Shown: piece after piece, positions 1 to 64,000 of the stretch
Position numbering within the stretch: position 1 is the first letter of the stretch
How the letters are laid out: every line of letters begins with the position of its first letter
Origin: an uncultured bacterium
GTDB taxonomy: Bacteria > Poribacteria > WGA-4E > GCA-2687025
Length of the DNA stretch: 64,000 bases
Direction of reading: 5' to 3'
NCBI GenBank assembly: GCA_964473525.1
Contig: CAYYPK010000017.1
Span: 1,992-65,991 of the forward strand
Made by a program: the position numbers and the translations under genes
Notes under the pieces: model-generated
Told to the model about the DNA's origin: nothing
Database searches by the model: none
The model's input: only the letters and a program-made list of their open reading frames with translations

Positions 1-1155
1 CCACGTCATCGGCCAGTTGTCTGAGCCCTCACCGATGCGGACCACGGATTCAGCGTCCGCCCAGCTCACGCGGCCGACCGCTGCGCTCGGTAGGTAAGGT
101 TCCTTGACGCCCTGCACGATGCGACTGAAGAAGCCCTCCACACGCCCTCCCCAATCGTCGTCCCAATCCTTGCCGCCGTCGGGACCGGGCAGATGTGAGG
201 CCTTCGACCCGGTCCCGAGCCGCACGGCGACGATGTCGAGGCTGGGGCAGAAGACGACGAAGCTGTCGCCCAGGCCCGACGCCCAGTAGGTGTCGCGGGG
301 CATCCGGGCGTACTCGCCGTTCTGGTTGGACCCCCAGTAGTAGGCGTAGTAGGACCACGGCGCGGGCAGGTAGGTCGGCCGCGTGGCGCGACCGAGGAAG
401 TCGGCAGAGAGTATCTGCTCGTCCCGCCACCGGCCGCCGCGAAGGTAGAGGTACCCGATGCGAGCCAACGCCTCGTACGTGATCGTGATGCCAGACGCGA
501 ACTCGCGGTTGTCGAGGCCGCCGACAGTCTTGGGGCGATAGGCGTTGCCTCGCCAGCGCCACTGCGAAGACGGCGTGTCGATGCGGTCCATGACTTCGCG
601 CTTCGCGACCGCTCGTAGATCCTCGCCGAAACGGAGGGTGAGGAGCTCCGCGAGTATGTTGGACGTGTCGTTGCTGTATTCGCCGGCAGAGCCGGGCTCA
701 CGCACGAGGCGCGCGGGTCTCTCGTTGTCGAAGCCTGCCGTCATCGTCGCGAGTTGGCGCACGGTGACGTCTTCGAGCCATGTCCTATCGTCCGCTTCGG
801 CGCCACCCAAGCCCGGGTAGTGTGTGGTGGCGGGGTCGTCGGAGGACACGAGACCCCGATCTATGGCGACACCCAGCAGCGTGACGCCGAAGGAGCCCTT
901 CGTCGCCGACTTTATATCGGCGCGGTACTCGGGGTCGCCCCACTCCGACACGATGTACCCGTGTCGCACGACGCAACCGGCGCCTCCACCGTGGCTCCCG
1001 GCGTATTCGGCGGCGTCTTTGACCGCCTCTGCTGACAACCCCTGGGTCTCCGGCGCCGAGCGCTCCCACTCGTCGGCTGGATATACCCAGGCTCCCGCCG
1101 CATGCGCGATCACGAACGGACACAACGCCAGGAACGCGACAAGCGGCAGAAGCAT
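1..1155 (-). CDS. Serine hydrolase of the beta-lactamase/transpeptidase-like family. N-terminal part only; the 3' end runs off the window start.
   Basis: Manual minus-strand translation from the ATG at 1153-1155 gives MLLPLVAFLALCPFVIAHAAGAWVYPADEW..., a signal-like N-terminus. An SxxK motif (IKSATKGSF) follows about 70 aa in. The frame stays open to position 1. It is absent from the ORF track because there is no stop in the window. The track ORFs 50..562 and 66..701 are other frames of this gene. Confidence 0.65.
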   Translation of the reverse strand, partial: MLLPLVAFLALCPFVIAHAAGAWVYPADEWERSAPETQGLSAEAVKDAAEYAGSHGGGAGCVVRHGYIVSEWGDPEYRADIKSATKGSFGVTLLGVAIDRGLVSSDDPATTHYPGLGGAEADDRTWLEDVTVRQLATMTAGFDNERPARLVREPGSAGEYSNDTSNILAELLTLRFGEDLRAVAKREVMDRIDTPSSQWRWRGNAYRPKTVGGLDNREFASGITITYEALARIGYLYLRGGRWRDEQILSADFLGRATRPTYLPAPWSYYAYYWGSNQNGEYARMPRDTYWASGLGDSFVVFCPSLDIVAVRLGTGSKASHLPGPDGGKDWDDDWGGRVEGFFSRIVQGVKEPYLPSAAVGRVSWADAESVVRIGEGSDNWPMTW

Positions 1156-1180
1156 GTGTGGCTCCCTGTGGCGGCCGAGG

Positions 1181-1413
1181 TTAGCCCTTCCTGGCGCCGG
1201 ACACGCCAGCCAGCACGCCGACGAGCAGGCCGACTTTCAGCGCCGTAAGCCAGGAGATCGTGGCGGCGACGTACCCCTCCTCCACGGCCCGAGGGAACAG
1301 GTCCGGGACGGTCCACTCCCACAGGAGCTTGACGAGCAGGAGCGTGAACACGAACGCGATCAGCGCAAACATACAACCGGCGGGTATGGCGACCGCCCTC
1401 CATAGCGTGCGCA
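1181..1413 (-). CDS. Small hypothetical membrane protein of about 77 aa
   Basis: The internal Met of track ORF 1181..1489 gives MRTLWRAVAIPAGCMFALIAFVFTLLLVKLLWEW..., two predicted TM helices. It is co-directional with, and 26 nt upstream of, the serine hydrolase gene. Confidence 0.4.
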
Positions 1414-1631
1414 TGGGATGTCTCCGGCGGGCCACGGGGCAGAGAACGCCTGACGGAAGGAGCATAGGTCGAGGGTCGGGCGCTGGCAACGTCCTGCAAG
1501 ACGCGAGTCACGGGAACGGCTCATCCCCCAAGCTATCGCCGCCCTGACGGTGTATAGTTCAGGCGACTTGACCGCCCGGTATTGGCAGAGAAGTTGCACG
1601 GCTAAGACGACACGACGGAGAAGGACGGGCA

Positions 1632-2348
1632 TTGGCTGATTGGCTGCGCATAGCGCATCGCGGCGCGTCGGGACACGCGCCGGAGAACACTCTGGCGGCG
1701 TTTCGTAAGGCGGTGGACATGGGCGTCGACGGCATTGAGATGGACGTCCGTCTCACATCCGACAACGAGGTGATCGCCCTCCACGACTCGTCGCTGAACA
1801 GAACCACGGACGCCACCGGAGAAGTGTCGGAGATGCCGCTCGCCGATATCCGTCAAGCGAACGCAGGCGAGGGCGAGCGGGTGCCCACGCTTGCCGAAGC
1901 CCTGGAGGCGATCCCGCCGGACATTCTCGCGTTCGTCGAGATCAAGGCGATCGAAGCGACCCGGCATGCCGTGCGGATCGTGCAGGAGATGGACAGACTT
2001 GATCAGGCCGTCATCATCTCGTTCAACGCCGACGCGTTGCGTATGCTGCGCGCGTTGGACTCGCGCCTGCCGATGGGTCTGCTCCTCGGCGGAGCGATGG
2101 GAACGTACAACAAGGCGTCGTCGGTCGGTCTCGACCTGCTCCACCGCGCGCAAGCGGCCGGCACTTCGACGGTCAGCGCCAACTGGCAGCTGCTGACGCC
2201 GAGTACTGTCAGCGAGGTCCGGCGGCGCGGCGGCTCCGTGTGGACGTGGACTGTCAACGACGTCGACGACATCCGACGCGTCGCCGACATGGGCGTGCAA
2301 GCGATCACGTCCGACTACCCCGACAGGCTGAATGAGGCGCTCTCGTAG
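1632..2348 (+). CDS. Glycerophosphodiester phosphodiesterase (GDPD family)
   Basis: Shows IAHRGASGHAPENT and DGIEMDVRLTSDNEVIALHD, GDPD-family features. A TTG start at 1632 matches the track. The stop TAG at 2346-2348 abuts the next ATG. Confidence 0.85.
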   Translation: MADWLRIAHRGASGHAPENTLAAFRKAVDMGVDGIEMDVRLTSDNEVIALHDSSLNRTTDATGEVSEMPLADIRQANAGEGERVPTLAEALEAIPPDILAFVEIKAIEATRHAVRIVQEMDRLDQAVIISFNADALRMLRALDSRLPMGLLLGGAMGTYNKASSVGLDLLHRAQAAGTSTVSANWQLLTPSTVSEVRRRGGSVWTWTVNDVDDIRRVADMGVQAITSDYPDRLNEALS

Positions 2349-3683
2349 ATGCCACCATCGTCCCTGCAATCCGCGATCGAGCCGTTCCTTCGCCGCGCGC
2401 GTTGGCGGGCGACAGCGCGCGGCGCGGTAGACGGGACGATGGTTGGGGCGGCTATCGCCGCGTGCGCGCTCGCCTCGGGTCGGCTGTGGGACGTCGGTGG
2501 GCCGCCACTCGCCACGGTCGGGCTCGCGGGATCGCTGGTCTTTGGCGTCGTAGCGGCCCGCTGGCGGATGCCGGCGCCGCCGCGACTGCTCGCCTCGTTG
2601 GACGCCGAGCTGGGCCTGAAGGCACGTGTCCGCACCGCTTGGGAGTCGGAGGCCTCCGGCGACCCAAACCCTCTCGTCGAGGCGCAGATCCGCGACGCCA
2701 TCGGCAGGCTTAGCCTTCGCGCGACGCGCGATTGGATACCACGCCTCCTGCCGCGTAGAGCGTGGGGGATTCCAGTGGTCGTCGTCCTCGCGGTCGCGAC
2801 GCTGCTACTGCCGTCGCGCGGCGAAGCGGAGCCACAACTCAGCAATCAGCAGCGCCAGGCAGTCACGCGAGCCGCGGAGGCGTTGGGCGACGACGAGGCG
2901 TTAGCCGAACGGCTGCGGGAGGCGGCCACGGTAGACGAGGCTCTGGCCGCGCTCGCTGACGTCGAGGCGCGTGTCGAGGCGCATGAGGAGAGTCGCCGCG
3001 CGCTGGGCGCGACGCGCGAGGCCCTACGCAACATAGCGGACGGCCCTAGCCCAGCCGACGCCTTGCGTGACGTGGCGGCGACGTCCTACCCAGAGTTGCA
3101 GGACCAACTCCGCGCGCTGCGCGCCAAGCTCGCCCGCAATGCAACGACTGCGGGATTGGCGCAGGCGCTGGAGGAGGTAGGGACGCGCGACGTGACGGAG
3201 ACCACCCTCAGAAAGATCGTCGAGGAGTTGCGCAAGCTGGAGGACGCCGCTGGCACGGAGCCTCTGGCGTCTCTGGACGAGATACGCGAGCAGAAGCGCG
3301 CGGTCGCCCTGGCCGCGATAGACGCGCAAGAAGGCGGCACGAACGCGCGTACAGACGGCGTAGCGGGAACCGAGACGGGCCAAATGACCGCGCAGGGGTC
3401 GCGTCTGGAGGATGTCGCCGCCGCGCGAGAGGCCGCAGACGCCATGCTGCTCGAGAGCATGGAGTCCTCGTCGCTGCGGGAAAGCCGAGTGCAAACGAGA
3501 AGGCGAGACGAGAACGGCCTCGCGTTGGAGGCGGAGCTCATGCCGTTCCGCGAAGCCGTGGCGAACGCGCGGGCGGGAGTGGCATACGCGGTGCAGAACA
3601 ACGAACTCCCCGCAGCCTATCGCGACAGGATTCGCCGGTACTTCGACGCACTACAGGAGATCGCCGAGGAGGACGCGCCGTGA
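2349..3683 (+). CDS. Hypothetical membrane-anchored coiled-coil protein translationally coupled to MoxR
   Basis: Two N-terminal hydrophobic segments are followed by about 330 aa rich in Ala, Glu, Leu and Arg, predicted helical. No vWA/MIDAS motif is seen. Its stop TGA (3681-3683) overlaps the ATG (3680) of the MoxR gene. Confidence 0.55.
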   Translation: MPPSSLQSAIEPFLRRARWRATARGAVDGTMVGAAIAACALASGRLWDVGGPPLATVGLAGSLVFGVVAARWRMPAPPRLLASLDAELGLKARVRTAWESEASGDPNPLVEAQIRDAIGRLSLRATRDWIPRLLPRRAWGIPVVVVLAVATLLLPSRGEAEPQLSNQQRQAVTRAAEALGDDEALAERLREAATVDEALAALADVEARVEAHEESRRALGATREALRNIADGPSPADALRDVAATSYPELQDQLRALRAKLARNATTAGLAQALEEVGTRDVTETTLRKIVEELRKLEDAAGTEPLASLDEIREQKRAVALAAIDAQEGGTNARTDGVAGTETGQMTAQGSRLEDVAAAREAADAMLLESMESSSLRESRVQTRRRDENGLALEAELMPFREAVANARAGVAYAVQNNELPAAYRDRIRRYFDALQEIAEEDAP

Positions 3684-4672
3684 GCGACAACTCCGTCGAA
3701 GCGCGTGTCGCTCGTTTCGGAGACGACTACAACGCGGCCCGTGAGGAGATCGAAAAGGTCATCGTCGGGCAGACGGACGTTGTCGACGGTGTGCTAACCG
3801 CGATCTTCGCCTCGGGACACGTGCTGTTAGAGGGCGTGCCGGGGCTGGGCAAGACGTCCCTCGTCCGCGCGTTGGCGGAGACGCTTCGTCTGGACTTCAA
3901 GCGCGTGCAGTTCACCCCCGACTTGATGCCCTCCGACGTCACCGGGACGCGCGTGCTCGTCGAGTCGCGGGACGGTCATAGAGAGTTCGAGTTCCAGCGG
4001 GGGCCGCTCTTCGCGAACCTCGTCCTCGCCGATGAGATCAACCGCGCCTCGCCTCGTACACAGTCGTCCCTGCTGGAAGCGATGCAGGAGCGGTCGGTGA
4101 GCGACGGCGTGACAACGTACGAACTCGACGCGCCGTTCTTCGTCATGGCGACGCAGAACCCGCTGGATATGGAGGGGACGTACCCGCTGCCCGAGGCGCA
4201 GTTGGACCGCTTCCTGTTCAAGCTCCTCGTGCCGTTCCCAACGGCGGACACGCTCGCAACGGTCCTGGAACGCACGACGGCGAACGAGCCGCCCCACGCG
4301 TCGCCCGTACTGGAACGCGACGCCATCCTCAGCCACCAGCGCCTCGCACGCGAGGTGGTGATTGCCTCGCACGTCCGCGACTACGTGATCCGCCTCACGC
4401 TGGCGACACATCCACACTCGGAGCACGCCCCGGAGTCGGTGCGTGAATACGTGGCGTACGGAGCCAGCCCACGCGGAGCGCAGGCGTTAGAGCTAGCCGC
4501 GAAGGTTCGCGCGCTTCTGGACGGCAGGCTCAACGTCGACTTCGACGACGTGCGCGCGGTTGCGCTGCCCGCGCTGCGCCATCGTGTCCTACTCAATTTC
4601 GAGGGGTCCGCGGAGAGGGTCGAGCCGGACGCGCTCGTGACCGACGCGCTGGCAGCCGTCCAGGCTACTTGA
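3680..4672 (+). CDS. MoxR-family AAA+ ATPase
   Basis: Walker A LLEGVPGLGKTSL, LADEINRASPRTQSSLLEAMQE (Walker B and sensor region) and a length of about 330 aa are all typical of MoxR. The 3' end overlaps the convergent giant gene by 8 nt. Confidence 0.9.
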   Translation: MSDNSVEARVARFGDDYNAAREEIEKVIVGQTDVVDGVLTAIFASGHVLLEGVPGLGKTSLVRALAETLRLDFKRVQFTPDLMPSDVTGTRVLVESRDGHREFEFQRGPLFANLVLADEINRASPRTQSSLLEAMQERSVSDGVTTYELDAPFFVMATQNPLDMEGTYPLPEAQLDRFLFKLLVPFPTADTLATVLERTTANEPPHASPVLERDAILSHQRLAREVVIASHVRDYVIRLTLATHPHSEHAPESVREYVAYGASPRGAQALELAAKVRALLDGRLNVDFDDVRAVALPALRHRVLLNFEGSAERVEPDALVTDALAAVQAT

Positions 4673-7600
4673 GCACGACCATCCTGCCGTAGCGCGACTC
4701 CGCTCCCGCGCGCAACACGTAGATGTACGTGCCGCTGGCTGCCGTCTCACCCAGCGTGTTCCGACCGTCCCAATGCGCGGCGTTCTCGCGCGTGACGTGT
4801 CGCCCCGCGACGCGGTGGCCGAGATCGATGACCCGCACCATCTCGCCGGTCGTCGCGTATATCTCGATGCTCACGCGCGAGTCCTCGTTCAGCTCGAAGG
4901 GAATCCACGTCTCGGGGTTGAAGGGGTTCGGGTAGTTCGGTAGCAGCGCCGTCGTCGCCGGCACGTCACGGACGAGCCTCGCCATCAGTTCCTGACGCCC
5001 GGCTGGCACGGCCGCCGAGCCTCGCCTCGCCAGATCATGCGTCCCGCCGTATGCCGACAGAGAGATGCGGTATCCTGGCGGCGGGGCGCTCCCGGCCCAG
5101 CGCAGAACGCCCGCGTCCGGGGCGTTCACCACGACCCGCCACTCGGCGCCCTCCGTATCGGCGGGCTTTATGCTCTGCGTGAGACGCGCGACGACATCGT
5201 CCGTCGCGATGTAGAGCGCCGCCCTGGATCCCTGGATAGGAGCCGGGGGCTGCGGCATATCCATCGCGTCGTATCCCGAGGAAGCCTCTGCCGACAGACC
5301 AAGCGTTACGGAGCGAGCCAGCGAGTCGACTCCAGACAGCGCCAGCGTTGCGCTCCAGTCCGGGGTCTCGACATCCGGCGCCGGGTAGAACTGAGTCGTC
5401 GTGCCGGACAGGTGGCGCGCTTGCGTGAGCGTGACGACGCTGTCCGTCGAGTCTGGGTTCAGCGCCCAGTAGCCCTGCCCCTCGGTCAGACTCGTGACGG
5501 CGGCGTACGCCCCTGCGCTGTCGAAGCTGAAGACGCGGTTCGTCGCCCCTCCCGTTAGCAGGCTCGCGGGGGTTACGCCCCACGATTCCGAGTCGTTCTG
5601 CGTTGCTGGCGCGCCTACGAGGTTCCAGCCGGGGCTCAGCGTGACCGATGTCTGCCGCGCGCTCGCGGTGTCCACGTCAAGTTCCAGGGACACGGTCGTC
5701 GTGGCGTCCGAGAACAGGAAGATACCGGTTGACACGGCGTCTACCGCCGACAGGTCCGTCACACCCTCGTACACCTCGCTCGAGGCGTTCCACGTGAAGG
5801 CCGACAGGTTCGCCGCCTCAAGGGCTGTCAGGTCTCCCGCCCCTGGCAACGACAGGAGATGCCAGGTGTCCGCCGTCAGGGAGATATCGACCGGCACGGT
5901 CGTCCGCACGGATGTCTTGTCGACCATGAGCGTCCACGTCTCACTGCTGGACGCCAAGACCGTGCTCGTGAACCCGTTGTTCGCAGCGCTGAGGCTGTAC
6001 GTCTCGCCACTGGAGGCAACGAGGAGAGCGTTGTTGAACGAGCCCGCCGCCGAGAGCAGGGCGTCGATATCCGCCTGTGTCCAAGAGATAGTGACGTCCG
6101 CGTCCTGCGCCGTGAGCTCGTCGACGACCAGGCTCCACTCGAGGGAGTCGCCCGCTGGCGTCGCTAGGATGTCCCGCTCGAGATCGGAGCCAGAGCGCGA
6201 GAACGCCGCGTTGATTATCGAACCGCCACCAGCGGACGCGATGTCGGCAAACGCCGTGTCGACAGCGTCGGACGCGCTCGCCGAGAAACCGAAGGACACG
6301 ACGTGGCTCTCGCCGCCGGAAGCAATCGTCAAGCTCGCCTCCGTGACGGACACAACGGTCACCGTGAACGTCGTCGTGCCGCTCTGTGGGTCGCTCCCGC
6401 CGGCCGTCGTGCCGTCGTCCTGAGCGGTCACGGTGATCGTGGCGCTGCCGGTGGCGTCAGCGACGGGCGTGAACGTCAGCGTGGGGTCCGAGCCGCCTTC
6501 CGTGAAGGGCGACCCGCTGATCGTCGGGTGCGGCACGACGCTGGTCGTGTCGCTGGTCGCCGATATCGTGAGGCTCTGCGTGTCCTCGTCGGACCCACCA
6601 CCGGCGTCGATGCCGGACAGCGTGATCGTGACCGAGCCCAGATCCTCGCCGACCGTCTGATCGGCGACCGCGGTGAACGTCGGCGCGTCGTTGGCTTCGC
6701 TGACGGTCACGCTGACCGTCGCCGCCGCGCTATCCGCCTGTCCGTCGTTCACGGTGAATTCGAACGTGTCGGAGCCGGCGAAGTCCGCTGTCGGTGTGTA
6801 CGTAACGTCGGGCGCCGTGCCGGTTAGCGCGCCGTTGGTCGGCTGTGTAGTCACGGTGTACGTAAGCGTGTCGCCGTCGGCGTCCGTCCCAGCAAGCGCG
6901 ATCGCGAGCGCCGTGTCCTCGGTCGCCGTCACCGACTGCGCCGTTGCGACGGGCGTGGTGTCGTTGTCCGTGATAGTAACGGTGTGCGAGCTCTGCGCGC
7001 CCTCCGTCGCGTTCACCAGAGACGCTCCGTCAAGCGTGGCGATGACGGTCTCGTCGCCTTCCTCCGTCGTGTCGTCAATCACGCTGAACGATGCGGACGC
7101 GCTCGTCGCGCCTGCGGAGATAACGACGCTTGCCGCAGCCAGGCTGTGATCCACGCTGCCACCACTCGCCGTGCCTCCGACGGTGAACGGGGCGGTGACA
7201 TCTCGGCCGCTTGCCGCGCTCAACTCGACCGAGAAGGAGACGGAACCGTCACCCTCGCCGACCGTCTGCGACGCGGACGAGAAAGCCACCGTGGGCGATG
7301 CGTCGTCGTCCGCGACAGTCGTGGTGTGCTCGGTCACGACACCAGCCGTCGCGTTCACGATCGACCCCGTCGTCATCGTGACGACGATCGTCTCATCGTC
7401 CTCGTCCAGCGAGTCGGCGATCAACGAGGCGGTGATGTTGGCGGTGGTCAGTCCGGCGGTGACGGTGAGACTGCCGTCCGCCAGGTCGTGGTCTACGGAC
7501 CCAGCCGTCGCCGATCCCGACACGGTGTACGGCACCGTGATATCGAAGGCGCTCGCGATGTCCAGCGCCACGGCGATGGTGAGTGTCCCGTCGGCCTCGC

Positions 7601-10600
7601 CTACGGTCTGCGAGGACACGTCGAACGCGACGGACGCGTCATCGTTGTCCGTGATCGTCAGCGTGTGCGTCGTCGTCGCGCCCGCTCCGGCGTTGACAAG
7701 TGAGCCGGTCGTCATGGACACGATGGCCGTCTCGTCGCCTTCGTCCACGGCGTCGTCGGTGACTGTCAGGGTGAGGGAGCCCGTCGCCGACCCTGCGCTC
7801 ACCGTCAAGCTGCCCGCCGCGAGGTCGTGGTCCGCCCCGCCGCCCGTCGACGTGCCTGACACGGTGTAGGGGATCGTGACGTCGCGCCCACTGACGGCGT
7901 TCAGAGTCACCCCGATGGCGACGGCTCCCGCGCTCTCCGCGGCCGTCGCAGTGGACGCGTCGAACGTCACCGTTGGCGACGCATCGTCGTCCGTGATTGT
8001 CAGTGTGTGGGTCGTCGTCGCGCCCGCCGACGCGTTCACGAGCGAGCCCGTCGTGACCGAGACGACAATGGTCTCGTCGTCCTCGTCCAGAGCGTCGTCC
8101 GAGAGCGTGAGGCTAACCGATCCCGTTGTTGCCCCAGCGAATAGAGTCAGGCTGCCATCCGCCAGATCGTGATCCACTCCTGATCCCGCTGACGTGCCCG
8201 ACACGGTGTACGGGATCGTGGCGTCAAGCCCGCTCGCGGCGCTGAGGCTGACGCTGATCGCGATGGCGCCCGCGGTCTCGGCAGACGTGGACGCCGATGC
8301 GTCGAACGTCACGGTGGGAGCAGCGTCATCGTCGGTGACGGTCACCGTGTGGGTCGTCGTCGCGCCCGCGGACGCGTTGACCAGCGACGCCGTAGTCATG
8401 GCGACGACCACCGTCTCGTCGTCTTCGTTCAGCGAGTCCGCTGTCACGGCGAAGGCGATCGAGCCACTCGTGTCGCCTGCGTTGATCGTAAGAGAGCCGT
8501 CCGCGAGGTCGTGATCCGTCCCCGAGTCGGTCGCCGTCCCCGAGACAGTGTACGGGACCGTCACGTCGAACGCGCTCTCGATGCTCAGCGCGACAACGAC
8601 GCTCACCGACCCGACCGACTCGACGACCGTCTGCGTCGCGGCGGAGAACGCCACGGTGGCGGTGTCGTCGTCCGTCACCGTCATCGTGTGCGCGGTGGTC
8701 GCGCCCGCGCTGGCGTTCACGAGGGAGCCCGTCGTCATCGATGCGATGATCGTCTCGTCCGACTCGTCGATGGCGTCGTCCGTGACAGCCACGCTGATCG
8801 TAGCCGTTGTGGCGCCCGCGCTGACTGTCAGGCTACCGTCCGCGAGATCGTGATCCGTCCCGCTTCCCGTGGTCGTGCCGGACACCGTGTAGGGGATCGT
8901 GGCATCCAGGCCGCTCGCGGCGCTGAGGCTAACGCCTATTGTGACCGTCCCGTCGCTCTCCGCCACGGTGGAGGAGGACACGTCAAAGGTGACCGTAGGC
9001 GCGGCGTCATTGTCCGTGATCGTCAGTGTGTGCTCCGTAGTCGCGCCGGCCGTGGCGTTCACAAGAGACCCGGTCGTCATCGTCACGACCACGGTCTCGT
9101 CGGACTCGTCGAGCGCGTCGTCGGTCACTGTCAGGGAGGCGGAGGCGCTTGTCGCTCCGGCGACTACCGTCAGGCTGCCGTCGGCGAGATCGTGGTCCGT
9201 GCCGCCGCCCGTGGCCGTTCCCGACACCGTGTACGGGATCGTGACGTCCAGGCCGCTGGCGGCGCTCAGGCTGATGCCGACCGTGACCGCGCCGGCGCTT
9301 TCGACGGCGGAGGATGTCGCGGCATCGAACGCCACGGTGGGCGCGGAATCGTTGTCCGTGATCGTGAGCGTGTGCTCTGTCGTGGCGCCCGCCGTGGCAT
9401 TTGTGAGAGAGCCGGTCGACATGGTGACGGCGACCGTCTCATCACCCTCATGGAGCGAGTCCATCGTGATGGAGATGTCCACGCTGCCGGTTGTCGCCCC
9501 GGCGAGTATCGTCAGGGTTCCGTCCGCGAGGTCGTGATCCGTGCCGGACCCCTCCGCCGTGCCAGACACGGTGTACGGGATGGTGACGTCGAGGCCGCTC
9601 GCGGCGCTCAGGCTAGCAGCGATGGAGACCGATCCGGCGCTCTCCGTTGCCGTCGAGCTGGCTGAGTCGAACGCCACGGTGGGCGCCGCGTCGTCATCGG
9701 TAATCGTCAGCGTGTAGACCGTGGTAGCGCCGGCAGATGCGTTCGACAGCGACCCGGTGGTCATCGACACTATCGCCGTCTCATCGCCCTCGTTGAGCGC
9801 GTCATCGACGATCGTCAGCGTGAGGCTGCCCGTCGTCGCGCCCGCGCTGATCGTCAGACTACTGTCGGCAAGGTCGTGATCCGTGCCGGAGCTCGTCGCC
9901 GTGCCCGACAGCGTGTAAGGCATCGACACGTCCAGCCCGCTGGCGGCGCTGAGCGTGACGCCTATCGTCACCGCGCCAGCGCTTTCCGCAGCGGTCGCCG
10001 CGGACGCGTCGAACGTCACGGTCGGTGTGGCATCATCGTCGGTGATAGTCAGCGTGTGCGCGGTGACGGCTCCAGCGGACGCGTTCGTCAACGACCCCGT
10101 CGTCATCGTCACGATGACCGTCTCGTCGTCCTCGTCCAATGCATCTGCCGTAAGGGCGACGCTCAGCGATCCCGTCGTCGCCCCCGCGCTGATGGTCAGG
10201 CTGCCGTCAGCGAGGTCGTGGTCCGTGCTCGATCCGGTAGCCGTTCCTGAGATCGTGTAGGGCATCGTGACGTCGAACGCGCTGGCCGCGCTCAGGCTGA
10301 CGCCGATGGTGACCGTACCATCGCTTTCGGCAGCGGCTGAGGTCGACGCGTCGAACGTGATTGCCGCTGCGTCGTCGTCGTCGGTGACGGTCGCTGTGTG
10401 CGTTGTGACAGCGCCGGCGCTGGCGTTGACGAGTGAACCTGTCGTCATCGTGACGATGGCCGTCTCGTCCTCCTCGTCCAGCGCGTCGTCCGTGACCGTG
10501 AAGCCGATCACCTCGGCGGTGGAACCAGCCAAGATGGTCAGCGTGCCGTCCGTGAGGTCGTGGTCCGTGCCGGATCCCGTCGCCGTGCCTGAAACGGTGT

Positions 10601-13600
10601 ACGGCACGCTGACGTCGTAGCCACTCTCAGCCGCGAGCAGCACAGACAGGGAGACCGTCCCGGCGGACTCAGCGACCGACTGCGACGCCAACGAGAAGGT
10701 CACCGCGGGAGCGTCGTCGTCGTCCACAACCGTGACAGTGTGCGTCGTCGTCGCGCCAGCCGTCGCGTTCACAAGGAAGCCGGTGGTGATGGTCACGATC
10801 GCGGATTCGTCCGGCTCGTCCATCGTGTCGGCGGCGACGGTGAACGCAATGTCTCCGCTGGACGCTCCAGCGCTGATCGTCAGAGAGCCGTCGGCGAGGT
10901 CGTGGTCGGTACCGCTCCCTGTCGCCGTGCCGGAGACGGTGTACGGCACGGTAACGTCGAGGCCGCTCACAGCGCTCAGATTGACCGTCGCCGTGACGGG
11001 CCCCACGGCTTCCGCTGCGTCCTGCGAGCTGGCGGAGAACGTCACGGTCGGCGTAGCGTCGTCGTCCGTGATCGTCAGTGTGTGCTCCGTCGTGGCGCCC
11101 GCCGACGCGTTGGTGAACGAACCCGTGGTCATCGTCACGACGACCGTCTCGTCGTCCTCGTCGAGGGCGTCGTCGGAGACGGTCACGCTTACGGAGCCGG
11201 TCGTCGCCCCCGCAGTGATCGTCAAGCTGCCATCGGCGAGGTCGTGATCGGCGCCGCTGCCTGTCGCTGTGCCGGAGACGGTGTAGGGGATCGTCGCGTC
11301 GAGACCGCTGACCGCGTCGAGCGTGACGCCTATCGTCACGGTCCCGTCGCCCTCGGCGGCCGTCGACGTCGCCGCGTCAAACGTGACGGAAGGCGCGGAG
11401 TCGTCCCCGGTGATCGTGAGCGTGTGCGTCGTAGTCGCCCCTGCCGTCGCATTCGTCAGGGATCCAGTCGTCATGGTGACGATGACCGTCTCGTCGCCCT
11501 CGTAGAGCGTGTCGCCGGTCACGTTCACGGTGAGCGTTCCGCTCGACGAACCCTCAGTGATGGTCAGACTGCCGTCGGCGAGGTCGTGATCCGTGCCGCC
11601 GCCCGTCGACGTGCCGGACACGGTGTAGGGCATCGTGACATCGAGCCCGCTCGCGGCGTCGATATCGACGGAGATGGTCACCGCGCCCGCGCTCTCGAGC
11701 GCGGACTGGGCGCTAGCGGAAAACGCCACGGTCGGTGGGTCGTCGTCGTCGGTGATCGTCAGCGTGTGCGCTGTCGTGGCGCCTGCGGTCGCGTTCGTCA
11801 ACGCCCCTGTCGTCATCGTCACGATGACCGTCTCGTCGTCCTCGTCCAGCGTGTCGGCCGTTACGTTGACAGTGATGTCGCCGGTCGTGGCTCCCGCGCT
11901 AATCGTCAGGCTGCCATCGGCGAGGTCGTGGTCCGTGCTCGAGCCTGTCGCCGTCCCGGTCACCGTGTACGGAACGGTCACGTCCAACCCGCTTGCCGCG
12001 CTCAGAGCCACGGTCACGATGACCGCGCCCACGGACTCGGCCGCCGTCTGCGCGCTGGCGGACAGCGTCACGGACGGCGGCGTGTCGTCATCGGTGATCG
12101 TCAGCGTGTGCGCCGTCGTAGCGCCCGCCGATGCGTTCGTCAGCGACGCCGTCGTGATCGTCGCAATGACCGTCTCGTCGTCTTCAGCCAGGGCGTCATC
12201 CGTCAGCGTGACGCTCAGCGAACCCGTGGTCGCACCAGCCGAGATCGTCAGGCTGCCGTCGGCGAGGTCGTGGTCCGTGCTCGATCCTGTCGCGGTGCCG
12301 GACACGGTGTATGGGATCGTCGCGTCAAGGCCGCTGACGGCGCTCAGCGTGACGCCCACGGTGAAAGTCCCGTCGCCCTCGGCGGCAGTGGATGTCGCCG
12401 CGTCGAACGTGACAGTCGGCGCGGAATCGTCGTCCGTGACCGACAGCGTCTGAGAGGTCGTGGTACCGGAGAGAGCATTCGAGATGGACGCGACCGCAAG
12501 CGTGATGTCCTCGGCGCCCTCGTACAGCGTGTCCGCCACACCCGTGATCGTCACCGTGTCGCTGGTAGTGCCGAGTCCGCCAGGTATCGTGAGCGTCAGC
12601 GTGCCGTCCACGTAGTTCGTGCCGGCAATGGTGTAGTCGGAGTCCTTCGTCGCCACGCCCGATGTCGAGAACACGACACCGACGTCGGAGTCGGACGCCA
12701 ACGCCGCGCCAACGTCGTCCGTCAGGTTAACCGTCAGCGTTACGACGCCCGCGGCCTCGGCGAGCGTCGACGTGTCAACTGCCAGGTCCACGCGCGGGAC
12801 CGACGGGAAGCCCGCGCCGCTGATTGTGCCACCAGTGACCGAGAGACTATCGACCGACGTCGTGCCGTCGATCGTGACCGTGCCGCCGGACACACTCATG
12901 GACGTCGCTGCCAGGTCCGCCCCGTCAGCGACCGAGAACGAGCCGCCGGAAATCGAGAGCGATGCGGCGTCCAGGCTCGCCCCCGACGCGACCGTGACCG
13001 ATCCAGAGAGCACCTCCATGGATCCGGTAACGGCAGCCGTGCTCTGGAAGTCCACGGAGCCACCGTCGACAGAGACATCCGTGAGTGTCGCGGTGCCCTC
13101 GAACGCAATGGAGCCACCCGTGATGCTGAGGCTCGTGACATTCGCCCCGTCGCCCAGCACGACATCGCCACCGGTCATCGTGAAGTCGCCGACATCGGCG
13201 TTATTCGTGAGTGTGAGGGATCCTCCCGACACCGAGAAGTCGCTCACCGCGCCGTTGTTGTCCAGGGAGACGTTGCCGCCCTCAATGACAATAGAACCCG
13301 TGACGTCGGCGCCGTTCGCGAGAGCGAGGTCGCCGGACTCGACCGTCATCGTGCCGCTGAGTTCGGTGCCGTTCGCCAGGTCCAACGACGCGCCCTGGAG
13401 TACCACGGAGCCCGAGAGCACGGCACCATTGTCAAGGGACGCCGTCCCACCTTGCAGCGTGAGGGCACCGGAGAATGTGACGTTGTTCGACCCGCTGAGC
13501 TCGCCGGCCGTCATCGTGATGTCGGTGAGGGCCGTCCCGCCATTGTCAAATCCGACGGAGCCCCCAGCGATCTCCAGTAGGCCTCCGGCGTCTCCGACGG

Positions 13601-13952
13601 ACGCGTTGCTCCCGAAGTCGATGGAGCCGGCGGTGAGTTGGAGGGTTTCGGCCAGCTCCAGACCGTCGAGGTCCGTGCCTGTGCCTTGCGAGTGGAGAAC
13701 CGTCGTCGTGGTGTTGGCATCGCCGTCGTCGATTGAGACGGTGTCGCCAGATTCCGGGATGCGCTGCGCGCCGGACGCGTCAAAGGCGCCAGAGCCGTCG
13801 GCCTCGCGCCAGTTCGTGGCGGTGTGCCAACTGCTGTCGCCGCCCTCGCCAGTCCAGTACAGAGTGGCGGCCGAGCACCACGATGCGTATGCGGTGAATA
13901 CCAGCGCAATGGTTAGCAGTAGGCGCGCGTGCGTCTGACTGCCCGGCTCCAT
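4665..13952 (-). CDS. Giant secreted surface protein of 3095 aa. It has a signal peptide, a beta-helix-like repeat region, about 19 Calx-beta-like repeats, a cadherin-like/VCBS module and a T9SS C-terminal sorting domain.
   Basis: The N-terminus MEPGSQTHARLLLTIALVFTAYASW looks like a signal peptide. Residues about 30-390 are G/S/T-rich short repeats (GGSV.F..G / ANG..L.G) like autotransporter-passenger beta-helix repeats. Next come about 19 units of roughly 100 aa (PYTVSGTATGSGTDHDLADGSLTI.AG...DD.L.E.DETV..T..TGSL.NA.AGATT.HTLTITDDD), which fit the Calx-beta pattern. Then comes a cadherin-like/VCBS module (PVATAQSVTATEDTALAIALAGTDADGDTLTYTVTTQPTNGAL). The last about 85 aa (LPNYPNPFNPETWIPFELNEDSRVSIEIYATTGEMVRVIDLG...WDGRN..GE..ASGTYIYVLRAGAESRYGRMVVLK) match the T9SS type-A C-terminal domain pattern (TIGR04183-like). 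Confidence 0.85.
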   Translation of the reverse strand: MEPGSQTHARLLLTIALVFTAYASWCSAATLYWTGEGGDSSWHTATNWREADGSGAFDASGAQRIPESGDTVSIDDGDANTTTTVLHSQGTGTDLDGLELAETLQLTAGSIDFGSNASVGDAGGLLEIAGGSVGFDNGGTALTDITMTAGELSGSNNVTFSGALTLQGGTASLDNGAVLSGSVVLQGASLDLANGTELSGTMTVESGDLALANGADVTGSIVIEGGNVSLDNNGAVSDFSVSGGSLTLTNNADVGDFTMTGGDVVLGDGANVTSLSITGGSIAFEGTATLTDVSVDGGSVDFQSTAAVTGSMEVLSGSVTVASGASLDAASLSISGGSFSVADGADLAATSMSVSGGTVTIDGTTSVDSLSVTGGTISGAGFPSVPRVDLAVDTSTLAEAAGVVTLTVNLTDDVGAALASDSDVGVVFSTSGVATKDSDYTIAGTNYVDGTLTLTIPGGLGTTSDTVTITGVADTLYEGAEDITLAVASISNALSGTTTSQTLSVTDDDSAPTVTFDAATSTAAEGDGTFTVGVTLSAVSGLDATIPYTVSGTATGSSTDHDLADGSLTISAGATTGSLSVTLTDDALAEDDETVIATITTASLTNASAGATTAHTLTITDDDTPPSVTLSASAQTAAESVGAVIVTVALSAASGLDVTVPYTVTGTATGSSTDHDLADGSLTISAGATTGDITVNVTADTLDEDDETVIVTMTTGALTNATAGATTAHTLTITDDDDPPTVAFSASAQSALESAGAVTISVDIDAASGLDVTMPYTVSGTSTGGGTDHDLADGSLTITEGSSSGTLTVNVTGDTLYEGDETVIVTMTTGSLTNATAGATTTHTLTITGDDSAPSVTFDAATSTAAEGDGTVTIGVTLDAVSGLDATIPYTVSGTATGSGADHDLADGSLTITAGATTGSVSVTVSDDALDEDDETVVVTMTTGSFTNASAGATTEHTLTITDDDATPTVTFSASSQDAAEAVGPVTATVNLSAVSGLDVTVPYTVSGTATGSGTDHDLADGSLTISAGASSGDIAFTVAADTMDEPDESAIVTITTGFLVNATAGATTTHTVTVVDDDDAPAVTFSLASQSVAESAGTVSLSVLLAAESGYDVSVPYTVSGTATGSGTDHDLTDGTLTILAGSTAEVIGFTVTDDALDEEDETAIVTMTTGSLVNASAGAVTTHTATVTDDDDAAAITFDASTSAAAESDGTVTIGVSLSAASAFDVTMPYTISGTATGSSTDHDLADGSLTISAGATTGSLSVALTADALDEDDETVIVTMTTGSLTNASAGAVTAHTLTITDDDATPTVTFDASAATAAESAGAVTIGVTLSAASGLDVSMPYTLSGTATSSGTDHDLADSSLTISAGATTGSLTLTIVDDALNEGDETAIVSMTTGSLSNASAGATTVYTLTITDDDAAPTVAFDSASSTATESAGSVSIAASLSAASGLDVTIPYTVSGTAEGSGTDHDLADGTLTILAGATTGSVDISITMDSLHEGDETVAVTMSTGSLTNATAGATTEHTLTITDNDSAPTVAFDAATSSAVESAGAVTVGISLSAASGLDVTIPYTVSGTATGGGTDHDLADGSLTVVAGATSASASLTVTDDALDESDETVVVTMTTGSLVNATAGATTEHTLTITDNDAAPTVTFDVSSSTVAESDGTVTIGVSLSAASGLDATIPYTVSGTTTGSGTDHDLADGSLTVSAGATTATISVAVTDDAIDESDETIIASMTTGSLVNASAGATTAHTMTVTDDDTATVAFSAATQTVVESVGSVSVVVALSIESAFDVTVPYTVSGTATDSGTDHDLADGSLTINAGDTSGSIAFAVTADSLNEDDETVVVAMTTASLVNASAGATTTHTVTVTDDDAAPTVTFDASASTSAETAGAIAISVSLSAASGLDATIPYTVSGTSAGSGVDHDLADGSLTLFAGATTGSVSLTLSDDALDEDDETIVVSVTTGSLVNASAGATTTHTLTITDDDASPTVTFDASTATAAESAGAVAIGVTLNAVSGRDVTIPYTVSGTSTGGGADHDLAAGSLTVSAGSATGSLTLTVTDDAVDEGDETAIVSMTTGSLVNAGAGATTTHTLTITDNDDASVAFDVSSQTVGEADGTLTIAVALDIASAFDITVPYTVSGSATAGSVDHDLADGSLTVTAGLTTANITASLIADSLDEDDETIVVTMTTGSIVNATAGVVTEHTTTVADDDASPTVAFSSASQTVGEGDGSVSFSVELSAASGRDVTAPFTVGGTASGGSVDHSLAAASVVISAGATSASASFSVIDDTTEEGDETVIATLDGASLVNATEGAQSSHTVTITDNDTTPVATAQSVTATEDTALAIALAGTDADGDTLTYTVTTQPTNGALTGTAPDVTYTPTADFAGSDTFEFTVNDGQADSAAATVSVTVSEANDAPTFTAVADQTVGEDLGSVTITLSGIDAGGGSDEDTQSLTISATSDTTSVVPHPTISGSPFTEGGSDPTLTFTPVADATGSATITVTAQDDGTTAGGSDPQSGTTTFTVTVVSVTEASLTIASGGESHVVSFGFSASASDAVDTAFADIASAGGGSIINAAFSRSGSDLERDILATPAGDSLEWSLVVDELTAQDADVTISWTQADIDALLSAAGSFNNALLVASSGETYSLSAANNGFTSTVLASSSETWTLMVDKTSVRTTVPVDISLTADTWHLLSLPGAGDLTALEAANLSAFTWNASSEVYEGVTDLSAVDAVSTGIFLFSDATTTVSLELDVDTASARQTSVTLSPGWNLVGAPATQNDSESWGVTPASLLTGGATNRVFSFDSAGAYAAVTSLTEGQGYWALNPDSTDSVVTLTQARHLSGTTTQFYPAPDVETPDWSATLALSGVDSLARSVTLGLSAEASSGYDAMDMPQPPAPIQGSRAALYIATDDVVARLTQSIKPADTEGAEWRVVVNAPDAGVLRWAGSAPPPGYRISLSAYGGTHDLARRGSAAVPAGRQELMARLVRDVPATTALLPNYPNPFNPETWIPFELNEDSRVSIEIYATTGEMVRVIDLGHRVAGRHVTRENAAHWDGRNTLGETAASGTYIYVLRAGAESRYGRMVVLK
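7080..12750 (-). repeat. Tandem array of about 19 units of roughly 300 bp encoding Calx-beta-like domains inside the giant gene
   Basis: Near-periodic protein repeats of about 100 aa are visible in the translation. The resulting nucleotide periodicity produces many spurious long antisense ORFs in the ORF track, such as 8349..9665 and 10740..13580. Confidence 0.8.
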
Positions 13953-14578
13953 GCCTCGCTCCGCTCCTATGCGACCCCCTGCGCGTCACCTACGCGGGCT
14001 GCTCCAACGGCCCGTGCTACATAACGCGCGCGCGACGGCGTTGTTCACCTCTCGCGACCCGTGTTGACGACCGCGCCAAACGCGCGCGAGGCTGCGCAGG
14101 CGGGCCACTTCGCACCTTAATATACCCCACATGAGACAAGGTATAGCCCACGGCCTAACGGCGCAACGTAGACTCCTTCGTCCTCGCTCCCATTCCCGCG
14201 GTCTCGACCGCCCCGCCAGTCAGCACAAAACCTGACCGAAGGTCGGCCTGGCGCCCAGGCAACGCCCCGACTAATATCTACGTATACTACTCAACCTCCG
14301 GCCCACTGTGTTGCCGGAGAATCCCACAGGCAGTACACTCGGCCGTACTACCAGTGGGGTTTGGATACGTAGTGTTCGACGCTTAAGTGAACACGGACGA
14401 GGCGACTCCCGTTAGAGTGGGGAGCCTGGACGTTGCCCTCATGGTCACGCGTCAGGCGCCCGCCGGGCGACGGGAGCGTCCGTGGGTGGAATACAGCGCG
14501 CGCCCGTCAGCGCGCCACGAACGCTGGACTGTCTCGGCAGGCTTGAGCCGCCGGGGTGTCGTCTGGGGGTGTACGGAT
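13953..14578. promoter_or_regulatory. Divergent intergenic region between two giant adhesin genes, with isolated AT-rich islands that are candidate -10 elements
   Basis: ttaatata at 14117-14124, taatat at 14273-14278 and tatact at 14284-14289 stand out against the GC-rich background. A small palindrome gcctggcgcccaggc lies at 14243-14257. No experimental support. Confidence 0.3.
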
Positions 14579-17500
14579 ATGAATGGCTCGAAGAACCAGG
14601 GCGCGGATCGTCTCGCACGGCGCGGGACCGTCACGGCTCTCGCAACCGTCGTAACTGCCACTTTCCTATTCGCCGTGGCTCCATCAGCCTGGACGGCGGA
14701 CGACGACTGGACGGCGACGTTAACGCTGACAGGCGCTCTCACGACCGGTGGCGCCGACGTATCTCGCGCGCTCACGTTCGGCGTGAGCCCGTCAGGGACG
14801 TCAGACTTCGACGACGGGTTGGACGTGGCGAGCCCGCCAGCGGCGCCGAGCCCAAACCCAACCATCTATCTCGAGAACACCGCGCACACGAACACGCACC
14901 TTCAGCAACTCGTCACGGATCTTCGCGCCTTTGAGCCGACGGGCGTCGAGGAGCAGGTATGGTCGCTCTACGTGGACAACCTGGCGCCCGAGGCGTGGAC
15001 CATCGCGTGGGACATCAGCGCCGTCACGACGTACTGGCAGACCGCGCGGATCGTGAACACGACGGCTGGCGTCGACCTCGACATGACCGCCGCCTCTTCC
15101 ACCACGATCGCCGCTGGCGACGCGTACACGTACACGATCACGGTTCGCGAGGACGGCATTCCCGCGTCGGTCGATATCGCGGCAACGACGGCGGAAGACA
15201 CGGCCGGCTCCATCACATTGACTAGCGAAGACCCCACCGTAGACACGTACACCGTCCTGACGCAGCCCACCAACGGGACGCTGACCGGCACGGAACCCGA
15301 CATGACGTACACCCCCGACGCTGACTGGGTGGGGGAGGACTCGTTCACGTACCAGGCGGATGACGGCATCCTCCAGGACAGCGCCACGGTCACAATCACC
15401 GTCACCGAGGTGAACGACGACCCGACGATTAGCGCCATCACGGATCCCGCCGACGTACTCGAAGACTCCGGCGTGTCGTCCTCGATCACCATCGCCGGGC
15501 TGGGCCAGGGCGGCGGGGTGGATGAGACCAGTGGCGTCGACGTGCAGACCCTCACGTTGGCGGCCACAAGCGGCAATACCGCGCTCATCGCGGACGCCGA
15601 CCTCGACCTTAGCGCGACCACATGGACGACCGGCGATGCGGACCCAACCGTTACGTTCACGCCGACGGCGGACATCAGTGGCACGGCGGTTATCACGATC
15701 ACGGCCACCGATGACGGCACAACGAACGGCGGGCCCGATGTACTCGACGTCACAGCGACGTTCACCGTCACCGTGACGGACGTGAACGACGCCCCCACGA
15801 TTTCCACCATCACCGACCCGGCAGACGTGGCGGAGGACTCGGGCGTATCCGCGGACGTCACGATCGCTGGCCTCGGCGTTGGCGGCGCGGCGGATGAGGC
15901 TGCGGCCCAGACGCTGACTCTCTCGGCGTCCAGCAGCGATGAGACGGTCGTCGCTGGCCTGACGCTATCAACCACCACGTGGGTGGACGGCCAGGCGAAC
16001 CCGACGATCACCTTCACGCCAACCGCAGATGCCAACGGCACGGCTGTGATTACCATCACGGCCACGGACGACGGCACGTCGAACAGTGTCCCGGCCGTGT
16101 TGGACGTCACGACCACCTTCACGGTCACGGTCACCGAGGTGAACGACACGCCCACCATCGGCTCCATCAACGACCCGGCCGCCGTGGACGAGGACTCTGG
16201 CACGTCAGCTGCAATCACTATCTCTGGCCTTGGCGTTGGCGGTGGGGCAGATGAATCGGCCGCGCCCCAGACGCTGACGCTCGTGCCGACGAGTTCCGAT
16301 CAGACGCTGGTACCTGACGCCAACCTGACCCTAAGTGCCACAACCTGGGTTACGGGTGACGCCGACCCGACGATCACGTACACCCCAGCGGACGAGGCAA
16401 ACGGGACTGCGGTCATCACCATCACCGCGACCGACGATGGCACGGACGACGGCGTCGCGGCCGAGTTGGACATCTCGACGACGTTCACCGTCACCGTCAC
16501 GACGCTGAACGACGCGCCTACATTCGACGCGCTGGCGGACATCAGCGTGGCGGAAGACGCTGCGGAGCAGACGGTGTCCATCACCACGGTCAGTCCTGGG
16601 CTGAGCGCGGACGAGTCGGGTCAGACCGTCACGTTTACCGTCGCAAGCGGCGACACGGCGATCATCGCCGACGCCGACCTCGCGATCTCTGGCACGGGCG
16701 CGACGCGCACGCTGACGTACACCCCGACCGCGGACGCGGTTGGCGATGTGACGATCACCGTCACGGCAGACGACTCGCAGGTTCTCAACAACACGACAGT
16801 CGACTCGTTCGTCGTGACCGTCACGGAAGTGAACGACGTCCCAGCCGTCGACGCGATAGGTGACCAAATCATCGCCGAAGGCGTTACCAACTCCGTTACC
16901 GTCGCCGGGCTGCTCGCGGGAGGCGCGACGGACGAGGACGCACAAATCCTCACACTGTCCGCCACCAGCGACACTCCGGGCGTCGTGCCCGACCCGACGT
17001 TCGACGACGCGTCGTTCGTCGAGGGCGACACCGACCCGACGCTGACGTTCACGCCCATCGGCACAGGCACGGTGACGATCACCGTCACCGCCGAGGACGA
17101 CGGCGCGGATGACGGCGTCCTCAACGCGCAGAGCATCACTACCACGTTCCAGATTACCGTCGTTCCCGTGTTTGATGCCGATCTCACCGTCTCCACGGGC
17201 GCCGAGAGCCACGCGGTGACGTTCGGATTCTCTAGTAGCGCCACCGACACGGTGGACCTCGGGTTCGCCGACGAAATCACGGACTCCAGCGGTCCGACGA
17301 TTAGCGTCTCGTTCTCCCGCGATGGCAGTGGTCTGAAGAAGGACATCATCGGCACTCCAAGCGGGACGGCGACATGGTCGCTAACCGCAGAGAACCTTAG
17401 CGGGTCCGCCGCGTCCGTAGGCTTTGCCTGGACACAGAGCGAGATCGACAACCTGCTGTCAGTGGCCGGCTCCTACAACAACGCGTTCCTCGCCGACGAC

Positions 17501-18854
17501 TCGTCGGGGGACACGTACAACATGAGCTCCAGCCAGAACGGCTTCTCGATCAGCGTCGCGGGATCCAGCACCCTGAGCATGACGCTCACGTTGGAGCTGT
17601 CGGCGACACGCACGGGAACACCGGTCAATATCTCCCTGACGGCCAACGAGTGGCACACGATCTCGCTGCCGGGATCGGGCGATCTCACCGACCTGGACGC
17701 GGTGAACTTGTCCGCCTTCACGTGGAACGCCACCAGCGAGGTGTACGAGGCCCTCGGCGCGATGAGCGGCCTTGGGGTCGTCTCGCAGGGCGTCTTCATG
17801 GCGTCGAGTTCGTCGACGACGGTCTCGCTCGAGCTGGATGTCGACGACTACGCGTATCGCAGCGTGGACGTCACGCTCAGCCCAGGCTGGAATCTCGTGG
17901 GAGCTCCGGCGTCCCAGAACGACTCCACGTCGTGGGGAGACGCCACCGCTGATCTCCTGAGCGGGGGCTCGGCCAACCGAGTGTTCGCGTTCACGTCGTC
18001 CGCTGGCTACACCGTTGCCACGACGTTGAGCGAAGGCGTTGGCTACTGGGTGCTGAACCCAGACGGCTCCGACTCCGTGGTGTCGTTGACCCAGGCGCGT
18101 CACCTTAGCGGAACGACGACGCAGTTCTTCCCCGCGCCCGCCTTGCCGGCGATGCAGTGGGAAGTGCCCGTTGTCATGCGCCCGCACGGCGGAGCCGCGC
18201 GCGAACTCACCCTCGCATCCGCCCGCGACGCCTCGGACGACTTCGACGACTTCGACTTGCCGCAGCCGCCGCCAGCCTTCGGCTCCGACGGCGTGCAGTT
18301 CTACGTGCGCGCTCCGCACCCGGTTCGCCGGATGACCCGGGCGGTGTTGCCCGTGGGACACGGCGAGGGCGAGTGGTCTGTCGTTGCCGACGCTCCGGCA
18401 GGGGGGCGCCTACGTGGAGTGGAATTCGGACCTGATCCCCGAGCACTTCCGGGCGATCGTGACGGCGAACGGCGTCCGGTACGACATGCGCGAGACCAGG
18501 GGGATACGACTGCCAGAAGGCGCGCACGAACTGCGCGTGGTGATGTCGTGGACCGCGCCAGAAATGACGCGGGCGCTCCCGAACTTCCCCAACCCATTCA
18601 ACCCCGAGACGTGGATTCCGTTTGAACTGGACGAGGCCGCGCGCGTTATGGTGAGTGTCCACGACACGCGTGGCGCTCTCGTGCGGCGTCTCGACCTCGG
18701 CTATCGCGAGCCTGGCTACTACACGGACAGGTCAACGGCGGCGCACTGGGACGGGAGAAACGCGCTGGGCGAAACCGTGGCTAGTGGCGTCTACTTCTAC
18801 GTCCTCGAAGCTGGGGAACACCGTGTCGCGCGCCGAATGGTCATCCAGAAGTAA
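14579..18854 (+). CDS. Large secreted cadherin-like repeat protein with a T9SS C-terminal domain. As assembled it is interrupted by a +1 frameshift in a G6 tract at 18401-18406 and appears as track ORFs 14387..18625 and 18384..18854.
   Basis: The preferred start is ATG 14579 (MNGSKNQGADRLARRGTVTALATVVTATFLFAVAPSAWTA, a signal peptide), in frame with the track start 14387. The protein has five cadherin-like units of about 120 aa (VNDDPTISAITDPADV...TFTVTVTDVNDAPTI). Its C-terminal about 400 aa module is paralogous to the C-terminal region of gene 4665..13952. The T9SS CTD (LPNFPNPFNPETWIPFELDEAARVMVSVHDTRGALVRRLDLG...WDGRNALGETVASGVYFYVLEAGEHRVARRMVIQK) is reached only after a frame change at gcaGGGGGGcgcc. 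Removing one G gives ...APAGGAYVEW..., which aligns with the paralog. Confidence 0.7.
15410..17170 (+). repeat. About five tandem units of roughly 360 bp encoding cadherin-like/VCBS-type domains
   Basis: The repeated boundary motif TFTVTVT[DE]VND[DAT]P[TA] occurs at about 15415, 15785, 16145, 16510 and 16835. Confidence 0.7.
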
Positions 18855-18991
18855 CGTGGGTCGCACACAGCCGATCTAGCAAGACGGGCTTACGTTGGCG
18901 TGCCGACGTAGGTCCGTTTTCGCGTGCGAGCGACTTTTGGTGTAGAGTCCATGGGATTGGGCTTGACGCTCCGTGACGAGATGGGGAACTG

Positions 18992-21900
18992 ATGTCTACC
19001 GCGCGGATACGCCGCTTGTCGATCTCGCTTATCACGGTCGCTGCTCTGGCGTTCGCGACGCTTTCCTCTTCCGGAGTAGAGCCCGCCGACGGACTCGGCG
19101 CCGTTTCGGAGAGCAACTGGGCGCTGGAGGTCTCGTTTGCGGGGGTCGCGGGAGGTCGTGACCGCACCCTTACACCTGTCGAGCTGGGAGTGCATCCGGC
19201 GGGAACAGGCAGCTTCGACCAGGGCATCGACCTGCTGCTACCTCCGCCGAATCCCGGCCCACTAGTGCCCGACGCGTATCTGTTCGACGCGGACGCGCCC
19301 TCATTTCTGCAGCGACTCACCCGCGACATGCGGGACACCCCAGCGTCGTCCCTCGACACGATGACGTGGACGCTCGTCTTCGAGAACAACGCCGAAGCCG
19401 ACTGGACGATGGGCTGGAATACCGCCGGCATGCCCGACCGGTGGGCGCCCCTGCGCATGCGCAGCGATGACATGGACATCGACATGCGCGAGGTGGGCAC
19501 GGTGGTAGTGCCGTCTCAGACCGAGGTGATCTTCACAATCGAGGCCACGCTACAGGACGAGGGCGACATCCTCGTCGCTCGAGGTCTTGCCGAACACCGC
19601 GCAACCTCGGAGACGGACCCACGGGCGATCGACCTCGCTGGCGACGACCCCGTCTTCGTCAACACCCTCGATCCGGGAGCCCCTGTTGCCGTGGAGGCGG
19701 TGTCCTCGGACCCCGACATCGTCAGCGTGTCCGTCGAAGACAACGAAGTCGTGCTGACGTTCGGAGAGCCGGGCGACGCGGTCATAACAGTGCAGGCCGT
19801 CAACGATGACGGCTCGCCGGGGCCAGCGGTGGACTTCCCGGTCCTCGTGCTTGCCGACGACGAGAACAACGAACCGCCGATTGTCGAGCCCATCCGCCCG
19901 ATCGTGATGGACGAAGGCGTCCGCGCCACTGTGGTCGTCGACGCGGTGGACCCCGACGATGACCCCGTGTTCGTGAGCGTTGTCAGGGTGAGATCCGCCA
20001 CTGGAGGGGGGGGCTCCCGCCCTCACGGTGTCTCTGGACCGCGACCTTCCGCAGGTCCACCTCGACGCTGGCGCCGTCGACAAACGCGGTGAGCGTTTCC
20101 TTGTGGACCTCACCGTGGAGGACGGCATCCACGAGCCGGTGCCGGTCGAATTCCTCGTCCTCGTACGTAGCGGCAACGAGCCGCCCGCTATTGGCGCGCC
20201 GGAGTCGCTGACGGTCGCGTCAGGCGAGGACGCCGTCATCAACGTCGTCGCCACCGACCCAAACGCGGGGGACGCCGTCGTGCTAACGGCCGTCCTTCGT
20301 GGGAGCTCTGGACCGACGACATCCGCGCTTGCCGCCGCCATCCGGACATTCAACCAGGCCGACGCCGTCGAAGCCGGGGGCTCGTTCACGAAGTCGTTTG
20401 TGTACACGGTCGAGCCGGAGCTTGAGGGGACGTACGCGGATATATGGTGGACCGCCGACGACGGCTTCGCGTCCACGTCGTCGGGTACGCAGCTCATCGT
20501 GGGAGACGTGAATCTGCCGCCGGAGGTCGAGCCCATCGACCCGCAAGTGGTGGAAGAGGGCGGCTTCCTCGAGGTTGCCATCGTCGCCTCGGACCCCGAG
20601 GGTGGGCCACTGACGGCGCGCGTGACAGGGATGCCCGAGGGTGCGTCGTTCGACCCGAACACGTTCGTGTTGCGGTGGACGACGATCCCGTTCGGAGCCG
20701 CCGGGCGCCACCTGCTCACCCTACGTCTCGTGGACGAGGGCGGGGCCAGCAAGACGTGTCCGATCAACATCACCGTCACCGATGTCAACCAGCCGCCCAC
20801 GATCGTCTTGGGGGACTCCACCGACGCGGAGGGAGTGATGTCCGAGTTGACGGTCGTACGCGGCCTCGAAAGCGTCTATGTGGCGCAGGCGTACGACGCG
20901 GACGGCGACGACATACAACTCCGGATAGCCGGCCTGCCAGAGTGGGTGCGCGGACGTCGCATCGGTGATCGGCGGAACCCGACGGCGATCCTTCAGTTGC
21001 AGGCGTTGGAGGACTCAGAGCCGTTCTCGTTCGTGCTCACGGCGACCGACCCGGAGGGCGTGTCCGCCGAAGAGACCGTGTCCGTGCTCATCGAGGATCC
21101 GCCGAACCTGCCCCCGCGCATCGAGGCGCCCCTGTCCGTGTCGGCCCAGGCCGGAGACATCGTCGATGTATTCGTGCCAGCGGTGGACCCCGACGAGGAG
21201 CCGCTGACGCTCACCATTGAGCCGCAGCCTGCCGGTCTCTCGTCGTCCGAGCAGGAAGGCGGCTTTCGCCTCACGTGGCGCACCGAGGAAGCCGACGCGC
21301 GTGACGAGCCATACGTGCTCACACTCACCGTGGCGGATGACGAAGGGGAGGAGGCTGCGGCCGTGTTCGTCATCACGGTCGAACAGCCAGCCAACCGACC
21401 CCCAACGGGAGGCGACCCGCTCCCAGTAGTCGTTGAGGAGGGTGACACGGTCGTGCTCGACCTTCTCGCTGGCGTCTTCGACATCAATGGCGATGTGCTG
21501 ACGGCGGAGCTGACAACCGATCTGCCACCGAGCGCCTTCTCATTCGACACCGCGGCGGGCATCGCCACGCTGACCGTGTCTCCGGCCGCCGGCGACGCCG
21601 GGGCGTACACGGCAGAAGTAACCATCAGCGACGGACGCGGCGGGCGGCTGGTCCACGGCTGGTCGGTCACCGTCCCGGCGGAGGTCACCGGACAGCTGCA
21701 GATCCTGTCGACCACGCCAACCATCATCGAGAGCACCGCGTTGGGCGGGTATCGGTTCATCGCTGTCATCACCACCCCGAACGGCGAGGATCCCGACAGT
21801 GTGGGTCTTACCGTAACCCACAACGACGGCGTGTCACGCCAGCTCGAAATGTCCGCTACCGGCGTAGGGGATCTCCTCGATGGGGCGATCTTCGCGGTCA

Positions 21901-24900
21901 CGACGCGTCTTGCGGAAGGCTCCTACACGTACACGGTGGATCTGACGCTGAACGGCGAGGTGCAGACTCTGTCCGGTGACGGGCCTCGAGTGGGATCGAC
22001 GCTCGTGCAGCTTACGCAGGTCCGCGCGCTGGGGCGTTCGGGCGAGATTCCGTTCGCCTACGCGCTCCTGTACCCCAACCCGACAGGACGGGCGAACCTC
22101 GCGGTGGACTACCGGCGTCAGGCGGGGGATCCGTGGACGCCCGCCTCCGTAACCGGCGACCTCATCGAGGTGACGAGTGGCGTCCAGCTTACTTTCGTGT
22201 GGGATTCCGCCGCCGATGTGCCGGACGCTGCGTCCGAACCGATCCAGATACAGGTCACGCCCGAGAACGGGATTCCCCGTGTGCTGACGCTTCTGGTGGC
22301 GAACGTCCCACCGGCGGCGCCGACGCTCGACCTCCTGCCGCCGTCCTCGGTGACGACGGTGCGGGTCACGGGCCGCAGCGATTCACCAGGGGCGAACGTA
22401 GACATCATCACGCAGGACGGGGACGTCGTCGGCAGAGCGTTCGTGGAGTCAGATGGTCTGTTTGCCGTCACGGTCACACTGCCCGAGGGTCGGAGCCTCC
22501 TGAGCGCCATCGCGTCGCTGCCGACGGATGTTGACGAAAACGGGCCGCGCAGTCTCGCGTCTCGTCCCATTGAGGTCGTGGTTGACCCGGAGCCTCCGAC
22601 GCTTGCGGTCGCTTCTCCCGCGCGGAAGTCCACCGTGGCGACGCGCACTCCGACGATATCCGTCCGCGCGGACTTCGGCATCAGCGGCGGCGAGATCGAC
22701 TCCGCCGACATGCGCGTGAGCGGCAAATCCGTGCCGGTCGAGTATTCCCCGGAGAGCGGCGTGTTTACGGCGTCGAGGGAACTGCCCGACCTGCGGGTGG
22801 TGCTGGTTACCTTCGTCGTGCGCAAAGCGAACGGTCTGTCGTCCTCCGTGGCGTGGACGTTCACGGTAGATCTGTCCGCCGACGACGTTACGGCGCCTGA
22901 AGTTGCGGGCGTCCGACCACGTGGCGTGGCGCGTCGCGTGGCACGCGTAGAGGCTACGCTCAGAGACGGCGAATCCGGCGTGGACGCGGACAGCATTGAG
23001 ATCACGTTGGACGGCGACAGTCTTGCCCCCACTTTCCTGCTCAGCGACGCGCGCAACGGGCTCGCCGTCGCGGACATCCCCGATGAGCTCGCCCCGGGCG
23101 ACCACGAGATCGTCATCACGTTCGCCGACAGAGCTGGCAATGAGACAACGGCGACGAGGCGATTCAAGATTGCCGACGCCGTACAGCCACCGTCGTTGGA
23201 CGACGACTTCGACTTCTCACCCACGAATTCACCGAACGCGACACTCAGCGGCTCGGCGGAGCCCAACGTCGATGTGGCCGTGTTCGTCGGCAATGACCTC
23301 GCGGGAGTCGCTCCCGCGGACGAAGAGGGCGCCTGGGAACTGGACATCACGTTCGGCGCCGAAGGCTCCCACGTCATCCACGCGCAGGCGCAGGACGCTT
23401 CCGGCGTGAAGTCGACGGGCGTCGTGTTCGGCGCCGTAATCTACGACCTGACTCCGCCACGCGTCGTTGTCGCGGTTCCCGCGCTGGGTTCCGTCACGGG
23501 CGATCTCGATCCCGTCTTCATCGGCACGGTCTCGGACGGACTGAGCGGGGTAGACCCGGACACGTTCCTGTTCTCAGTGGGCTCTCCGTCGACGGCGACG
23601 TATGACGAGGCGACCGGACAGTTCACCGCGCAGGCGGACGATCCGCTTGCCAACAACTCGTCGGTGACAGTCGTCGTGACCGCGTCCGACCTGGCGGGCA
23701 ACGTCGCCACGCTCGAAGGCCCGGTGACCCTTGACGCGCGCTTGGGCGACGCCACGCCCCCAGCCATCCTGTCGGCGTCCATCGACGGATCGGCCCTCGC
23801 CGAGGGCGCGACTCCGGTGGTTCGCTCACTTCCGGCGACCGTCGCTCTGAGCGTCGTCGATGACCGGTCGGGTGTAAGCGGCGTCGCCGGCTTGCTGGAC
23901 GGCGAGGAGATCGAATTCACCGTCGAGGGCGACGCTGCAACGCTCGTCGTGGACGGTCTCGCAATCGGCGAGCACATTCTACTCGTGCGCGCCTCCGATA
24001 CGGACGGCAACATCGCGACGGTGCGCAGGTACACGTTTGCCGTCGGCGCGGCGCTGGCCGCTCCGTCCATTGACGCGCCCGCCGTGACATCCAACCCCGA
24101 CCTCACCATCACGGGCGTGGGCATCCCACCGTCGGTAGACTTCCGGTTGCTTGTGAACGACGCGCCGGTTGACGTGTCTGTCGTTGGTGATGCCTTCACC
24201 TCCGCCCCCGCCCGCTTGCAGGAGGGTGAGAACACAGTCGCCGCGATAGTCGAGGACACTGCGGGGGAGATCGCGCAAGCGGCCTCCGTCGTCCTTCTGG
24301 ACACGCAGGCGCCGCGCGTGACCTTCCTGGAGCCGATAGCCGGGGCCGCCGTCGGGCCGCAGGCAGACACTGTTCGCGTGCGCTTTGACGACGACACGGA
24401 GGTCGACGTCGGCTCCGCTCGCCTGACGCTCGACGGGGAAGAGGCGCCACTGACGGACCTGGATGGCGTCACCGCCGAATACGTCGCGGCCGAGCCGTTC
24501 GCCGCGGCGGAAGTGGACGCCGTCGACGCGCGCCCGCGCTTCGCCCGCGCGGTTGTCCGCGATACGGCTGGGAACCTGGGCTCGGCGAGTATCGCATTCG
24601 TCGTGGACACCACCGCTCCGTCCATTGAGGGCGTCATGCCTGCGAACGGCGAGGTGGCGCAGACGCTCGAACCCACCGTGTCAGCATCCATCACCGCGAG
24701 AGATGTCGACCCGACAACGCTGGAGGTGCTATTCGGACCGCAGGGCGACACGATGGTGTCCGTCGTGGGCGACGCCAACTTCGAGTACCTCGTCTCCGTC
24801 GACACGTTCGTCTACGTCCCACTCGTCGAGGACGGGGGAACGTACGACGTGCTCGTCCGGGTAGCCGATCAGGCTGGGAACGTCGCCGAGAGCGCGTGGA

Positions 24901-27677
24901 CGTTCAGCGTGGACACGCAGCAGATCGACGAGGTGGCGCCCATCATCACGGTGCTTTACCCGAAGCCGGGGCAGGCCATCAACGACGGCGGGCTCGACAA
25001 CCTGTCGTTCTCGCTTGGGGACGCCGCCGGAGTAGACCCGAGCCGCGTGCATCTCTTCGTGAACGACCCTACGGGCGCCGCCCCTCTTCCCCTTGGCCGC
25101 TTGGAGGAAGAAGGCATCGCGCAGTTCAACCGGTCCACTGGGGTGGTGCGTATCCTTGGTCGCCGGCTCTTCCGCCCCTACCAGGGCGCGCGCGGCGGCT
25201 TCTCGTTTGACCCACTGGAACTCAACGCCCTCGAGCGATCCCTGACGGGCGGCGAGGCCTCCTTCGACCCATTGGAACTCAACGCCCTGGAACGCAACTT
25301 GTCGGGCGCCGACGCGGCGTTCGAGCCTCCCGAGGCGAACACCATCGCCAGTTCGTTGGGCCAGAGCGGCGGCGGACTATCCTCGTCGTTGGAACGCTCT
25401 CTGAATACGGGTGTGGGGCTGCTCGGGCGGGGCGAGAACACCATGGGTGTGCAGGTCGCCGACCTGTCCGGGAACGTCTCGTTCGCCACGTGGTCGTTCT
25501 CCGTGTCGCTCGATCCGCCAGCGGCGCCGGTGTTCGACGATCGCGGAGCGTCAACGGGTGACCAGCTGACGACGGTCGCCGGCCACGTCCCTGGTCTGCT
25601 GACAGGAGAGACGCTCCCAGTAGTCGTGGACCTGCGTGTGAACGAGGTGTCCGCCGGTCGCGTCGAAGTGACCACTACGGACGGACGCTTCGCGTTCACT
25701 AACGTCAGCATCGTCGCGGGCGACAACGTAATGACCGCCACGGCGGAAGACAATGCCGGCAACCTCAGCAACCGCTCCGATTCAATGACGCTCGTCGGCG
25801 ATCTGGTCGCCCCGGTTGTAACGCTGCTGTCCACACCGTCCGCGCTGCCCACGAATCAGTTCACGCTCAGCGGCAAGGTGGCGGATGACCGCAACGAGAC
25901 GCCGGCGTCGGTGACCGTCAAGCACAACGACACAACCATCGAGCTCGGGGCGGCGCTTGGTTCGTTCAACCAGCTCGTGACACTTGACCCAGGGGCGAAC
26001 ACGCTGTCCGTGGAGGCGGTAGACCCCGCCGGGAACGTCGGTTCCTCCCCAGAATTCACGATCACCATCGACGACACATCGCCGGAGACCGCGCCTGCGA
26101 GCGTCACGGCGCGCCCGACGTCTGACGGCAGAGGCATAGCCCTGTCCTGGGCGGCGGACACGAACGCTTCGAAGTACGTGGTGTACCAGTCGTCGAGCTT
26201 CTTCACGGACGCGACGAACGCCGACCGGATCGCCGAGTCGGTGAGTGGCACGTCGCACACCGTCACGTCGATCGAGTACGGGGCCACGCGGTACTACGGC
26301 GTCGGGTCCGCCGACGCTGCTGGGAACACCGATCCCGCCGTCATATCTCCTGTCATCAACGTGGCGCTGATGGATCAGCGGGGCGGCACGGCGTCGCTTG
26401 CTGACGGCACGCGGTTGACGGTGGCATCTGGAGGTCTGTTCACGAGTCCATTGCAGACGGCTACCGTGTCCCTCACGCTTCCCGACAGCGAAACACCACT
26501 AGGGCTCGCCCTCGACGGCACCACGCGCGAGGTGGCCGCGTACGCGTCATCGGGAGCCGCGGTTGGGAACTTCGAGCGCCTTCCGTCGCTGCGCATACCT
26601 GTCGACGCCGATGTCGACCTTGTGGATGAGCCACCCGTGATGCGGCAGCAGTCCGGCGCCACGTGGGAGAAGCTCGACAGCGCGCAGGATGTCGTCGGTC
26701 GCGCTGTCACCGCCGATGCGCCATCGCCTGGCACGTACCGACTCACGGAGGACGGTGACCTGTCCCCACCGTGGGACGTGAACGGCGATGGGGTCGTCAA
26801 TATCATCGACCTCGTGACGGTGGCGCGTGACTTCGGTCAGAGCGTCTCCGTGGGAACTCCATCCGACACCAACGGTGATGGTCTCGTCAACATCATCGAC
26901 ATCGTGACGGTGGCGTCCCATTTCGGGGAGGACGCCTTCCCCGCGGCGCCGTCGCGCTCCATGCCAACGGGCTCGGACGCGACGGTGTCCCTGCGGCTGC
27001 TGCCCGCTACGTCGGGCCGACCGTTCGCGCAGGTCGAGGTCCACGCCAGCGCCACGACGCCCATTGCCGGCTACGAATTCCGGGCCGGTGTCGATCCGTC
27101 GAGAGCGACACTCGTGGACGTACGGCGCGGCGACCTGCTCCCGGAGCGTTCCTTCTGGATGCAGCCGGTGGTCGCAGGCGGCTCCGCACACGTCGCCGCC
27201 GTCCGACTCGACCTGGCAGGCGGGCCGTCTAGCCCCGCGCGGGACGGCGTGCTGGCCCGCATCACCCTGGACGCCAACGCCCCAGACGCGAGCTTGGTGC
27301 AGTTGCGCGACATCCGTCTCAGCGATGCCCGAGGGAACTTGATTCCACACCGCGTGCTGTCGCCCCGGGTTGCGAACGGAGCGTATCGCACCGCGCTGCT
27401 GCCCAACTTCCCGAACCCGTTCAACCCCGAGACGTGGATTCCCTTCTCCCTAGAAGCCGAGAGCGACGTCACCGTCCGCATATACGACACGACGGGCGCC
27501 CGCGTACGCACGCTCCACCTTGGCAAGCGTGCTGCGGGTGAATACGCCAAGCGCGGAGACGCCGCCTACTGGGACGGACGCAACGAACGGGGCGAGAGCG
27601 CCGCGAGTGGCGTCTACTTCGTCGAGTTGCGCGCTGGCGACACACGCGTGGTGCGCCGCATGGCGATTTCGAAGTAG
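18992..27677 (+). CDS. Giant secreted multi-domain protein of about 2890 aa when joined. It has dystroglycan-type cadherin-like (NxPP) domains, Ig-like/FN3 domains, a dockerin-like repeat pair and a T9SS C-terminal domain. As assembled it is interrupted by a frameshift in a G8 tract at 20006-20013 and appears as track ORFs 18992..20092 and 20028..27677.
   Basis: The N-terminus MSTARIRRLSISLITVAALAFATLSS looks like a signal peptide. Repeated NEPP.I / N.PP motifs are typical of cadherin-like CADG domains. An FN3-like segment is present (APASVTARPTSDGRGIALSWAADTNASKYVVYQS). Dockerin type I-like repeats are DVNGDGVVNIIDLVTVARDFG and DTNGDGLVNIIDIVTVASHFG. The C-terminus is a T9SS CTD (LLPNFPNPFNPETWIPFSLEAESDVTVRIYDTTGARVRTLHLG...WDGRNERGESAASGVYFVELRAGDTRVVRRMAISK). 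Removing one G from the G8 tract gives a continuous ...SATGGGAPALTVSLDRDLPQ... reading frame. Confidence 0.7.
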
Positions 27678-27708
27678 TTGTGCGCTCCGCACGACTATCG
27701 GGGACCGA

Positions 27709-27741
27709 CCCTAGGCGGTTGGGACGACCACGCGCCTAGGG
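27709..27741 (+). terminator. GC-rich hairpin immediately downstream of the giant gene stop (27677). Candidate intrinsic terminator.
   Basis: A perfect 9-bp inverted repeat, ccctaggcg (27709-27717) and cgcctaggg (27733-27741), encloses a 15-nt loop. No U-tract follows. Confidence 0.35.
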
Positions 27742-27804
27742 CTAGATATTGACCGGGGTCGGGCAGCGTTCATCCAGAACGACTCCCGCACGAATCTCGC
27801 CGAA

Positions 27805-27833
27805 TTGACAGCCCAGAACCAGGTGTGCTACTA
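27805..27833 (+). promoter_or_regulatory. Candidate sigma70-type promoter for acs
   Basis: A TTGACA -35 sits at 27805-27810. A weak -10 (ctacta/tactac) follows after a 17-18 nt spacer with TG just upstream. It lies about 70 nt upstream of the acs ATG at 27902. Confidence 0.3.
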
Positions 27834-27901
27834 CTGCTTCCGCCCGTCGGAGCAGGCGTGGCGACGGCATCTTCGCGCGTTCATGTCGAGAGGATTCATC
27901 G

Positions 27902-29854
27902 ATGGCTCAGGAGTCAGGTAGCGTCGCAACGGACAGCATGAAGTTCGACCCGCCGAAGGAGTTCCAGGACGCTGCGCTCATCTCCGACATGGACGAATAC
28001 CGTCGCATCCACAAGCGCTCGATAGAAGACCCCGAAGGGTACTGGGGCGAAGTCGCCAAGCAGTTCCACTGGTTCAAGCCCTGGGACAGCGTCAAGAAGT
28101 GGGATAACCCGTGGGTCGAATGGTTCGTCGGCGGCGAGACGAACATGGCGTACAACTGCCTCGACGTTCATCTCGACACCTGGCGAAAGAACAAGGCGGC
28201 GATCGTCTTCGAGGGCGAGCCCGGCGACGTGCGCACGCTGACTTACCAGCAGTTGCACCTCGAGGTGTGCCGCTTCGCGAACGCGCTCAAGAATCTCGGC
28301 TACGAGAAGGGGGACCGCGTCGCGGTCTATATGCCGATGATCCCGGAGCTGGCGATTGCGCTACTTGCGTGCGCCCGCATTGGCGTCACGCACTCCGTCA
28401 TCTTCGGCGGATTCAGCGCCGAGGCGATTCGCGACCGGGTCAACGACGCGACGTGCAAAGGCGTCATCACCGCCGACGGTGGCTGGCGGCGTGGACGCGT
28501 CATCGAGCTCAAGAAGGCGGTGGACGACGCGGTCGCTGACGGCGCATGCCCGACGGTCGAGAACGTCGTCGTCTACAAGCGATGTGAGAACGACATCGAC
28601 TGGGTCGAGGGTCGCGACGTCTGGTGGCACGACGCCATCGCCGACGTGGACGGAGACTGCGCCGCCGAGCCCCTGGACGCGCAGCACCCGCTCTTCATCC
28701 TCTACACGAGCGGATCGACCGGCAAGCCGAAGGGCGTCCTGCACGCCTTGGGCGGCTACATGGTCTATGCCGCGCACACGACGAAGTACGTCTTCGACCT
28801 CAAGGACGAGGACACGTACTGGTGCACCGCCGACATAGGGTGGATCACCGGCCACTCGTACATCGTGTACGGCCCGTTGGCGAACGGGGCGACGTCATTC
28901 ATGTTCGAGGGGGCGCCGAACTTCCCCGACTGGGGCCGCCTCTGGGACATGGTCGGGCGGCACAGCGTGGACATCTTCTACACCGCGCCGACGGCCATCC
29001 GAGCATTCCTGAAGCAGGGCGACGACTACCCCAACAAGCACGACCTGTCCAGTCTGCGACTCTTGGGAACTGTCGGCGAGCCGATCAACCCCGAGGCGTG
29101 GCTCTGGTACCACCGCGTCATCGGCGGCGAGCGGTGTCCCATCGTCGACACGTGGTGGCAGACCGAGACGGGCGGCATTCTCATCACGCCGTTGCCGGGC
29201 GTCACGCCGACGAAGCCGGGATGCGCCACACTGCCGTTCTTCGGCGTGGACCCGGACATCGTGACGCAGGAGGGCGAGTCCGTGCCGGACGAGGAGCAGG
29301 GCTTCCTCGTCATGAAGCAACCGTGGCCGGGCATGATGCGCACGATCTATGGCGACGACGACCGCTTCCGCGAGACGTACTGGGACGTCATCCCCGACCG
29401 CTACTTCGCGGGCGACGGGGCCCTGCGTGACAAGGACGGCTACTACTGGATCCTCGGCCGTGTAGACGACGTCGTGAACATCTCTGGGCACCGACTTGGG
29501 ACCGCGGAAATCGAACACGCCCTCGTCGGGCACGAGGCAGTCGCGGAAGCCGCCGTCATCGGCACGCCGGACGAACTCACCGGCGAGGCGCTCGTGTGCT
29601 TCGTGACGCTCAAGGGCGACCAGGAGACCTCGGACGAGCTCATGGCCGGCCTCATGGAGCAGGTGTCGCGCGAGATAGGGCGATTCGCGCGTCCGAAGGA
29701 GATCCGCTTCACGGAGGCATTGCCAAAGACGCGTAGCGGCAAGATCATGCGCCGTCTGCTGCGCAAGGTGGCGGCGAACGACCCCACGCTCGGAAACATC
29801 GACACGCTCGAGGACATCTCGGTCCTCGCCCGCTTGCAGGGCGACGAGGAGTAG
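27902..29854 (+). CDS. acs: Acetyl-CoA synthetase (AMP-forming)
   Basis: A 650-aa product with hallmark Acs regions: [12 protein letters not shown] (AMP-binding), WWQTETGG, and a C-terminal [11 protein letters not shown] lysine motif. Confidence 0.95.
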
Positions 29855-29859
29855 AGCCA

Positions 29860-30275
29860 GCTCCGGCACGCATGGCGCGATGTCTACGTCCGCGGCGGCT
29901 GGAAACCCCGGGAACGGTGGTATGGGTGGATCCCTTCCCCCTGGTCCGGGGGAAGGCGAGGATGGGGGTCGCGCACATCCATGCGTCTTGACGGCGAACC
30001 AGCGAGGACTCCAGTTGTCGCGCCACTCGGTCGGCATAGCAGGAACTAACCCATGCTGAAGCCCGTGCCTGCGATCGTCTCACCACCGGGGACCCCAGCG
30101 ATGGCGGTGTGACTGGATCCCTTCCCCCTGGTCAGGGGGAAGGTGAGGATGGAGGTCGCGCCCATCCATGCGTCTTGGCGGCGAACCAGCGTAGACCCCA
30201 GTTGTCCGGCCACTCGGTCGGAATTGCAGAAAGTAGCCCATGTCGAAGCCCGTGCCCGCGATCATCTACCACATG
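29860..30275 (+). repeat. Tandem direct duplication with a 187-bp period, about 2.2 copies. It includes a 9-bp-stem hairpin and the 5' end of the DUF952 gene.
   Basis: Copy 1 (about 29913-30099) and copy 2 (about 30100-30275) align at roughly 85% identity. The hairpin ccttccccc-tggtc[ca]-gggggaagg sits at 29933-29956 and 30120-30143. The duplicated start ATG at 30053 (atgctgaagcccgtgcctgcgatc) aligns with the real ATG at 30240 (atgtcgaagcccgtgcccgcgatc). Weaker similarity extends upstream to about 29860. Confidence 0.75.
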
Positions 30276-30596
30276 ACGACCGCCGAGTCGTACGCCGTTG
30301 ACGACGGCGAGGGCGGCTACAAACCGGACTACTTCGACGAGGAGGGCTTCATCCACACGTGCGCCGAGCCCGAGTGGGTCGAGCGCATCGGCGCGCGCGT
30401 CTTCGCGGAGGACATCGACATCCTCCTGCTCGAAGTCGACACCGCGCGCGTGACGTCGGAGATCATCGTCGAGGCGGCCAAGAACCACTGGTTCCCGCAC
30501 ATCTTCGGGCCGCTGAACCGGGACGCCGTGCTACGCTCCGCTGTCATGGGACGTGACGCGAACGGCGCGCCGGTATTCCCAAGCGAATGGCGCTAA
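30240..30596 (+). CDS. DUF952 family protein
   Basis: A 118-aa product with IIYHMTTAESYA...EGFIHTCAEPEWVERI...DILLLEVD...HWFPHIFGPLNRDAV, matching the conserved DUF952 pattern (GFIH.s, FPHlYGPL). Confidence 0.7.
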   Translation: MSKPVPAIIYHMTTAESYAVDDGEGGYKPDYFDEEGFIHTCAEPEWVERIGARVFAEDIDILLLEVDTARVTSEIIVEAAKNHWFPHIFGPLNRDAVLRSAVMGRDANGAPVFPSEWR

Positions 30597-30640
30597 CTCC
30601 CACACGCCCGCGACGCCGCCGCGAAACGCGGTAAGACCCC

Positions 30641-31264
30641 GTGCCCAGCAGCGAACTTGTCATCCTGCTCGCTCTGTTTGCCGTCACGATGGGCGACCAC
30701 TCGGCGGTGCCCAACGCCTACGTGCTCGCCATGGTCCTCGCCAAGGGCAAAGGTCTCGACCCGTACGCCATCTTCGCGACGGCGTACGCGTCCGTCGCGG
30801 TCTATGAGAACGCGGTCTATTGGATTGGACGATGGACGCGGCGCCACAGCGCGCCGGCGTCTCGCGTCGTGCGCGCTCTCTCCCGTGGATCACGCTCCGT
30901 GAGCGCCGCCCTCGCGCGGCACGGCATCCTCTGGCTGGTATGCGGCCGACTCGTCGCGTTTCTGGGCCTGTACGTGCCGTTCGCCGCAGGGCAGATGGGG
31001 CGAGGTTACCCTACGTTCCTCGCGTGCACGACGGCTGGAACGCTGGCGCACCTCGCTGCCTTTGGGATTGCGGCGTACTTGCTAGGCGATCTCGTCGACG
31101 TGTACATCGAACGGATCGGATTCGGGTGGATTGGCGCGGGCGTGGTCGCGCTGTTCGTCGCGGGTCAGAGCTTCAGCTACTACCGCAGACGCCGAGGACG
31201 GCTCCGCGCGACGCAGGACGGGAGGCTGTCAGCCAGGAAGCATACTACTGATGAAGTTGAGTAG
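30641..31264 (+). CDS. DedA/VTT-domain family membrane protein (tentative)
   Basis: A 207-aa polytopic membrane protein. The segment RLVAFLGLYVPFAAGQMGRGYPTFLACTTAGTLAHLAAFGIAAYLLG resembles the DedA core. Confidence 0.5.
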   Translation: MPSSELVILLALFAVTMGDHSAVPNAYVLAMVLAKGKGLDPYAIFATAYASVAVYENAVYWIGRWTRRHSAPASRVVRALSRGSRSVSAALARHGILWLVCGRLVAFLGLYVPFAAGQMGRGYPTFLACTTAGTLAHLAAFGIAAYLLGDLVDVYIERIGFGWIGAGVVALFVAGQSFSYYRRRRGRLRATQDGRLSARKHTTDEVE

Positions 31265-31507
31265 GAACATCCCCGCCAGGGGCGAAAAGTCGAGCCCAAT
31301 TCCCGACGTGAGCGGCATCATCAGCTGGCGTATAGGCCCGAGGAACGGGTCGGTCACGGTGTGGAGGAACTGTTGCGCCCTGTGCATGCTCGGGTGATCG
31401 GCGCCGCCAAAGGTGACCCACGACAAGATGACGCTCGCGAGTATGAGGAAGCTGTACAGCCGGAGGCCGGCGCGGACGAGGCCGAAGATAGGTATAAGCG
31501 CTTCCAT
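31229..31507 (-). CDS. YggT family membrane protein
   Basis: The internal Met of track ORF 31229..31738 gives MEALIPIFGLVRAGLRLYSFLILASVILSWV...FLGPIRQLMMPLTSGIGLDFSPLAGMFLLNFI, YggT-like and 92 aa long. The upstream 77 aa of the track ORF are low-complexity, Arg/Pro-rich and judged spurious. Confidence 0.65.
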   Translation of the reverse strand: MEALIPIFGLVRAGLRLYSFLILASVILSWVTFGGADHPSMHRAQQFLHTVTDPFLGPIRQLMMPLTSGIGLDFSPLAGMFLLNFISSMLPG

Positions 31508-31611
31508 GGGCGGAGGGTACCCCCTCGTATGCGACGTGTCAAGGCGCACTGCGGCCGAACGCGCTCTACGACAGGCGTTGGCGGCTGTGCAGGCAATGTG
31601 GAGGCCGACGG

Positions 31612-32379
31612 ATGAAGGATGCTGTGCGGGTTCCAAGGAACTACTACGCGCGGGTGCATGAGGCGCGGTACCAGGCGATTCTGGGCGCCGACGCCGTCTT
31701 CCGCGAGGGAGACATGTCGGAGTACGTCCAGCCAGCATGGCGGGAGTTCGTGGTAGATGCGGGGCTCTCCGTCGCCGAGCGAGGGGCGGAGATCGGTAGC
31801 GGAACGGGCATCAACGCGCTGCATATGGCGTCCGACGGCTTCCCGATGGTCGGTCTCGACATCTCCCCGACAGCGGTGCGACGGGCGCGTCAGCTCGCGG
31901 GCGAACGCCGACTCGACGCCCGCTTCGTCGTTGGCGACATGTTCGACCCGCCGTTCGCTGACGGGGCGTTCGATTTCACCGCGAACATATGGACGCTGCA
32001 CGCCGTTGGTGAACAGGTCTTGCGGGATCGAAGTCTCGCGGAGATGTGGCGCATCCTTCGGCCGGGCGGTTGGCTGTTCCTGCACAACGAGCGCGGCGAG
32101 CAGGATGCGCGCGCAGACGATGTCGTTACCGTCGAGACGGACGCGTGGAACATCGGCGAGCGGACGCAGACGTTCACAAGGCGCGACGGTGGCGAGGTCG
32201 AGGTCAGCTTCCCGGGTCACATGCCCGAGGGGTTGACGGGCCGCCGGTCACTCCGCGAGCATGTCCAGGAAGTGGAACGCGCGGGCTTCGAGATCACACG
32301 CGCGAAGGAATTCACAGCGCAACCCCGCCCGGATGTGCCAGGGAATCCCATGATGGTCGTGTTCGCCCGCAAGTCCTAG
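31612..32379 (+). CDS. Class I SAM-dependent methyltransferase
   Basis: Motif I GSGTGINALHMA and the acidic motif-II region VGLDISPTAVRRA...VVGDMFDPPFADGAFDF. Confidence 0.8.
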   Translation: MKDAVRVPRNYYARVHEARYQAILGADAVFREGDMSEYVQPAWREFVVDAGLSVAERGAEIGSGTGINALHMASDGFPMVGLDISPTAVRRARQLAGERRLDARFVVGDMFDPPFADGAFDFTANIWTLHAVGEQVLRDRSLAEMWRILRPGGWLFLHNERGEQDARADDVVTVETDAWNIGERTQTFTRRDGGEVEVSFPGHMPEGLTGRRSLREHVQEVERAGFEITRAKEFTAQPRPDVPGNPMMVVFARKS

Positions 32380-32399
32380 CGCAAGAGAGAACTGGAACC

Positions 32400-33434
32400 A
32401 TGCAGAGAGTCGCGGTGACAGGGGCCACGGGGCGGCTCGGCGCCAACCTGGTGTCGGCGCTGCTGGGCGAGGGCTACGCCGTGCGCGGCCTCGTCATTCC
32501 CGACGACCCCAAGCGCGGCAAGCTGGACAGGCTGGACGTCGAGATCGTCGAGGGCGACATACGCGACGCCGACACATGCGCGCGCTTCATAGAAGGCGTG
32601 GACGGAGTTGTCCACACGGCGAACCTGGTCGGCATCCCTGGCGGGATGGGCCGCGACACGTTCTTCGACATCAACGTCAAAGGCACCCTCGCGCTGACGG
32701 AGGCGGCCGCTGATCGCGCCGACGCGCTGGCGCGCTTCGTGCACGTGAGTTCGGACGCCGTCTATCCGATGGGCAACCACGACTCGCGCCCTGACTACGC
32801 CCCGATAGACGAGGACCATCCTAAGCGACCCGCAGGCCTCTATGCACTCACGAAGGCGCTCAACGAGCAGACCGTTGAGTCCTACCACGCGTCCCACGGC
32901 CTACAGACGACGATGGTGCGTCCCGCCGGGATGTTCGCTGGCGCCGAGGTGCTGCCCCGGTGGACAGTCGGGTTCGTGCTCGGGTTGCTGCGGGGAGCGG
33001 CTGGGAATCCCAAATGCGGCATTCATCATCCCGACTTGCCTGCCACCATCGCCAAGATAGAGGCAGAGGCGTCGCCGGATGACTTCTGCGCCGTGACGGA
33101 CGGCGAGGGCCGACCGTGGCTCTACTCGCCCGCGGACGCGCGGGATGTCGCGCACGCCTGCGTATGCGCGCTGGAGCGCCCCGCGGCGGTCGGTGAAGCG
33201 TTCAACGCAGCAGTACCGCAGCCGTTCGCGTATGATGAGGTCGCGGCGTATCTGTCGGAGCGCACGGGGCGAGACGTCTACGAGTGCACCGTACCGACGC
33301 GGTGGGTTTACTGGTCGGACATACGCAAGGCGCGGGCGCTCATCGGCTACAAGCCTCAAGGCACGATGGAGCGCGTCTTCGACACCGCCCTCGCGGATGA
33401 GGCGGGCGAGGCTGTAGACGTTATTCCGGCGTAG
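32400..33434 (+). CDS. NAD-dependent epimerase/dehydratase family protein
   Basis: MQRVAVTGATGRLGANLVSALLGEGYAV is a Rossmann GxxGxxG motif, and YALTKALNEQ is a YxxxK catalytic motif. The start is chosen at ATG 32400, in frame inside the longer track ORF 32046..33434. Confidence 0.8.
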   Translation: MQRVAVTGATGRLGANLVSALLGEGYAVRGLVIPDDPKRGKLDRLDVEIVEGDIRDADTCARFIEGVDGVVHTANLVGIPGGMGRDTFFDINVKGTLALTEAAADRADALARFVHVSSDAVYPMGNHDSRPDYAPIDEDHPKRPAGLYALTKALNEQTVESYHASHGLQTTMVRPAGMFAGAEVLPRWTVGFVLGLLRGAAGNPKCGIHHPDLPATIAKIEAEASPDDFCAVTDGEGRPWLYSPADARDVAHACVCALERPAAVGEAFNAAVPQPFAYDEVAAYLSERTGRDVYECTVPTRWVYWSDIRKARALIGYKPQGTMERVFDTALADEAGEAVDVIPA

Positions 33435-33455
33435 GAAGTCAACGTAGGAGCAGGC

Positions 33456-35555
33456 ATGGCGCCCGACACGGAGAGCAGCGGCGTGGATTACCCGACCACG
33501 CGACGCGTCGATCAGGTGGACGACCTCCACGGTCAACAGGTTCCCGACCCGTACCGCTGGCTCGAGGACGACGTGCGAGAGTCGGACGAGGTCGCCGCAT
33601 GGGTCGCGGCTCAGAACGAGGTCACGGAAGCCTACCTGGACGCAGTCCCCACGCGGGATAGGATACGCCACCGCCTAACTGCCCTGTGGGACTACGGGAA
33701 GCACGGCGCCCCGTTTCGCGTCGGCGGACGGTACTACCACTACCACATCGACGGCCTACAGAATCAGAGCGTGCTCTACACGCAGGACAGCCTCGACGGC
33801 GATCCCCGCGTGCTGATCGACCCCAACGGGTGGTCGGAAGACGGGACGGTAGCGCTCGGGGGAGCGGCGTTCAGCGACGACGGTCGCTACGTGGCGTACG
33901 CCGTCTCCGAGGCGGGCTCCGACTGGACTACCTGGCGCGTCATGGACATCGACTCAGGCGACGTGCTGAGCGACGAGGTCAGGTGGGTCAAGTTCAGCGG
34001 CGCGACGTGGACGAAGGACGGCCGGGGGTTCTTCTACGGCCGCTTCGATGCACCGGACGAGGGAGACGAGTACCAGAGCCTGAACCTGAACCAGAAGCTC
34101 TGCTACCACCGTGTCGGCACGCCGCAAGCGCACGACCCGGTCGTGTATTCGCGACCCGACGAACCAGAGTGGGGATTCAGCCCGGTCGTCACGGACGATG
34201 GTCGCTATCTCATCATCACGATCTGGAAGGGCACCGACAGCAAATACCGCGTCGCCTACCGCGACCTCGAGGAACCCTACGCCGCCCCTGTCGACCTCAT
34301 CACGGACTTCGAGCACGAGTACAGCTTCGTCGGCTCGGACGGGCCCGTGTTCTACTTCGAGACGGACAGGGACGCGCCGCGACGCAAAGTCGTAGCCATC
34401 GACATCCGGCGCCCCGACGCCGCCGATCACCGCGAGATCATCCCGGAAAGCGACGACACGCTCACGGACGTCAGCATCGTACATAACCAGTTCGTCGCCA
34501 CGTACCTGAGGCACGCTCAGACACACGTCGCGATCTACGCCAAGGACGGGGCCCGTGTGCGCGATGTCGAGCTTCCGGGCGTCGGCACGGCGATGGGCTT
34601 CGGCGGGCGACCGAGCGACACGGAGACCTTCTACGCCTTCACCAGCTTCGCAGTGCCGACGTCGATCTACCGGTACGACATGCTGACGAACGCGACCGAG
34701 CTCTTACACGCCTCCGAAGCGGATGTCGACTCGGACGCGTACGAGACGCGACAGGTGTTCTACGAGAGCAAGGACGGGACACGCGTCCCCATGTTCGTCA
34801 CGCACAGCAAGGGCATCGAGCTGGACGGCGAGAACCCAACGCTGCTGTACGGCTACGGCGGATTCAACGCATCCATGACGCCCGCGTTCTCGGTCAGCCG
34901 CCTCGCGTGGATGGAGATGGGTGGAGTCTTCGCGATGGCGAACCTGCGTGGCGGCGGGGAGTACGGCGAGGAGTGGCACCAGGCGGGCGTGAAGCTCCAG
35001 AAGCAGAACGTCTTCGACGACTTCATCGCCGCCGCTGAGTGGCTTGTCGAAGAGGGCTACACGCGCCGTGACAAGCTAGCGATCCAGGGCGGCAGCAACG
35101 GCGGCCTACTCGTCGGCGCGGCGATGACGCAGCGACCGGAGCTGTTCGGCGCCTGCCTGCCCGCGGTAGGGGTAATGGACATGCTGCGCTTTCATCTGTT
35201 CACCGCGGGCCGTTTCTGGGTTGACGACTACGGCAGCCCAGACGACGCGGAGGAATTCGCGGTGCTACTCAGGTACTCACCCTACCATTGCTTGCGCGCG
35301 GGGATCGCGTATCCCCCAACGCTCGTGACGACGGCGGACACGGACGACCGCGTGGCGCCGGGCCACAGCTTCAAATTCGCCGCCGCGTTGCAGGCCGCGC
35401 AGACAGGCGCCGCGCCCACGCTCATCAGGATCGAGACGCGCGCCGGCCATGGCGCGGGCAAGCCAACCACCAAGCAGATAGAGGAGGTCGTCGACCTGTG
35501 GAGCTTCCTGACGAAGGAGCTGAACATGGAGCTCCCCGACGGGTACCCCGCGTGA
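33456..35555 (+). CDS. Prolyl oligopeptidase (S9A family serine peptidase)
   Basis: A 699-aa product with an N-terminal beta-propeller region and a C-terminal alpha/beta-hydrolase domain carrying the GGSNGGLLVGA nucleophile-elbow motif typical of POP. Confidence 0.9.
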   Translation: MAPDTESSGVDYPTTRRVDQVDDLHGQQVPDPYRWLEDDVRESDEVAAWVAAQNEVTEAYLDAVPTRDRIRHRLTALWDYGKHGAPFRVGGRYYHYHIDGLQNQSVLYTQDSLDGDPRVLIDPNGWSEDGTVALGGAAFSDDGRYVAYAVSEAGSDWTTWRVMDIDSGDVLSDEVRWVKFSGATWTKDGRGFFYGRFDAPDEGDEYQSLNLNQKLCYHRVGTPQAHDPVVYSRPDEPEWGFSPVVTDDGRYLIITIWKGTDSKYRVAYRDLEEPYAAPVDLITDFEHEYSFVGSDGPVFYFETDRDAPRRKVVAIDIRRPDAADHREIIPESDDTLTDVSIVHNQFVATYLRHAQTHVAIYAKDGARVRDVELPGVGTAMGFGGRPSDTETFYAFTSFAVPTSIYRYDMLTNATELLHASEADVDSDAYETRQVFYESKDGTRVPMFVTHSKGIELDGENPTLLYGYGGFNASMTPAFSVSRLAWMEMGGVFAMANLRGGGEYGEEWHQAGVKLQKQNVFDDFIAAAEWLVEEGYTRRDKLAIQGGSNGGLLVGAAMTQRPELFGACLPAVGVMDMLRFHLFTAGRFWVDDYGSPDDAEEFAVLLRYSPYHCLRAGIAYPPTLVTTADTDDRVAPGHSFKFAAALQAAQTGAAPTLIRIETRAGHGAGKPTTKQIEEVVDLWSFLTKELNMELPDGYPA

Positions 35556-35595
35556 TCTCTCGGCAGCGCTCCTACACGAGAGGGAGGCGCCGCTG

Positions 35596-36483
35596 ATGCC
35601 TGACGACCATCGGGCAGACCATCCCACGACGGACGACACCACCGTCGTCGCGGCGCCGTCGGAAGGCCCGGGGGAAGAGACCGACCTGCGCACTCGCATG
35701 CGCCAGTTCTACGGATCCTCCGAGACGTACAAGGGGCTGCTCGACGCGCACGACGAGGCGTACGCCGCCCCGTACGTCGGCCTCGTGCGCAAGTACGCAG
35801 AGGACCGTTCGCGCCTGCTGGAACTCGGCGGCGGCAACGGTATCGCCTCGCGAATGCTTGCTGATAGTGGGTTCCAGGTAGTGGGCACGGACCTGTCACC
35901 GCTGTTCCTGCGCGAGGTAGGCGGGTGGGCGCGCAAGGGTCTCGGCTACGCGGTCTGCGACGGGTTCGAACTGCCCTTCGCGGACGCCTCGTTCGAGGTC
36001 GTCTGCTCCAACGAGTACCTCGAGCACGTCCCAGACGCCCAAGCGGCGCTCGACGAGATGACGCGCGTCACCGCTCCTGGTGGGCGCGTCATGGTGATGG
36101 GACCCAATCTCTGCTCCCCCTTCCTGCCGTTCCGCGAGGGGTTGCAGGCGTTGCGCGGTCACCACGCCGGGCTCATCTGGACAGACGGCCCGCGCGACGC
36201 GTGGCGCAAGACACTCGCCAATGTCGCGCTCATCAACGACAAGAAGCGGCGCACGACACCGCAATTCCTCCACCGTACGCCGGACCTCGAGGACCGAGTC
36301 ATCGGGGGTGACGCGGACAGCGCGTATCTCGCGACGCCTGCCGACATGGAGAGCTACTTCGCGGCGCTCGGGTGGGACACCATCGCGCTGGCGTCCGGCG
36401 GGAGCCGCAAGGGACGCCTGATAGCGTCGCTGATGCCGCGCTTCGCGCCCTACCTTTCGGTGATCGCGCAGAAGCCGGGGTAG
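35596..36483 (+). CDS. Class I SAM-dependent methyltransferase
   Basis: LELGGGNGIASRMLADSGFQVVGTDLS (motif I) and FEVVCSNEYLEHVPDAQAALDEMTRVTAPGGRVMV (Methyltransf_11-like). Confidence 0.8.
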   Translation: MPDDHRADHPTTDDTTVVAAPSEGPGEETDLRTRMRQFYGSSETYKGLLDAHDEAYAAPYVGLVRKYAEDRSRLLELGGGNGIASRMLADSGFQVVGTDLSPLFLREVGGWARKGLGYAVCDGFELPFADASFEVVCSNEYLEHVPDAQAALDEMTRVTAPGGRVMVMGPNLCSPFLPFREGLQALRGHHAGLIWTDGPRDAWRKTLANVALINDKKRRTTPQFLHRTPDLEDRVIGGDADSAYLATPADMESYFAALGWDTIALASGGSRKGRLIASLMPRFAPYLSVIAQKPG

Positions 36484-36524
36484 AGCGGCGGCGCGAGTCA
36501 GCAATTGACTCCCCGAGCGGCAGA

Positions 36525-36554
36525 CGCGAAAAGGGTCTGTCCGAAGACAGACCC
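36525..36554 (-). terminator. Intrinsic terminator for minus-strand gene 36584..37306. Hairpin plus T-tract on the minus strand.
   Basis: A perfect 9-bp stem, gggtctgtc (36533-36541) and gacagaccc (36546-36554), with a cgaa loop. It is flanked by aaaa at 36529-36532, which reads as TTTT after the hairpin on the minus strand. Confidence 0.55.
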
Positions 36555-36583
36555 CTCTCACGAACTGTCGTTCGGCCGCGTCT

Positions 36584-37306
36584 CTAGCGGTTGGACTTGA
36601 GGTCGCCCCACAGAACGCTGGTCTTACCCTTGGCCTCAACATCGCTGATGATGCCGTAGAACTCGCCATCCTCGTCCGGGGCAATGCCCAGGTTGTCAGC
36701 GTCGAACGCAACGTTGACGTAAGCGGAACCACCGGACTCACCGCACTTGAACAGCATGACGTTGTCGCCAGCGTTCAGGTCGATGTCCGTCGGGGTCGTG
36801 ACGGTGCGGACGCCGCCGGTCCACTGGTCGTTGTCGTAGACCTGCTCGCCGTTGAGCCAGATCTGGAGGTAGTCGTCGTGCGCGGGCTGCATCGTGGTCG
36901 TCTGCGCGCCAGGCGAGCCAACTACGATGATGCCGTACCACTCAATGTCATCGGATCCAGCGTCAAGGCCCCAAGACGTGGCCATGTTGTCGCCATCGTT
37001 TGTATCGATGGTGACATACTGCCAGACGTGGTCGCCGCCGTAGTCGGCCAGGTCAACCACCATGCTCTGGGTCGCGCCAACGCCAGACAACGTCGAGACG
37101 CTCTCGTGCGTGTGCGCTCCGCCAGTGCCCTCACTGATGAAGTCAATCAGGCCGGCGGCGGCGAATCCACCGTTGTTCTCGATGATCTCGAGTCCCTGCC
37201 AACCCTCCACCCACATGTCCGGGCCACTGCCCTGCCTGGCAGCCATCGCGCCGGTCGTGACCAAACCCAGCGCCAAGGCGCCGGCTATGAGCCATGTGCT
37301 CTTCAT
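36584..37306 (-). CDS. Secreted beta-sandwich protein of unknown family (paralog A of three). Signal peptide and a C-terminal WGDLK tail.
   Basis: A 240-aa product with signal peptide MKSTWLIAGALALGLVTTGAMA. Conserved blocks shared with paralogs B and C include NNGGF, MQPAHDDY.QIWLNGEQVYDN..WTGGV.TVT.PT and FKCGESGG. The C-terminus is ...TSVLWGDLKSNR. Confidence 0.75.
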   Translation of the reverse strand: MKSTWLIAGALALGLVTTGAMAARQGSGPDMWVEGWQGLEIIENNGGFAAAGLIDFISEGTGGAHTHESVSTLSGVGATQSMVVDLADYGGDHVWQYVTIDTNDGDNMATSWGLDAGSDDIEWYGIIVVGSPGAQTTTMQPAHDDYLQIWLNGEQVYDNDQWTGGVRTVTTPTDIDLNAGDNVMLFKCGESGGSAYVNVAFDADNLGIAPDEDGEFYGIISDVEAKGKTSVLWGDLKSNR

Positions 37307-37444
37307 GCGTGCGTTTCTCCCGTTGAAAGTTTGAGCAACAGGACCGGATTAGCGGGATGCGCCCGGCCGTTACCCACGTAGGCCGCTGGCGTGAACCAGC
37401 AACGAGACACGTTACCACGTATCCGCAGGTATCCGCAGTGGCCG

Positions 37445-38197
37445 CTAGCGGCTCTTGAGAGCTCCCCACACGGTCGAGACCTTATCCTGCGCCTCTACCG
37501 CGAGCCCGGCGTACTTCCAGAACTCGTCGTCCATCGTCGGGACAATGTCGAGGTCGCTGTCGCCGTCCTCGAAGTGCAGGTTCACGTAGTCATCTCCGCC
37601 CGACTCGCCGCACTTGTAGAACAGGACGTTGTCTCCCTTCAGCAGGTCGACCTCGGTCGGCTGCGTCACGGTCTTGACGCCACCAGTCCAGTCCGGGTTG
37701 TCGTACACCTGCTCGCCGTTCAGCCATATCTGGGCGTAGTCGTCGTGGGCGGGATGCATCGTCGTCTGCCGAGCGCTGGGCGCCTTCAGGACGATGATGC
37801 CGTGCCACGTGAAGTCGGACTGGTCGACGAGGCCCCAACTGGACGACATGTTGCGACTGTCGTCCACGTTAATCGTCACGACCTCCCAGTCCCAGACGCC
37901 GTCCTCGCCCATTCCCTGACCAGAGTGGGCGTCGTCCAGCACGATCTCCGTCCTGTCGAGCAACCGAATGCCTTCGGTCGTGGACAGGAGTTCGTTCGTC
38001 AGGTCGCCACCGGTGGCGTCGGCGAAGTAGTCGACAGCTCCAGCTACATTGTGGCCGCCGTTGTTCATGACGTTTTCCATGGAGAACCACTTGGCGATCC
38101 ACTCGTCGCTGGCGGTCTTCTGGAAGTCGACGGCGCGGGCGGGCGAGACGGCGATGACGATCAGGAACGCGAGACCAAAGATAGCGCTTCGGCGCAT
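37445..38197 (-). CDS. Secreted beta-sandwich protein of unknown family (paralog B)
   Basis: A 250-aa product with signal peptide MRRSAIFGLAFLIVIAVSPARA. It shares the same conserved blocks and ends ...VSTVWGALKSR. Confidence 0.75.
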   Translation of the reverse strand: MRRSAIFGLAFLIVIAVSPARAVDFQKTASDEWIAKWFSMENVMNNGGHNVAGAVDYFADATGGDLTNELLSTTEGIRLLDRTEIVLDDAHSGQGMGEDGVWDWEVVTINVDDSRNMSSSWGLVDQSDFTWHGIIVLKAPSARQTTMHPAHDDYAQIWLNGEQVYDNPDWTGGVKTVTQPTEVDLLKGDNVLFYKCGESGGDDYVNLHFEDGDSDLDIVPTMDDEFWKYAGLAVEAQDKVSTVWGALKSR

Positions 38198-38317
38198 ACA
38201 AACTCCTCCTTATGAACCCGGCGCCGCGCGGCGCGGCGCATGCGATCTGGGCCTGCGTCGACGCGCGATGCGACGGCAAGCCTACCACAGGATACGACAT
38301 ATGGCTCGCAGATGTAA

Positions 38318-38361
38318 CACAACGCCGGGCTTGACCACGGTTGATCTCGCCCGGCGTTGTG
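38318..38361 (-). terminator. Long GC-rich hairpin between paralogs C and B. Candidate terminator or attenuator.
   Basis: A perfect 13-bp inverted repeat, cacaacgccgggc (38318-38330) and gcccggcgttgtg (38349-38361), encloses an 18-nt loop. No clear U-tract. Confidence 0.35.
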
Positions 38362-38392
38362 CGATGTCGTAGACGGTTCTGTCGGCGCGGGG

Positions 38393-39148
38393 CTAGCGAG
38401 TCTTGATGTCGCCCCAGGTCGTGGCGGCCTTGTCATGCGCTTCGACGGCCAAGCTGGTGTGCTTCCAGAACTCACCGTCCTCGGTGGGGACGATGTCCAT
38501 ATCGCTCTCGCTGTCCTCGAAGTGCAGGTTCACGTACGCGGAGCCACCGGACTCACCGCACTTGAAGAGCAGAACATTGTCACCCTTGACGAAGCTTACG
38601 TCCGTCGGAGTGGTGACGGTGCGAACGCCGCCGGTCCACTGACTGTTGTTGTAGACCTGCTCGCCGTTGAGCCATATCTGAGCGTGGTCGTCGTGCGCGG
38701 GGTGCATGGTGGCATCCCTGTTCTTCGACGACTTCATAATGATGATGCCGTACCACTCGATGTTGTCGGTCGCGGCCTGCAAGCCCCACGAGGTCGCCAT
38801 ATTGTCACCATCCTGCGTATTGATGGCTTTGACTTCCCAGTCCCACACGCCGTCTTCACCCATGCCGTTGCCGGCGTACTTCTTGTCAAGCTCTACCGAC
38901 GCCTTGCTCAGGGCGGCCAGCCCGCTGGTCGTTGACGCGGTTTCGTGGGTGACGTCCCCGCCAGTTCCGTCAGAGATGAAGTCGATCACGGCGGAGGCCG
39001 CGAAGCCACCGTTGTTCATGACGACTTCCATTGAGAGCCACTGCTCGATCCAGCCGTCGTCGCCCGTGTGCTGAAAGTTGACCGCGAAGGCCGAGGAGGC
39101 CGCGAAACCGGTAGCGAGGGCCGCACACAGAATCAGGTGCTTCCGCAT
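38393..39148 (-). CDS. Secreted beta-sandwich protein of unknown family (paralog C)
   Basis: A 251-aa product with signal peptide MRKHLILCAALATGFAASSAFA. It shares the same conserved blocks and ends ...ATTWGDIKTR. Confidence 0.75.
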   Translation of the reverse strand: MRKHLILCAALATGFAASSAFAVNFQHTGDDGWIEQWLSMEVVMNNGGFAASAVIDFISDGTGGDVTHETASTTSGLAALSKASVELDKKYAGNGMGEDGVWDWEVKAINTQDGDNMATSWGLQAATDNIEWYGIIIMKSSKNRDATMHPAHDDHAQIWLNGEQVYNNSQWTGGVRTVTTPTDVSFVKGDNVLLFKCGESGGSAYVNLHFEDSESDMDIVPTEDGEFWKHTSLAVEAHDKAATTWGDIKTR

Positions 39149-39292
39149 AGAGATCTCCTTACTTACGTCGGTCGACGAACGCTAACAAGAGGCGGTGCCG
39201 GCGCACGCTTCGGCCGTCACCCCCTTGATTACGATACCAATCTGGACGCGCCAGGTCAAGGCGCTACCTGTGGCAAGCCGCGTGCCATCTCG

Positions 39293-39321
39293 GTTGACAG
39301 CCCGTGAGCCGCCTCCTATAC
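39293..39321 (+). promoter_or_regulatory. Near-consensus sigma70 promoter upstream of the FAH-family gene
   Basis: TTGACA (39293-39298), an exact 17-nt spacer, then TATACT (39316-39321). It lies about 48 nt upstream of the ATG at 39369. Confidence 0.5.
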
Positions 39322-39368
39322 TCACGGTTCCACCAGCCAGTAAAGACACATGAGGCGAGTAGCAGAGC

Positions 39369-40355
39369 ATGGGCACGTTCGTTCGATTCCTGGGCGATGA
39401 CGGCGTTGCGACGTGGGGTGTGGTAGACCAGTCCGACGCCGAAGGACACGCGTCAGGCACGCTCCTAGACGATGTGCCGGCCGAGCACGACCCGGGGTAC
39501 TGGCCAGCGTTGCTAGCCGCCTTTGACGACCCGTCAGGGGGCGAGCCGTTCCATGCCGAGTCAGGCATGATCGTGTCGCCGGTGGGTAGGCCGCCGCAGA
39601 TCCTCGCCATCGGCCTCAACTACCAGGACCACCTGGACGAGATCAACGACGCCAACGCCGCGTCCGGCGCGCCCATCATCCCACAGCCGACCGAACCCAC
39701 TGTGTTCGTGAAGTTCCCGGCGTCCGTCGTCGGGCACGAGGACGCCATCGTCATCCCGCGGATGGCTCCCGCGCAGGTGGACTACGAAGCGGAATTCGCC
39801 GTCGTCATCGGTCGCGAAGCGCTCAACGTGGCGCCGAACAACGCCCTGGACTACGTGGCGTTCTACACGTGTGGTCACGATGTCAGCGCGCGCGATGCGC
39901 AGTTAGAAGCTCCCAACGGTCAGTGGGCGCGCGGCAAGTCATTCGACACCTTCTGTCCGCTTGGACCCTACGCGGCGACCGACCTCGACCCGTCCGGTCT
40001 CGACATTCGCCTCATCCTGAACGGCGAGGCGATGCAGACATCGAACACGCGCCATCTGATCTTCGACGTGCCGACCCTCATCTCCTACCTGTCTCATAAC
40101 ATGACGCTGCTGCCCGGAACGGTGATCATGACCGGCACGCCAGGCGGCGTCGGCCACTTCATGGACCCACCGGTCTACCTCGTTCCAGGCGATGTCACCG
40201 AGGTGCATATCGAGGGCATCGGGCGGCTGCGGAATGACGTGGTCGGAGACGAGACCTCGGGCTACACGCCAGCTACCGCGTTCGCGGGGCCGATGCCAGA
40301 GCCGCGTCCGACAGGTCAGGTTCAGGACGAGGACCAGGACGAAGACGAGGTCTGA
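39369..40355 (+). CDS. Fumarylacetoacetate hydrolase (FAH) family protein
   Basis: AIGLNYQDHLDE...FVKFPASVVGHEDAIVIP...DYEAEFAVVIGREA...GKSFDTFCPLGP...PGTVIMTGTPGGVG are conserved FAH-family blocks. An acidic low-complexity C-terminal tail overlaps the convergent MFS gene by about 34 nt. Confidence 0.85.
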   Translation: MGTFVRFLGDDGVATWGVVDQSDAEGHASGTLLDDVPAEHDPGYWPALLAAFDDPSGGEPFHAESGMIVSPVGRPPQILAIGLNYQDHLDEINDANAASGAPIIPQPTEPTVFVKFPASVVGHEDAIVIPRMAPAQVDYEAEFAVVIGREALNVAPNNALDYVAFYTCGHDVSARDAQLEAPNGQWARGKSFDTFCPLGPYAATDLDPSGLDIRLILNGEAMQTSNTRHLIFDVPTLISYLSHNMTLLPGTVIMTGTPGGVGHFMDPPVYLVPGDVTEVHIEGIGRLRNDVVGDETSGYTPATAFAGPMPEPRPTGQVQDEDQDEDEV

Positions 40356-41569
40356 GCCGACTCGCCAGGCGCGCGCAACAGCAGCCCGAGCGCAACGCCG
40401 GACAGGATTAGGAAGCCGCTTGCTGCGCGGAACACGACGGGAAGCCCCAGATTCCCGGCGATGTACCCGCCGATGGGTGGCCCGACGATACTGCCAAACG
40501 CGCCAGCGAGCTGTAGCATCCCCATGGCCGTTCCACGGGCGGACGGCTTCACCAGATCCGTGATGAGCGCCACGCTGACGATGCTGCCCGCCAGACCGAG
40601 CCCCCACATAGCCTGAGCCACGGCAATCCACGCGAGACTCGAAGCGACGCCCAGGAGGGCGTATCTCGCTCCCGCCGCGATGGACGAGAAGACGAGCAGG
40701 GGCTTCCTGCCTAGCCGATCCGACGCGCGGCCGAGCAGGATGATCACGGGGATCTCGACGACCGCGGCCAGTCCCATCATACGCCCAATCCACGCCTTGG
40801 ACATGCCGAACGTCTCGTCGAGATGGTTGGCGTAGAACTGCATCCCCATCGAGCTGCCGATCGAGCCGAATGCCACGCACGCGTAGAGGACGATGAGGTT
40901 CCTCTCGCGCAACACCTCGCGCCACGCGCCCCAGGGCGATGTCGCCGCCTCTCGCGCGGGTGGCTCGTGGATTCGGGCGCGGGCGAACAGGGCGCAGCCC
41001 AGGTAGATGACCGCCCCTGAGAGGAACGCCGTCGCATACGACGTGTCGCGAGCCACGAGGGGGAGGAGACAGAGGCTCGTGATGGCGAACCCGACACTCC
41101 CGGAAACGCGATAGACCCCATACTGCTTGCCGCGCGAGCCGTCGTGCAGCGTCGTCGTGACGAGGGCGCCTATGTTGAGGCTGTACGCGACCGTGGACGC
41201 GGCGAGGGCGAAGGTGGCGGCGGCGAGCGACCAGAAACTACGGGACGCCAGATGCAGCCCGGTGGCGGCCGCCGATATGGCAAGCCCGGTCACGATCCAC
41301 GGCTTGCGGCGCCCGGAGCCGTCCGACAGCACACCAACGACGATGGGCACTGCGGATGTTGTCGCCGACCGCACGAAGCCCAGCCAGCCAATCTGCTGGA
41401 GGCTCAGGCCGATCCAGGGAGCCCGGTAATAAAGACTGCGCAGCGGCCACACGATGCCCGCGGCGGTACCGAGGGCGACGGTGAGGAACCAGCATGCGCG
41501 AAAGTCACGCGACTGCCAGCCAGACCCCTCGGTCTCCCTGTTCGATGGCTGTGTGTCCGACGGTGGCAC
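40322..41569 (-). CDS. MFS transporter (paralog 1 of 3)
   Basis: A 415-aa product with about 12 predicted TM segments and MFS signature loops GVLSDGSGRRKPWI and LGRASDRLGRKP. It is highly similar to the next two genes. Confidence 0.8.
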   Translation of the reverse strand: MPPSDTQPSNRETEGSGWQSRDFRACWFLTVALGTAAGIVWPLRSLYYRAPWIGLSLQQIGWLGFVRSATTSAVPIVVGVLSDGSGRRKPWIVTGLAISAAATGLHLASRSFWSLAAATFALAASTVAYSLNIGALVTTTLHDGSRGKQYGVYRVSGSVGFAITSLCLLPLVARDTSYATAFLSGAVIYLGCALFARARIHEPPAREAATSPWGAWREVLRERNLIVLYACVAFGSIGSSMGMQFYANHLDETFGMSKAWIGRMMGLAAVVEIPVIILLGRASDRLGRKPLLVFSSIAAGARYALLGVASSLAWIAVAQAMWGLGLAGSIVSVALITDLVKPSARGTAMGMLQLAGAFGSIVGPPIGGYIAGNLGLPVVFRAASGFLILSGVALGLLLRAPGESAQTSSSSWSSS

Positions 41570-41581
41570 GATGCTGGATCT

Positions 41582-42844
41582 CTATGGCGTGCGCGTCGGC
41601 GCCATCGAGGTCGGCAAGGGAGCGTTCGCCTCTGCCGACCGCGGCGGACGGAGGAACAGCAGCAGCCCGACGCCACCGGCGACAGCGAAGCCGCCACCCA
41701 CGCGGAACACGACGGGGAGGCCGATGTTCTGCGCGATGTATCCCCCTACGGGCGGCCCGACAATGCTGCCGAACGCCCACGAGAGCTGTAGCATCCCCAT
41801 CGCGCTGCCCCGCGCGGCAGGTCGCACGAGGTCCGTGATGAGGGCGACACTTACCGTATACCCGGCGAAGCCGAGCCCCCACATCACCTGCGCCACAACA
41901 ACCCACGAAACGTCGGGAGCAATTCCCACCAACGCCCAACGCACGCCGCCGATGATGAACGTGAACACGAGGATCGGCTTCCTCCCCCACCTGTCCGACG
42001 CGCGACCGAGGAGGATGAGAGCAGGAATCTCGATCACCGCGGCGAGGCCGATGATTCGGCCGATCCACGCCTTGGACAGATGGAACGTCTCGTCCAGGTG
42101 GTTGGACATGAACTGCATGCCCATCGACGTGCCGATGGAACTTACCGCCATGAACACGTACAGCACGACCAGGTTGCGCTCGGACAGCACCTCTCTCCAC
42201 GCGCCCCACGGCGACGCGGCGTGCTCTTTGGCTGGCTCCTCGCGAACGCGTAGCGCCGCGAGGACCATGCACACCAGATAGATGCCTGCGCCCGTCAGGA
42301 ACGTAGCCGTGTACGTAGGGTCCATCGTGGCGACGGGTATGATGACAAGGCTTGCCGCAGCGTAGCCGATGCTCCCGGATACGCGGAAGATGCCGAACTG
42401 TCGGCCTCGGGCGTTGTCGTGCAGCGTCGTGGTCACGAGCGCGTTCACGTTGACGTTGTATGCAACGAAAGCCATCGTCGTGACGAACGTCACGGCGGCC
42501 AGGGACCAGAAGCTGCCGGCGAGCAGGTAGAGCGCCACGCCCACGCTGGACAGCGCGAATCCGCCCACGATCCAGGGCTTACGGCGCCCGGAGCCGTCGG
42601 AGAGGACACCGATGAGCACCGGCAGCGCCGCCATCGTCACGGATCGGACGAACCCCAGCCACCCAACCTGCTGTAGGCTCATGCCTACCCACGGCTCACG
42701 GAAATACAGGTTTCGCAGAGGCCACACGAGACCCCACGCGATGCCGAAGGTGGCGGAGATCATCCAACACGTGCGGAAGTCCCGCGAGCGCCAGACGGAC
42801 GGCGCCGGCTCCTGGCTCCTCGCGGATGTCCCGGACGGTGGCAA
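41582..42844 (-). CDS. MFS transporter (paralog 2 of 3)
   Basis: A 420-aa product with the same architecture and motifs (GVLSDGSGRRKPWI, LGRASDRWGRKP). Confidence 0.8.
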   Translation of the reverse strand: MPPSGTSARSQEPAPSVWRSRDFRTCWMISATFGIAWGLVWPLRNLYFREPWVGMSLQQVGWLGFVRSVTMAALPVLIGVLSDGSGRRKPWIVGGFALSSVGVALYLLAGSFWSLAAVTFVTTMAFVAYNVNVNALVTTTLHDNARGRQFGIFRVSGSIGYAAASLVIIPVATMDPTYTATFLTGAGIYLVCMVLAALRVREEPAKEHAASPWGAWREVLSERNLVVLYVFMAVSSIGTSMGMQFMSNHLDETFHLSKAWIGRIIGLAAVIEIPALILLGRASDRWGRKPILVFTFIIGGVRWALVGIAPDVSWVVVAQVMWGLGFAGYTVSVALITDLVRPAARGSAMGMLQLSWAFGSIVGPPVGGYIAQNIGLPVVFRVGGGFAVAGGVGLLLFLRPPRSAEANAPLPTSMAPTRTP

Positions 42845-42894
42845 GTTGAGGTTCTCCTCGACCAGGCTGGCGCAGGCTCAGCCCTCGTGTGGGC

Positions 42895-44121
42895 CTAGCC
42901 CGCCTGCGGCGCGGTGGACGGCGCCCGAAGAAAGGCTAGCAGGCCCACGCCACCCAGGATCGCAACGCCTCCGCCAATCCTGAACACGACGGGCAAGCCT
43001 ACGTTCTGCGCGATGTACCCGCCTACCGGCGGGCCAATGATGCTTCCTACGGCCCAGGACAGTTGCAGCATACCCATGGCGCTGCCGCGTGCTGCGGGCT
43101 TGACCAGATCCGTGATGAGCGCGACTCCGACCGTATAGCCCGCGAAGCCCATGCCCCACAGAAACTGAGCGGCCACGACCCATCCGAGCGAAGGGGCCAG
43201 GCCGATGAGCGTCCAGCGCACGCCGCCCATGATGAACGCGACGACGAGAATCGGCTTGCGCCCCCAGTGGTCCGACGCCCAGCCAAGCGCAATCAGCGCG
43301 GGTATCTCCAGCAACGACGCCAGGCCGACAATCCGCCCTATGGACGCCTTCGACATGCCGAACGTCTCGTCGAGGTGATTCGACAGGAACTGGAAGCCCA
43401 TCGACGTGCCGATGGAGCTGACCGCCAGGCAGGTGTACATCACGACGAGGTTGCGCTCACGCAGCACATCTCGCCACGCGCCCCACTGTGAGCCGGACTC
43501 CCGGGGCGCCGGCGTTTCTTTGATCCCCAGGGACGTCACAACCAGGCAGCCCAGGTAGATCGCCGACCCGGTAAGGAACGTGCTAGCGTAGGTCGTATCG
43601 CGCGCCACCAGTGGAATCAGCGCGAAGGTGGCAAGAGCATAGCCGATGCTTCCCGACACGCGGTATTGGCCGTATTGGCGCCCGCGCGCGTTGTCGTGCA
43701 GCGTCGTCGTCACGAGGGCGTTGACGTTCAGGTTGTAGGCGATGAACGCCACGGCGATGAGGAACGTGACCCCCGCGAGCGTCCAGAACGTGTGGCTGAC
43801 GAGGTATAGGGCGGTCGCCGCGCTGGACAGCACGAAGCCAGCCATGATCCACGGCTTGCGGCGGCCCGAGCGGTCGGAGAGAATCCCAAACGCAAGGGGT
43901 ACGGAAGCCATCGTCGCGGATCGCACGAACCCTAGCCATCCGATCTGCTGAAACGTCAGCCCGACCCATGGCTCGCGAAAATAGAGACTACGCAGTGGGA
44001 ACACGATGCCCCACGCCACGTTGAACAGGGCCGTGAGACCCCAGCACACCAGGAAGTCGCGCGAACGCCACACCGACGTGGCGGGCCGAGAGTAGGGCGG
44101 TTCTGATCCAGGCAGGGACAA
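42895..44121 (-). CDS. MFS transporter (paralog 3 of 3)
   Basis: A 408-aa product with the same architecture and motifs (GILSDRSGRRKPWI, LGWASDHWGRKP). Confidence 0.8.
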   Translation of the reverse strand: MSLPGSEPPYSRPATSVWRSRDFLVCWGLTALFNVAWGIVFPLRSLYFREPWVGLTFQQIGWLGFVRSATMASVPLAFGILSDRSGRRKPWIMAGFVLSSAATALYLVSHTFWTLAGVTFLIAVAFIAYNLNVNALVTTTLHDNARGRQYGQYRVSGSIGYALATFALIPLVARDTTYASTFLTGSAIYLGCLVVTSLGIKETPAPRESGSQWGAWRDVLRERNLVVMYTCLAVSSIGTSMGFQFLSNHLDETFGMSKASIGRIVGLASLLEIPALIALGWASDHWGRKPILVVAFIMGGVRWTLIGLAPSLGWVVAAQFLWGMGFAGYTVGVALITDLVKPAARGSAMGMLQLSWAVGSIIGPPVGGYIAQNVGLPVVFRIGGGVAILGGVGLLAFLRAPSTAPQAG

Positions 44122-44254
44122 GCGCGGAGTCTCTCTGTGCGCGAGGGTTGGAACACGGGAATCATAGCTTACGCGGGCAGGTGGGTCACGGGCAGTCCCA
44201 ACGCCCCAGCTACTCTAGCCCGATACGCAGGCACGACACCGTAGGAGAAACGCG

Positions 44255-45097
44255 TTGGCATCGAAGAAGCGAGTTGTCGTCGTAGGGGCGGCCGGTTACA
44301 TAGCGTCGCAATTGGTCCCGCAGTTCCGCGAGCAGTACGACCTTGTCGCGGTGGACATCACGGACACCACCCGTTCAGGCGATGTCGTCCCAGACATCCA
44401 CGTGGCCGATCTGCTGAACACGGACCTCGAAGCGAATCGCGAGCTCTTCGCGGGCGCCGACGCTATCGTCCACTGCGGCTTTCGCGGTAGCGCATCAGCC
44501 GCGTACGGCGACGACGGCAAGTTCGACGCTGAGATGGACAACGTGCGCATGGCGCGCAACGTGTTCGAGCTGGCGCAGATGGAGGGCGTCAGGCGGGTCG
44601 TCGTGGCGTCGTCGAACCACGCCGCGGACTGGTATGAGCCACTGTTGCATTCGGGCCGTATGGACGTCGTCAGCCCGGAGACGTTCCCGCTGTCGGACAA
44701 CCTGTACGGCTGGGCGAAGGCGGTGTACGAGCACCTCGGGTTCGTCTACGCCACCGGCAAACTCGGCTCAACGCTCGAGGTGGTAATGGTCCGCATTGGG
44801 GCGCCCCGCCCCATTCTGCTCGAGCGGTTCATCAATAGCGACCCGTCCCGGTACAAGCGGGATCTGGGCGCCTGGATATCGCCACGCGACATGCGGCAGC
44901 TCTTCTCGAAGTCCATCGACACGCCAGACATCGACAACGAGCACGGCATCCCATTTCAGATCTTCTACGGCGTGTCCGGCAACGCGCGTGGGTTCTGGAG
45001 CATCGTGAACGCGCGCTCTGTCATCGGTTACGCGCCAGAGGACGACTCGGAACGGGAGTACGCGGCCGACATCGCGTCGTTCCTGCACGCTGACTGA
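44255..45097 (+). CDS. NAD(P)-dependent oxidoreductase of the epimerase/dehydratase (extended SDR) family
   Basis: VVVVGAAGYIASQL is a Rossmann motif, and YGWAKAVYEHL is a YxxxK motif. A TTG start at 44255 is preceded by aggaga 8 nt upstream. Confidence 0.7.
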   Translation: MASKKRVVVVGAAGYIASQLVPQFREQYDLVAVDITDTTRSGDVVPDIHVADLLNTDLEANRELFAGADAIVHCGFRGSASAAYGDDGKFDAEMDNVRMARNVFELAQMEGVRRVVVASSNHAADWYEPLLHSGRMDVVSPETFPLSDNLYGWAKAVYEHLGFVYATGKLGSTLEVVMVRIGAPRPILLERFINSDPSRYKRDLGAWISPRDMRQLFSKSIDTPDIDNEHGIPFQIFYGVSGNARGFWSIVNARSVIGYAPEDDSEREYAADIASFLHAD

Positions 45098-45118
45098 GGT
45101 CTTGGTCGGTACGCACCA

Positions 45119-45152
45119 GAAGGGGAGCGCCCAAGCCTGGGAGCTCCCCTTC
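45119..45152 (+). terminator. Hairpin just downstream of the epimerase stop (45097)
   Basis: A perfect 10-bp stem, gaaggggagc (45119-45128) and gctccccttc (45143-45152), encloses a 14-nt loop. No U-tract. Confidence 0.4.
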
Positions 45153-45853
45153 CTGCTCGTCGTTCCGTCACTGATCTCGTCCGCGGGCCCCGGCTATCGC
45201 CCGCGCGCCTTGTCCGTCGGCGCTGCCCCTCCTTTGCCGTATCGCGGAGGCGTGCACGCCATCGTCGAACGCGTCCCTAACGTACCGTGGCCCTCGAACG
45301 CGTCCGCTACGCGGCCCCCAACGGAGACAGCGCTGATCGGTCCCTTAGTGGGTCACTGCGCGCGCCGCAAGGACGAACCCCGAGGCTGTCGACACACCAT
45401 AGGCGTCTCCTCCGGGGATCGGTATGGTCATTTGCGAAGCGCATCCACGCCACCGGAGCGCGTCGCGCGCCACCACGGCAAATCCCGGGACGCTACCTAG
45501 AGCGAAGCACGGGCAGGAGAGGGCGCTTTCGCCACCAGAGCTAGGCGCCCTGCTCCTACCCGTTCATTGCTGTTCCCGCTTACGTATCGTGAACGGCTCT
45601 CGTGTTTCTGTCCCGTTCATTGCCGCTTCACCCCTACAGTAGCCCCGCTTTTCGGCCGCGCAAGGCGCCACGGCAAGAAATGTCGCCCGGCATTGAGACC
45701 GGCTGATAGCCACGTTCCACGGTCGTCCGGTTGCTCTTGGAGACGCTTGCCAGGGTGGCTATTAGTAGAGCGGATGCCCGACCCAAGGAGCATCTCCCCG
45801 ATCCGGGAGCGGATGTGCCATTCGGCGGGGCGGGCAAGCACAAGGAGCGTGTC

Positions 45854-46048
45854 ATGGCCGGGCCAGAGGAACGGACTGACAAGAGCCTCATCGAGGAGAA
45901 CTGGGTGCTGGGCGCCATGCTGGGGGTACTCCTCATTCTCGGGGTGGCTCTCTGGTGGCTCGCAACGCACCCGGACAACGTGGCTGCCTGGGTCAAGCGG
46001 GACGCGACCAAGACGCGGGTCGAGAAGCCCACTGCCGTCGCGCCATAG
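45854..46048 (+). CDS. Small hypothetical membrane protein (64 aa)
   Basis: The ATG at 45854 is preceded by a strong Shine-Dalgarno aaggag 8 nt upstream. The product MAGPEERTDKSLIEENWVLGAMLGVLLILGVALWWLATHP has one TM helix. The stop is at 46046-46048. Confidence 0.45.
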   Translation: MAGPEERTDKSLIEENWVLGAMLGVLLILGVALWWLATHPDNVAAWVKRDATKTRVEKPTAVAP

Positions 46049-46070
46049 GCGCCGAAAGGGGTGTGCGACC

Positions 46071-46391
46071 ATGGATGAGAAGGAGGCTGCCGGAGGAGTA
46101 TCGCCGATTCGGCAGTATCACTTGAAACTGGACGATCCCGACCTGCTCGTGTTCGTCCGGCACGTGACCAACAGGGCGTGGAGGGGTATTGCCCCCCAGC
46201 TGCCGGCGGAGGCGCGATCCGCTGAGACATACCTCACGATGCGCAGGGCGATCGAAGAGGAGCTACGCGAACACGTCGTCGGTATGGACCTATGTGGACT
46301 CTCGACCGTGTGCGTCGAGTCCGAGGAATACGACCCGTGGCCCGAGGCTGGCAACTTGCCCTCCGGGCTGATCGAACCGCAGAGAGCATGA
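46071..46391 (+). CDS. Hypothetical protein (106 aa)
   Basis: This is the C-terminal part of track ORF 45567..46391. From the ATG at 46071 (MDEKEAAGGVSPIRQYHLKLDDPDLLVFVRHVTNRAW...) the composition looks protein-like. The upstream 168 aa of the track ORF are R/S/P/G-rich and span a non-coding gap. Confidence 0.35.
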   Translation: MDEKEAAGGVSPIRQYHLKLDDPDLLVFVRHVTNRAWRGIAPQLPAEARSAETYLTMRRAIEEELREHVVGMDLCGLSTVCVESEEYDPWPEAGNLPSGLIEPQRA

Positions 46392-46409
46392 ACTCACCGG
46401 CCCTCCCTC

Positions 46410-47891
46410 GTGGGAGGGCCTTTCTACGTCGGAATATATATTATGTCCCGCTCATTAGCTGTCGATACCCGCGAGGCGCCGCGCGTCGGTACCGTGTCCC
46501 TCGGGAGGTGGGGCGTTGTCGGGGGCGCGTTACTTATCCAGGCAATCCTCGGCACCGTATATGCCTTTAGCGTCCTGGTGGAACCCTTCGAGACGGCGTT
46601 CGCGTGGTCCAGAACACAGATAACCACTACGGCCAGCATATCCCTGGGCGTGTTCGCGCTGACGATGGTCGTTGCCGGTGGCGTCCTCGACCGTCGAGGG
46701 CCACGGTTCACCGCGCTCATCGGCGCGGGCTTCCTAACGACGGCGTTCCTCGCCGTGAGTCAGATGAGGTCGCTGGCGGCTATGTACGTCGTGCATGGCA
46801 TTGTCACGGCGGCGGTCGCGGTGGGGCTCTATCTGCTCATCAACACGATCACCGGTGGTAAGCGGTCGCCGGTCGCCGACAGCATGAAGATCGGCGCGAT
46901 GATTGGGGTGGCTGTCACATCCCTGCTGGTTGCCCAGGGCATGATCAAGGGCACGTCGACAGACTCGCTGTGGATGTTCTATCTCACCTATGGATTCCTG
47001 GGCGGAATTGGGATCGGCTTCGGCTACGTCGCCCCGGTCACCGCGTGCGTGAAGTGGTTTCCCAACCATAGGGGCCTCATCACGGGCATCGCCGTGGCGG
47101 GCTTTGGGGCCGGCTCCATGATATTCGCCCCGTCCGCGCGCTGGACGATTGACGCGCTGGGCTGGTCAAGCTTCTTCCTTATCCACGGTTTCGTCTGTGC
47201 CGCCGGTCTCAGTATCGGCGCCCTGCTGCTGAGGAACCCGTCCGATGAAGACAAGGCGAGGCTCGGTTCCGTCCGACATGCCGCCAAGGAACCGGGCGAG
47301 GAGACCCATTGGTCTGAAATGGTGCGCACGTGGAAGTTCTGGCGGCTCTGGATCCTGTTCGTGTTCGGGGCGACAGCGGGTTTGATGACGATCACTCAGC
47401 TGAAGCCGTTCGCCACGTTGCAGGGACTCACGGCTGGTCAGGGCGCCGCCGCGATCGCGGTCCTCGCCGCGTGCAACGCCGCTGGCCGAACACTCTGGGG
47501 CGCCGCGTCCGACCGCATCGGACGGAGCCGGAGTATGGCCGCCATGTTCGCCCTCCAGGCTGTGATGATGTTCGCCATCAACGGCTTCGATGGGCCGACG
47601 CTCTTCTTCCTCGCAGCTGGATGGGTCGGTTTCAATTTCGGCGGCATCTTTGCCCTGTTCCCGTCCGCCACGGCAGACTCCTTCGGCACGCGGGGCCTGG
47701 GAACGAACTACGGCATCGTCTTTACCGCCTATGGCGTCGCCGGGATTCTCGGTCCCATTGTCGCGGCCAGGGTGTATGACGCGACGCAGACATATGCGGT
47801 GGCGTTCACGTTTGCGGCCATCCTGTGTGTCGCCGCGGCAGTCATCGCGCTCTTCTCGGGGCGCGCCGCGCGGCGCGCGCAGACCGCGTAG
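46410..47891 (+). CDS. MFS transporter of the oxalate/formate antiporter (OFA)-like family
   Basis: A 493-aa product with 12 predicted TM segments. GALLIQAILGTVYAFSVLVEPFE is typical of the OFA family N-terminus. An alternative start is ATG 46443 (MSRSL...). Confidence 0.75.
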   Translation: MGGPFYVGIYIMSRSLAVDTREAPRVGTVSLGRWGVVGGALLIQAILGTVYAFSVLVEPFETAFAWSRTQITTTASISLGVFALTMVVAGGVLDRRGPRFTALIGAGFLTTAFLAVSQMRSLAAMYVVHGIVTAAVAVGLYLLINTITGGKRSPVADSMKIGAMIGVAVTSLLVAQGMIKGTSTDSLWMFYLTYGFLGGIGIGFGYVAPVTACVKWFPNHRGLITGIAVAGFGAGSMIFAPSARWTIDALGWSSFFLIHGFVCAAGLSIGALLLRNPSDEDKARLGSVRHAAKEPGEETHWSEMVRTWKFWRLWILFVFGATAGLMTITQLKPFATLQGLTAGQGAAAIAVLAACNAAGRTLWGAASDRIGRSRSMAAMFALQAVMMFAINGFDGPTLFFLAAGWVGFNFGGIFALFPSATADSFGTRGLGTNYGIVFTAYGVAGILGPIVAARVYDATQTYAVAFTFAAILCVAAAVIALFSGRAARRAQTA

Positions 47892-48032
47892 CGGGGACGC
47901 TTGCCAGGTCGGCCTCGGATGGGGCCGACCTGGCGCTCCCCGAGCGTGCATGCTCCGCCGACGTGTGGGCCGTTGTTGGCTCTGCTATGATCGTCGCGCC
48001 GCGACGCACGAGGGCGCACGTAGGGAGCTAGC

Positions 48033-48764
48033 ATGTCGCACGATCTGACACCCGAACAGGTGGAGCAGTTCCGCGAGGACGGCTACCTCGGCCCCTTCGA
48101 GCTATGCCCGCCCGACGAGATGGCGCGCATCGCCGCGCGTGTAGACGCCGAAGTGCTTGCAGGCGAAGCCCCGCCACAAGGGCATCACCAGTCCCGGCAT
48201 CTAGACAGCCGGGTGGTCTACGACCTCTGCGCTCATGAAGCGATAGTGTCTCGCATGGCCAGCGTCTACGGGCCTGACCTGCTTCTCTGGCGTTCCCACT
48301 TCTTCCTGAAAGAACCGGGAGCGGCGGAAGTGCCGTGGCACCAGGATACGAACTACTGGCCGCTGGAGCCGCCGCTGAATATCTCGGCGTGGGTCGCTAT
48401 CGACGACGTGACGGTCGAGAACGCGTGCGTCAACATCATCCCCGGGTCGCACCAGAGCGTTGTCCCGCACGTACGCTCCCCGGAAGGGATGCTCTTCGCG
48501 GAGATGGCGGACATGGACTACATCGACACCTCGACGGCTGTCCCGATGGAACTGCGCGCCGGGGAGTTCTTCCTCTTCAACGAGCGCACGGTGCATCAGT
48601 CGGAGCCGAACCGCTCCGACCGCCGGAGGCTGGGGCTCGCGGTACGCGTGACGACGCCGATCGTCCGGGTGGACCACCGACGCCTCTTTCCGGGTCACAA
48701 GGCCGTCCCGCTGTGCGGCGAGGACCGTATGGACCTCAACGAAGTCGGCGCCCCGCCGGACTGA
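48033..48764 (+). CDS. Phytanoyl-CoA dioxygenase (PhyH) family Fe(II)/2-oxoglutarate oxygenase
   Basis: WHQDTNYWPLEP fits the HxD region, and IIPGSHQ places the distal His in a PhyH-like context. Confidence 0.8.
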   Translation: MSHDLTPEQVEQFREDGYLGPFELCPPDEMARIAARVDAEVLAGEAPPQGHHQSRHLDSRVVYDLCAHEAIVSRMASVYGPDLLLWRSHFFLKEPGAAEVPWHQDTNYWPLEPPLNISAWVAIDDVTVENACVNIIPGSHQSVVPHVRSPEGMLFAEMADMDYIDTSTAVPMELRAGEFFLFNERTVHQSEPNRSDRRRLGLAVRVTTPIVRVDHRRLFPGHKAVPLCGEDRMDLNEVGAPPD

Positions 48765-48773
48765 CGCCGTTGC

Positions 48774-49586
48774 CTACAGTGCCACGTTCTCGGGGCCGAA
48801 GTAGTCGTTTGGCTGCGCCTTCGAGAAGTCGTGATGCCACACGCCTCGGAATAGCGTCCTGCGTTTCGGGGGCATCGCCCCAATCACCTCGGTCGGCAGA
48901 TTCAGCTTGTGGTACTGCGCGTCGGCGTTGCTGTAGCAGTTGAAGACGGCAACGCGCGGGTTCTCCTTCGTCTTCCACACCGGGCCAGCGTGGTTCACGC
49001 TTTCAGAGAAGATGATCGCCGACCCGGGGGGACACTCATACGTCTCGAACAGCGGGGAGTCGAAGCCCTGGTGCGACTCGGGGATCGGGAAGTTCATCTT
49101 GTGACTGCCGGACATGACGAGCGTGCCGCCCTCGCCCTTCCGCACGGGGTTGAGCTCCCACGCCACCCGCGTCAGGCCGCTGTAGATGCTGCCGTTCTGG
49201 TAGGAGTACTTGTGGACTCCTACTCCGAGGCCGCCGCCGTGCGGCTCGAGTCCCACCTGCCCCTCGCTGCGGATCATCGGGAAGCTATTCTCGCATCGGA
49301 AGCCGTAGCACCCTTCGTGACGGTCGCCGCCCAAGACGCCACGCAGGATCGTCACGATCGCTGGGTGGTCCACCAGCACTTGGGCAGGGCCGCTTAGCGA
49401 GTATCGGTCCTTCGGGTCAAGGCTGTCGCGGTCGTCCCGTAGCGCGTAGACGTGCTCGCGGATGGCGGCTACCTCGTCCGCGGCGAGTATGCCGGGAAGC
49501 AGAAGCCACCCTTTCAGGTCGAAGACGAACTTCTGCTCGTCGGTCATCGGCAGCGCGGCGTCGAGGGGGTGATCTTCGTAGGCCAC
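48774..49586 (-). CDS. PhyH-like/cupin-fold hypothetical protein (paralog 1 of tandem pair)
   Basis: A GTG start at 49584-49586 is preceded by aggaga. This gives VAYEDHPLDAALPMTDEQKFVFDLKGW..., collinear with the paralog's MTYEDHPADAALPMTDEQKFIFDLKGW. The longer track ORF to 49727 adds an Arg-rich extension judged spurious. The iron-binding motif is non-canonical (LEPHGGG ... SGSHK). Confidence 0.55.
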   Translation of the reverse strand: MAYEDHPLDAALPMTDEQKFVFDLKGWLLLPGILAADEVAAIREHVYALRDDRDSLDPKDRYSLSGPAQVLVDHPAIVTILRGVLGGDRHEGCYGFRCENSFPMIRSEGQVGLEPHGGGLGVGVHKYSYQNGSIYSGLTRVAWELNPVRKGEGGTLVMSGSHKMNFPIPESHQGFDSPLFETYECPPGSAIIFSESVNHAGPVWKTKENPRVAVFNCYSNADAQYHKLNLPTEVIGAMPPKRRTLFRGVWHHDFSKAQPNDYFGPENVAL

Positions 49587-49660
49587 GAGGGTCTCCTGGG
49601 TCAGGGCGAGTAGCGGACGCAGAGATCCTCTCGCCAGGCTTCTCCGCGCTCGCGCGTGCG

Positions 49661-50467
49661 CTACAGGGCCACGTTCTCGTCGCTGAAGTAGTCGTTCGGC
49701 TGCGCCTCGGCGAAGTTGTGATGCCACACGCCTCGGAAGAGCGTCCGACGCTTCGGGGGCATCGCCTCAATCACCTCGGTCGGCAGGTTGAGCTTGTGGA
49801 ACTGCGCGTCGGCGTTGCTGTAGCAGTTGAACACGGCGACGCGCGGATGCTCCTTCGTCTTCCACAGCGGGCCAGCGTGGTTCACGCTCTCGGAGAACAT
49901 GATCGCGGAACCCGGCGGGCACTCGTACGTCTCGAAGAGCGGGGAGTCGAAGCCCTTGTGCGACTCGGGAATCGGGAAGTTCATTTTGTGGCTGCCAGAC
50001 ATGACGAGCGTGCCGCCCTCTCCCTTCCGAACCGGGTTCAGCTCCCACGCGACCCGGGTGAGGCCACTGTAGATGTCGCCATTCTGGAAGGAGTAGCTGT
50101 GCAGGCCTCTGGGGCCTGCGTGAGGTACCAGCCCGACTTCCCCCTCGCTGCGGATCATCGGGAAGCTGTTCTCGCACCGGAAGCCGTAGCAACCGTCATG
50201 GCGGTCCGCGCCCAGCACCCCGCGCAACACCGAGACGATCGCGGGATGGTCCACCAGGATCTGCGCCGGGCCGCTGAGCGAATAGCGGTCCTTTGGATCA
50301 AGGCTGTCGCGGTCGTCCCTCAGCGCGTAGATGTGCTCACGGATAGCGGCCACTTCGTCGTCCGCAAGCAGTCCAGGGAACAGGAGCCACCCCTTCAGGT
50401 CGAAGATGAACTTCTGCTCGTCGGTCATGGGTAGGGCGGCGTCGGCTGGGTGGTCCTCGTACGTCAT
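49661..50467 (-). CDS. PhyH-like/cupin-fold hypothetical protein (paralog 2 of tandem pair)
   Basis: A 268-aa product about 80% identical to the adjacent paralog. Confidence 0.65.
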   Translation of the reverse strand: MTYEDHPADAALPMTDEQKFIFDLKGWLLFPGLLADDEVAAIREHIYALRDDRDSLDPKDRYSLSGPAQILVDHPAIVSVLRGVLGADRHDGCYGFRCENSFPMIRSEGEVGLVPHAGPRGLHSYSFQNGDIYSGLTRVAWELNPVRKGEGGTLVMSGSHKMNFPIPESHKGFDSPLFETYECPPGSAIMFSESVNHAGPLWKTKEHPRVAVFNCYSNADAQFHKLNLPTEVIEAMPPKRRTLFRGVWHHNFAEAQPNDYFSDENVAL

Positions 50468-50828
50468 GTCTTTCCTCCTCTGTCGTCCGGGGAGGCGAGC
50501 ATACGCGTCGCGCGGCGTCGCTGCAAACCGCCTTGAACGGCGCCGCCGGCCTCGGAGGATCTGTCGGCCGAAGTCCGACGGTCCTGGACGGTAGATGCGA
50601 CAGCCGGCGCGCGGCCCAGCATGGCCTGCGAGGCGACGTTGGAAGCACGTGGTTCACGAAGCAGGCGATCCCCCGAATAGAGAAGGACATCCTTGCCTGC
50701 CACCGGTACTGGGCGGTCACCGGCCGAGAGTGTCAGGTTGCGCGAGTGAGGGCAGGGAAACTATACTCTACACTGGTGTAACTGGGTGTGGGGCCGACAT
50801 GGGGTCATCCGTTCGTGGAGGCGAGGAT

Positions 50829-51875
50829 ATGCTGTCGGAGCACAGAACACCGCAACGACGCGAACATCCGCAGGCAGGGAGGCCATGCCACGTGGTCGGT
50901 CTGCTGTCTCTGCTTGTGCTGTTGGCAGCGGCCGCGCACGCACGCTCCCACGGGGAGCTGATCCTGTACGAGCACATCACCGGCCCCCGCGACGATCGCG
51001 AATACAGTCTCCGCACGATGGCTCCGGACGGTTCGAACGATACGTGGCTGGCGGTGGGGTTCGCGCGCGGACACGACTGGTCGCCCGACGGGTCGACGAT
51101 TGTGCTGGCAGGACTCGAGGTGATGTCGACGCTACGATGCGACGGCACGATGGTCTCGCAAACGCCCCTTCCACCCGGCATGGGGTCCGCCGAGCCCGCA
51201 TGGTCGCCAGACGGACTTAGAGTTGCGTTCTGGGCCGAAACCCGCGGACTCACGCATATCTGGATGCTGGAGTTGGCCACCGGCGCCCTTGTGGACCTCA
51301 CTGTGCCACAGGTACCCGCACGCATCCCAAGGGAGCACAGCCCGTCGTGGTCGCCCGATGGGACGCAGCTTGTGTACGACTCAAGCCGCGATCGGGAGTT
51401 CTGGTTGCGGCCCGAGGGTGACCCTCGTGGCGCGGCGCTGACGGCGGACCTGCACATCATGACGGATGCTGGCGCCCACGTGGTAAACCTGACGCAGAGC
51501 CTGGACCACGAGTACGATCCTGCGTGGTCGCCGGCTGGCCATGAGATCGCGTTCCTCAGACGTCCCGAAGGCGGCTTCGCATCCGTGTTCGTACTCGACA
51601 TCGACGCCGGAACCGAGTGGCGACTCACCGACGACGACATAGGGGCGCGGGACCCCTCGTGGGCGCCAGATGGACAGCGCATCGTCTTTGCGGCATTCGA
51701 CGCCAAGAACCCGTCGGGGTGGGACATCTTCGTGGTTGATCGCGACGGCGGCGCCCTGGCTCAGATCACCGACCACGGAGGCGAGTTGGCGCGGCGGCCC
51801 ATATGGTTCGATCCCGGCCTCGACGCATCCGCGGCGGGAAAGCTGCCCACCATGTGGGGAGAACTGAAATGGTGA
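50829..51875 (+). CDS. Secreted TolB-like WD40/PD40 beta-propeller repeat protein (paralog 1)
   Basis: The start is ATG 50829 with ggagg 7 nt upstream, in frame inside track ORF 50595..51875. The signal peptide is MLSEHRTPQRREHPQAGRPCHVVGLLSLLVLLAAAAHA. Repeated WSPDG motifs (DWSPDGS, PAWSPDGL, PSWSPDGT, PAWSPAGH, PSWAPDGQ) mark the PD40 repeats. The C-terminus is ...AAGKLPTMWGELKW. Confidence 0.7.
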   Translation: MLSEHRTPQRREHPQAGRPCHVVGLLSLLVLLAAAAHARSHGELILYEHITGPRDDREYSLRTMAPDGSNDTWLAVGFARGHDWSPDGSTIVLAGLEVMSTLRCDGTMVSQTPLPPGMGSAEPAWSPDGLRVAFWAETRGLTHIWMLELATGALVDLTVPQVPARIPREHSPSWSPDGTQLVYDSSRDREFWLRPEGDPRGAALTADLHIMTDAGAHVVNLTQSLDHEYDPAWSPAGHEIAFLRRPEGGFASVFVLDIDAGTEWRLTDDDIGARDPSWAPDGQRIVFAAFDAKNPSGWDIFVVDRDGGALAQITDHGGELARRPIWFDPGLDASAAGKLPTMWGELKW

Positions 51876-52951
51876 CACGAGCGACGAGGCTACGGATGCG
51901 ACACTGGGGCCGGGGTAGCGTGGGTCGCGTAGGCATCTGCATCGCCGTCGTCCTTGCGCATGTCATCTTCGCCGGTAGCGTCCTGGCACGCCCGCAGACC
52001 CCGCTGATCGTGTACCAGCATATGGTTAGGAGGGGAGACGACCTCGCGGTCAACCTGCGCACGATGGAGCCGGACGGCTCGAACGACAAGTGGCTCGCGA
52101 AGGACGGGTGGCAGCCGGGCCCCGACTGGTCGCCCGACGGTTCCCGCATCGTGCTGGGTTCGGCAGAGAACGTGTTGGTGACAATGCGTTGTGACGGGAC
52201 GGATCGCAGGGCAATCGGGCTCCCCGAAGGCGTTCGGCCCATGGAACCGAGGTGGGCGCCAGACGGACGCCGTGTGGTCTTCTATGCCTATGTTCCCATC
52301 GCAGTGGCCAACTGGCGCCCACACGTCTTCGTGCTGGACACGGCTACTGAGGCGCTGACGGATCTTACCGAGGCAATCGGAGGGGACCTCCTATGGGATG
52401 AACGCCCACACTGGTCTCCCGATGGGACGCGGATTGTGTTCGATTCGCTACGGGACAGGGAGTTCTGGGCGGAACAGCCAGACGCTGCGAAGCAGAAGGG
52501 CGCCCTGACCGCGGACCTGCATGTGATGACGGCTGACGGCGTCTACATCCGTAACCTCACGCAGAGCAAGGACAGCGAGGAGGATCCCGCATGGTCGCCC
52601 GACGGTGAGTTCATCGCGTACACGTGGAGGGGGCCCAACGCCAGTCCACCGCAAGTAGGGGTACGGGATGTCGCGACGGGTCGTACCCGACTACTCACCG
52701 AGCCCGAGCTGTGGGCAAGTGATCCGTCCTGGTCCCCGGACGGCGGGCGGATCATGTTCTCCGCAGCTGAATCGAGGAATCTAGCCAAGGGCTCGAACGT
52801 ATTCGCGATAGGCCGGGACGGCGGGAATCTGACCCAGCTCACCCACTACGAGTGGGAGTCCGCAAGAGAGCCAGCTTGGTTCGATCCTGGCCTCGCGGTA
52901 TCTCCCGCAGCGAAACTGCCGACGATGTGGGGCGAACTGAAGTGGTGGTAG
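51869..52951 (+). CDS. Secreted TolB-like WD40/PD40 beta-propeller repeat protein (paralog 2)
   Basis: The ATG at 51869 follows ggggaga and overlaps the previous stop (aaATGgTGA). The signal-like N-terminus is MVTRATRLRMRHWGRGSVGRVGICIAVVLAHVIFAGSVLA. It has the same WSPDG repeats and ends ...AAKLPTMWGELKWW. Confidence 0.7.
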   Translation: MVTRATRLRMRHWGRGSVGRVGICIAVVLAHVIFAGSVLARPQTPLIVYQHMVRRGDDLAVNLRTMEPDGSNDKWLAKDGWQPGPDWSPDGSRIVLGSAENVLVTMRCDGTDRRAIGLPEGVRPMEPRWAPDGRRVVFYAYVPIAVANWRPHVFVLDTATEALTDLTEAIGGDLLWDERPHWSPDGTRIVFDSLRDREFWAEQPDAAKQKGALTADLHVMTADGVYIRNLTQSKDSEEDPAWSPDGEFIAYTWRGPNASPPQVGVRDVATGRTRLLTEPELWASDPSWSPDGGRIMFSAAESRNLAKGSNVFAIGRDGGNLTQLTHYEWESAREPAWFDPGLAVSPAAKLPTMWGELKWW

Positions 52952-53193
52952 CGTGACCCGCGTCGCGCGCCTGCGGACGACCCGCCGGTCTACGACACCG
53001 CCGTTTCTTGGGACCAGGTATGCTGCGTCAGAAGCTGGGCCGCCGGGACCGAATCACATCCGTGCATCCGCTCATGGAAACTCACGCGCGTGGCGCGTCG
53101 CATGGCGTGCGAGATGCGTGAGTCCCTTCGCTCGCAGGGACAGGTCACGATGAGGTCGGGGCCTGGCAGTCAGCGGCATGGGAGCGGCGACCA

Positions 53194-53910
53194 TTAGTCG
53201 CTGGCTGCATCCTCGAGGAGTCCGGCGATCTCCTCGCGGGGCATGCGGCGGAACTTGCGGCGGCCGCGGCTTTCGGCGAGCGTCGCGACCTCGAGTCGGT
53301 CGGCTGCGAGTCTGTCGTCCTCACCTTCGCTCTCGCGCGTGGCGTCGAGCGCTTGCACGCCCAGGCGAACAACATCCGGCAGCGACAGGTCGTCCTCGTA
53401 TCGCTCGGCGAGCCACTCCCGGATCTCCTTCGCCTTCCCGCCTATGACGGCGGTCTTCTCGTCGTCCGCGAGAATGCCGTTGTACGAGATGCGGTACAGG
53501 CGATTGGTCGAGTAGCCGGGCTCACCGAGCTCGGCGATGAGGAGTTCCACCTCGAAGGGCTTCGTATCGAACTGGCGCCATACGCCGCCGATGTACTGCG
53601 AATACAGGTTGGCGAGCCATCTCGCCGTGACATCCTCGCGGCTGTACGTGTACCCCTTGACCTCGGCTTGCTCAATGCCGATGGTGCGCATCACCTCGTA
53701 TTCCTGGATGTTCCCGACGGCGGCGAGGGAGAGGCGATCGTAGATCTCTGACACCTTGTTCAGCGTGCGGCTGGCGTTCTCGGCAACGAAGGCGATGCCA
53801 CCCTCGTAGTCCATCGCGATGACATCTCGCCCGAACTGCACGCCCTTCCGGGCGAGTTCGTCCTTCTCGGTCATGATCTGTTCGGGCGACGCGAAGATGG
53901 GCGATGCCAT
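53194..53910 (-). CDS. prcA: 20S proteasome alpha subunit
   Basis: A 238-aa product. It lies immediately downstream of prcB on the same strand, and its length and sequence blocks (YDRLSLAAVGNIQEYEVMR...ELLIAELG) resemble bacterial PrcA. Confidence 0.8.
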   Translation of the reverse strand: MASPIFASPEQIMTEKDELARKGVQFGRDVIAMDYEGGIAFVAENASRTLNKVSEIYDRLSLAAVGNIQEYEVMRTIGIEQAEVKGYTYSREDVTARWLANLYSQYIGGVWRQFDTKPFEVELLIAELGEPGYSTNRLYRISYNGILADDEKTAVIGGKAKEIREWLAERYEDDLSLPDVVRLGVQALDATRESEGEDDRLAADRLEVATLAESRGRRKFRRMPREEIAGLLEDAASD

Positions 53911-53975
53911 GCGTTGGTAACTCCGTCAACGTGTCCGTGTGGGCGTCGCTACGGACGCTCGAAGCGGGTCTCGGC

Positions 53976-54824
53976 TCAGTCGTCGGCGTCGGCCCGGCGG
54001 GCTCCGTGGTCGCGCCGCCACTCGTCCAAAAACGCCTCGGCGGTTTCCCTCAGATGCTGCTCTGGCACGGGCTCGGTGCCCTCGGCGACGATGAGCTTCA
54101 TCGTGGGGAAGATCCCGCGCATGAAATCGAAGCCCTGGGTGGCGACATCCTCGTCGCTCGCATCCAGCAACGCCTCTACGGCGAACTGCACCGCTTCGTC
54201 GCGATCGACGCCGGCGTGGTACCGCTTCTTCAGCGTGTTGCGCGCGTCCTTCCCGCCGGAGCCCGTCGCGTAGTAGTCGAGTTCCTCGTACCGCCCGCCG
54301 ATGGGGTCGTACTTGTAGATGCGCCCTTCGCGCTTGCGGCTGTCGTAGCCCGCGAAGATCGGCACGACGACCAACCCCTGCATCGCGGCGGGTAGGTTCT
54401 GGCGCAGGAGCAGGCTGAGATAGTTCGCCTTGCCCTCGAGGCTCAGCGCGATCCCCTCGACCTTCTCGTAGAATTCGAGCTGCGTGCGCAGGAGCTTCGC
54501 CATCTGCGTCGCGGGCGCGGCCACTCCGGCGATGGCCATGGCGCAGTGCTCGTCCATCTCGAACACTTTGTCGATGGCGCGGTCAGCGACTTCGTAACCC
54601 GCCGTCGCCTGCCGGTCACCTGCGATCAACACGCCGCCCTCGAAGCGGATGGCGAGAATCGTCGTGCCGTGTGGGAGGCGATCGATGTCCACGCCGCCCG
54701 CCACGGCGGGGCCTCCTGGCGATTCAGAGCTCGCGCGGAAGCTGTTCGGGAGGAGATCTGGATGGCGGTCGCGCAGTAGACCGATGAAGTCAGACTGAAC
54801 GGAGCGGGTGTCCTCGGCGGTCAA
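53976..54824 (-). CDS. prcB: 20S proteasome beta subunit with propeptide
   Basis: A propeptide is followed by HGTTILAIRFEGGVLIAGDRQAT, with the catalytic Thr at the mature N-terminus. Confidence 0.85.
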   Translation of the reverse strand: MTAEDTRSVQSDFIGLLRDRHPDLLPNSFRASSESPGGPAVAGGVDIDRLPHGTTILAIRFEGGVLIAGDRQATAGYEVADRAIDKVFEMDEHCAMAIAGVAAPATQMAKLLRTQLEFYEKVEGIALSLEGKANYLSLLLRQNLPAAMQGLVVVPIFAGYDSRKREGRIYKYDPIGGRYEELDYYATGSGGKDARNTLKKRYHAGVDRDEAVQFAVEALLDASDEDVATQGFDFMRGIFPTMKLIVAEGTEPVPEQHLRETAEAFLDEWRRDHGARRADADD

Positions 54825-54909
54825 GTCTCGTCGGAACAGAGTAGTGCCCTTTCACCGCGATCAAGCCGGGCGGGGAACGCCGTGCGCCACGAGCGACCAC
54901 TGCCGGGCC

Positions 54910-55128
54910 TCACTCGCCACCACGCTGAATGTAGTTCTCGACGAACTCTTCCGCGTCCTCTTCGAGCAGCTCGTCGATCTCATCGAGCAGCTTGTCGATG
55001 TCGCCCGTCAGAGCTTCACCGTCCTCGATGATCTCCTGATTCGGCTCCTCGGTCGAAGCTTCCTCGTGCTCCTCCTCGCGGGTTTCCTCGCGAGTCTGCT
55101 CTTCCTGTCGGCGTTCGGATGACGGCAT
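54910..55128 (-). CDS. pup: Prokaryotic ubiquitin-like protein Pup, ending in GGE
   Basis: A 72-aa acidic, disordered N-terminus and a C-terminal LLDEIDELLEEDAEEFVENYIQRGGE compare with Mtb Pup (...LLDEIDDVLEENAEDFVRAYVQKGGQ). The terminal Glu means no deamidation is required. Confidence 0.85.
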   Translation of the reverse strand: MPSSERRQEEQTREETREEEHEEASTEEPNQEIIEDGEALTGDIDKLLDEIDELLEEDAEEFVENYIQRGGE

Positions 55129-56655
55129 CTATCTTCCTCCCGCGTCGTCCGCGTCGGGCTTGGCCTCAATGGCCTCCAACAATTCCGCGGCGGAATTGCA
55201 CTCCTGCAAGAGGGCGCCCACCATGTCGCGCGTGCCACGCTGCGGATACTGCATCGGCACCTTCTGCAGCGACTTGCCCTCTACGTCGAAGATGAGCGAA
55301 TTCCAACTGGCCGCGTGGATCTCTCCGGGGAACCGCTTGAGACATGTTCCCCTGAAAAAGGCCCGCGTGTCCAGCGGCGGGTTAGTTATAGCGTGAATGA
55401 CCTCGTCCTGCGACACTACGCGACGGACGCGCCCGGCCTTCTGCAACCGATGGAACACGCCGACATTCGGTCGTATATCGTGGTATTGCAGGTCCAGCAT
55501 CGACAGGCGATGGTCGTTCCACTTGAGGCCGTGGCGTTCACGAAACGCCCGCAGCCAGGCGTACTTGATAACCCAGTCGATGTCGCGCTGTAGCTTCATC
55601 GGGTCGTCGCCCAGCGCGTCCAAGACTTCACCCCACTTCTCGACGACGTCCGCGGTGACTTCGTGGTGGGGATCGTTGGCTGCGTTCGCAGTGACGTATT
55701 CCACGGCCAGCCTTTGGTACGCGCGCTGGATATCGAGCGCCGACATCTCGCGCGCGCCTTCCAGTGGCAGCCCCTCGGAGCACGTGAGATCCCGTGACAC
55801 GCTCTTCATTGCCGCGACAGGGTCGCGCAAGCGGAATTCCCCGCCAACGACGCCATCCTCGATCATCTGAAGGACGACCGCCGTCGTGCCTACCTTGAGG
55901 TAGGTCGTGTACTCGGACATGTTCGCGTCGCCGACGATCACGTGGAAGCGACGATGCTCCTTCTCGTCCGCGTGCGGCTCGTCGCGCGTGTTGATGATGG
56001 GGCGGTCCACCATGGTGGACAGGCCGACCTCGGTCTCGAAGAAGTCGGCGCGCTGCGATATCTGGAAGTCCGCGTCGTCGGCGCCGTTTTCCGCGCCCGT
56101 CTTGCCGCTACCGGTGAATATCTGGCGCGTCACGAGGAACGGCGTCATGCCGTCCACCAGCGTCTGGAAGGGGATGCCGCGGTCCACGAGGTAGTTCTCG
56201 TGACAGCCGTAGCTGTGTCCCTTCCCGTCAGAGTTGTTCTTGTAGATGATGAGTTCGCGCTGGTTGTCGAGCAGTTGCTCGGCGATGCGGCAGCTCATGT
56301 CCAGGATCAACTCGCCAGCGCGGTCGTACACGACGAGATCGCGCGCGTTCGTGCATTCCGGCGTGCAGTATTCCGGGTGGGCGTGGTCGACGTAGTAGCG
56401 GCCGCCGTTTGTCAGAATGTCGTTGATGACGGCGTTGGTCTCGTCGTCCGGGGTGGGGCCGTTCACGTCCGTCTGGAAGCCGCGGGCGTCGAGGAGCGGG
56501 TTCTCCTCCTCATAGTCCCACACCACGCTACGGACCTCGCGATCCTTGTAGCTGTTGACGACGAGCGTCGAGGACGCCACGGGGTCAAAGTCTGCCGCGT
56601 GGCGGACCATGATCCCGTATTCCGTCTCGACACCCATGATCTTCGGCTGAGCCAC
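55129..56655 (-). CDS. dop: Dop, the Pup deamidase/depupylase (PafA/Dop carboxylate-amine ligase family)
   Basis: MGVETEYGI, YVDHAHPEYCTPEC, IYKNNSDGKGHSYGCHENYL, IINTRDEPHADEKEHRRFHVIVGDANM and SWNSLIFD are collinear with Mtb Dop blocks. Its position between mpa and pup matches the canonical mpa-dop-pup-prcB-prcA order. Confidence 0.8.
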   Translation of the reverse strand: MAQPKIMGVETEYGIMVRHAADFDPVASSTLVVNSYKDREVRSVVWDYEEENPLLDARGFQTDVNGPTPDDETNAVINDILTNGGRYYVDHAHPEYCTPECTNARDLVVYDRAGELILDMSCRIAEQLLDNQRELIIYKNNSDGKGHSYGCHENYLVDRGIPFQTLVDGMTPFLVTRQIFTGSGKTGAENGADDADFQISQRADFFETEVGLSTMVDRPIINTRDEPHADEKEHRRFHVIVGDANMSEYTTYLKVGTTAVVLQMIEDGVVGGEFRLRDPVAAMKSVSRDLTCSEGLPLEGAREMSALDIQRAYQRLAVEYVTANAANDPHHEVTADVVEKWGEVLDALGDDPMKLQRDIDWVIKYAWLRAFRERHGLKWNDHRLSMLDLQYHDIRPNVGVFHRLQKAGRVRRVVSQDEVIHAITNPPLDTRAFFRGTCLKRFPGEIHAASWNSLIFDVEGKSLQKVPMQYPQRGTRDMVGALLQECNSAAELLEAIEAKPDADDAGGR

Positions 56656-56682
56656 TGCCGTACCTTAACCCGTGGTAAGCGA

Positions 56683-58482
56683 CTACAGGTACTGCCCTGG
56701 AGTCACGGTGCGCACTTCGCGCTTCTTCTCCTGCTCTTCGGCCTGCACGAGCATCTTCACGTTCACGATGCGTTCGCCCTTGCGGCCGGAGATACTGGCC
56801 CACTCGTCGGGGTTCTTCGTGTTCGGCAGATCCTCGTTCTCCTTGAACTCGTCACGGATCGCTCGTTTCAGGTCGTCGGCTGAGAGCCCCTTGTCGCCAC
56901 CGTCGATGACGCGCTTTAGCGCGTATTTCTTCGCGCGCGCGACGATGTTCATCACCATGGCGCCGCTGGCGAAGTCCTTGAAGTAAAGCACCTCGCGCTC
57001 GCCTCGCGAGTACGTCAGCTCGAGGAAGCGGTTGTCCTCGTCCTCGGCGTACATCGTCTCGGACGCCGTGTCGATCAGTCGCGCGACGGCCTGCGGCTTG
57101 TCTTCCCCAGCGTGCGCGGCGGATTCCGCGATAGGGATATCCGGGGTCAGGTAGATGGAGAAAATGTCGCGCGCCTGCGCCTGGTCGGGTCTGTCGATCT
57201 TGATCTTGACGTCGAGCCTACCGGGCCGGAGGACGGCTGGGTCGAGAAGATCCTGCCGGTTGCTTGCGCCGATGACGATGACGTTGCGCAGCCCTTCGAC
57301 GCCGTCAATCTCAGCGAGGAACTGTGGCACCAACGTCGACTCCATGTCCGACGAGATCCCTAGTCCGCGCGTGCGGAACAGGGAGTCCATCTCATCGAAG
57401 AAGATGACGACAGGCATGCCTTCCTGAGCTTTCTCGCGCGCCCTGGCGAACACTTCGCGTATCTTGCGCTCCGTCTCCCCGACGTACTTGTTGAGGAGTT
57501 CCGGGCCCTTGATGTTGATGAAGAACGCCCGGATGTTCTCGTCGCCGGTCAGGTCGCGCGCCTTCTGAGCGATGTTGTTCGCGACGGCCTTCGCGACGAG
57601 CGTCTTCCCACAGCCAGGTGGCCCGTAGAGCAGGATGCCCTTCGGGGGGCTGAGGTCGAATTCCTTGAACTGATCCGGGTAGAGGTACGGTAGCTCCACC
57701 GCGTCCCGGATTTGCTCGATTTGGTCGTCGAGGCCGCCGATCTTCGAATACTCGACGTCGGGTACCTCTTCGAGCAGCAGGTCGTCCGCCTCGACCTTCG
57801 GCAGCTTGTCGATGAGCATCCCAGTCTGCGAGTTCAGCAGGACGCTGTCGCCTGCTTTCAGACCGTCCTCCCCGACGGCTCCTGCGATCTCGACGACGCG
57901 CTCTTCGTCGGCGCGCATCGTTACGAGAGCGCGCGTCTCATCGAGTATGTCCTTGATCTTCACGACCTCGCCTTGCAGGTCGGTCGGCGCAACGGCGACG
58001 ACGTTGTACGCGCCGTTGACGATGACTTCCTGCCCCTTGTACAGGTCGTCCACGACGATGCTGGGATCAAGGTTGACCCGCATCTTCTTACCGAGCAGGT
58101 TGATGTTCGCCGTGCCGTCTTCGTTCTGGTTCAGGTAGGCGCCGTAGTTGTTCGGCGGCGCGCTGAGCTTTTCGACCTTCTCACGGAGCAGCTCGAGCTG
58201 CTCACGCGCTTCCTGGAGCGTGGCGGTGAGTTCGCGATTGCGGCGGTGTAGCTTGACCAGGTCGCGGGTGGCGTCATAGAGCTTTGCTTCCGCATCGTCG
58301 GAAGACGCCGCGTTCAGCTTGCGGCGCAGATCGCCCATCTCCGTCTGCATGATCTCGATAATGCCATCGAGTTCGCGGATGCGTTCGATGTACGCTCGAG
58401 CGTCCTCGGTGAACGTCTCCTCGCGACGGCTCGCGTCACGCCCGCGGGTGTGTTCCTGATCTGACGTCTGTTCCGGCGCCAT
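56683..58482 (-). CDS. mpa: Proteasome-associated AAA+ ATPase (Mpa/ARC)
   Basis: A 599-aa product with an N-terminal coiled coil, an OB/interdomain region and an AAA+ module (LLYGPPGCGKTL Walker A). The C-terminal ...TPGQYL is the GQYL proteasome-docking motif. Confidence 0.9.
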   Translation of the reverse strand: MAPEQTSDQEHTRGRDASRREETFTEDARAYIERIRELDGIIEIMQTEMGDLRRKLNAASSDDAEAKLYDATRDLVKLHRRNRELTATLQEAREQLELLREKVEKLSAPPNNYGAYLNQNEDGTANINLLGKKMRVNLDPSIVVDDLYKGQEVIVNGAYNVVAVAPTDLQGEVVKIKDILDETRALVTMRADEERVVEIAGAVGEDGLKAGDSVLLNSQTGMLIDKLPKVEADDLLLEEVPDVEYSKIGGLDDQIEQIRDAVELPYLYPDQFKEFDLSPPKGILLYGPPGCGKTLVAKAVANNIAQKARDLTGDENIRAFFINIKGPELLNKYVGETERKIREVFARAREKAQEGMPVVIFFDEMDSLFRTRGLGISSDMESTLVPQFLAEIDGVEGLRNVIVIGASNRQDLLDPAVLRPGRLDVKIKIDRPDQAQARDIFSIYLTPDIPIAESAAHAGEDKPQAVARLIDTASETMYAEDEDNRFLELTYSRGEREVLYFKDFASGAMVMNIVARAKKYALKRVIDGGDKGLSADDLKRAIRDEFKENEDLPNTKNPDEWASISGRKGERIVNVKMLVQAEEQEKKREVRTVTPGQYL

Positions 58483-58767
58483 CGCGTACCCCCTCCGGCG
58501 AGTTAGAACCGTGATGAACCCGCTCCATTAGCCGTGTCCGCGCCCTCTCGCGAGAGTGGGCCATTGTAGCATTCCGGCCCCGGGTCGTCAACATACGCCC
58601 GGCGTAGACCGCGCTACTAGACGCCCGTGGACGCCCCGTGCGCTTTCATTATACGACGCGCGGCCTCCACCACGAATAGGTGACGGGGCATCACGGCCGA
58701 CCGCCCCGACTCTACAAACGCGCGCGGCTATCTACTAACGCGCCGCTCCCGGCCCATGATGACCCGG

Positions 58768-59616
58768 CTACGCGCCATGGCTCTCGCGGAGGAAACCCAT
58801 CGCCGGGGCGACTTCGTTGGGAAAGTCGCGCCAGTTGCACTCCACGGAAATACGCGAGTCGTAGCCCGCCTCCGCGAGAGCCGCCCAGAAGCCTGGGTAG
58901 TCGTACGACCCCGTTCCCGGATGCAGTCTGCCCGTGTCCGCGACGTGTACATGTGTCAGTTGGGCGCCGGCGTCCGCGATGTTTGAGAGCGGCTCGTCCT
59001 CCTCGTCCATGTGGTAGAAGTCGGCGAGGACGGTGACTTCGGGCATGTCCACGCGTTCCGCCACGGCGCACGCTTCCTCGACACTTGTCAGGATGTTCGA
59101 TTCCTTCGTGTTCAGCGGCTCAATGGCCACTGTGACGGCGTGCTTGCGCCCCTGCGCTCCTGCGAAGCTCAGGAACTCCAGGATCTCGGCGTCAGCAGCG
59201 TCGCGCGAGTAGCCGTCTGGCACGTTGCGCGCCCCGCCGCTGCCGAAGACGACAACCTGGCCCCCGGCGGCTCCGACGCGCTCGATGGCCGTGCTCACGT
59301 AATCCTCTACGCGCGCCCAGTCTCGCTCCGGCCCCACGAGACGGACGGACGGGGCGATGAAGCTGTTGAAGCACTCGGCCGTCAATGGGGCGTCGGCGAG
59401 CGCGGCTCGGAAGCTCTCGAACGACGCCTCGGGTAGGTCTGGGCCGACCATCCCTACTCCGAATTCCATGAAGTCGCACCCAGCGTCCACGAGAACCTGG
59501 ATGGCGTCCGGCACTTTCTCGACCTGGGCTTGGTGCGCGCTCCCGGCGTCCAACTGGCCGGCGCCGGAGGTCGGTGGGACGAACGAAGCGAGAGCGACGC
59601 AGCATCCGAATCGCAT
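58768..59616 (-). CDS. Sugar phosphate isomerase/epimerase (xylose isomerase-like TIM barrel) family protein
   Basis: The 282-aa product has AP-endonuclease-2/TIM-barrel-like blocks (VAIEPLN, ADFYHMDEED, HVHVADTGR). Confidence 0.65.
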   Translation of the reverse strand: MRFGCCVALASFVPPTSGAGQLDAGSAHQAQVEKVPDAIQVLVDAGCDFMEFGVGMVGPDLPEASFESFRAALADAPLTAECFNSFIAPSVRLVGPERDWARVEDYVSTAIERVGAAGGQVVVFGSGGARNVPDGYSRDAADAEILEFLSFAGAQGRKHAVTVAIEPLNTKESNILTSVEEACAVAERVDMPEVTVLADFYHMDEEDEPLSNIADAGAQLTHVHVADTGRLHPGTGSYDYPGFWAALAEAGYDSRISVECNWRDFPNEVAPAMGFLRESHGA

Positions 59617-59701
59617 GAGTGTTCCCCGGCATGTGGCTGGCTGGGATCGCGAGCGGGCGGCGTCTATCTTAGCCCATATCGGGTCGCAACGTGACTGGGC
59701 G

Positions 59702-60124
59702 CTAGTCCTCGACCGCGCTGGAGCCGATCGATGCCACGGTCCACACGCCGTAGAGCACGAGCGCGCCGAAGCCTATCGCGATGAACGTGCCCATGTGCCG
59801 TCGGGCGACGGACGTTGGGATGCCGGCCTCCCACCGGGCCCGCTCCAACTCGTACGCGTAGTGCGCGGCGGACGGGTGCGTCTGGGGCGGGGGAAGCACG
59901 CCTCCCCCTCGGGCCGCGAACGCGACGCGGTAGTGGTCGCGCCACACAACCAGGCGCGTCTCGCTCGCGTCGGGCGCCGCCGTCTGCGCGCGGGCGGGAG
60001 TGTCCTCGACGCCTTCCCGCGCGACTGGGCCGACGCGGCCCGGCTCCCCTATACGACGGGGAGCGGCACAGCCGGCTACCCAGAGCGTCACGAGAGCGAG
60101 TACAAGAGCCACCGTACGACGCAT
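59702..60124 (-). CDS. Hypothetical lipoprotein (about 140 aa)
   Basis: The internal Met of track ORF 59702..60262 gives MRRTVALVLALVTLWVAGC..., a lipobox-like signal. Confidence 0.4.
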   Translation of the reverse strand: MRRTVALVLALVTLWVAGCAAPRRIGEPGRVGPVAREGVEDTPARAQTAAPDASETRLVVWRDHYRVAFAARGGGVLPPPQTHPSAAHYAYELERARWEAGIPTSVARRHMGTFIAIGFGALVLYGVWTVASIGSSAVED

Positions 60125-60173
60125 GGCGCTGGCCGCGTGGCCCAGCGTTCGTGCGGTCTCCCGCAGGCGACGT

Positions 60174-60884
60174 TCACGGCGTGGCATGTGGAAGACTCGC
60201 CTCGTAGGACAGACCGACCACGAAGAAGGAGGGGCCGGCGGCGCTACCGTCGAACCGTTCAATGTCGATGCTCACAAGCGATTGCCGCACCAGCGCGACG
60301 ACGGAGAGCGGAGACTCCGGCGCGAGCGGCCAGCGCGCGCGAGCCCCAAACACGGCGCCGCCTCCCGCCCTCGCGCGGCGGTCGCCGGCGTCGACCCGCA
60401 CGCGGACGAACGCGGCTCCGAGCGATACGGACAGGAACGAAGAGGGATTGAGCGACGCGTGCAGGTTTGGCGTGACGTCAACCGCGAAGTACTGATGCGC
60501 CGACGGCGCGTTGGGCCAACGGACGTCAGACGGCGTCTCCGTGGTGTACCGCATCCACTCCACGCCGAGGCCCCACTCGTTACGCACCCCGCCCACGCGG
60601 ATGTAAGGAGCAGCCGCGAAGCTACCGTCAGCGAACGCGCCGCCACTCGGGGGCGCAACGCCAGCAAAGCCGGCGGTAACGTCGACGGTGGCAAGGCCGA
60701 CGTCTCGGCGCATGCCTGGCTCCGCAGGAACCGACGTCGCGCGCGCCACGCGAGGGGCCGCCACGGCCACTGCGGGCGAAGCGAGCAGCAGCGCGCAAAG
60801 CGCAGCCAACGCCGCGACGCTCCCAGTCAACCGCAACACGGGCCATGTACGACCCAACGCAACGTCCGCGGGACGTGATCCCAT
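60174..60884 (-). CDS. Hypothetical secreted or outer-membrane protein
   Basis: A signal peptide (...SVAALAALCALLLASPAVAVAAP) is followed by alternating hydrophobic/polar segments suggestive of beta strands. Confidence 0.4.
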   Translation of the reverse strand: MGSRPADVALGRTWPVLRLTGSVAALAALCALLLASPAVAVAAPRVARATSVPAEPGMRRDVGLATVDVTAGFAGVAPPSGGAFADGSFAAAPYIRVGGVRNEWGLGVEWMRYTTETPSDVRWPNAPSAHQYFAVDVTPNLHASLNPSSFLSVSLGAAFVRVRVDAGDRRARAGGGAVFGARARWPLAPESPLSVVALVRQSLVSIDIERFDGSAAGPSFFVVGLSYEASLPHATP

Positions 60885-60900
60885 GCCGGTCCCTCGCTCA

Positions 60901-61344
60901 TCAGAACAGTTTGTCGGGAGCCACGAAGATCAGTAGAACCACGTCGACGATGGCCCCGGTGATAGCGCCACCGAGGACACTCCACAGCGTGTTGTCCCTC
61001 TCGACCTTCTCTATCTCGCCTATCTCTATCGCCTGTTGCCTGCCCATCCGGTCGACCACGACCACCGTGGCGGCGACTTCGTCGACCCGCGCGAACTTCC
61101 CCATCACCGTCGGAGGATCCTCGCCTCCGGGCGTGGCCGCAATCTCGGCATTCGTGCGATAGTCCTTGAGGATGACGGTGACGCCTATTCCAGGTCTGAG
61201 AGCCGCGACATCCGCCATCGGCACGGGGCTCTGAATGAAGCCGGGGTCCACCACGCCAACTGCCGCTCCCGCGACGCTACATCCCGCAATCGCGACGACG
61301 ACAACCAGCGCGGCGACCAGTAGCCAGGGAACTCTGGCGGGCAT
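60901..61344 (-). CDS. Hypothetical lipoprotein
   Basis: MPARVPWLLVAALVVVVAIAGCS is a lipobox. There is a C-terminal hydrophobic segment. Confidence 0.45.
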   Translation of the reverse strand: MPARVPWLLVAALVVVVAIAGCSVAGAAVGVVDPGFIQSPVPMADVAALRPGIGVTVILKDYRTNAEIAATPGGEDPPTVMGKFARVDEVAATVVVVDRMGRQQAIEIGEIEKVERDNTLWSVLGGAITGAIVDVVLLIFVAPDKLF

Positions 61345-61508
61345 CTGTGTAGACTCCTCCGTATGCGCGAGGCCGTGTAGCAGGGGCGTTGTCCCGCCGC
61401 GGGCAGATGTCCCAGACTCCTATACTCGTATCCAGAACAGTATACTACGGCGCCGAGGGAGAGTCACGCTCCCGCAGGTCGCACGGTCGTGTGGGCAGAA
61501 CCCCTGCG

Positions 61509-63014
61509 CTACGCGTACTTGCGTTCGAGGCTACCGGACGCCATGTCGCGCACGTGCTGCTCGGTCTCGGTTCCGAACTTCTCGCGCACCATGCCGAGGT
61601 AGGACGGGCTGCTGTAGTACGTGTCGAAGGCGGCGTCGCGGAAGCGCAAGACTTCCGATCCAGACAGATGCTTGGTGGGGAGTGGGAGCGTGTCGTACGC
61701 ATGCTGCGAGTAGCCGCTCCACGTGTCCGGCAGGCGCCACCCCTCGGCCACGGCTTGCGTGTAAAGCGGGGATCCCGGGTACGCCATCGCGCAGTAGAAG
61801 TTCGCGAACTCCGTGTTCAGTTCGAGGGCCATGTCGAGGGTGGCCTGCATCGTGTCGTGGTCGTCCTCGGGCAGGCCGAATATGTAGTTGCCCATGACGC
61901 GGATGCCGGACGCTGTCACGGCGCGGAGCGTCCCGCGGGCGGAGTCCTCGTCGAAGCCCTTGTCCACGTCGGATCGGACGCGCTCACTACCCGCCTCGAT
62001 GCCGAAGCACAGCCATGTGAAGCCGGCGGCGCGTAGCATGTCGAGCATGTCGTCCTGCACGGAGTCGACACGGGCGTACGCCCATATGTTCAGGTCGTAG
62101 CCGCGCTCGATGATGCGTTCGCAGATGCCCGTCACGTGTCGTCGGTTGAGGACGAACATCTCGTCGGCGACTTTGATGTTCCGCACGCCGTGCTCCCGCA
62201 CGAGATAGTCGATCTGGTCGACCACGACGTCCGGGCTCCACCGTCGGTAGCTGTTCGCCGATTCCTTGTAGCCCAGAAGCCGCTCGCCGTCCTTGAACGG
62301 CGCCTGTATGCAGCAGAACGAACACTTGTACGGGCATCCAAGGGTTGTGTAGACGGCAGCGTACGGTTGGCGCTGTAGATCGTCGAAGCAGTGCCAGTTG
62401 TGCGCCCGATACTCGTCCATCGGCAGTAGATCCCACGCCATGTGGGGCATCTCGCCGTCGAGATCCTGCAACAGCGGAGCGGGAGGATTCGATGCGCAAG
62501 CGCCATCGTCCTCGTACCAGAGCCCGGCGACCTTGCGGATGTCCTCAGCGCGTCCGCCGCGCAGCGCCTCCAGCAACTCGATGATCGTGTGCAGCCCTTC
62601 TCCGCCGCTCACGTACTCCGCGTCTTCCTCGCGCAGCGTGCGTTCGGGCAGCGACGCGACGTGTCCACCAACGAGTAGCGTGGGGGCCTCGGCGGCGTCC
62701 TTCAGGGCTGTGCACACGGCGCCGGCAGCAGGCATGTTCTGCGTCGAAGCCGATGGCTGGTGTCCGTATACAACCACGGCGGTCAGCAGCGGGTTGAGCC
62801 CCGCTACCCGACTCGCGACCTGCTCAGGTGAGATCGCCTCGGCGTTCATGTCCAGGAGCGCGACGGACCAACCCTTGAGACGCGCGTACGTCGCGATCAT
62901 CGCGGCCCACACGGGAGGCTCAATTGCCGCCAGATCTGCCCCGAGGGACTGATACACCTGAAAGCGGGAGCCCGGGTTCACGATCACAAGATCGACTTCG
63001 CGTCTGTTCGCCAT
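61509..63014 (-). CDS. B12-binding radical SAM protein (class B radical SAM family)
   Basis: The N-terminal cobalamin-binding-like domain (EVDLVIVNPGSRFQVY...) is followed by a CxxxCxxC cluster motif (GCPYKCSFC). The start is chosen at ATG 63012-63014 (MANRREVD...). The track ORF extends to 63092. Confidence 0.75.
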   Translation of the reverse strand: MANRREVDLVIVNPGSRFQVYQSLGADLAAIEPPVWAAMIATYARLKGWSVALLDMNAEAISPEQVASRVAGLNPLLTAVVVYGHQPSASTQNMPAAGAVCTALKDAAEAPTLLVGGHVASLPERTLREEDAEYVSGGEGLHTIIELLEALRGGRAEDIRKVAGLWYEDDGACASNPPAPLLQDLDGEMPHMAWDLLPMDEYRAHNWHCFDDLQRQPYAAVYTTLGCPYKCSFCCIQAPFKDGERLLGYKESANSYRRWSPDVVVDQIDYLVREHGVRNIKVADEMFVLNRRHVTGICERIIERGYDLNIWAYARVDSVQDDMLDMLRAAGFTWLCFGIEAGSERVRSDVDKGFDEDSARGTLRAVTASGIRVMGNYIFGLPEDDHDTMQATLDMALELNTEFANFYCAMAYPGSPLYTQAVAEGWRLPDTWSGYSQHAYDTLPLPTKHLSGSEVLRFRDAAFDTYYSSPSYLGMVREKFGTETEQHVRDMASGSLERKYA

Positions 63015-63019
63015 GCCTG

Positions 63020-64000
63020 CTACGCCTTTCGCGCTCGATCCGGCTCGCCCGTGGCCGGCACGCCCGTGGGAAGAGCGTTGAGTATGTCGCACAGCCGTTC
63101 GATCTTCTCTCGTTCCAGTCCGGGATAGTTGCCGATGTAGAACCCGTAGAAGTGCACATGCTCCGTGTGCGGATAGCTTGCGTAATCCAGTTCGCCCAAA
63201 GCCCTGCGCAGGTACGGCTGCCGCATCTGCGAGCCGCCGCCCGACAGCCCACGACGGTACTCGACACCGTGAGCGCGCAACGCGCTCGTCACCGCCTCGT
63301 ACAGCACGGGATCGGCGTGACGCTGCACGAGCGTGAAGGCGTAGTTGCTGCTACCCTCCGTGTGGAACTCCGTGCGGTACTTGTCTCCGTCCAACCGCGA
63401 GAGAAACGCCGCCAGGTTCTCCGAGCGGATGGTGTTGTTCGCGTCGAGCCGCCGCAACTGCGATCTGCCCATCGTGGCGGCGATCTCGTTGCTGCGTACG
63501 TTGTAGCCCGGATAGGCGAAGATGAAGTCCGGCGTGAGATCGTCACGCTCGGTGGCGTAACGGTCTTTGACGTCCTGAGAGCGCGCCTCTCTCACCATCC
63601 CGTGCGCGCGGAACATGCGCAGCATGTCGTACAGATCGGGATCGTCCGTGGAGACCATGCCCCCTTCGCCCGTGGTCATGTGATGGGCGTAGTAGAACGA
63701 GAAATTAGAGGCGAGACCGAACGTGCCGATCTTCCGGCCGCGGAAGGTGGCGCCGTGGGACTCGCAAGCGTCCTCGATGAGCGGCACGCCCCGCTCCGCC
63801 AGGCCTTCGAGCAGTTCGTCCGTGAGCGCGTTGTACCCCAGGACGTGGGTGAGGAAGACGGCGCGCGTTCGATCCGTGACGGCGTCTAAGACGCGGTTCG
63901 TGTCCATCCCCAGCGTGGTCGGGCTGATGTCGACGAACACGGGCTCGAAGCCAGCCGCCAGCACCGAGACGATGTCGGACACCCACGTGATCGTCGGCAC
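63020..64000 (-). CDS. DegT/DnrJ/EryC1/StrS family PLP-dependent sugar aminotransferase (C-terminal about 326 aa; the N-terminus lies beyond the window end)
   Basis: VFLTHVLGYNALTDELLEGLAERGVPLIEDACESHGATFRGRKIGTFGLASNFSFYYAHHMTTGEGGMVSTDD shows DegT-family blocks. The frame is open to 64000. The stop at 63020-63022 overlaps the next gene's start region. Confidence 0.8.
   Translation of the reverse strand: MPTITWVSDIVSVLAAGFEPVFVDISPTTLGMDTNRVLDAVTDRTRAVFLTHVLGYNALTDELLEGLAERGVPLIEDACESHGATFRGRKIGTFGLASNFSFYYAHHMTTGEGGMVSTDDPDLYDMLRMFRAHGMVREARSQDVKDRYATERDDLTPDFIFAYPGYNVRSNEIAATMGRSQLRRLDANNTIRSENLAAFLSRLDGDKYRTEFHTEGSSNYAFTLVQRHADPVLYEAVTSALRAHGVEYRRGLSGGGSQMRQPYLRRALGELDYASYPHTEHVHFYGFYIGNYPGLEREKIERLCDILNALPTGVPATGEPDRARKA

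Follow-up and report, generated by a model that had tools for sequence, protein, structure and literature searches.

Two adjacent genes for giant adhesin-like proteins in an uncultivated Candidatus Poribacteria bacterium are each thrown out of frame by an additional G within a short poly-G run. With moderate confidence, we read these lesions as ordinary, non-programmed null alleles (i.e. young or incipient pseudogenes) that arose by slippage and became fixed in a clonal population.

Two giant surface-protein genes each carry one extra G

The window (the whole 64-kb stretch of DNA that was analysed) contains gene 1, which is an intact paralogue, and the broken genes 2 and 3 (Table 1). As sequenced, gene 2 runs in one frame from an ATG at 14579 to a stop at 18623-18625 (1348 aa), with 72 out-of-frame codons after codon 1276. 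Its +1 frame has no stop from 18336 to 18854 and encodes the C-terminal domain. Gene 3 extends from an ATG at 18992 to a stop at 20090-20092 (366 aa), the 26 codons after codon 340 being out of frame, and its +1 frame has no stop from 19992 to 27677; the nearest one lies just 15 nt upstream of the G8 tract. Shortening G6 to G5 restores gene 2 as a single 1424-aa ORF (junction peptide ...APAGGAYVEW...), and shortening G8 to G7 restores gene 3 as a single 2894-aa ORF (...SATGGGAPALTVSL...; junction peptide SATGGGAPALTV), both with zero internal stops. Beyond the added G, neither gene contains a second lesion (stop or indel). These results bear out a previous sequence-only reading of this DNA, which had proposed that two genes were each broken by one extra G, at coordinates that proved exact, and that deletion of one G would give long ORFs.

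Table 1. Positions in the window of the three giant genes and the two G tracts
Feature	Position	Strand	Description
Gene 1, intact paralogue	4665..13952	-	3095 aa; same C-terminal module as genes 2 and 3
Gene 2, upstream part	14579..18406	+	Native frame to codon 1276
G6 tract	18401..18406	+	+1G frameshift site in gene 2
Gene 2, downstream part	18408..18854	+	+1 frame; remainder of pre-CTD domain and FlgD_ig / T9SS-type-A-like C-terminal domain
Gene 3, upstream part	18992..20013	+	Native frame to codon 340
G8 tract	20006..20013	+	+1G frameshift site in gene 3
Gene 3, downstream part	20013..27677	+	+1 frame; 2554 codons, stop-free

All three proteins have hydrophobic N-termini with Ala-rich ends (judged by eye). 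In gene 1, the signal-peptide-like N-terminus is followed by 16 Calx-beta stretches, Big_9/cadherin-like sequence, a pre-CTD domain and a FlgD_ig/TIGR04183-like C-terminal domain; in L009, gene 1 has one additional Calx-beta repeat (114 aa). The upstream part of gene 2 encodes a signal-peptide-like N-terminus, an N-terminal domain common to gene 3 and cadherin-like/Big_9 repeats, while that of gene 3 encodes its signal-peptide-like N-terminus and the N-terminal domain. Downstream of its tract, gene 3 encodes Big_13, Big_6, Big_9, He_PIG, dockerin and cohesin-like domains and a FlgD_ig / T9SS-type-A-like C-terminal domain. The downstream frames of genes 2 and 3 therefore do hold the sorting-type C-terminal domain that had been assigned to them. 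No repeats of the invertible-promoter style were found in the intergenic regions 13900-14620 and 18800-19050.

Homology is continuous across both junctions

Gene 1 and five homologues could be aligned with repaired gene 2 across its junction, confirming the proposed match of the APAGGAYVEW segment with the intact paralogue. Repaired gene 3 aligned on both sides of the tract with two orthologues (P0002 and P0003), and was colinear with the L011 orthologue over 2815 aa. Because homology runs continuously across each junction, each shift can be placed at its tract. To judge from these alignments, the ancestral state of genes 2 and 3 is a single ORF, and both are truly disrupted in frame relative to their intact homologues. 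Gene-calling programs give the downstream ORFs GTG or ATG starts of their own, with lengths of 2481-2549 aa in gene 3 and 68-146 aa in gene 2, as would be expected if the N-terminal pieces and the downstream ORFs were translated independently as separate working proteins. We consider such split genes very improbable, since the downstream pieces would lack a signal peptide (by inspection) and the homologues are all single chains. The break also splits a conserved domain in gene 2, and in gene 3 it lies in a linker of what is otherwise one colinear protein.

The tracts are absent from the corresponding positions in homologues. The G8 site reads GGG ACC GCT CAG GAC GGC GAG in the orthologues and the G6 site reads GAC GCG GGC in gene 1. 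Both tracts are, by this comparison, lineage-specific and without conservation in the orthologues or the paralogue. Homologous giant genes of related Poribacteria are broken by lesions other than slippage, each case being a single assembly: the L094 gene has an in-frame TAG inside its Big_9/cadherin domain, and the L011 orthologue of gene 3 has a 1-nt deletion, relative to L012, outside any tract. In a HMMER scan of representatives, the only close orthologues were the clone's own split fragments. A genome collection gave zero matches when scanned with the gene 3 N-terminus alignment, and only relatives at no more than 66% identity when scanned with the neighbouring acetyl-CoA synthetase.

The absence of the sites from homologues also bears on recoding, i.e. 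a programmed +1 shift by the ribosome, or slippage during transcription of the G runs, that would yield full-length proteins from genes functional as sequenced. Both sites require an identical +1 shift, GGG-GGG permits perfect P-site re-pairing, the runs are Shine-Dalgarno-like (AGGGGGG and GGAGGGGGGGG), and the frameshifted allele is fixed with downstream ORFs intact. G-rich runs of this kind are reminiscent of the prfB stimulator, and prfB-type +1 frameshifting shares with these genes both the +1 shift and a G-rich Shine-Dalgarno-like stretch at the site. However, the A-site codons here, CGC and GGC, are neither stop codons nor slow or rare ones, and the orthologues and paralogues lack the sites and are plainly in frame. 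G runs also support transcriptional slippage poorly relative to A/T runs. No conserved site with recognisable stimulators was apparent in the orthologues, and we regard recoding as improbable.

The frameshifts are reproduced in other assemblies

The frameshifts are genuine. The same G6 was present in nine, and the same G8 in ten, other metagenome assemblies from ENA, JGI and Logan, which came from three pipelines (ENA SUTE22-1, three samples; ENA SCRA20-1, two samples; Logan SRR8062318; JGI 3300008625/8627/8735/7765). The sequence-only reading had worried that the two tracts might be sequencing artefacts. Homopolymers are indeed error-prone on some platforms, and the window is part of a 142-kb NCBI contig of a metagenome-assembled genome. 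Yet it is scarcely credible that the extra Gs came from sequencing or assembly and that the true genome has intact ORFs, given identical tracts across different samples and pipelines and given that the remaining G6/C6 runs and 71 G5/C5 runs of the window break no gene. In agreement with the earlier claim, the remaining genes of the window look intact. At 48.8-50.5 kb and 50.6-53.0 kb, pairs of ORFs that overlap on the same strand were suspected of frameshifts and proved to be tandem PhyH and PD40 paralogues.

The compared assemblies are essentially one clone, with approximately zero polymorphism over 14 kb. Since they differ only in scaffold Ns and contig-end noise, with zero informative SNPs, within-population dN/dS is not computable. 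No tract-length variant occurred among the nine (G6) and ten (G8) other assemblies at the consensus level, where minority variants of the ON length are invisible. The 90% protein cluster of the downstream fragment had no full-length member, comprising only fragments of 2524, 2549, 434 and 142 aa. A metagenome collection gave zero matches to the gene 3 N-terminus alignment, and likewise to the DNA pattern CCGCCACTGGA-N4-14-CTCCCGCCCTCAC, which allows any tract length, so zero variants were recovered from it.

G runs are depleted and the tracts show no length variation among assemblies

Five G/C runs of at least 6 are present in the window, two of them being the frameshift sites, and the G8 tract is the sole run of at least 7. 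The position of the frameshifts at these runs is not chance. Even after repair, the G7 of gene 3 is the longest run in the window and the G5 of gene 2 is among the seven longest runs in that gene. Compared with synonymous shuffles, coding G/C runs of at least 6 are under-represented approximately 10-fold (3 observed, 32 expected), and coding runs of at least 7 number 1 against an expected 7.6. Further G6 tracts, at 49026 and 57644, are in frame, and a C6 run at 46192 is in frame within a small ORF.

The sequence-only reading had taken the two tracts for candidate phase-variation switches. As true slipped-strand contingency loci, they would alternate between ON (G5/G7) and OFF (G6/G8) at a useful rate, with OFF dominant in the samples. 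Several features suit such loci: both tracts lie within ORFs where a change of one unit alters the frame, the products are giant repeat proteins of surface type whose C-terminal domains are of export type, and each gene has a single lesion with its long downstream ORF wholly kept. The usual cut-off for poly-G/C tracts in phase-variable loci is at least 7 (PhasomeIt; PMC6321876), which is reached by the G8 of gene 3, itself the one exception to the strong avoidance of runs. In contrast, the G6 of gene 2 falls below this cut-off, and in relatives the homologues were knocked out by a nonsense codon and by a deletion outside any tract. Homopolymers are rarer than expected, not commoner, and this ~10-fold depletion, with the absence of the tracts from the orthologues and the paralogue, appears to speak against selective tract maintenance. 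Nor did tract length differ between samples from several projects at the consensus level, and the ON-length protein is absent from the 90% cluster. The contingency loci of Campylobacter jejuni and Neisseria (PMC6321876) offer a direct comparison: there too an intragenic G tract sets the frame of a surface-structure gene, and the G8 tract is of the usual length, but the tracts described here are unconserved, with no length variation observed, one has only 6 Gs, and they occur where homopolymers are avoided.

We therefore consider phase variation unlikely as an account of these tracts. All available consensuses, as distinct from reads, carry the frameshifted length, and since the earlier reading had itself held that a uniform frameshifted length would indicate fixed pseudogenes, its proposal is not borne out. 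Somewhat more doubtful still is that this Poribacteria lineage switches two giant adhesin-like proteins with a T9SS-like C-terminal domain by poly-G slippage, with OFF dominant in all sampled populations.

The C-terminal domain is T9SS-like but the export route is doubtful

The C-terminal domains scored 23.0 (gene 1), 22.8 (gene 2) and 27.9 (gene 3) against TIGR04183, for which the cut-off is 23. Scores for PF18962 (20.5 and 20.4) were under the gathering threshold of 27, and those for PF13860 FlgD_ig (34.6 and 35.3) exceeded the cut-off of 27. Like the T9SS type A cargo of Bacteroidota (TIGR04183 / PF18962), these proteins combine a signal-like N-terminus, long adhesin-type repeats and an ~80-aa C-terminal domain of beta-sandwich type. 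They differ from it in that the C-terminal domain is a FlgD_ig match at about the TIGR04183 cut-off, with PF18962 under threshold, and in that they come from a Candidatus Poribacteria bacterium. Poribacteria single-cell genomes have been reported to contain TIGR04183-type domains and to lack the structural genes for Por secretion (PMC3909097). No T9SS machinery (SprA/Sov, PorV, PorU or GldKLMN) was found among the genes of the window. Because the host belongs to a group in which Por/T9SS genes are reported missing (PMC3909097), 'T9SS cargo' is a doubtful label for these giant proteins and is an unproven assumption.

Fixed null alleles as the favoured explanation

We propose that replication slippage in a short G run added one G to each gene, converting G5 to G6 in gene 2 and G7 to G8 in gene 3, and that both insertions became fixed in a nearly clonal natural population. 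Each lesion would have fallen at the site most prone to slippage in its gene, or at one of the most prone, and the genes themselves are large, encode surface proteins and are probably dispensable. Gene 2 would then yield a secreted-type protein without the conserved C-terminal module and gene 3 only its N-terminal stub, so that normal display of both adhesin-like proteins would be lost, probably with no selected switching function.

Some observations run against null alleles. Neither gene has acquired a second lesion, gene 3 remaining open for 2554 codons, and a reversible switch or functional recoding predicts the same. This argument is weak, because 14 kb of sequence from the population is essentially free of polymorphism, and the frameshifts may be too young to have accrued more damage. 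Other signs of relaxed constraint in genes 2 and 3 were likewise lacking, with zero further stops or indels and zero informative SNPs among the assemblies, a comparison that has little power. In addition, both lesions are of one kind (+1 G) and affect adjacent surface-protein genes that belong to one functional class, where contingency loci are classically found, and a G8 length is hypermutable in some bacteria and could in principle revert. Fixed null alleles nevertheless resemble the homopolymer frameshift pseudogenes that host-associated or clonal bacteria have among their genes for large surface proteins. The features in common are one base inserted into a short mononucleotide run, a product cut short compared with intact homologues, fixation in the lineage with reproducibility between sequencing efforts, and assorted lesions in relatives. 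The difference is that secondary decay is absent here and relaxed selection is unmeasurable without polymorphism.

If switching were true, the two tracts would be the first contingency loci reported for Poribacteria, a phylum in which no T9SS machinery has been found, and tract heterogeneity in reads would add an uncultivated phylum to those with homopolymer phase variation. The case also underlines a question from 2014, namely by which route poribacterial proteins with TIGR04183-like domains are exported when Por/T9SS genes are not found. If the lesions are fixed null alleles, their value is mostly practical: the two genes of this metagenome-assembled genome are genuinely broken, not misassembled, and deserve annotation as pseudogenes, in a phylum whose giant surface-protein genes are repeatedly caught with single inactivating lesions.

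One extra G interrupts each of two giant adhesin-like genes

Two of three neighbouring giant genes for adhesin-like secreted repeat proteins (genes 1–3) are each broken by one extra G, as the sequence-only reading had recognised. The G runs at the frameshifts are six long in gene 2 (G6; GCA-GGGGGG-CGC) and eight long in gene 3 (G8; GGA-GGGGGGGG-CTC). Deletion of a single G restores uninterrupted ORFs of 1424 aa in gene 2 (…APAGGAYVEW…) and 2894 aa in gene 3 (…SATGGGAPALTVSL…; junction peptide SATGGGAPALTV). As sequenced, gene 2 comprises 1276 native codons and a 72-codon out-of-frame tail (GGRLRGVEFG…), and gene 3 comprises 340 native codons and a 26-codon tail (GGGGSRPHGVSG…).

Features of the window (window positions)
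Feature	Position	Strand	Details
Gene 1	4665–13952	-	3095 aa, intact
Gene 2 as sequenced	14579 (ATG)–18625	+	1348 aa
Gene 2, +1 frame	18336–18854	+	open
G6 tract	18401–18406	+	gene 2
Gene 3 as sequenced	18992–20092	+	366 aa
Gene 3, +1 frame	19992–27677	+	open
G8 tract	20006–20013	+	gene 3
Copies of the ~150-aa domain	14700–15100; 19080–19500; 18150–18600; 4900–5350
Tandem paralogue sets	40322–44121; 48033–50467; 50595–52951		three MFS transporters, three PhyH-family dioxygenases, two PD40 beta-propeller proteins
Pup-proteasome locus	53194–58482	-	complete; Poribacteria genome
Proteasome subunits (two)	53194–53910; 53976–54824	-
Small pup-like ORF	within 54.85–55.07 kb	-	ends …QRGGE
Pup ligase family protein	55129–56655	-
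Mpa/ARC-type AAA ATPase	56683–58482	-

Alignments to gene 1 and to five homologues from databases run through the junction of repaired gene 2, with invariant Trp residues to either side. Just 15 nt upstream of the G8 tract of gene 3, a stop codon closes the +1 frame, and two orthologues (P0002 and P0003) align with the repaired product on either side of the tract. A further orthologue, on a contig of another assembly (L011; Logan SRR28417441), is colinear with repaired gene 3 over 2815 residues at 62% identity. From these alignments and the upstream stop, the ancestral state of both genes is a single ORF, and the G tracts are where the two frames shift. Programmed +1 frameshifting at the G runs could in principle read through them, since both sites require a +1 shift and GGG-GGG allows re-pairing beside a Shine–Dalgarno-like G stretch. 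The codons in the A site (CGC and GGC), however, are ordinary and the shift sites are not conserved, making such recoding unlikely.

Domain architecture and resemblance to T9SS cargo

Gene 1 encodes 16 Calx-beta stretches with Big_9/cadherin-like domains, gene 2 cadherin-like/Big_9 repeats, and gene 3 Big_13, Big_6, Big_9, He_PIG, dockerin and cohesin-like domains. All three share a terminal domain of ~80 aa (LPN[FY]PNPFNPETWIPF...WDGRN..GE..ASGVY...RM.I.K) that matches FlgD_ig (PF13860) above threshold. A second, uncharacterised domain of ~150 aa (G..S.FD.G.D.P.PP.P ... W.L.V ... W), for which we found no Pfam match, makes up the N-terminus in both gene 2 and gene 3 (E 4e-12). Ahead of the C-terminal domain of gene 1 and of gene 2 it occurs again (E 5e-7 to 1e-3), and it is also present in many Poribacteria homologues.

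The proteins had been described as T9SS cargo. Their C-terminal domains do resemble the T9SS type A model TIGR04183, scoring about at its cut-off of 23 bits (23.0, 22.8 and 27.9 bits for genes 1, 2 and 3, respectively), but they score below threshold against PF18962. No T9SS component was found among the genes of the 64-kb window. Kamke et al. 2014 reported a TIGR04183-like domain in many poribacterial proteins without the Por secretion structural genes, and left their export route open (PMC3909097). Given the missing Por genes in that work and the lack of a component in the window, the cargo label describes a resemblance rather than an established membership.

The best named homologues all carry the label Candidatus Poribacteria, for gene 2 and gene 3 and also for the Pup ligase (identities of 92, 75 and 72%). 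Pup ligase homologues are widespread across Poribacteria MAGs, and the PafA proteins of some lineages (P0006, P0140 and P0141) reach 90–94% identity. A literature search on the sample accessions gave no match, and a sponge-symbiont label is not asserted.

The frameshifts are shared by other assemblies and fixed in one clone

The extra Gs might have been sequencing or assembly artefacts, a worry voiced when they were first noticed. The exact 366-aa truncated gene 3 product, or a 358-aa alternative call, is encoded in contigs of ten other assemblies: five from ENA (three SUTE22-1, two SCRA20-1; samples SAMN10231919/22/23 and SAMN11854482/85), one from Logan (SRR8062318) and four JGI metagenomes (3300008625/8627/8735/7765). 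On direct inspection, all ten carry G8, and each of the nine that cover the gene 2 site carries G6. Furthermore, the remaining window genes are intact, as had been claimed, including acetyl-CoA synthetase, prolyl oligopeptidase, the MFS transporters and the Pup-proteasome locus. An artefact is therefore essentially excluded. Overlapping ORF pairs that looked like further frameshifts proved to be tandem paralogues; both PD40 proteins end in KLPTMWGELKW. A word-indexed protein search missed the window's own fragments (1348 and 2524/2549 aa) despite hundreds of shared identical residues, and lack of long matches in it is not evidence of absence from the collection.

The assemblies are 99.9–100% identical to the window over 14–28 kb; what little differs comes from scaffold Ns or noise at contig ends. 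They represent one near-identical clone; the frameshifts are therefore fixed in this clone, and polymorphism for a selection test is absent. The lack of secondary lesions in genes 2 and 3 has little dating power; a neutral 13-kb target would be expected to gain its next disabling mutation at roughly 0.1% divergence, far above the diversity here. Gene 1 encodes 3209 aa in a SUTE22-1 scaffold (SAMN10231923; L009 1–9374 / L003), a difference of 114 aa, or one Calx-beta repeat, from the window. Either the number of repeats truly varies, or near-identical repeats of ~340 nt were collapsed in one of the assemblies.

Recurrent inactivation fits better than a phase-variable switch

G/C homopolymers are strongly avoided in the coding sequence of the window (G+C ~66%). 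Runs of at least 6 number 5 in the window against 33 expected under a first-order Markov model; two of them, G6 runs at 49026–49031 and 57644–57649, are in frame. After repair, the ~55.7 kb of coding sequence holds 3 runs of at least 6 and 1 of at least 7, compared with 32 and 7.6 in synonymous-codon shuffles; for runs of at least 5, 58 were observed and 130 expected. Such avoidance points to selection in this organism against sequence prone to slippage. In repaired gene 3, the G7 is the longest single run of the whole window, and the repaired G5 is among the seven longest of gene 2; replication slippage would be expected to place first mutations at such runs.

Genuine slipped-strand phase variation, as originally put forward, would be consistent with intragenic, frame-toggling tracts in two surface-type genes with one lesion each, and G8 meets the cut-off of at least 7 for phase-variable poly-G/C loci (PMC6321876). 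G6 falls below this cut-off, however, the 9–10 other consensus sequences contain no tract-length variant, the downstream fragment's protein cluster at 90% lacks a full-length member, and G/C runs are depleted, not enriched. Neither tract is shared: in the proposed comparison with related genomes, orthologues lack G8 (GGG ACC GCT CAG GAC GGC GAG), and the paralogous gene 1 of the window lacks G6 (GAC GCG GGC). Phase variation thus seems rather doubtful, and is entertained mainly for G8.

Homologous giant genes of related Poribacteria each carry a different single lesion, each seen in a single assembly. The closest gene 2 homologue (P0020; 50% identity) lies on L094 (Logan SRR27277814), where an in-frame TAG (3071–3073) inside a Big_9/cadherin-like domain (…SLTYTVST*PTNGALSGT…) is all that separates it from an upstream 1023-aa Calx-beta-rich ORF in the same frame, which makes this a nonsense-interrupted giant gene. 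At the site equivalent to G8, the L011 orthologue of gene 3 is unbroken. At ~2036–2050, ~630 nt past that site, it has a 1-nt deletion relative to contig L012 (GGTTGAGGGC to GGTGGGGGC), which splits it into 550 aa and >2268 aa, with the downstream frame otherwise intact.

Together, the different lesions in relatives, the absent length variation and the depleted runs fit an evolved switch less well than repeated, unprogrammed inactivation of genes that are very large and probably dispensable. On balance, we lean towards slippage-derived null alleles. Single-G slippage at the G runs would have broken gene 2 and gene 3, and the broken alleles would then have become fixed in a clonal Poribacteria population as incipient pseudogenes, a new example of an already known kind.

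Follow-up and report, generated by a model that had tools for sequence, protein, structure and literature searches.

A disordered 16-residue C-terminal tag on unrelated exported proteins of Poribacteria as a candidate signal for sorting or anchoring at the cell surface

We identified in a 64 kb stretch of poribacterial DNA (hereafter the window, which denotes the whole stretch analysed) five open reading frames (ORFs) for exported-type proteins that share a 16-residue C-terminal tail (Table 1). All five were present as the initial annotation had described them, with the C-terminal ends that it had quoted, and the W-G-x-[LI]-K motif that it had placed within 3 residues of the stop does lie 1-3 residues before it in each (5/5). 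The tag of sandwich paralogue 1, for example, carries its WGDLK core 3 residues ahead of the stop. Signal peptides had been claimed for both fold families, and an N-terminal hydrophobic signal-like segment was recovered in 5/5 window proteins (MKSTWLIAGALALGLVTTGAMAA in sandwich paralogue 1). The three beta-sandwich paralogues (240-251 aa) could not be assigned to any Pfam family and gave only a faint PA14 match; the top Foldseek hits of the sandwich AF2 model, PA14/CBM35/CBM6-type lectin sandwiches, were likewise weak (TM about 0.35). Paralogue 1 has the same sequence as P0019 and is 53% identical to paralogue 3. The remaining two proteins had been read as TolB-like beta-propeller paralogues, as borne out by their Pfam PD40 matches. 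The start of both is uncertain: the ORFs are open from 50595 and 51803, and the database gene calls begin at GTG codons at 50892 (P0147, identical to propeller paralogue 1 over 327 aa) and 51920 (P0140, 100% identity to propeller paralogue 2).

Table 1. Tagged genes and their C-terminal tags in the window.
Feature	Position	Strand	Details
Exported PA14-like lectin beta-sandwich paralogue 1, tagged	36584-37306	-	240 aa; ORF and translation; C-terminus ...KTSVLWGDLKSNR
C-terminal tag DVEAKGKTSVLWGDLKSNR of sandwich paralogue 1	36587-36643	-	computed coordinates
Exported PA14-like lectin beta-sandwich paralogue 2, tagged	37445-38197	-	250 aa; C-terminus ...KVSTVWGALKSR
C-terminal tag AVEAQDKVSTVWGALKSR of sandwich paralogue 2	37448-37501	-	
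Exported PA14-like lectin beta-sandwich paralogue 3, tagged	38393-39148	-	251 aa; C-terminus ...KAATTWGDIKTR
C-terminal tag AVEAHDKAATTWGDIKTR of sandwich paralogue 3	38396-38449	-	predicted disordered
ORF of propeller paralogue 1	50595-51875	+	C-terminus ...KLPTMWGELKW
Exported PD40/TolB-like beta-propeller paralogue 1, tagged	50892-51875	+	Pfam PD40 9e-20
C-terminal tag DASAAGKLPTMWGELKW of propeller paralogue 1	51822-51872	+	
ORF of propeller paralogue 2	51803-52951	+	C-terminus ...KLPTMWGELKWW
Exported PD40/TolB-like beta-propeller paralogue 2, tagged	51920-52951	+	Pfam PD40 8e-22
C-terminal tag AVSPAAKLPTMWGELKWW of propeller paralogue 2	52895-52948	+	predicted disordered

The expression WG.[LIVM]K matched exactly five times in the six frames of the window, each time 1-3 residues before the stop of one of these genes. 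In 200 windows simulated with a first-order Markov model, the mean number of matches was 0.215 overall and 0.02 no more than 3 residues from a stop. The K-x2-T-x-W-G tail first proposed is real, but its extent had been drawn too short: the core begins with A-V-[ED]-[PA] 10-11 residues before the Trp and comprises 16 residues, A-V-[EDN]-[PA]-x-[GD]-K-L-[AT]-T-T-W-[GA]-D-[LI]-K. The full element adds 1-4 polar or basic residues to this core; over all carriers, the residues past the last Lys vary in number (1-9) and identity and are for the most part R, S, Q, K or T. Thr-Thr-Trp and the two Lys hardly vary, and the family-weighted frequencies are 100% for the Trp, 94% for K(-5), 95% for L(-4), 94% for K(+4) and 95% for V(-10). 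At positions -5 to +4 the logo is biased by the strict pattern used in the search; V(-10) lies outside that pattern. Conservation so far beyond physicochemical need speaks for a single specific partner protein and not for loose lipid binding.

A DNA-pattern scan of 185,579 species-representative genomes, to which a relaxed rescan was added, returned at least 120 loci. The taxa of 120 of them were Poribacteria (110), unlabelled metagenome-assembled genomes (MAGs, 8) and other taxa (2), the last being the two non-terminal chance matches. C-terminal matches among the loci listed come only from Candidatus Poribacteria or unlabelled MAGs; among these loci, the tag is restricted to the phylum Poribacteria. 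The strict pattern ended 1-9 residues before a stop in 131 of 133 matches, and when about 1 Mb of sequence from these genomes was translated in six frames, the extended motif lay no more than 10 residues from a stop 207 times and farther away once. Searched with a profile, a library of 1.84 billion cluster representatives yielded 341 clusters at E<=0.001, and the position was terminal in 141 of the 145 best new matches from this library. We found neither an NCBIfam or Pfam model for the tag nor a prior description of it in the literature. The tag fulfils the criterion set for a proposed new class, namely a 16-residue core that lies no more than 10 residues from the C-terminus of Sec-exported proteins with unrelated folds and is restricted to one phylum.

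The initial annotation had conceded that its proposal would fail if the motif were confined to the two paralogue families or merely formed the last strand of both folds, and neither proved to be the case. At least 16 BLAST-unrelated families in Poribacteria carry the tag, including proteins with Pfam matches to Laminin_G_3, PD40, HmuY and DUF4960, giants with a Lamin Tail Domain, a family with a weak 3keto-disac_hyd match, PA14-like lectins and several families without any Pfam match; Kelch (propeller) fragments are tagged as well. Lectins, HmuY and DUF4960 proteins and giant adhesins are typically surface proteins in other phyla. An N-terminal hydrophobic signal-like stretch was present in 156 of 161 full-length tagged ORFs (97%) vs 37% of untagged ORFs. 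A further hydrophobic segment beyond the N-terminus was found in only two of the 161 (window ORF 50595-51875 and one at locus L075), and that of the window ORF is the product of a mis-called start. The tagged genes occur as islands, up to five in a row. As for structure, the AF2 models of both window folds are confident to the ends of their domains (pLDDT about 95) and show no strand in the tail (pLDDT 36-59). In sandwich paralogue 3 (mean pLDDT 89.3) the domain stays at about 95 up to residue 230 and the tail falls to 45-59, and in propeller paralogue 2 pLDDT stays above 90 as far as about residue 340 and is below 50 over the final 17 residues. In the sandwich family the tag follows a variable linker, and PD40 homologues without the tail, two from Gaiellaceae among them, stop at the last propeller blade. 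In these models, the tag is appended to its carriers and is not part of either fold.

Known C-terminal signals resemble the tag in some respects, and a type IX secretion (T9SS) type A C-terminal domain (CTD) occurs in the same window. The giant adhesins encoded at 4665-13952(-) and 20028-27677(+), to which T9SS domains had been attributed, both exceed the TIGR04183 cut-off of 23 (scores of 24.9 and 30.0). Like the tag, T9SS CTDs occupy the extreme C-terminus of unrelated Sec-exported surface proteins and adhesins and have no transmembrane (TM) segment. They are, however, folded Ig-like domains of about 70-100 residues with their own HMM, whereas the tag is a disordered 16-mer without a match to the T9SS model in NCBIfam (five window proteins at E<=10, three others at E<=0.01). 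We therefore ruled out a T9SS type A CTD, in agreement with the distinction originally drawn. The PEP-CTERM, LPXTG, GlyGly-CTERM, MYXO-CTERM and related tripartite signals share with the tag a short signature motif, a spacer, a basic end, a lineage-restricted distribution and many unrelated exported carriers, and the A-V-E-P of the tag is reminiscent of the V-P-E-P of PEP-CTERM. Yet where all of these signals have a hydrophobic membrane-spanning helix of about 20 residues between the motif and the basic end, the tag has a 10-residue polar stretch, K-L-A-T-T-W-G-D-L-K, and no NCBIfam CTERM model matched the tail of the five window proteins at E<=10. The separation from these four classes, made in the first reading, is upheld: PEP-CTERM/exosortase is rejected, despite the V-E-P-like motif and the basic end, for lack of a TM segment and of an NCBIfam match; LPXTG/sortase, for lack of the LPXTG motif in the logo and of a TM segment; and GlyGly-CTERM, MYXO-CTERM and the other Haft CTERM classes, for lack of a TM segment and of a match to any class HMM. 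The beta-signal of outer membrane proteins, recognised by BamA, is likewise short, C-terminal and read in the periplasm, and both window propellers end in Trp. That signal has its aromatic residue in the last position and belongs to beta-barrels, whereas the final residue of most tags is R, K, S or Q and their carriers are soluble sandwiches and propellers, which rules it out. Encapsulin and microcompartment peptides are short disordered terminal peptides that target unrelated cargo from behind a linker, and the ...GSLK tails of encapsulin cargo bear a superficial G-x-L-K resemblance to the tag. Their cargo is cytoplasmic, however, and the export-type N-termini of 97% of the tagged proteins exclude such a role.

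The tag is distributed as a sorting signal would be: it occurs throughout the lineage, strictly at the terminus and on many unrelated exported families, and selection on it at the protein level is strong. Its anatomy (very short, disordered, without a membrane helix) is unlike that of the known classes compared. On balance we favour its interpretation as a modular, Poribacteria-specific recognition peptide through which one partner sorts cargo to, or holds it at, the cell surface. The sorting or anchoring role, the single partner and whether the tag is cleaved are inferred from anatomy and distribution only, in the absence of localisation or proteomic data. The carrier would be exported by Sec via its ordinary N-terminal signal peptide; one common periplasmic partner (a receptor, translocon or processing enzyme) would then read the flexible, exposed tail and either send the cargo to the cell surface or retain it there; most of this cargo is made up of lectin-like sandwiches, beta-propellers, HmuY-like proteins and giant adhesins. 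By analogy, we infer that the tag could be a functional counterpart of the T9SS CTD, PEP-CTERM and LPXTG signals, although it is built differently, with 16 residues and nothing that spans the membrane. A transpeptidase mechanism like that of sortase, exosortase and rhombosortase is unlikely, since the tag has no hydrophobic segment of the sort that keeps their substrates at the membrane. One tagged protein (locus L121, 9205-9987) has a lipoprotein-type signal, which would make simple membrane anchoring by the tag redundant there. The more specific proposal that an unrecognised post-Sec pathway exists, in which a lineage-specific receptor, translocon or enzyme reads the TM-less disordered tag and displays a large set of lectin-like proteins and giant adhesins on the cell surface, is put forward tentatively, as something that may or may not hold. 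Gene-neighbour analysis identified no partner enzyme or receptor and gave leads only, namely an Omp85 cluster beside LamG genes and, next to tagged genes from three families, a DUF6785/DUF6784 membrane protein. Both leads rest on few independent contexts.

New envelope machineries have been discovered repeatedly by way of C-terminal sorting signals (sortase, exosortase, rhombosortase and the T9SS), and if the tag is such a signal, its reading machinery is probably new too. Poribacteria are dominant symbionts of sponges and have never been cultured. T9SS-like CTDs but no T9SS structural genes were reported from their genomes; the secretion route was called unresolved and the export of host-interaction proteins left open (Kamke et al., 2014; PMC3909097). 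A sorting pathway for tagged proteins, if real, could supply the secretion route that these sponge symbionts were noted to lack, and the tag would be a one-step predictor of their surface proteome. It defines a candidate set (lectins, propellers, HmuY-like proteins and giant adhesins) readable directly from sequence. It also predicts a tryptic peptide, e.g., L-[AT]-T-T-W-[GA]-D-[LI]-K, that can be searched for in sponge metaproteomes and would tell retention of the tail from its removal.

Some of this evidence could also accommodate a docking peptide that stays on the mature protein and tethers lectin-like proteins non-covalently to a common envelope scaffold or receptor, without translocation or cleavage, much like a cohesin-dockerin arrangement in miniature. 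The tail is disordered and exposed and presents four spaced hydrophobic anchors (V-10, L-4, W0 and L/I+3) flanked by invariant lysines, a layout typical of peptide-in-groove recognition. The islands of consecutive tagged genes and the tagging of at least one lipoprotein-like protein that is already membrane-anchored point the same way. No scaffold candidate was found, however, and such a peptide need not sit 1-4 residues from the C-terminus, whereas the motif practically never occurs inside a protein. Docking also overlaps with the sorting or anchoring role that we prefer, and sequence alone cannot separate the two. We regard it as unlikely without dismissing it. Less probable still is a modification sequon, in which a polytopic membrane enzyme such as the DUF6785/DUF6784 protein would act on T-T-W or the two lysines by O- or C-glycosylation or by cross-linking to peptidoglycan or LPS. 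The near invariance of these residues would suit such an enzyme, and the 640-aa DUF6785+DUF6784 protein (about 11 hydrophobic segments) adjoins, or lies two genes from, tagged LamG, DUF4960 and sandwich genes at 8 loci, which represent about 4 independent contexts. But a sequence search of the PDB detected no relative of this protein, which also lacks an NCBIfam assignment, is absent from the window and belongs to a Pfam family that is presumably not confined to Poribacteria. It is otherwise surrounded by metabolic and transporter genes (PhyH, Na/Ca exchanger, enolase-like) and may therefore be no more than a transporter itself.

A strictly terminal, disordered motif near the free carboxyl end also recalls the ligands of PDZ domains and Tsp, and the tag could in principle be a degron or regulatory peptide through which a periplasmic PDZ-type or tail-specific protease controls the turnover or maturation of the carriers. 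We find this very improbable: PDZ domains recognise chiefly the last 3-4 residues of a ligand, whereas the residues after the last Lys of the tag vary in number and identity, and a degradation signal maintained by strong purifying selection in at least 16 families of abundant, expanded surface-type proteins would be hard to explain. Finally, although each of the two window families could have inherited its tail by duplication, the notion that there is no tag at all, only a final structural strand that the proteins have in common by chance or paralogy, or else a repeat or terminator in the DNA that is translated at the 3' ends of genes, is refuted by the spread over at least 16 unrelated families, the AF2 disorder, the tail-less PD40 homologues and the variety of codons. 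All six Leu, all four Thr and both Lys codons are used at the conserved positions of the tag, and the same amino acid motif occurs in the 65% G+C window and at other Poribacteria loci, where the codons often end in A or T. Synonymous codons thus vary freely, and selection acts on the protein.

When the 64 kb window was translated in six frames, W-G-x-[LIVM]-K appeared just five times, in each case 1-3 residues before the stop of a different open reading frame (ORF). Simulations that preserved the window's dinucleotide statistics gave a mean of 0.215 such pentamers in total and 0.02 beside a stop. Translation confirmed that the five ORFs exist and end as quoted in the initial annotation, with the motif no more than 3 residues from the stop, and their signal-like N-termini (5/5) agree with the export signals it had assigned to both fold families. 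Three of these ORFs encode paralogues (lectin-like beta-sandwiches) without a Pfam or NCBIfam family, and the other two encode PD40/TolB-like propellers whose database gene calls start within longer ORFs. Tandem arrays or islands are common for tagged genes, with three in a row in the window and five in L121, a locus from the genome scan described below. One of the five L121 gene products, of 260 amino acids, combines a lipoprotein-like signal (…LILSCGDD) with the C-terminal tag AVNPIDKLASTWGRIKTAF.

Coordinates of tagged genes, neighboring features and partner leads (window positions unless a locus from the genome scan is named)
Feature	Locus	Positions	Strand	Remarks
Giant adhesin-like ORF	window	4665-13952	-	3095 aa
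Long ORF upstream of third T9SS-type domain	window	14387-18625		frame differs from that of the domain
Third T9SS-type C-terminal domain	window	~18570-18863	+	frame 0; LPNFPNPFNPETW...RRMVIQK, then stop
Giant adhesin-like ORF	window	20028-27677	+	2549 aa
Three sandwich paralogues	window	36584-39148	-	240-251 aa; tagged
Three tandem MFS_1-like transporter paralogues	window	40322-44121	-	
Three PhyH (phytanoyl-CoA dioxygenase)-like paralogues	window	48033-50467		
PD40/TolB-like propeller	window	50595-51875	+	tagged; database start GTG 50892
PD40/TolB-like propeller	window	51803-52951	+	tagged; database start GTG 51920
Proteasome subunit	window	53194-53910	-	PF00227 match
ORF of 282 aa	window	53976-54824	-	adjoins proteasome subunit
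Pup-ligase family protein	window	55129-56655	-	PF03136, E = 1e-174
Proteasome/Pup-ligase group	window	53194-56655	-	probably extends to 58482
Tagged island	L121	7184-15574		uninterrupted run of five tagged genes (four for PD40 double propellers, one for a 260-aa protein)
DUF6785+DUF6784 protein	L053, L063, L074, L086, L087, L099, L107, L108			640 aa, ~11 hydrophobic segments; adjoins or lies two genes from tagged genes
Omp85 cluster	L009, L040, L042, L062, L085, L108, L109			beside LamG-tag genes

Structure predictions indicated that the tail is an appendage and not a structural element. AF2 models built with family alignments were confident over the domains but not over the tails: the sandwich had a pLDDT of ~95 as far as residue 230 and of 45-59 in its tail, and the propeller stayed above 90 as far as ~residue 340 and fell below 50 in its tail. 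No strand was predicted in either tail, which removes the possibility, raised in the initial annotation, that the motif is simply the last beta-strand of both folds. The best PDB matches of the sandwich model were carbohydrate-binding modules (PA14, CBM35 and CBM6), with low TM-scores. In the sandwich alignment, the last conserved domain block is followed by a linker of variable length and then by the tail. Among the best 120 PD40 homologues, 36 were tagged, and both tagged ones with a source name (P0232 and P0249) were from Poribacteria; untagged homologues, such as those of Gaiellaceae, stop at the last blade (...PDWQP..). A tail of this kind could also be an amphipathic-helix membrane anchor of the PBP5 type, for which the sole sign in AF2 was a helical turn of low confidence (residues 245-250). 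Such an anchor is unlikely, though not excluded, because the conservation is residue-specific rather than physicochemical.

The distribution of the tag is that of a modular element restricted to one phylum. A scan of 185,579 species (one genome each) with the back-translated pattern K-L-x-T-T-W-[AG]-D-[IL]-K recovered at least 120 loci. Among the 120 loci listed, 110 were labelled Poribacteria, 8 were unlabelled metagenome-assembled genomes and 2 came from other taxa (Bacteroidaceae and Frisingicoccus). The latter were exactly the two matches that were not C-terminal; in these listed loci, a stop followed 131 of 133 strict-pattern matches at a distance of 1-9 residues. Compared without their tags, the carriers in the listed loci formed at least 11 BLAST-unrelated clusters, and 69 further tagged ORFs came from rescanning these loci with a relaxed pattern, for 16 families in all. 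The motif is not, then, confined to the two paralogue families of the window; such confinement would have refuted the original proposal. Pfam names among the carriers included Laminin_G_3, PD40, HmuY, DUF4960, 3keto-disac_hyd (weak) and Lamin-Tail-Domain giants of up to ~1,900 residues; several carriers had no family, and Kelch-type fragments were also tagged. In the Lamin-Tail-Domain giants (e.g., the 715-aa protein of L054 and proteins P0263-P0404), the tag follows a ~95-residue domain (…W.T.SE.NN.GFNILR…YYYQIEDVS.DG.R…) that had no Pfam or NCBIfam match.

Database searches extended this distribution. A 40-aa tail profile (A3) retrieved 57 candidates, all of them fragments of 41-70 aa that gave no view of family breadth, seemingly because the word index prefers targets of similar length; these fragments were reused to build a further profile (A5). 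Against 1.84 billion cluster representatives, a tail profile matched at least 341 clusters at E ≤ 0.001; this count is a minimum, since a match to the tag alone scores near the threshold. The core was no more than 8 residues from the C-terminus in 141 of the best 145 new matches from this search. Homologues of the sandwich protein encoded at 38393-39148 were hypothetical proteins, and every named source was Candidatus Poribacteria. All but 2 of the 110 homologues (P0077 and P0110, which end differently) kept the tail, at identities down to 39%, with the consensus V-E-[PA]-x-G-K-L-[AT]-T-[TQ]-W-[AG]-[DA]-[IL]-K-[RK]-x. The tag was also present in the WGA-3G single-cell genome (L092) from a 2014 study of Poribacteria.

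The tagged proteins are Sec-exported and are of surface-protein types. An N-terminal hydrophobic signal-like stretch was present in 156 of the 161 full-length tagged ORFs compared to 37% of the untagged ORFs in the same loci, and the five exceptions were truncated genes or had mis-called starts. Further transmembrane-like segments were essentially absent. Both assessments relied on a crude hydropathy test rather than a trained predictor. The export signals rule out a targeting peptide for encapsulins or microcompartments, whose cargo differs in this respect from the tag carriers.

We derived the anatomy of the tag from a family-weighted logo over 189 tagged ORFs, numbering the 16-residue core relative to the invariant Trp (position 0, 100%). 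Upstream are A (59%) at -11, V (95%) at -10, E, N or D at -9, P (54%) or A (30%) at -8, a variable residue at -7, G (52%) or D (19%) at -6, K (94%) at -5, L (95%) at -4, A or T at -3, and T at -2 (86%) and -1 (73%). Downstream are G (51%) or A (49%) at +1, D (54%) at +2, L (58%) or I (29%) at +3 and K (94%) at +4, followed by 1-4 polar or basic residues, mostly 2-3, with Arg the commonest. The search pattern inflates positions -5 to +4; V(-10), A(-11), P/A(-8) and G/D(-6) lie outside it and thus provide independent confirmation. Across ~1 Mb, 207 copies of the extended motif were terminal and a single one was not, seemingly because a stop codon had been lost. Every synonymous codon occurs at the conserved positions (six for Leu, four for Thr and both for Lys), and the amino-acid motif is the same in the 65% G+C window and in other Poribacteria loci, where A/T-ending codons often encode the tag, therefore excluding a translated DNA repeat or terminator. 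Selection thus acts on the protein, and on specific residues of a disordered, strictly terminal peptide.

No described signal matched this anatomy. NCBIfam models, including those for CTERM and T9SS sorting signals, had no match to the tail at E ≤ 10, Pfam had nothing on it, and no description of the motif was found in open-access papers and bioRxiv. The only match of the tail profile to PDB sequences (8dj2_A 'Adhesin', residues 7-16, VSPKGKLATT; E = 0.35) is probably due to chance, as it is N-terminal and covers, identically, only the first half of the consensus. The distinction drawn originally from T9SS C-terminal domains and the CTERM and LPXTG classes was upheld. PEP-CTERM, LPXTG, GlyGly-CTERM, MYXO-CTERM and their relatives are defined by a transmembrane helix, which the tag lacks, and T9SS C-terminal domains differ from the unfolded tag in being folded and five times as long. 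Nor does it end in an aromatic residue, as the beta-signal of outer membrane proteins does. There is a formal likeness to tripartite signals (A-V-E-P motif, spacer and basic end), but the spacer is a polar decamer (K-L-A-T-T-W-G-D-L-K) instead of a membrane helix. The two giant adhesins of the window do end in T9SS type A domains, as initially annotated, scoring above the TIGR04183 cut-off. Their own secretion route is unexplained, because the T9SS-like domains reported in Poribacteria were not accompanied by T9SS structural genes, and the route was left open (Kamke et al., 2014; PMC3909097). A third T9SS-type domain is out of frame with the long ORF upstream, which could point to a frameshifted gene or pseudogene, to a misassembly, or to an upstream ORF that is spurious in this high-G+C sequence.

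These results support the initial interpretation that the shared tail is a C-terminal tag not described before and no mere coincidence of structure; it is best placed, in general terms, among the C-terminal signals for protein sorting or anchoring. Because residues are specifically conserved across families that share nothing else, one common protein partner would be expected to read the tail after export. We lean, with some reserve, toward the view that the tag most likely serves to sort its carriers to the cell surface or to retain them there, given the types of cargo and, by analogy, the C-terminal signals on interchangeable adhesin or lectin domains; this function is inferred and unproven. 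From sequence alone, cleavage of the tag, its retention as a docking peptide and its modification cannot be told apart.

Two weak leads to a partner emerged from the neighborhoods. A polytopic DUF6785/DUF6784 protein, possibly a transporter, or else a candidate tag partner or modifying enzyme, was the only membrane protein beside three different tagged families (8 loci, ~4 independent contexts). With so few independent contexts and metabolic neighbors, it is a lead and not a finding; its profile had no match among PDB sequences, and neither domain was found in open-access papers and bioRxiv. The second lead is a cluster encoding an Omp85-family protein (~800 aa), a PA14 protein (TonB-like N-terminal anchor, Pro-rich region and PA14 domain), DUF4159 and PhyH, which seems to represent a single locus, syntenic between genomes. 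Other recurrent neighbors (sulfatase, FGE, PhyH and Gfo/Idh/MocA) are apparently just abundant in these loci, and BatD/TPR genes were confined to the sandwich family, in synteny.

PhyH-like paralogues also lie between the two tagged clusters of the window and are among the commonest neighbors of tagged genes elsewhere, probably due to a strong expansion of the family in Poribacteria. The MFS_1-like paralogues are separated from the sandwich paralogues by only a FAA-hydrolase gene, a three-plus-three arrangement not seen beside sandwich genes in other Poribacteria loci. Finally, the minus-strand group with proteasome and Pup-ligase genes, in which the 282-aa ORF reads, by eye only, like a second proteasome subunit, suggests that a Poribacteria genome encodes a Pup-proteasome system, which is best known from Actinobacteria.

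Follow-up and report, generated by a model that had tools for sequence, protein, structure and literature searches.

On balance, the evidence favors reading three adjacent genes in the analyzed window, a 64,000-nucleotide stretch of poribacterial DNA, as an anciently triplicated array from a family confined to Poribacteria, in which each gene encodes a Sec-exported, PA14-like protein of ~225 mature residues that would bind carbohydrate and that carries a C-terminal tail with a putative sorting or anchoring role. Poribacteria are uncultivated and abundant symbionts of sponges with free-living marine relatives, and to our knowledge it is largely unknown how their cell surface is built and how it interacts with the host matrix or with marine glycans. 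The array points to secreted PA14-like proteins that are specific to this phylum and nearly universal in it, and that are reasonable candidates for recognizing glycans at the surface of the symbiont. The positions of the features discussed below are collected in Table 1.

Table 1. Features of the array and of the two other tail-bearing genes, numbered along the window
Feature	Position	Strand	Remarks
Gene C	38393..39148	-	ORF, 251 aa; signal peptide, N-terminal subdomain, predicted PA14-like jelly roll, C-terminal tail
Gene B	37445..38197	-	250 aa; paralog, 58% identical to C
Gene A	36584..37306	-	240 aa; most divergent paralog, 56% identity to C and 47% to B
Signal-peptide-like segment, gene C (MRKHLILCAALATGFAASSAFA, followed by V)	39083..39148	-	Read directly from the sequence
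Signal-peptide-like segment, gene B	38132-38197	-	Equivalent to that of gene C
Signal-peptide-like segment, gene A	37241-37306	-	Equivalent to that of gene C
PA14-like/galactose-binding-like beta-sandwich core, gene C (predicted)	38504..38851	-	~Residues 100-215
Asp153-Asp154 of gene C (HPAHDD)	38687..38692	-	Candidate equivalent of the PA14 Ca2+/sugar-binding DD motif
C-terminal tail, gene C (LAVEAHDKAATTWGDIKTR plus stop)	38393..38455	-	
C-terminal tail, gene B	37445-37507	-	Equivalent to that of gene C
C-terminal tail, gene A	36584-36646	-	Equivalent to that of gene C
Promoter-like TTGACC-17 nt-TATCGT (TG-extended)	39231..39259	-	~83 nt ahead of the ATG of gene C; consensus scan
GC-rich hairpin	38318..38361	-	31 nt past the stop of gene C; no clear U-tract; partial terminator or 3'-end stabilizer
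10-bp tandem duplication (CTGCGGATAC x2, coding strand)	37419..37438	-	Directly follows the stop of gene B
Strong hairpin after gene A	36525..36562	-	Between the convergent gene A and methyltransferase gene; terminator-like
First PD40/TolB-like beta-propeller gene, ends ...WFDPGLDASAAGKLPTMWGELKW	50595..51875	+	Tail carrier; P0264
Second PD40/TolB-like gene, ends ...VSPAAKLPTMWGELKWW	51803..52951	+	Tail carrier; P0257

The three-gene array and its family

A search of all ORFs of the window with the family HMM returns exactly three copies, here denoted C, B, and A (E = 2e-106 for gene B), and the product of gene C is 100% identical to cluster P0001. A Shine-Dalgarno-like site precedes the ATG of each of the three by 6-9 nt. 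The first-pass annotation described them as co-directional genes of about 240-250 aa, paralogs encoding secreted beta-sandwich proteins with about 50-60% identity, which is borne out with the correction that they lie on the minus strand; the measured pairwise identities are close to that estimate, at 47-58%. The conserved blocks that it listed are present, in the forms HPAHDD[YH][AL]QIWLNGEQVY, WTGGV[RK]TVT.PT, and [FY]KCGESGG, and only the block NNGGF has to be shortened, NNGG being invariant and followed by Phe in C and A and by His in B. A GMGEDGVWDW loop is absent from gene A. The N-termini of the three paralogs are signal-peptide-like and end in AxA (AFA before V, ARA before V, and AMA before A, respectively), that of gene C comprising a basic n-region, a hydrophobic core, and the AxA site, with no lipobox Cys.

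The same C-B-A order occurs in a related lineage (L005, ~75% identical), whose orthologs are 74, 72, and 74% identical to the window proteins C, B, and A, with dN/dS values of 0.19, 0.25, and 0.25, respectively. The three genes are real and under purifying selection, and their order is older than the split between the two lineages, the triplication thus being ancient. At 41 positions the conserved residue is paralog-specific, including the loop deletion and changes adjoining the CGESGG motif, and the three paralogs may have diverged in ligand or partner preference.

The family is unnamed and is found only in Poribacteria: all 242 matches in species-representative genomes belong to Candidatus Poribacteria. 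No Pfam or NCBIfam model scores above threshold for the three window proteins, the precomputed Pfam entry is '-' in all but one fragment among 110 homolog clusters, and the only source name of the homologs is 'hypothetical protein', so that the earlier description as an unrecognized family stands. Neither the family nor the tail is described in the literature that we searched on Poribacteria combined with C-terminal/sorting, the tail motif, or PA14. Distant relatives carry this domain in fusions with dockerin, cohesin, LRR, reprolysin, and T9SS CTD domains, and sulfatase, FGE-sulfatase, and BNR genes are found close to the family gene in one relative locus (L007). The immediate neighbors of the array in the window (FAH, three MFS transporters, a methyltransferase, and a prolyl oligopeptidase) give no functional hint.

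Predicted fold

The AlphaFold model of the gene C product (pLDDT 86.5, pTM 0.82) is a galactose-binding-domain-like jelly roll that most closely resembles PA14 lectin domains and the N-terminal sugar-binding domains of GH2 enzymes. The top Foldseek matches are Cea1A, RsgI PA14, CBM35, MpPA14, Flo5, and Epa1, with E-values of ~1e-4, TM-scores of only 0.35-0.49, and ~120-130 of the ~225 mature residues aligned; CBM6 and the GH2 N-terminal domains are further structural neighbors. The predicted structure thus shows the beta-sandwich of the PA14 type. At the level of profiles, Pfam PA14 (PF07691) is a recurrent but weak signal, seen in 34 of 52 family members at E <= 1 with a best E of 8.5e-5, and the three window proteins, at 14.2, 13.1, and 14.7 bits, stay below its gathering threshold of 24 bits. 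A two-domain member (P0129) that scores 29.3 bits with PF07691 was considered as a bridge to PA14 and was down-weighted, because the score sums two stretches, neither of which passes alone. Profile searches of the PDB with profiles of 3, 52, and 32 sequences gave nothing significant, the hits to GH2-N and RsgI3 PA14 having E ~0.1; a match to Dph2 in these searches is attributed to chance. According to the model, the protein is a galactose-binding-domain-like jelly roll that follows a family-specific N-terminal subdomain, with PA14 and GH2-N as its nearest predicted relatives.

We have also considered that the proteins are jelly rolls of the ConA/LamG type, for example similar to DUF1080/3-keto-disaccharide hydrolases and possibly enzymes, as the first-pass annotation had guessed in part. 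Both folds are jelly-roll beta-sandwiches, and faint PF06439 matches occur in 5 of the 52 members (best E 0.0076) and as stretches in some distant relatives. However, the sequence signal is that of PA14, the structural neighbors belong to the galactose-binding-domain-like group, and neither a Pfam match nor ConA-like fold neighbors place the proteins in ConA/LamG or PF06439, the latter being absent from all three window proteins in the Pfam search. This possibility is already largely refuted, and we give it very little credence. The confident match to a characterized family such as DUF1080 that, by the first-pass annotation's own account, would overturn its view of an unrecognized family did not appear, the PF06439 matches all having E-values of at least 0.0076.

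The Asp-Asp motif and the putative binding of glycans

The structures of Flo5, Epa1, and MpPA14 have a Ca2+-binding 'DcisD' at the start of the central strand. An Asp-Asp pair is invariant in 52 of 52 family members, and in the profile alignment it falls on the 'TDD' of the RsgI3 PA14 domain, 'TVTDDGVRLWVDG'; at the sequence level, the conserved Asp-Asp that marks the start of the central strand in PA14 is thus present in the family. The pair is not universal among the distant multidomain relatives. By analogy with the PA14 lectins, the family proteins probably bind sugar, and the domain would do so most plausibly through a Ca2+ ion held by the two Asp residues.

A different role was also weighed, in which the domain would be no lectin but a surface module for structure or protein binding, for instance a subunit of a coat or for adhesion that partners with an FG-GAP/ASPIC protein, and in which the Asp-Asp pair is structural only. 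An FG-GAP/ASPIC gene does adjoin the family gene in most Poribacteria. However, the two genes are convergent and therefore do not form an operon, the pairing may be inherited synteny only, and in the window the three genes persist with no ASPIC neighbor. Furthermore, the conserved Asp pair together with the hydrophobic strand that follows it corresponds to the PA14 sugar/Ca2+ motif. We consider the structural role unlikely, and binding of carbohydrate is the reading retained here.

Spacers and transcription

The array would probably be transcribed from the predicted promoter upstream of gene C, at the aligned position of which L005 has TTGACG-17-TACCGT. The first-pass annotation assigned a hairpin and a structured spacer to each gene, which holds after genes C and A but not for the spacer between B and A, which, taken over its full length, shows no significant structure (z = -1.5). 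The hairpin after gene C is real, with a stem of 14 bp instead of the 13 bp claimed, and the 93-nt segment that contains it folds with -42.5 kcal/mol (z = -4.9 versus shuffled controls). After gene A, a hairpin plus T-tract terminator had been placed at 36525-36554; the hairpin is likewise real and somewhat longer (z = -5.9 versus shuffled), but the T-run has only 4 T. On the minus strand, both have T-runs too short to be flagged by a terminator scan, and they were established by repeat search and folding.

In L005, hairpins occur at the same positions after C and A with a different sequence, the spacer identity being 29-52%, as expected for terminators. Both look like ordinary terminator-type structures, conserved in position and not in sequence, and the one after C would act as a partial and the one after A as the final terminator. 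The 10-bp repeat was confirmed at the exact position previously given. It was compared in four contigs (L001-L004) with identical protein and ~100% identical DNA, which are therefore useless for judging spacer conservation and which revealed an indel hotspot after gene B: the repeat is single copy in L004, and other indels are found in L001-L003. It is a polymorphic slippage site, that is, a strain-variable indel and not a conserved element, and would be without function.

The stability of the two hairpins, far above that of shuffled controls, and the differences between strains in the spacer after gene B could also be explained if the hairpins and the repeat belonged to a regulatory RNA, or to a mobile repeat element, that drives the array or controls it. 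Such a role is most improbable, given that Rfam has no family match within 36300-39500 at E <= 1, that the hairpin after C is unrelated to the one after A, that neither is conserved in sequence in the orthologous array, and that the repeat is present in one or two copies in near-identical strains.

The C-terminal tail

The most unusual element of the locus, under-weighted by the first-pass annotation, is a phylum-wide, modular C-terminal signature. The WGxLK tail had been noted in all three proteins, and each indeed ends in WG[DA][IL]K. The complete tail is ~20 residues long and follows the pattern (L)-x-V-E-P-x-G-K-L-x-T-x-W-[GA]-x-[LIV]-K-[RK]-x, the consensus after the Trp being [AG]-[DE]-[LIV]-K-[RK]-x, after which the protein ends. 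It is found on all 108 family ORFs examined and on 72 ORFs of other families, with 179 C-terminal occurrences observed and 0.42 expected. A signal-peptide-like N-terminus is present in 176 of the 179 carriers, and the distance of the Trp from the end is 6 residues in 123 of them and 5-7 residues in 161.

Outside the family, the tail occurs on exported poribacterial proteins that are unrelated to the family, of the PD40, Kelch, LamG, and ConA-like types (five carrier domain types were counted, with PD40, Kelch, Laminin_G_3, and GH43_C2 outside the family). Two PD40 carriers are encoded in the window, for which the database gene calls are 327 aa with a start near 50892 and 343 aa with a start near 51920, respectively. 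Of 120 homologs of the window PD40 protein, 104 have no tail, among them every homolog named as another phylum; the 8 closest do carry it. A close family member (P0115) has a cohesin, a dockerin, and a FlgD_ig CTD in place of the tail, and its contig also encodes a LamG protein that carries the tail. The gene B product of L001 and L003 continues by read-through for 11 residues beyond the tail; unless this allele is defective, such an extension is not what one would expect of a signal that has to be strictly terminal.

In the AlphaFold model of gene C, the tail has a pLDDT of ~50 and is therefore not packed on the domain; a short helix is drawn at residues 245-250. Isolated tail peptides have no match in NCBIfam, and no sorting-domain model of Pfam or NCBIfam matches the tail. 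The possibility that it is a cargo-targeting peptide of a bacterial microcompartment or encapsulin was rejected, since a signal peptide is present at the N-terminus of almost every carrier.

The tail is read here as a candidate phylum-specific sorting or anchoring signal. In its full form, which we advance tentatively and with slightly less than even confidence, this proposal sees in the tail an undescribed, Poribacteria-wide signal with no transmembrane segment that puts beta-rich binding proteins (PA14-like, PD40, Kelch, LamG, and ConA-like) on the surface. After Sec export, the tail would be a linear signal read in trans, and its recognition by a receptor or a processing enzyme would route the proteins to, or anchor them at, the envelope or surface.

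The tail might instead not be a sorting signal and act as an autonomous amphipathic anchor in the membrane or LPS, or as a C-terminal tag for quality control by a periplasmic protease or chaperone. The drawn helix is consistent with an anchor, and in K-L-x-T-x-W-x-x-[LIV]-K-[RK] the Leu, the Trp, and the Ile/Leu, at i, i+4, and i+7, would form one helical face between basic residues; in addition, no dedicated machinery was found for the tail. However, the helix is predicted with the same low pLDDT, and the near-invariant positions go beyond hydrophobicity (G-K-L, the Thr at -2, the Trp, Gly/Ala at +1, and Lys at +4), which, together with the fixed distance of the Trp from the C-terminus, points to specific recognition by a protein. 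We therefore regard an anchor or quality-control tag as rather improbable. If the tail were only a conserved anchor helix, the result would be a new PA14-like family with tandem paralogs, of use for annotation and otherwise unremarkable.

The tail marks a defined subset of the exported proteome. As a sorting signal, it would be a new sorting tag with no transmembrane segment in a didermic lineage, and would allow the surface proteome of Poribacteria to be predicted by a simple sequence rule and give a handle for finding the export or anchoring machinery.

Comparison with known systems

Compared with the PA14 lectins (PF07691; Flo5, Epa1, the Cea1 A-domains, the PA14 domains of the Marinomonas primoryensis ice adhesin/RTX adhesin, and RsgI PA14), the family has an identity of only 6-13%, with sub-threshold scores, and differs by a ~75-residue N-terminal subdomain (WIxKW, NNGGF, EGTGG, STxxG) before the core. 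Unlike the PA14 domains of giant adhesins, the family proteins are small and stand alone, with a C-terminal tail. With respect to GH2-N (PF02837), CBM35, and CBM6, they have no attached glycoside hydrolase catalytic domain; the GH2 arrangement of a jelly roll N-terminal to immunoglobulin-like and TIM-barrel catalytic domains is not found, PF02837 does not detect the window proteins, and the GH2-N domains lack the Asp-Asp motif that the family has.

The tail resembles the LPXTG, PEP-CTERM, and GlyGly-CTERM signals in being short, lineage-restricted, and present on otherwise unrelated exported proteins. However, a signal of the sortase type has three parts, namely a motif, a transmembrane helix of hydrophobic residues, and a cluster of basic ones, whereas the Trp of the tail is followed by 5-7 mostly polar or basic residues and no hydrophobic helix; the transmembrane segment and basic tail of the sortase, exosortase, and rhombosortase signals are thus missing.

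As concerns the T9SS, C-terminal domains of this type are known in Poribacteria, for which no T9SS structural (Por) genes were detected in single-cell genomes, and the pathway for the CTD-bearing proteins was noted as unexplained (Kamke et al. 2014, PMC3909097). Like the T9SS CTDs (PF18962, PF13860, TIGR04183), the tail occupies the extreme C-terminus of proteins that are exported by Sec and differ in their functional domains, and it ends in a Lys-rich [LIV]-K motif. Unlike them, it is disordered and ~20 residues long, and is not the Ig-like beta-sandwich of ~70-100 residues (Por_Secre_tail/FlgD_ig) that defines a T9SS CTD. Its role would be comparable to that of the T9SS-type CTD that occupies its place in the close relative P0115; the tail could be a minimal functional counterpart of the T9SS CTD, and the three paralogs diversified lectin cargoes of such a pathway.

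The array and its age

The proteins encoded by the three tandem genes C, B, and A (array order C-B-A) are best described as a Poribacteria-specific, secreted, PA14-like family, and the three-gene array is old and has been maintained. In the 64-kb window, the family HMM detects three copies and no more, with pairwise identities of 58% (C/B), 56% (C/A), and 47% (B/A). All three contain the blocks HPAHDD[YH][AL]QIWLNGEQVY, WTGGV[RK]TVT.PT, and [FY]KCGESGG and end in WG[DA][IL]K plus 2-3 further residues, so that the paralogy, the conserved blocks, and the shared C-terminal tail noted in the first-pass annotation all hold. Its NNGGF block needs a small correction: NNGG is invariant, while the following residue is F in C and A and H in B. 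A Shine-Dalgarno-like sequence lies 6-9 nt 5' of each ATG, and the N-termini, as read from the sequence, show a basic-hydrophobic-AxA, Sec-type pattern without a lipobox cysteine, as is typical of Sec signal peptides processed by signal peptidase I. The G+C (0.61-0.62) and GC3 (0.83-0.87) of the genes show no sign of a recent foreign origin of the array.

Coordinates of features in the window and in related contigs (L001, L002, L005, L007)
Feature	Position	Strand	Remarks
Gene C	38393-39148	minus	251 aa ORF
Gene B	37445-38197	minus	250 aa ORF
Gene A	36584-37306	minus	240 aa ORF
GC-rich hairpin, 14-bp stem	38318-38361		z = -4.9 vs dinucleotide shuffles
Hairpin between convergent gene A and methyltransferase gene	36525-36562		z = -5.9; four T after stem
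10-bp tandem duplication	37419-37438		exact position
Promoter-like TTGACC-17-TATCGT	39259-39231	coding strand of array	~83 nt upstream of gene C
Gene B 3' indel hotspot	window 37419-37447; L001 about 10470-10510; L002 about 11700-11760
FG-GAP/UnbV_ASPIC gene	L005 10655-12145; L007 8799-10451

In two NCBI MAGs labeled Candidatus Poribacteria (L005 and L006), the three genes occur in unchanged order beside an FAA-hydrolase gene and three MFS transporter genes, as in the window. Each window paralog is most similar to the gene at the same array position (C 74%, B 72%, A 74%), the non-counterpart paralogs being 46-63% identical; the triplication is therefore older than the split from the L005-type lineage. 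All three genes are under purifying selection, with ortholog dN/dS values of 0.19 (C), 0.25 (B), and 0.25 (A). When the ortholog groups are compared, 41 positions are constant within each paralog group and differ between groups, among them a deletion of the GMGEDGVWDW loop specific to A and changes at the two residues following CGESGG, a pattern consistent with functional divergence.

Tandem arrays of 2-4 family genes were found in 17 of the loci examined. A more divergent subfamily with the same domain forms a tandem triple (241, 257, and 246 aa) at 1385-3809 of a contig with 42.5% G+C (L091), each member having a signal peptide and the tail, which shows that tandem multiplication of tail-bearing PA14-like genes recurs.

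Spacers and promoters

The paralogs had been described as separated by structured intergenic regions. Both hairpins and the 10-bp repeat are present; the B-A spacer taken as a whole, however, is not structured above chance (z = -1.5), and an Rfam search of the array region gave no family match. In the orthologous array of L005, the spacers are 29-52% identical to those of the window, and a strong hairpin is again found 3' of gene C and of gene A. The hairpins thus stay in place while their sequences diverge, as expected of terminators or 3'-end stabilizing hairpins, and we regard them as ordinary.

In four contigs (L001-L004) from other marine metagenomes, gene C is identical to that of the window, and the locus is ~100% identical except directly 3' of the gene B stop. 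The 10-bp unit is present once in L004, 24 bp are added after the stop in L002, and L001 and L003 read AAG for the TAG stop, which adds 11 residues (…ALKSRKWPLAAAADTW) and buries the tail. The repeat is thus a hotspot prone to slippage rather than a conserved signal. The indels fall within the first 30-60 nt past the stop, at short GC-rich direct repeats, in strains that are otherwise identical.

The promoter-like site upstream of gene C is the only one found on the coding strand, and L005 has TTGACG-17-TACCGT at the aligned position. A near-consensus sigma-70-type promoter, TTGACA-17-TATACT (11/12), lies at 39294-39322 (+) upstream of the divergent FAA-hydrolase gene (39369-40355), and its sequence block is kept in L005.

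Genomic neighborhood

An FG-GAP/UnbV_ASPIC (CRTAC1-like) gene directly adjoins the family gene in 64 of 82 poribacterial loci, L005 included, and is usually convergent; its product may be a partner, or the arrangement may be mere inherited synteny. This neighbor is missing beside the array of the window, where a methyltransferase and a prolyl oligopeptidase gene come after gene A, so a rearrangement breakpoint is placed just downstream of gene A (~36.5 kb). In 29/82 loci, one to five PD40-tail genes are arrayed within 6 kb, typically divergent and directly upstream; in many sponge-associated Poribacteria such arrays of 1-5 genes stand directly 5' of the PA14-like gene. The sponge-associated relatives are surrounded by sulfatase, FGE-sulfatase, and BNR genes.

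The region 40322-44121 (-), just upstream of the array, contains three MFS transporter paralogs in tandem (415, 420, and 408 aa); the block is kept with the array in L005, and a fourth MFS gene lies further along related contigs. At 53194-54824 (-), two adjoining genes with matches to Pfam Proteasome subunit (E 1e-14 and 2e-39) resemble the alpha/beta pair of a bacterial 20S proteasome.

Family membership and host lineage

The family is unnamed, as had been proposed. Pfam PA14 matches its most conserved block below threshold (13-15 bits vs 24), and an NCBIfam search of the window proteins gave no match. A search of 5.8 billion proteins returned 110 clusters, all but one fragment without a precomputed Pfam domain, and where a name is given it is "hypothetical protein [Candidatus Poribacteria bacterium]". 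With one genome scanned per GTDB species, 242 matches were confirmed; among the best 80 of these, all named records are poribacterial, the sponge single-cell genome WGA-3G among them, and a few records are labeled just "uncultured bacterium".

The window is closest to the water-column MAGs ARS61 (79%) and co234_bin45 (76%). Its G+C is ~65%, slightly lower over the array (0.63-0.64 at 36000-40000) than in the flanks (0.65-0.67). Three PhyH-like (phytanoyl-CoA dioxygenase) genes lie at 48033-50467, two of them close minus-strand tandem paralogs. Pfam PhyH is confirmed for two of the three; 48774-49727 has no Pfam match at E <= 1e-5, yet it is a clear sequence paralog of 49661-50467. A phyH expansion in Poribacteria (Kamke et al. 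2014, PMC3909097) and free-living "Pelagiporibacteria" (PMC8546597) have been described, and the window appears to fit both, as judged from its nearest relatives rather than from a phylogeny.

The C-terminal tail

The unusual element of the locus is the phylum-wide tail, a stretch of ~20 C-terminal residues conserved in essentially all full-length family members, with the consensus L-[TP]-[PV]-V-E-P-x-G-K-L-[AT]-T-[TQ]-W-[AG]-[DE]-[LIV]-K-[RK]-x. In ~1.06 Mb of poribacterial loci scanned for W[GAS]x[LIVM][KR] within the last 12 residues, the pattern was found in 108/108 family ORFs and in 72 ORFs from other families, namely PD40/TolB-like propellers, Kelch propellers, Laminin_G_3 proteins, and one GH43_C2 ConA-like protein. 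For ORFs >= 150 aa, 179 C-terminal occurrences were observed vs 0.42 expected from the internal frequency (16 matches in 334,605 residues). In 123 of these carriers the Trp stands 6 residues from the C-terminus, and 176/179 have a signal-peptide-like N-terminus.

The window itself contains part of a second tail-bearing family, a tandem pair of slightly overlapping paralogous PD40/TolB-like ORFs at 50595-52951 (+) ending in ...WFDPGL...KLPTMWGELKW(W). In a homology search with one of these proteins, all eight closest homologs carry the tail. Among the homologs listed, 104/120 lack it, including every one named Acidobacteria, Actinobacteria, Anaerolineales, Rokuibacteriota, or Gaiellaceae. The tail has no match among the NCBIfam models, and no account of it was found in a literature search.

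Five unrelated folds thus carry the tail, which is disordered in the model and was found here solely in poribacterial sequence. Because of these properties, together with the fixed C-terminal distance and the coupling to signal peptides, we infer a linear signal that is recognized in trans after export and most likely serves in sorting or anchoring to the envelope. That it is an autonomous amphipathic anchor is a live alternative, and we hold the reading as a new sorting signal tentatively, at somewhat less than an even chance.

Fold and putative ligand site

The AlphaFold2 model of gene C, built on a 52-sequence family alignment, is of high confidence (mean pLDDT 86.5, pTM 0.82) and has a partly helical N-terminal subdomain, a beta-sandwich at ~residues 100-220, and a low-confidence stretch over the last 20 residues, which together with the signal-peptide-like N-termini agrees with the earlier description of secreted beta-sandwich proteins. 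The concanavalin/LamG-like jellyroll suggested at the same time is made very unlikely by the structural neighbors and the Pfam matches. Foldseek against the PDB retrieves the Ca2+-dependent PA14 lectins Cea1A, Flo5, and Epa1, the Marinomonas and RTX-adhesin PA14 domains, the RsgI PA14 domain, and CBM35/CBM6 modules (E 8e-5 to 1e-3, TM-scores 0.35-0.49). PA14 is also the recurrent weak Pfam match, in 34/52 members (best E 8.5e-5), vs 5/52 for the 3-keto-disaccharide hydrolase model. A broader profile reaches weakly to both a GH2 N-domain and RsgI3 PA14 in the PDB, and its alignment places an Asp-Asp pair, invariant in 52/52 family members, on the PA14 "TVTDDGVRLWVDG". The family thus belongs with the galactose-binding-domain-like jelly rolls, as a branch that is new and divergent and has PA14 as its nearest relative.

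An exhaustive profile search gave 1077 proteins at E <= 1e-3, and the core (profile positions ~45-195) recurs within proteins of up to 3330 residues, partnered with dockerin, cohesin, LRR, reprolysin-type peptidase, and T9SS-type C-terminal domains. These architectures are extracellular throughout, which supports an extracellular binding role for the core. One close family member (P0115, L090 5001-6812) has cohesin, dockerin, and a FlgD_ig/T9SS-type domain in place of the tail; the same contig encodes a Laminin_G_3 protein with the canonical tail (8889-9737), so two C-terminal systems coexist in one genome.

In Flo5, Epa1, and MpPA14, the Ca2+ to which the sugar hydroxyls bind is held by the corresponding Asp pair. 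By analogy with these lectins, the family proteins are probably Ca2+-dependent glycan binders, with the invariant Asp-Asp as the putative ligand site.

Follow-up and report, generated by a model that had tools for sequence, protein, structure and literature searches.

A Pup-proteasome gene cluster of free-living marine Candidatus Poribacteria, very probably inherited vertically within the phylum and probably separated from its pafA gene

The closest described counterpart of the locus presented here is the Pup-proteasome system of Mycobacterium tuberculosis and other actinobacteria, in which the same genes follow one another in the same order. Pupylation of the Corynebacterium glutamicum type uses a Pup encoded with a terminal glutamate, or PupE (PMC3511204); Corynebacterium is devoid of 20S genes. 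Complete Pup-proteasome loci are also known outside Actinobacteria, in Nitrospirae (Leptospirillum), Verrucomicrobia and others (PMC2588565, PMC3511204). Searches of the literature that paired Poribacteria with proteasome, with pupylation or with ubiquitin-like protein brought up no published account of a poribacterial system. Lehmann et al. 2017 reportedly described UBact systems, in which Gram-negative lineages encode a Pup-like modifier next to homologs of the proteasome and the ligase, and their list of candidate phyla is said to include Poribacteria.

We analyzed a window of 64 kb, the whole stretch of DNA under study, in which positions 53194-58482 carry five co-directional genes of the minus strand in the order mpa-dop-pup(E)-prcB-prcA. 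Their open reading frames lie exactly at the following coordinates, given with the bit score against the NCBIfam equivalog model and its curated cutoff.

56683..58482, minus strand: mpa/arc, proteasomal AAA+ ATPase, 599 aa (TIGR03689, 710 bits, cutoff 505)
55129..56655, minus strand: dop, predicted depupylase/deamidase of Pup, 508 aa (TIGR03688, 591 bits, cutoff 492)
54910..55128, minus strand: pup, prokaryotic ubiquitin-like protein, 72 aa (TIGR03687, 52.5 bits, cutoff 41.5; Pfam Pup, 63.5 bits)
53976..54824, minus strand: prcB, 20S proteasome beta subunit, 282 aa (TIGR03690, 266.5 bits, cutoff 192)
53194..53910, minus strand: prcA, 20S proteasome alpha subunit, 238 aa (TIGR03691, 259.5 bits, cutoff 139)

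All five proteins (Mpa/ARC, Dop, Pup, PrcB and PrcA) exceed these cutoffs, with concordant Pfam assignments, and the block is identified by its sequence as a complete, ordinary Pup-proteasome gene cluster of known kind. Mpa starts with a coiled-coil region, continues with two OB domains and an AAA module and ends in the tail TPGQYL; Pfam recognizes Prot_ATP_ID_OB_N, Prot_ATP_ID_OB_C and AAA, and residues 68-599 align with M. tuberculosis Mpa (7px9), the terminal GQYL included. Dop aligns over its full length with Acidothermus Dop (4b0r/5lrt), across the Dop-specific loop (residues ~38-78) and the catalytic-Asp motif YVDHAHPEY. PafA structures align to it from residue 77 only, and the PafA model scores 404 bits, under its cutoff of 551; the predicted product of 55129..56655 is thus Dop, not PafA. 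The start codon of pup immediately adjoins the stop codon of dop. PrcB begins with a 53-residue propeptide followed by the catalytic Thr54 (Thr1). Its alignment with the beta subunits of Rhodococcus and M. tuberculosis includes the propeptide; mature PDB beta chains begin at its residue 54 (LPHG/TTILAI), and Thr1, Asp17 and Lys33 are in place.

The C-terminus of Pup reads YIQRGGE, the PupE form. Across 78 poribacterial loci the C-terminal pattern LLDEIDELLEED.EEFVENYIQRGG[EQ] is kept, with glutamate at the end in 26 and glutamine in 52. Since the terminal glutamate is already encoded, deamidation is not needed and the window's Pup is predicted to be ligation-competent as it stands. Measured against UBact, the poribacterial modifier would differ in exceeding the cutoffs of the Pup models and in its Pup-type GG[EQ] end. 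A first, sequence-only reading of this DNA had proposed the complete five-gene locus, an Mpa ending in GQYL, a Pup ending in GGE with no need of deamidation and a Thr1 propeptide on PrcB; gene order, the five equivalog models, the protein ends TPGQYL and RGGE and the alignment of mature beta chains at residue 54 bear out each of these points.

The likeness to the M. tuberculosis and actinobacterial system extends from gene order to the GQYL tail of Mpa, to the loop and catalytic Asp motif of Dop and to the propeptide of PrcB with its LPHG/TT cleavage site, and the equivalog models passed by all five proteins were built on that system. There are four differences: the poribacterial host belongs to a candidate phylum of Gram-negative type, its Pup ends in Glu instead of Gln, the ancestral poribacterial pafA abuts prcA without intervening genes and has probably become detached in the host lineage, and genes resembling pafBC are missing near the locus. 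Indeed, no pafBC-, bpa- or PAC2-like gene was found among the neighbours scanned by Pfam. With C. glutamicum the locus shares a Pup encoded with a terminal glutamate and a retained dop, presumably kept for depupylation; unlike Corynebacterium, it carries prcB and prcA.

The likely mechanism is modelled on the homologous systems of mycobacteria and corynebacteria, from which we infer all biochemical activities. Pup would be synthesized already ending in glutamate, without a deamidation step, and the PafA ligase would consume ATP to join the side chain of this C-terminal glutamate to lysines of target proteins. The Mpa hexamer is expected to capture Pup through its coiled coils, then to unfold and thread the substrate, docking through its C-terminal GQYL tail onto a PrcA/PrcB 20S particle whose beta subunits would be activated by self-cleavage at Gly53/Thr54. 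Dop would reverse the tagging as a depupylase. In poribacterial MAGs these genes already receive their names from the public annotation pipeline, so the locus implies no new mechanism.

The host is identified, from homologs of the operon and flanking proteins, as a free-living marine member of the pelagic clade of Candidatus Poribacteria; the window is devoid of rRNA and ribosomal-protein markers. The best 80 of 418 Dop relatives, drawn from GTDB species-representative genomes, all belong to Poribacteria, the closest being 92% (ARS61) and 90% identical, and the named top protein matches are poribacterial throughout. For the flanking acetyl-CoA synthetase, the best named matches (76-91%) fall only in Poribacteria and other phyla reach at most 66%. 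On the same two lines of evidence an actinobacterial contig was rejected. The earlier reading was correct in placing the DNA outside Actinobacteria and mistaken in placing it in the FCB group or Gemmatimonadota, an attribution based on T9SS C-terminal domains elsewhere in the window. One such domain is supported in part, in the protein encoded at 20028-27677 (TIGR04183, 25.4 bits, cutoff 23; Pfam Por_Secre_tail, 20.4 bits, cutoff 27; FlgD_ig, 35.4 bits); the 3095-aa Calx-beta protein at 4665-13952 stays under the TIGR04183 cutoff of 23 with 19.8 bits. The use of these domains as a marker of the FCB group or Gemmatimonadota is rejected by direct taxonomy: one C-terminal domain of T9SS type proved a poor guide to the lineage.

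That the block might be mis-binned actinobacterial DNA, or that the contig might be chimeric at its prcA junction, has practically no chance of being true. Apart from the system's reputation as actinobacterial, nothing speaks for such an artefact. The flanking genes are poribacterial, the neighbouring gene on the upstream side is in synteny with poribacterial MAGs, and assemblies made by ENA, JGI and Logan from different samples have an identical junction.

The system is not confined to a few members of the phylum. Among the best 80 of 418 relatives, all of them Poribacteria and closed chromosomes included, 75 loci show one and the same order of the five genes; the Pup-proteasome is close to universal in Poribacteria. 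The sequence-only reading had assumed a sporadic distribution and a probable horizontal acquisition, and had suggested phylogeny and GC and codon usage as checks, a host-typical phylogeny being taken to indicate vertical inheritance. The distribution is not sporadic, and neither check favours acquisition. Poribacterial Dop proteins are monophyletic in 100/100 neighbour-joining bootstraps, with the Dop of the window nested inside the pelagic subclade; PafA is likewise monophyletic (100/100). The Dop tree is a neighbour-joining tree of a single protein, in which many sequences carry no label and the taxonomy of the others was read from database names. Sequence identity declines in step with the split between pelagic and sponge-associated lineages. 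Codon usage is host-typical: the pooled RSCU of the block correlates with that of flanking genes at r = 0.97, and GC3 of its four large genes, 0.84-0.87, lies within the host range. Recent transfer judged by composition was accordingly discarded. Shared gene order, Dop monophyly and host-like codon usage together argue for vertical inheritance within the phylum. In all likelihood, then, the locus is the canonical Pup-proteasome system of free-living marine Candidatus Poribacteria, transmitted vertically within the phylum, with pafA split off.

A recent arrival of an actinobacterial island in a non-actinobacterial host is very unlikely in the face of these data: the fully supported poribacterial Dop clade with the window inside its pelagic subclade, an operon syntenic in 75 of the 80 poribacterial species, closed chromosomes among them, and the agreement of codon usage and GC3 with the host all contradict it, and no mobile-element genes were seen adjoining the block. 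What can be said in its favour is that the closest non-poribacterial Dops, at 52-58% identity, are just slightly farther away than the most distant poribacterial ones (57%) and include MAGs labelled Actinomycetota and Acidimicrobiia, and that L001 and L002, the two closest relatives, have other sequences on both flanks of the 6.4-kb block.

Vertical inheritance within the phylum leaves room for an older event. The poribacterial locus resembles those of Nitrospirae and Verrucomicrobia in being a complete system with the same gene neighbourhood in a non-actinobacterial host; it differs from them in that those loci have been called sporadic, that of Leptospirillum being regarded as Acidimicrobiales-derived, whereas in Poribacteria the system spans the phylum and constitutes a clade of its own. 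We give an even chance to an ancient transfer between phyla, to or from the poribacterial ancestor, with an Acidimicrobiia-like actinomycetote or an Entotheonellia-like lineage as partner and vertical descent ever since. The neighbour-joining neighbours of the poribacterial Dop clade are clusters holding an Entotheonellia MAG and an 'Actinomycetota bacterium' MAG, followed by clusters labelled Acidimicrobiia; the representative nearest poribacterial PafA comes from Candidatus Moduliflexus, and an Acidimicrobiales origin has been proposed for the Nitrospirae system (PMC3511204). Against this, bootstrap values for the sister group are at most 60%, and the tree is that of one gene with sparse and possibly wrong MAG labels. 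The 50%-identity representative library behind these comparisons is an outgroup sample only, in which the query's own cluster representative is just 52% identical and only some clusters could be named. An ancient transfer would not conflict with the preferred account of the window. Rather doubtful is the idea that the systems of Poribacteria and of Entotheonellia- or Moduliflexus-type organisms form an old, vertically kept lineage of Gram-negative-type phyla and no recent actinobacterial offshoot. If true, it would reopen the questions of where the system arose and of whether Actinomycetota gave or received it, and the abundant closed poribacterial genomes could settle the matter.

The importance of these findings is modest. 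The host assignment is corrected to Poribacteria, and the Pup-proteasome becomes a core, phylum-wide trait of this phylum instead of a sporadic import. Poribacteria thus offer a large and well-sampled non-actinobacterial clade, with many closed genomes, in which to study the spread of bacterial proteasomes and pupylation.

The sole oddity of the cluster is that pafA has probably moved away. Elsewhere in the phylum this gene directly follows prcA in 74 of the 80 loci (best 80 of 418 relatives), and the ancestral poribacterial operon would have been mpa-dop-pup-prcB-prcA-pafA. In the 64-kb window, a tblastn search with Dop (E<=1e-5) returned dop itself as sole match and no second gene of the Pup-ligase family, in agreement with the earlier remark that the window holds no pafA. 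The place of the gene is taken by the following feature.

52952..53193, no strand assigned: intergenic region of 242 bp after prcA, a synteny breakpoint followed by convergent TolB/Tricorn-like genes

Homology to L002 stops at window position 53239, at the end of prcA. A pafA remnant in the spacer was considered and rejected, as the 242 bp share no homology with the spacer between prcA and pafA in L002. The junction between prcA and the TolB-like gene recurs in at least 10 contigs, which stem from at least 8 samples and were assembled by ENA, JGI and Logan; a chimeric junction was rejected on the strength of these independent contigs.

A full-length PafA gene was found in another context. Three contigs, L085, L088 and L093, are 99.99% identical to one another and show the gene order recX-UPF0020 followed by pafA-ppdK; their homology to L002 begins exactly at pafA, with 86% nucleotide identity, and the encoded protein is 97% identical to PafA of L002. 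The best model for poribacterial PafA is TIGR03686, at 506 bits, below the NCBI equivalog cutoff of 551. The detached pafA was found in JGI samples 3300008625 and 3300007504, both of which also hold the operon at 100% identity, and in sister samples of two ENA projects containing the host organism; it therefore co-occurs with the host in 4/4 sample sets, counting same samples and same-project sister samples. From this co-occurrence and a similar GC (0.65), in lieu of physical linkage, the pafA-ppdK contig is probably the ligase gene of the host genome. A rearrangement in the host lineage would have split the operon between prcA and pafA, and the most likely present site of the ligase gene is another part of that genome, with ppdK downstream of it and recX and a UPF0020 methyltransferase gene upstream. 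Other pelagic Poribacteria with a detached pafA are a Caspian MAG (L003/L083) and the chromosome OY762492.1 (L004/P0126).

Alternatively, pafA could be gone altogether, with Mpa-20S degrading untagged substrates or Dop doubling as ligase. Both the 64 kb empty of a Pup-ligase paralog and the ancestral position, without pafA in every assembly of the host organism, agree with such a loss. It is nonetheless improbable, since an intact, evidently constrained and ligation-ready pup makes little sense without a ligase, the full-length PafA gene (97% to L002) accompanies the organism in all four sample sets and other pelagic Poribacteria demonstrably retain theirs in detached form. Under relocation, the preferred reading, a proteasome operon and its ligase gene can lie apart, which matters when presence or absence of the system is scored from fragmentary MAG contigs.

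Two further features lie upstream of mpa.

58563..58591, minus strand: promoter-like site TTGACG-17-TACAAT preceded by a TG, some 80 bp ahead of the mpa start
58768..59616, minus strand: xylose-isomerase-like TIM-barrel gene (Pfam AP_endonuc_2)

The first is the sole sigma-70-like match in 52800-59000, a region for which shuffled sequence averages 1.0 matches, so that its position alone hints at a promoter role for this putative site. The TIM-barrel gene probably stands outside the Pup-proteasome system; close relatives keep it as a neighbour, with synteny to L001, L002 and L004.

Five co-directional open reading frames occupy 53194-58482 on the minus strand, exactly where the sequence-only reading had placed them, and form a Pup-proteasome system of a known kind:

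56683-58482, minus strand: mpa/arc, AAA+ ATPase of 599 aa ending in PGQYL
55129-56655, minus strand: dop, Pup-ligase-family protein of 508 aa
54910-55128, minus strand: pup, acidic protein of 72 aa ending in YIQRGGE
53976-54824, minus strand: prcB, proteasome beta subunit of 282 aa
53194-53910, minus strand: prcA, proteasome alpha subunit of 238 aa

All five score above the NCBIfam equivalog thresholds of their respective models (Mpa/ARC, Dop, Pup, PrcB and PrcA), Pfam domain calls are concordant, and the pup start codon abuts the dop stop codon. The 508-aa protein scores 591 bits with the Dop model, above the cutoff of 492, and 404 with that of PafA, below the cutoff of 551; its alignment with Acidothermus Dop spans the full length and takes in the Dop-specific loop as well as the YVDHAHPEY motif, whereas PafA structures are matched from its residue 77 only. 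Mpa was aligned with its M. tuberculosis counterpart through the terminal GQYL and PrcB with the beta subunits of Rhodococcus and M. tuberculosis, propeptide included, Thr54 coinciding with the start of the mature structure chains (LPHG/TTILAI) and Asp17 and Lys33 being in register. The reading's sequence-level observations, among them the GGE terminus of Pup, the GQYL terminus of Mpa and the Thr1 propeptide of PrcB, were thus all correct. Some 80 bp upstream of mpa lies a promoter-like site whose position is suitable but which statistically cannot be told from chance.

By homology, PupE would be competent for ligation as translated, PafA would join it to lysines of the targets, and Mpa would capture Pup and deliver the substrates to the PrcAB 20S core, onto which its GQYL tail may dock; Pup would be taken off by Dop. 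Pup C-termini across Poribacteria comprise 52 GGQ and 26 GGE, both forms being encountered in Actinobacteria as well, and dop is kept everywhere in Poribacteria because both occur.

When one genome of every GTDB species was scanned with Dop, 418 relatives were returned, the best 80 of which are MAGs or closed chromosomes all labelled Candidatus Poribacteria. The closest Dop proteins share 92% (Red Sea ARS61), 90% and 75% (Caspian) identity, the remaining ones of these 80 sharing 57-67%, and every named sequence among the top 113 matches in a large protein database is poribacterial. As an independent control on the host, the flanking acetyl-CoA synthetase (27902-29854), outside the block, finds its best named matches (76-91%) in Poribacteria only, other phyla reaching at most 66%. 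The earlier attribution to the FCB group or Gemmatimonadota, drawn from T9SS-like tails, was therefore wrong. Water-column MAGs are the nearest relatives of the window, with sponge-derived genomes at a greater distance, which fits the division of Poribacteria into pelagic and sponge-associated lineages (PMC8546597).

The system had also been regarded as sporadic and probably acquired horizontally. Searched by tblastn with the five window proteins, 75 of 80 poribacterial loci carry all five genes in an identical order; in the remaining five at least one gene gave no detectable match, three of these loci being truncated contigs and one missing the Pup match only. A neighbour-joining tree of the Dop/PafA family (452 aligned columns, 100 bootstrap replicates), built from poribacterial sequences, their nearest non-poribacterial matches and representatives of 50%-identity clusters, recovers poribacterial Dop, the pelagic Dop subclade holding the window and poribacterial PafA each as a single clade in 100/100 bootstraps. 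Codon usage of the block is typical of the host: its pooled RSCU correlates at 0.97 with that of 30 other window genes, and GC3, with a background range of 0.72-0.89, is 0.84-0.87 in the four large genes and 0.74 in the 72-codon pup. Since synteny, Dop monophyly and codon usage are all host-typical, recent horizontal acquisition is refuted by the criterion that the reading itself had set.

Deeper in the tree, the nearest Dop outgroups (52-58% identity) are clusters with an Entotheonellia MAG and with an 'Actinomycetota bacterium' MAG, followed by Acidimicrobiia-labelled clusters (44-48%); the sister group of the poribacterial Dop clade receives bootstrap support of 60% or less. For poribacterial PafA, the closest representative belongs to Candidatus Moduliflexus. 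Outside Actinobacteria, Pup-proteasome loci of sporadic distribution are already on record, and Acidimicrobiales were suggested as the source of the Nitrospirae system (PMC2588565, PMC3511204).

In 74 of 80 poribacterial loci, prcA is directly followed, after a median gap of about 150 bp between alignments, by a second Pup-ligase homolog sharing 40-47% identity with Dop, devoid of the Dop loop and best described by the PafA model. The sequence-only reading had noted no pafA downstream of prcA, and indeed no second Pup-ligase homolog was found anywhere in the 64-kb window, where convergent TolB/Tricorn-like genes follow prcA instead. Homology to L002, the closest relative whose sequence extends past prcA, covers the stretch between the upstream TIM-barrel gene (59617) and the prcA end (53239) at 81-82% nucleotide identity and goes no further. 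An assembly artefact at this junction is ruled out, because at least 10 contigs, drawn from at least eight samples (ENA, JGI and Logan assemblies), show the same junction, those compared by blastn being 99.97-100% identical to the window.

The L002 PafA used as query retrieved three contigs (L085, L088 and L093), mutually 99.99% identical, in which recX and a UPF0020 methyltransferase gene, not prcA, precede pafA-ppdK; their homology to L002 (86% nucleotide identity) starts exactly at pafA. Two JGI samples, 3300008625 and 3300007504, contain both these contigs and, at 100% identity, the window operon; the contigs are also present in sister samples of the two ENA projects containing the window organism. 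Most simply, a single rearrangement would have broken the ancestral operon between prcA and pafA and left the ligase gene elsewhere in the genome. Detachment occurred in further pelagic Poribacteria too: pafA lies on a separate contig of the Caspian MAG, in a MOSC/GFO_IDH context, and more than 8 kb from the operon on chromosome OY762492.1.

Related loci vary in other ways. Two tandem PafA-like genes, not one, follow prcA in two sponge-associated chromosomes (L014, 13776-16393; L015, 13591-16207), an insertion of about 1.2 kb separates prcB from prcA in the Caspian MAG (L003, 4965-6197), and one of about 1.7 kb separates dop from pup in another locus (L065, 11470-13216).

In poribacterial MAGs these genes already carry the labels Dop and Pup-protein ligase from the NCBI pipeline, and a 2017 UBact paper reportedly named Poribacteria among the phyla with Pup-like systems. 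We found no paper on a Pup-proteasome system in Poribacteria in the open-access literature; the small additions made here are its phylum-wide conservation and the split operon.

Elsewhere in the window, three giant proteins of surface type are clustered in 4665-27677:

giant protein 1: 3095 aa, 16 Calx-beta repeats
giant protein 2: 1412 aa, tandem-95 and cadherin-like repeats
giant protein 3: 2549 aa, many Ig-like domains, dockerin, C-terminal FlgD_ig/T9SS-type domain

The T9SS C-terminal domains claimed earlier stand in part: the adhesin at 20028-27677 exceeds the NCBIfam type A cutoff (25.4 against 23) but stays below threshold with the Pfam model, and the Calx-beta protein falls short of threshold for a T9SS-type domain. 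A common tail, [ST].WG.[LI]K plus 0-3 further residues, lies at the very C-terminus of five predicted proteins in 36584-39148 (minus strand) and 50595-52951 (plus strand). Its sequence is KLPTMWGELKW(W) in two TolB/Tricorn-like paralogs, and TTWGDIKTR, STVWGALKSR and SVLWGDLKSNR in three tandem paralogs of about 250 aa, without a match in a Pfam scan. The tail may act as a C-terminal tag for sorting or recognition that is specific to this lineage.

Two sets of paralogs, three tandem MFS transporters and three PhyH-family dioxygenases, are located in 40322-44121 (minus strand) and 48033-50467; the 84% nucleotide identity between the PhyH genes at 48774-49580 and 49661-50461 indicates recent tandem duplication. 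A contig from another sample (L087) is 99.7% identical to window 26441-31869 over the whole compared stretch, and its gene calls place a YggT-like gene and a methyltransferase at 31264-32046, a gap in the window gene map. Finally, a B12-binding radical SAM enzyme (61509-63092, minus strand) adjoins a DegT/DnrJ-type aminotransferase that reaches the window edge (63020-64000), and the pair may be part of a cluster for the modification of sugars or natural products.
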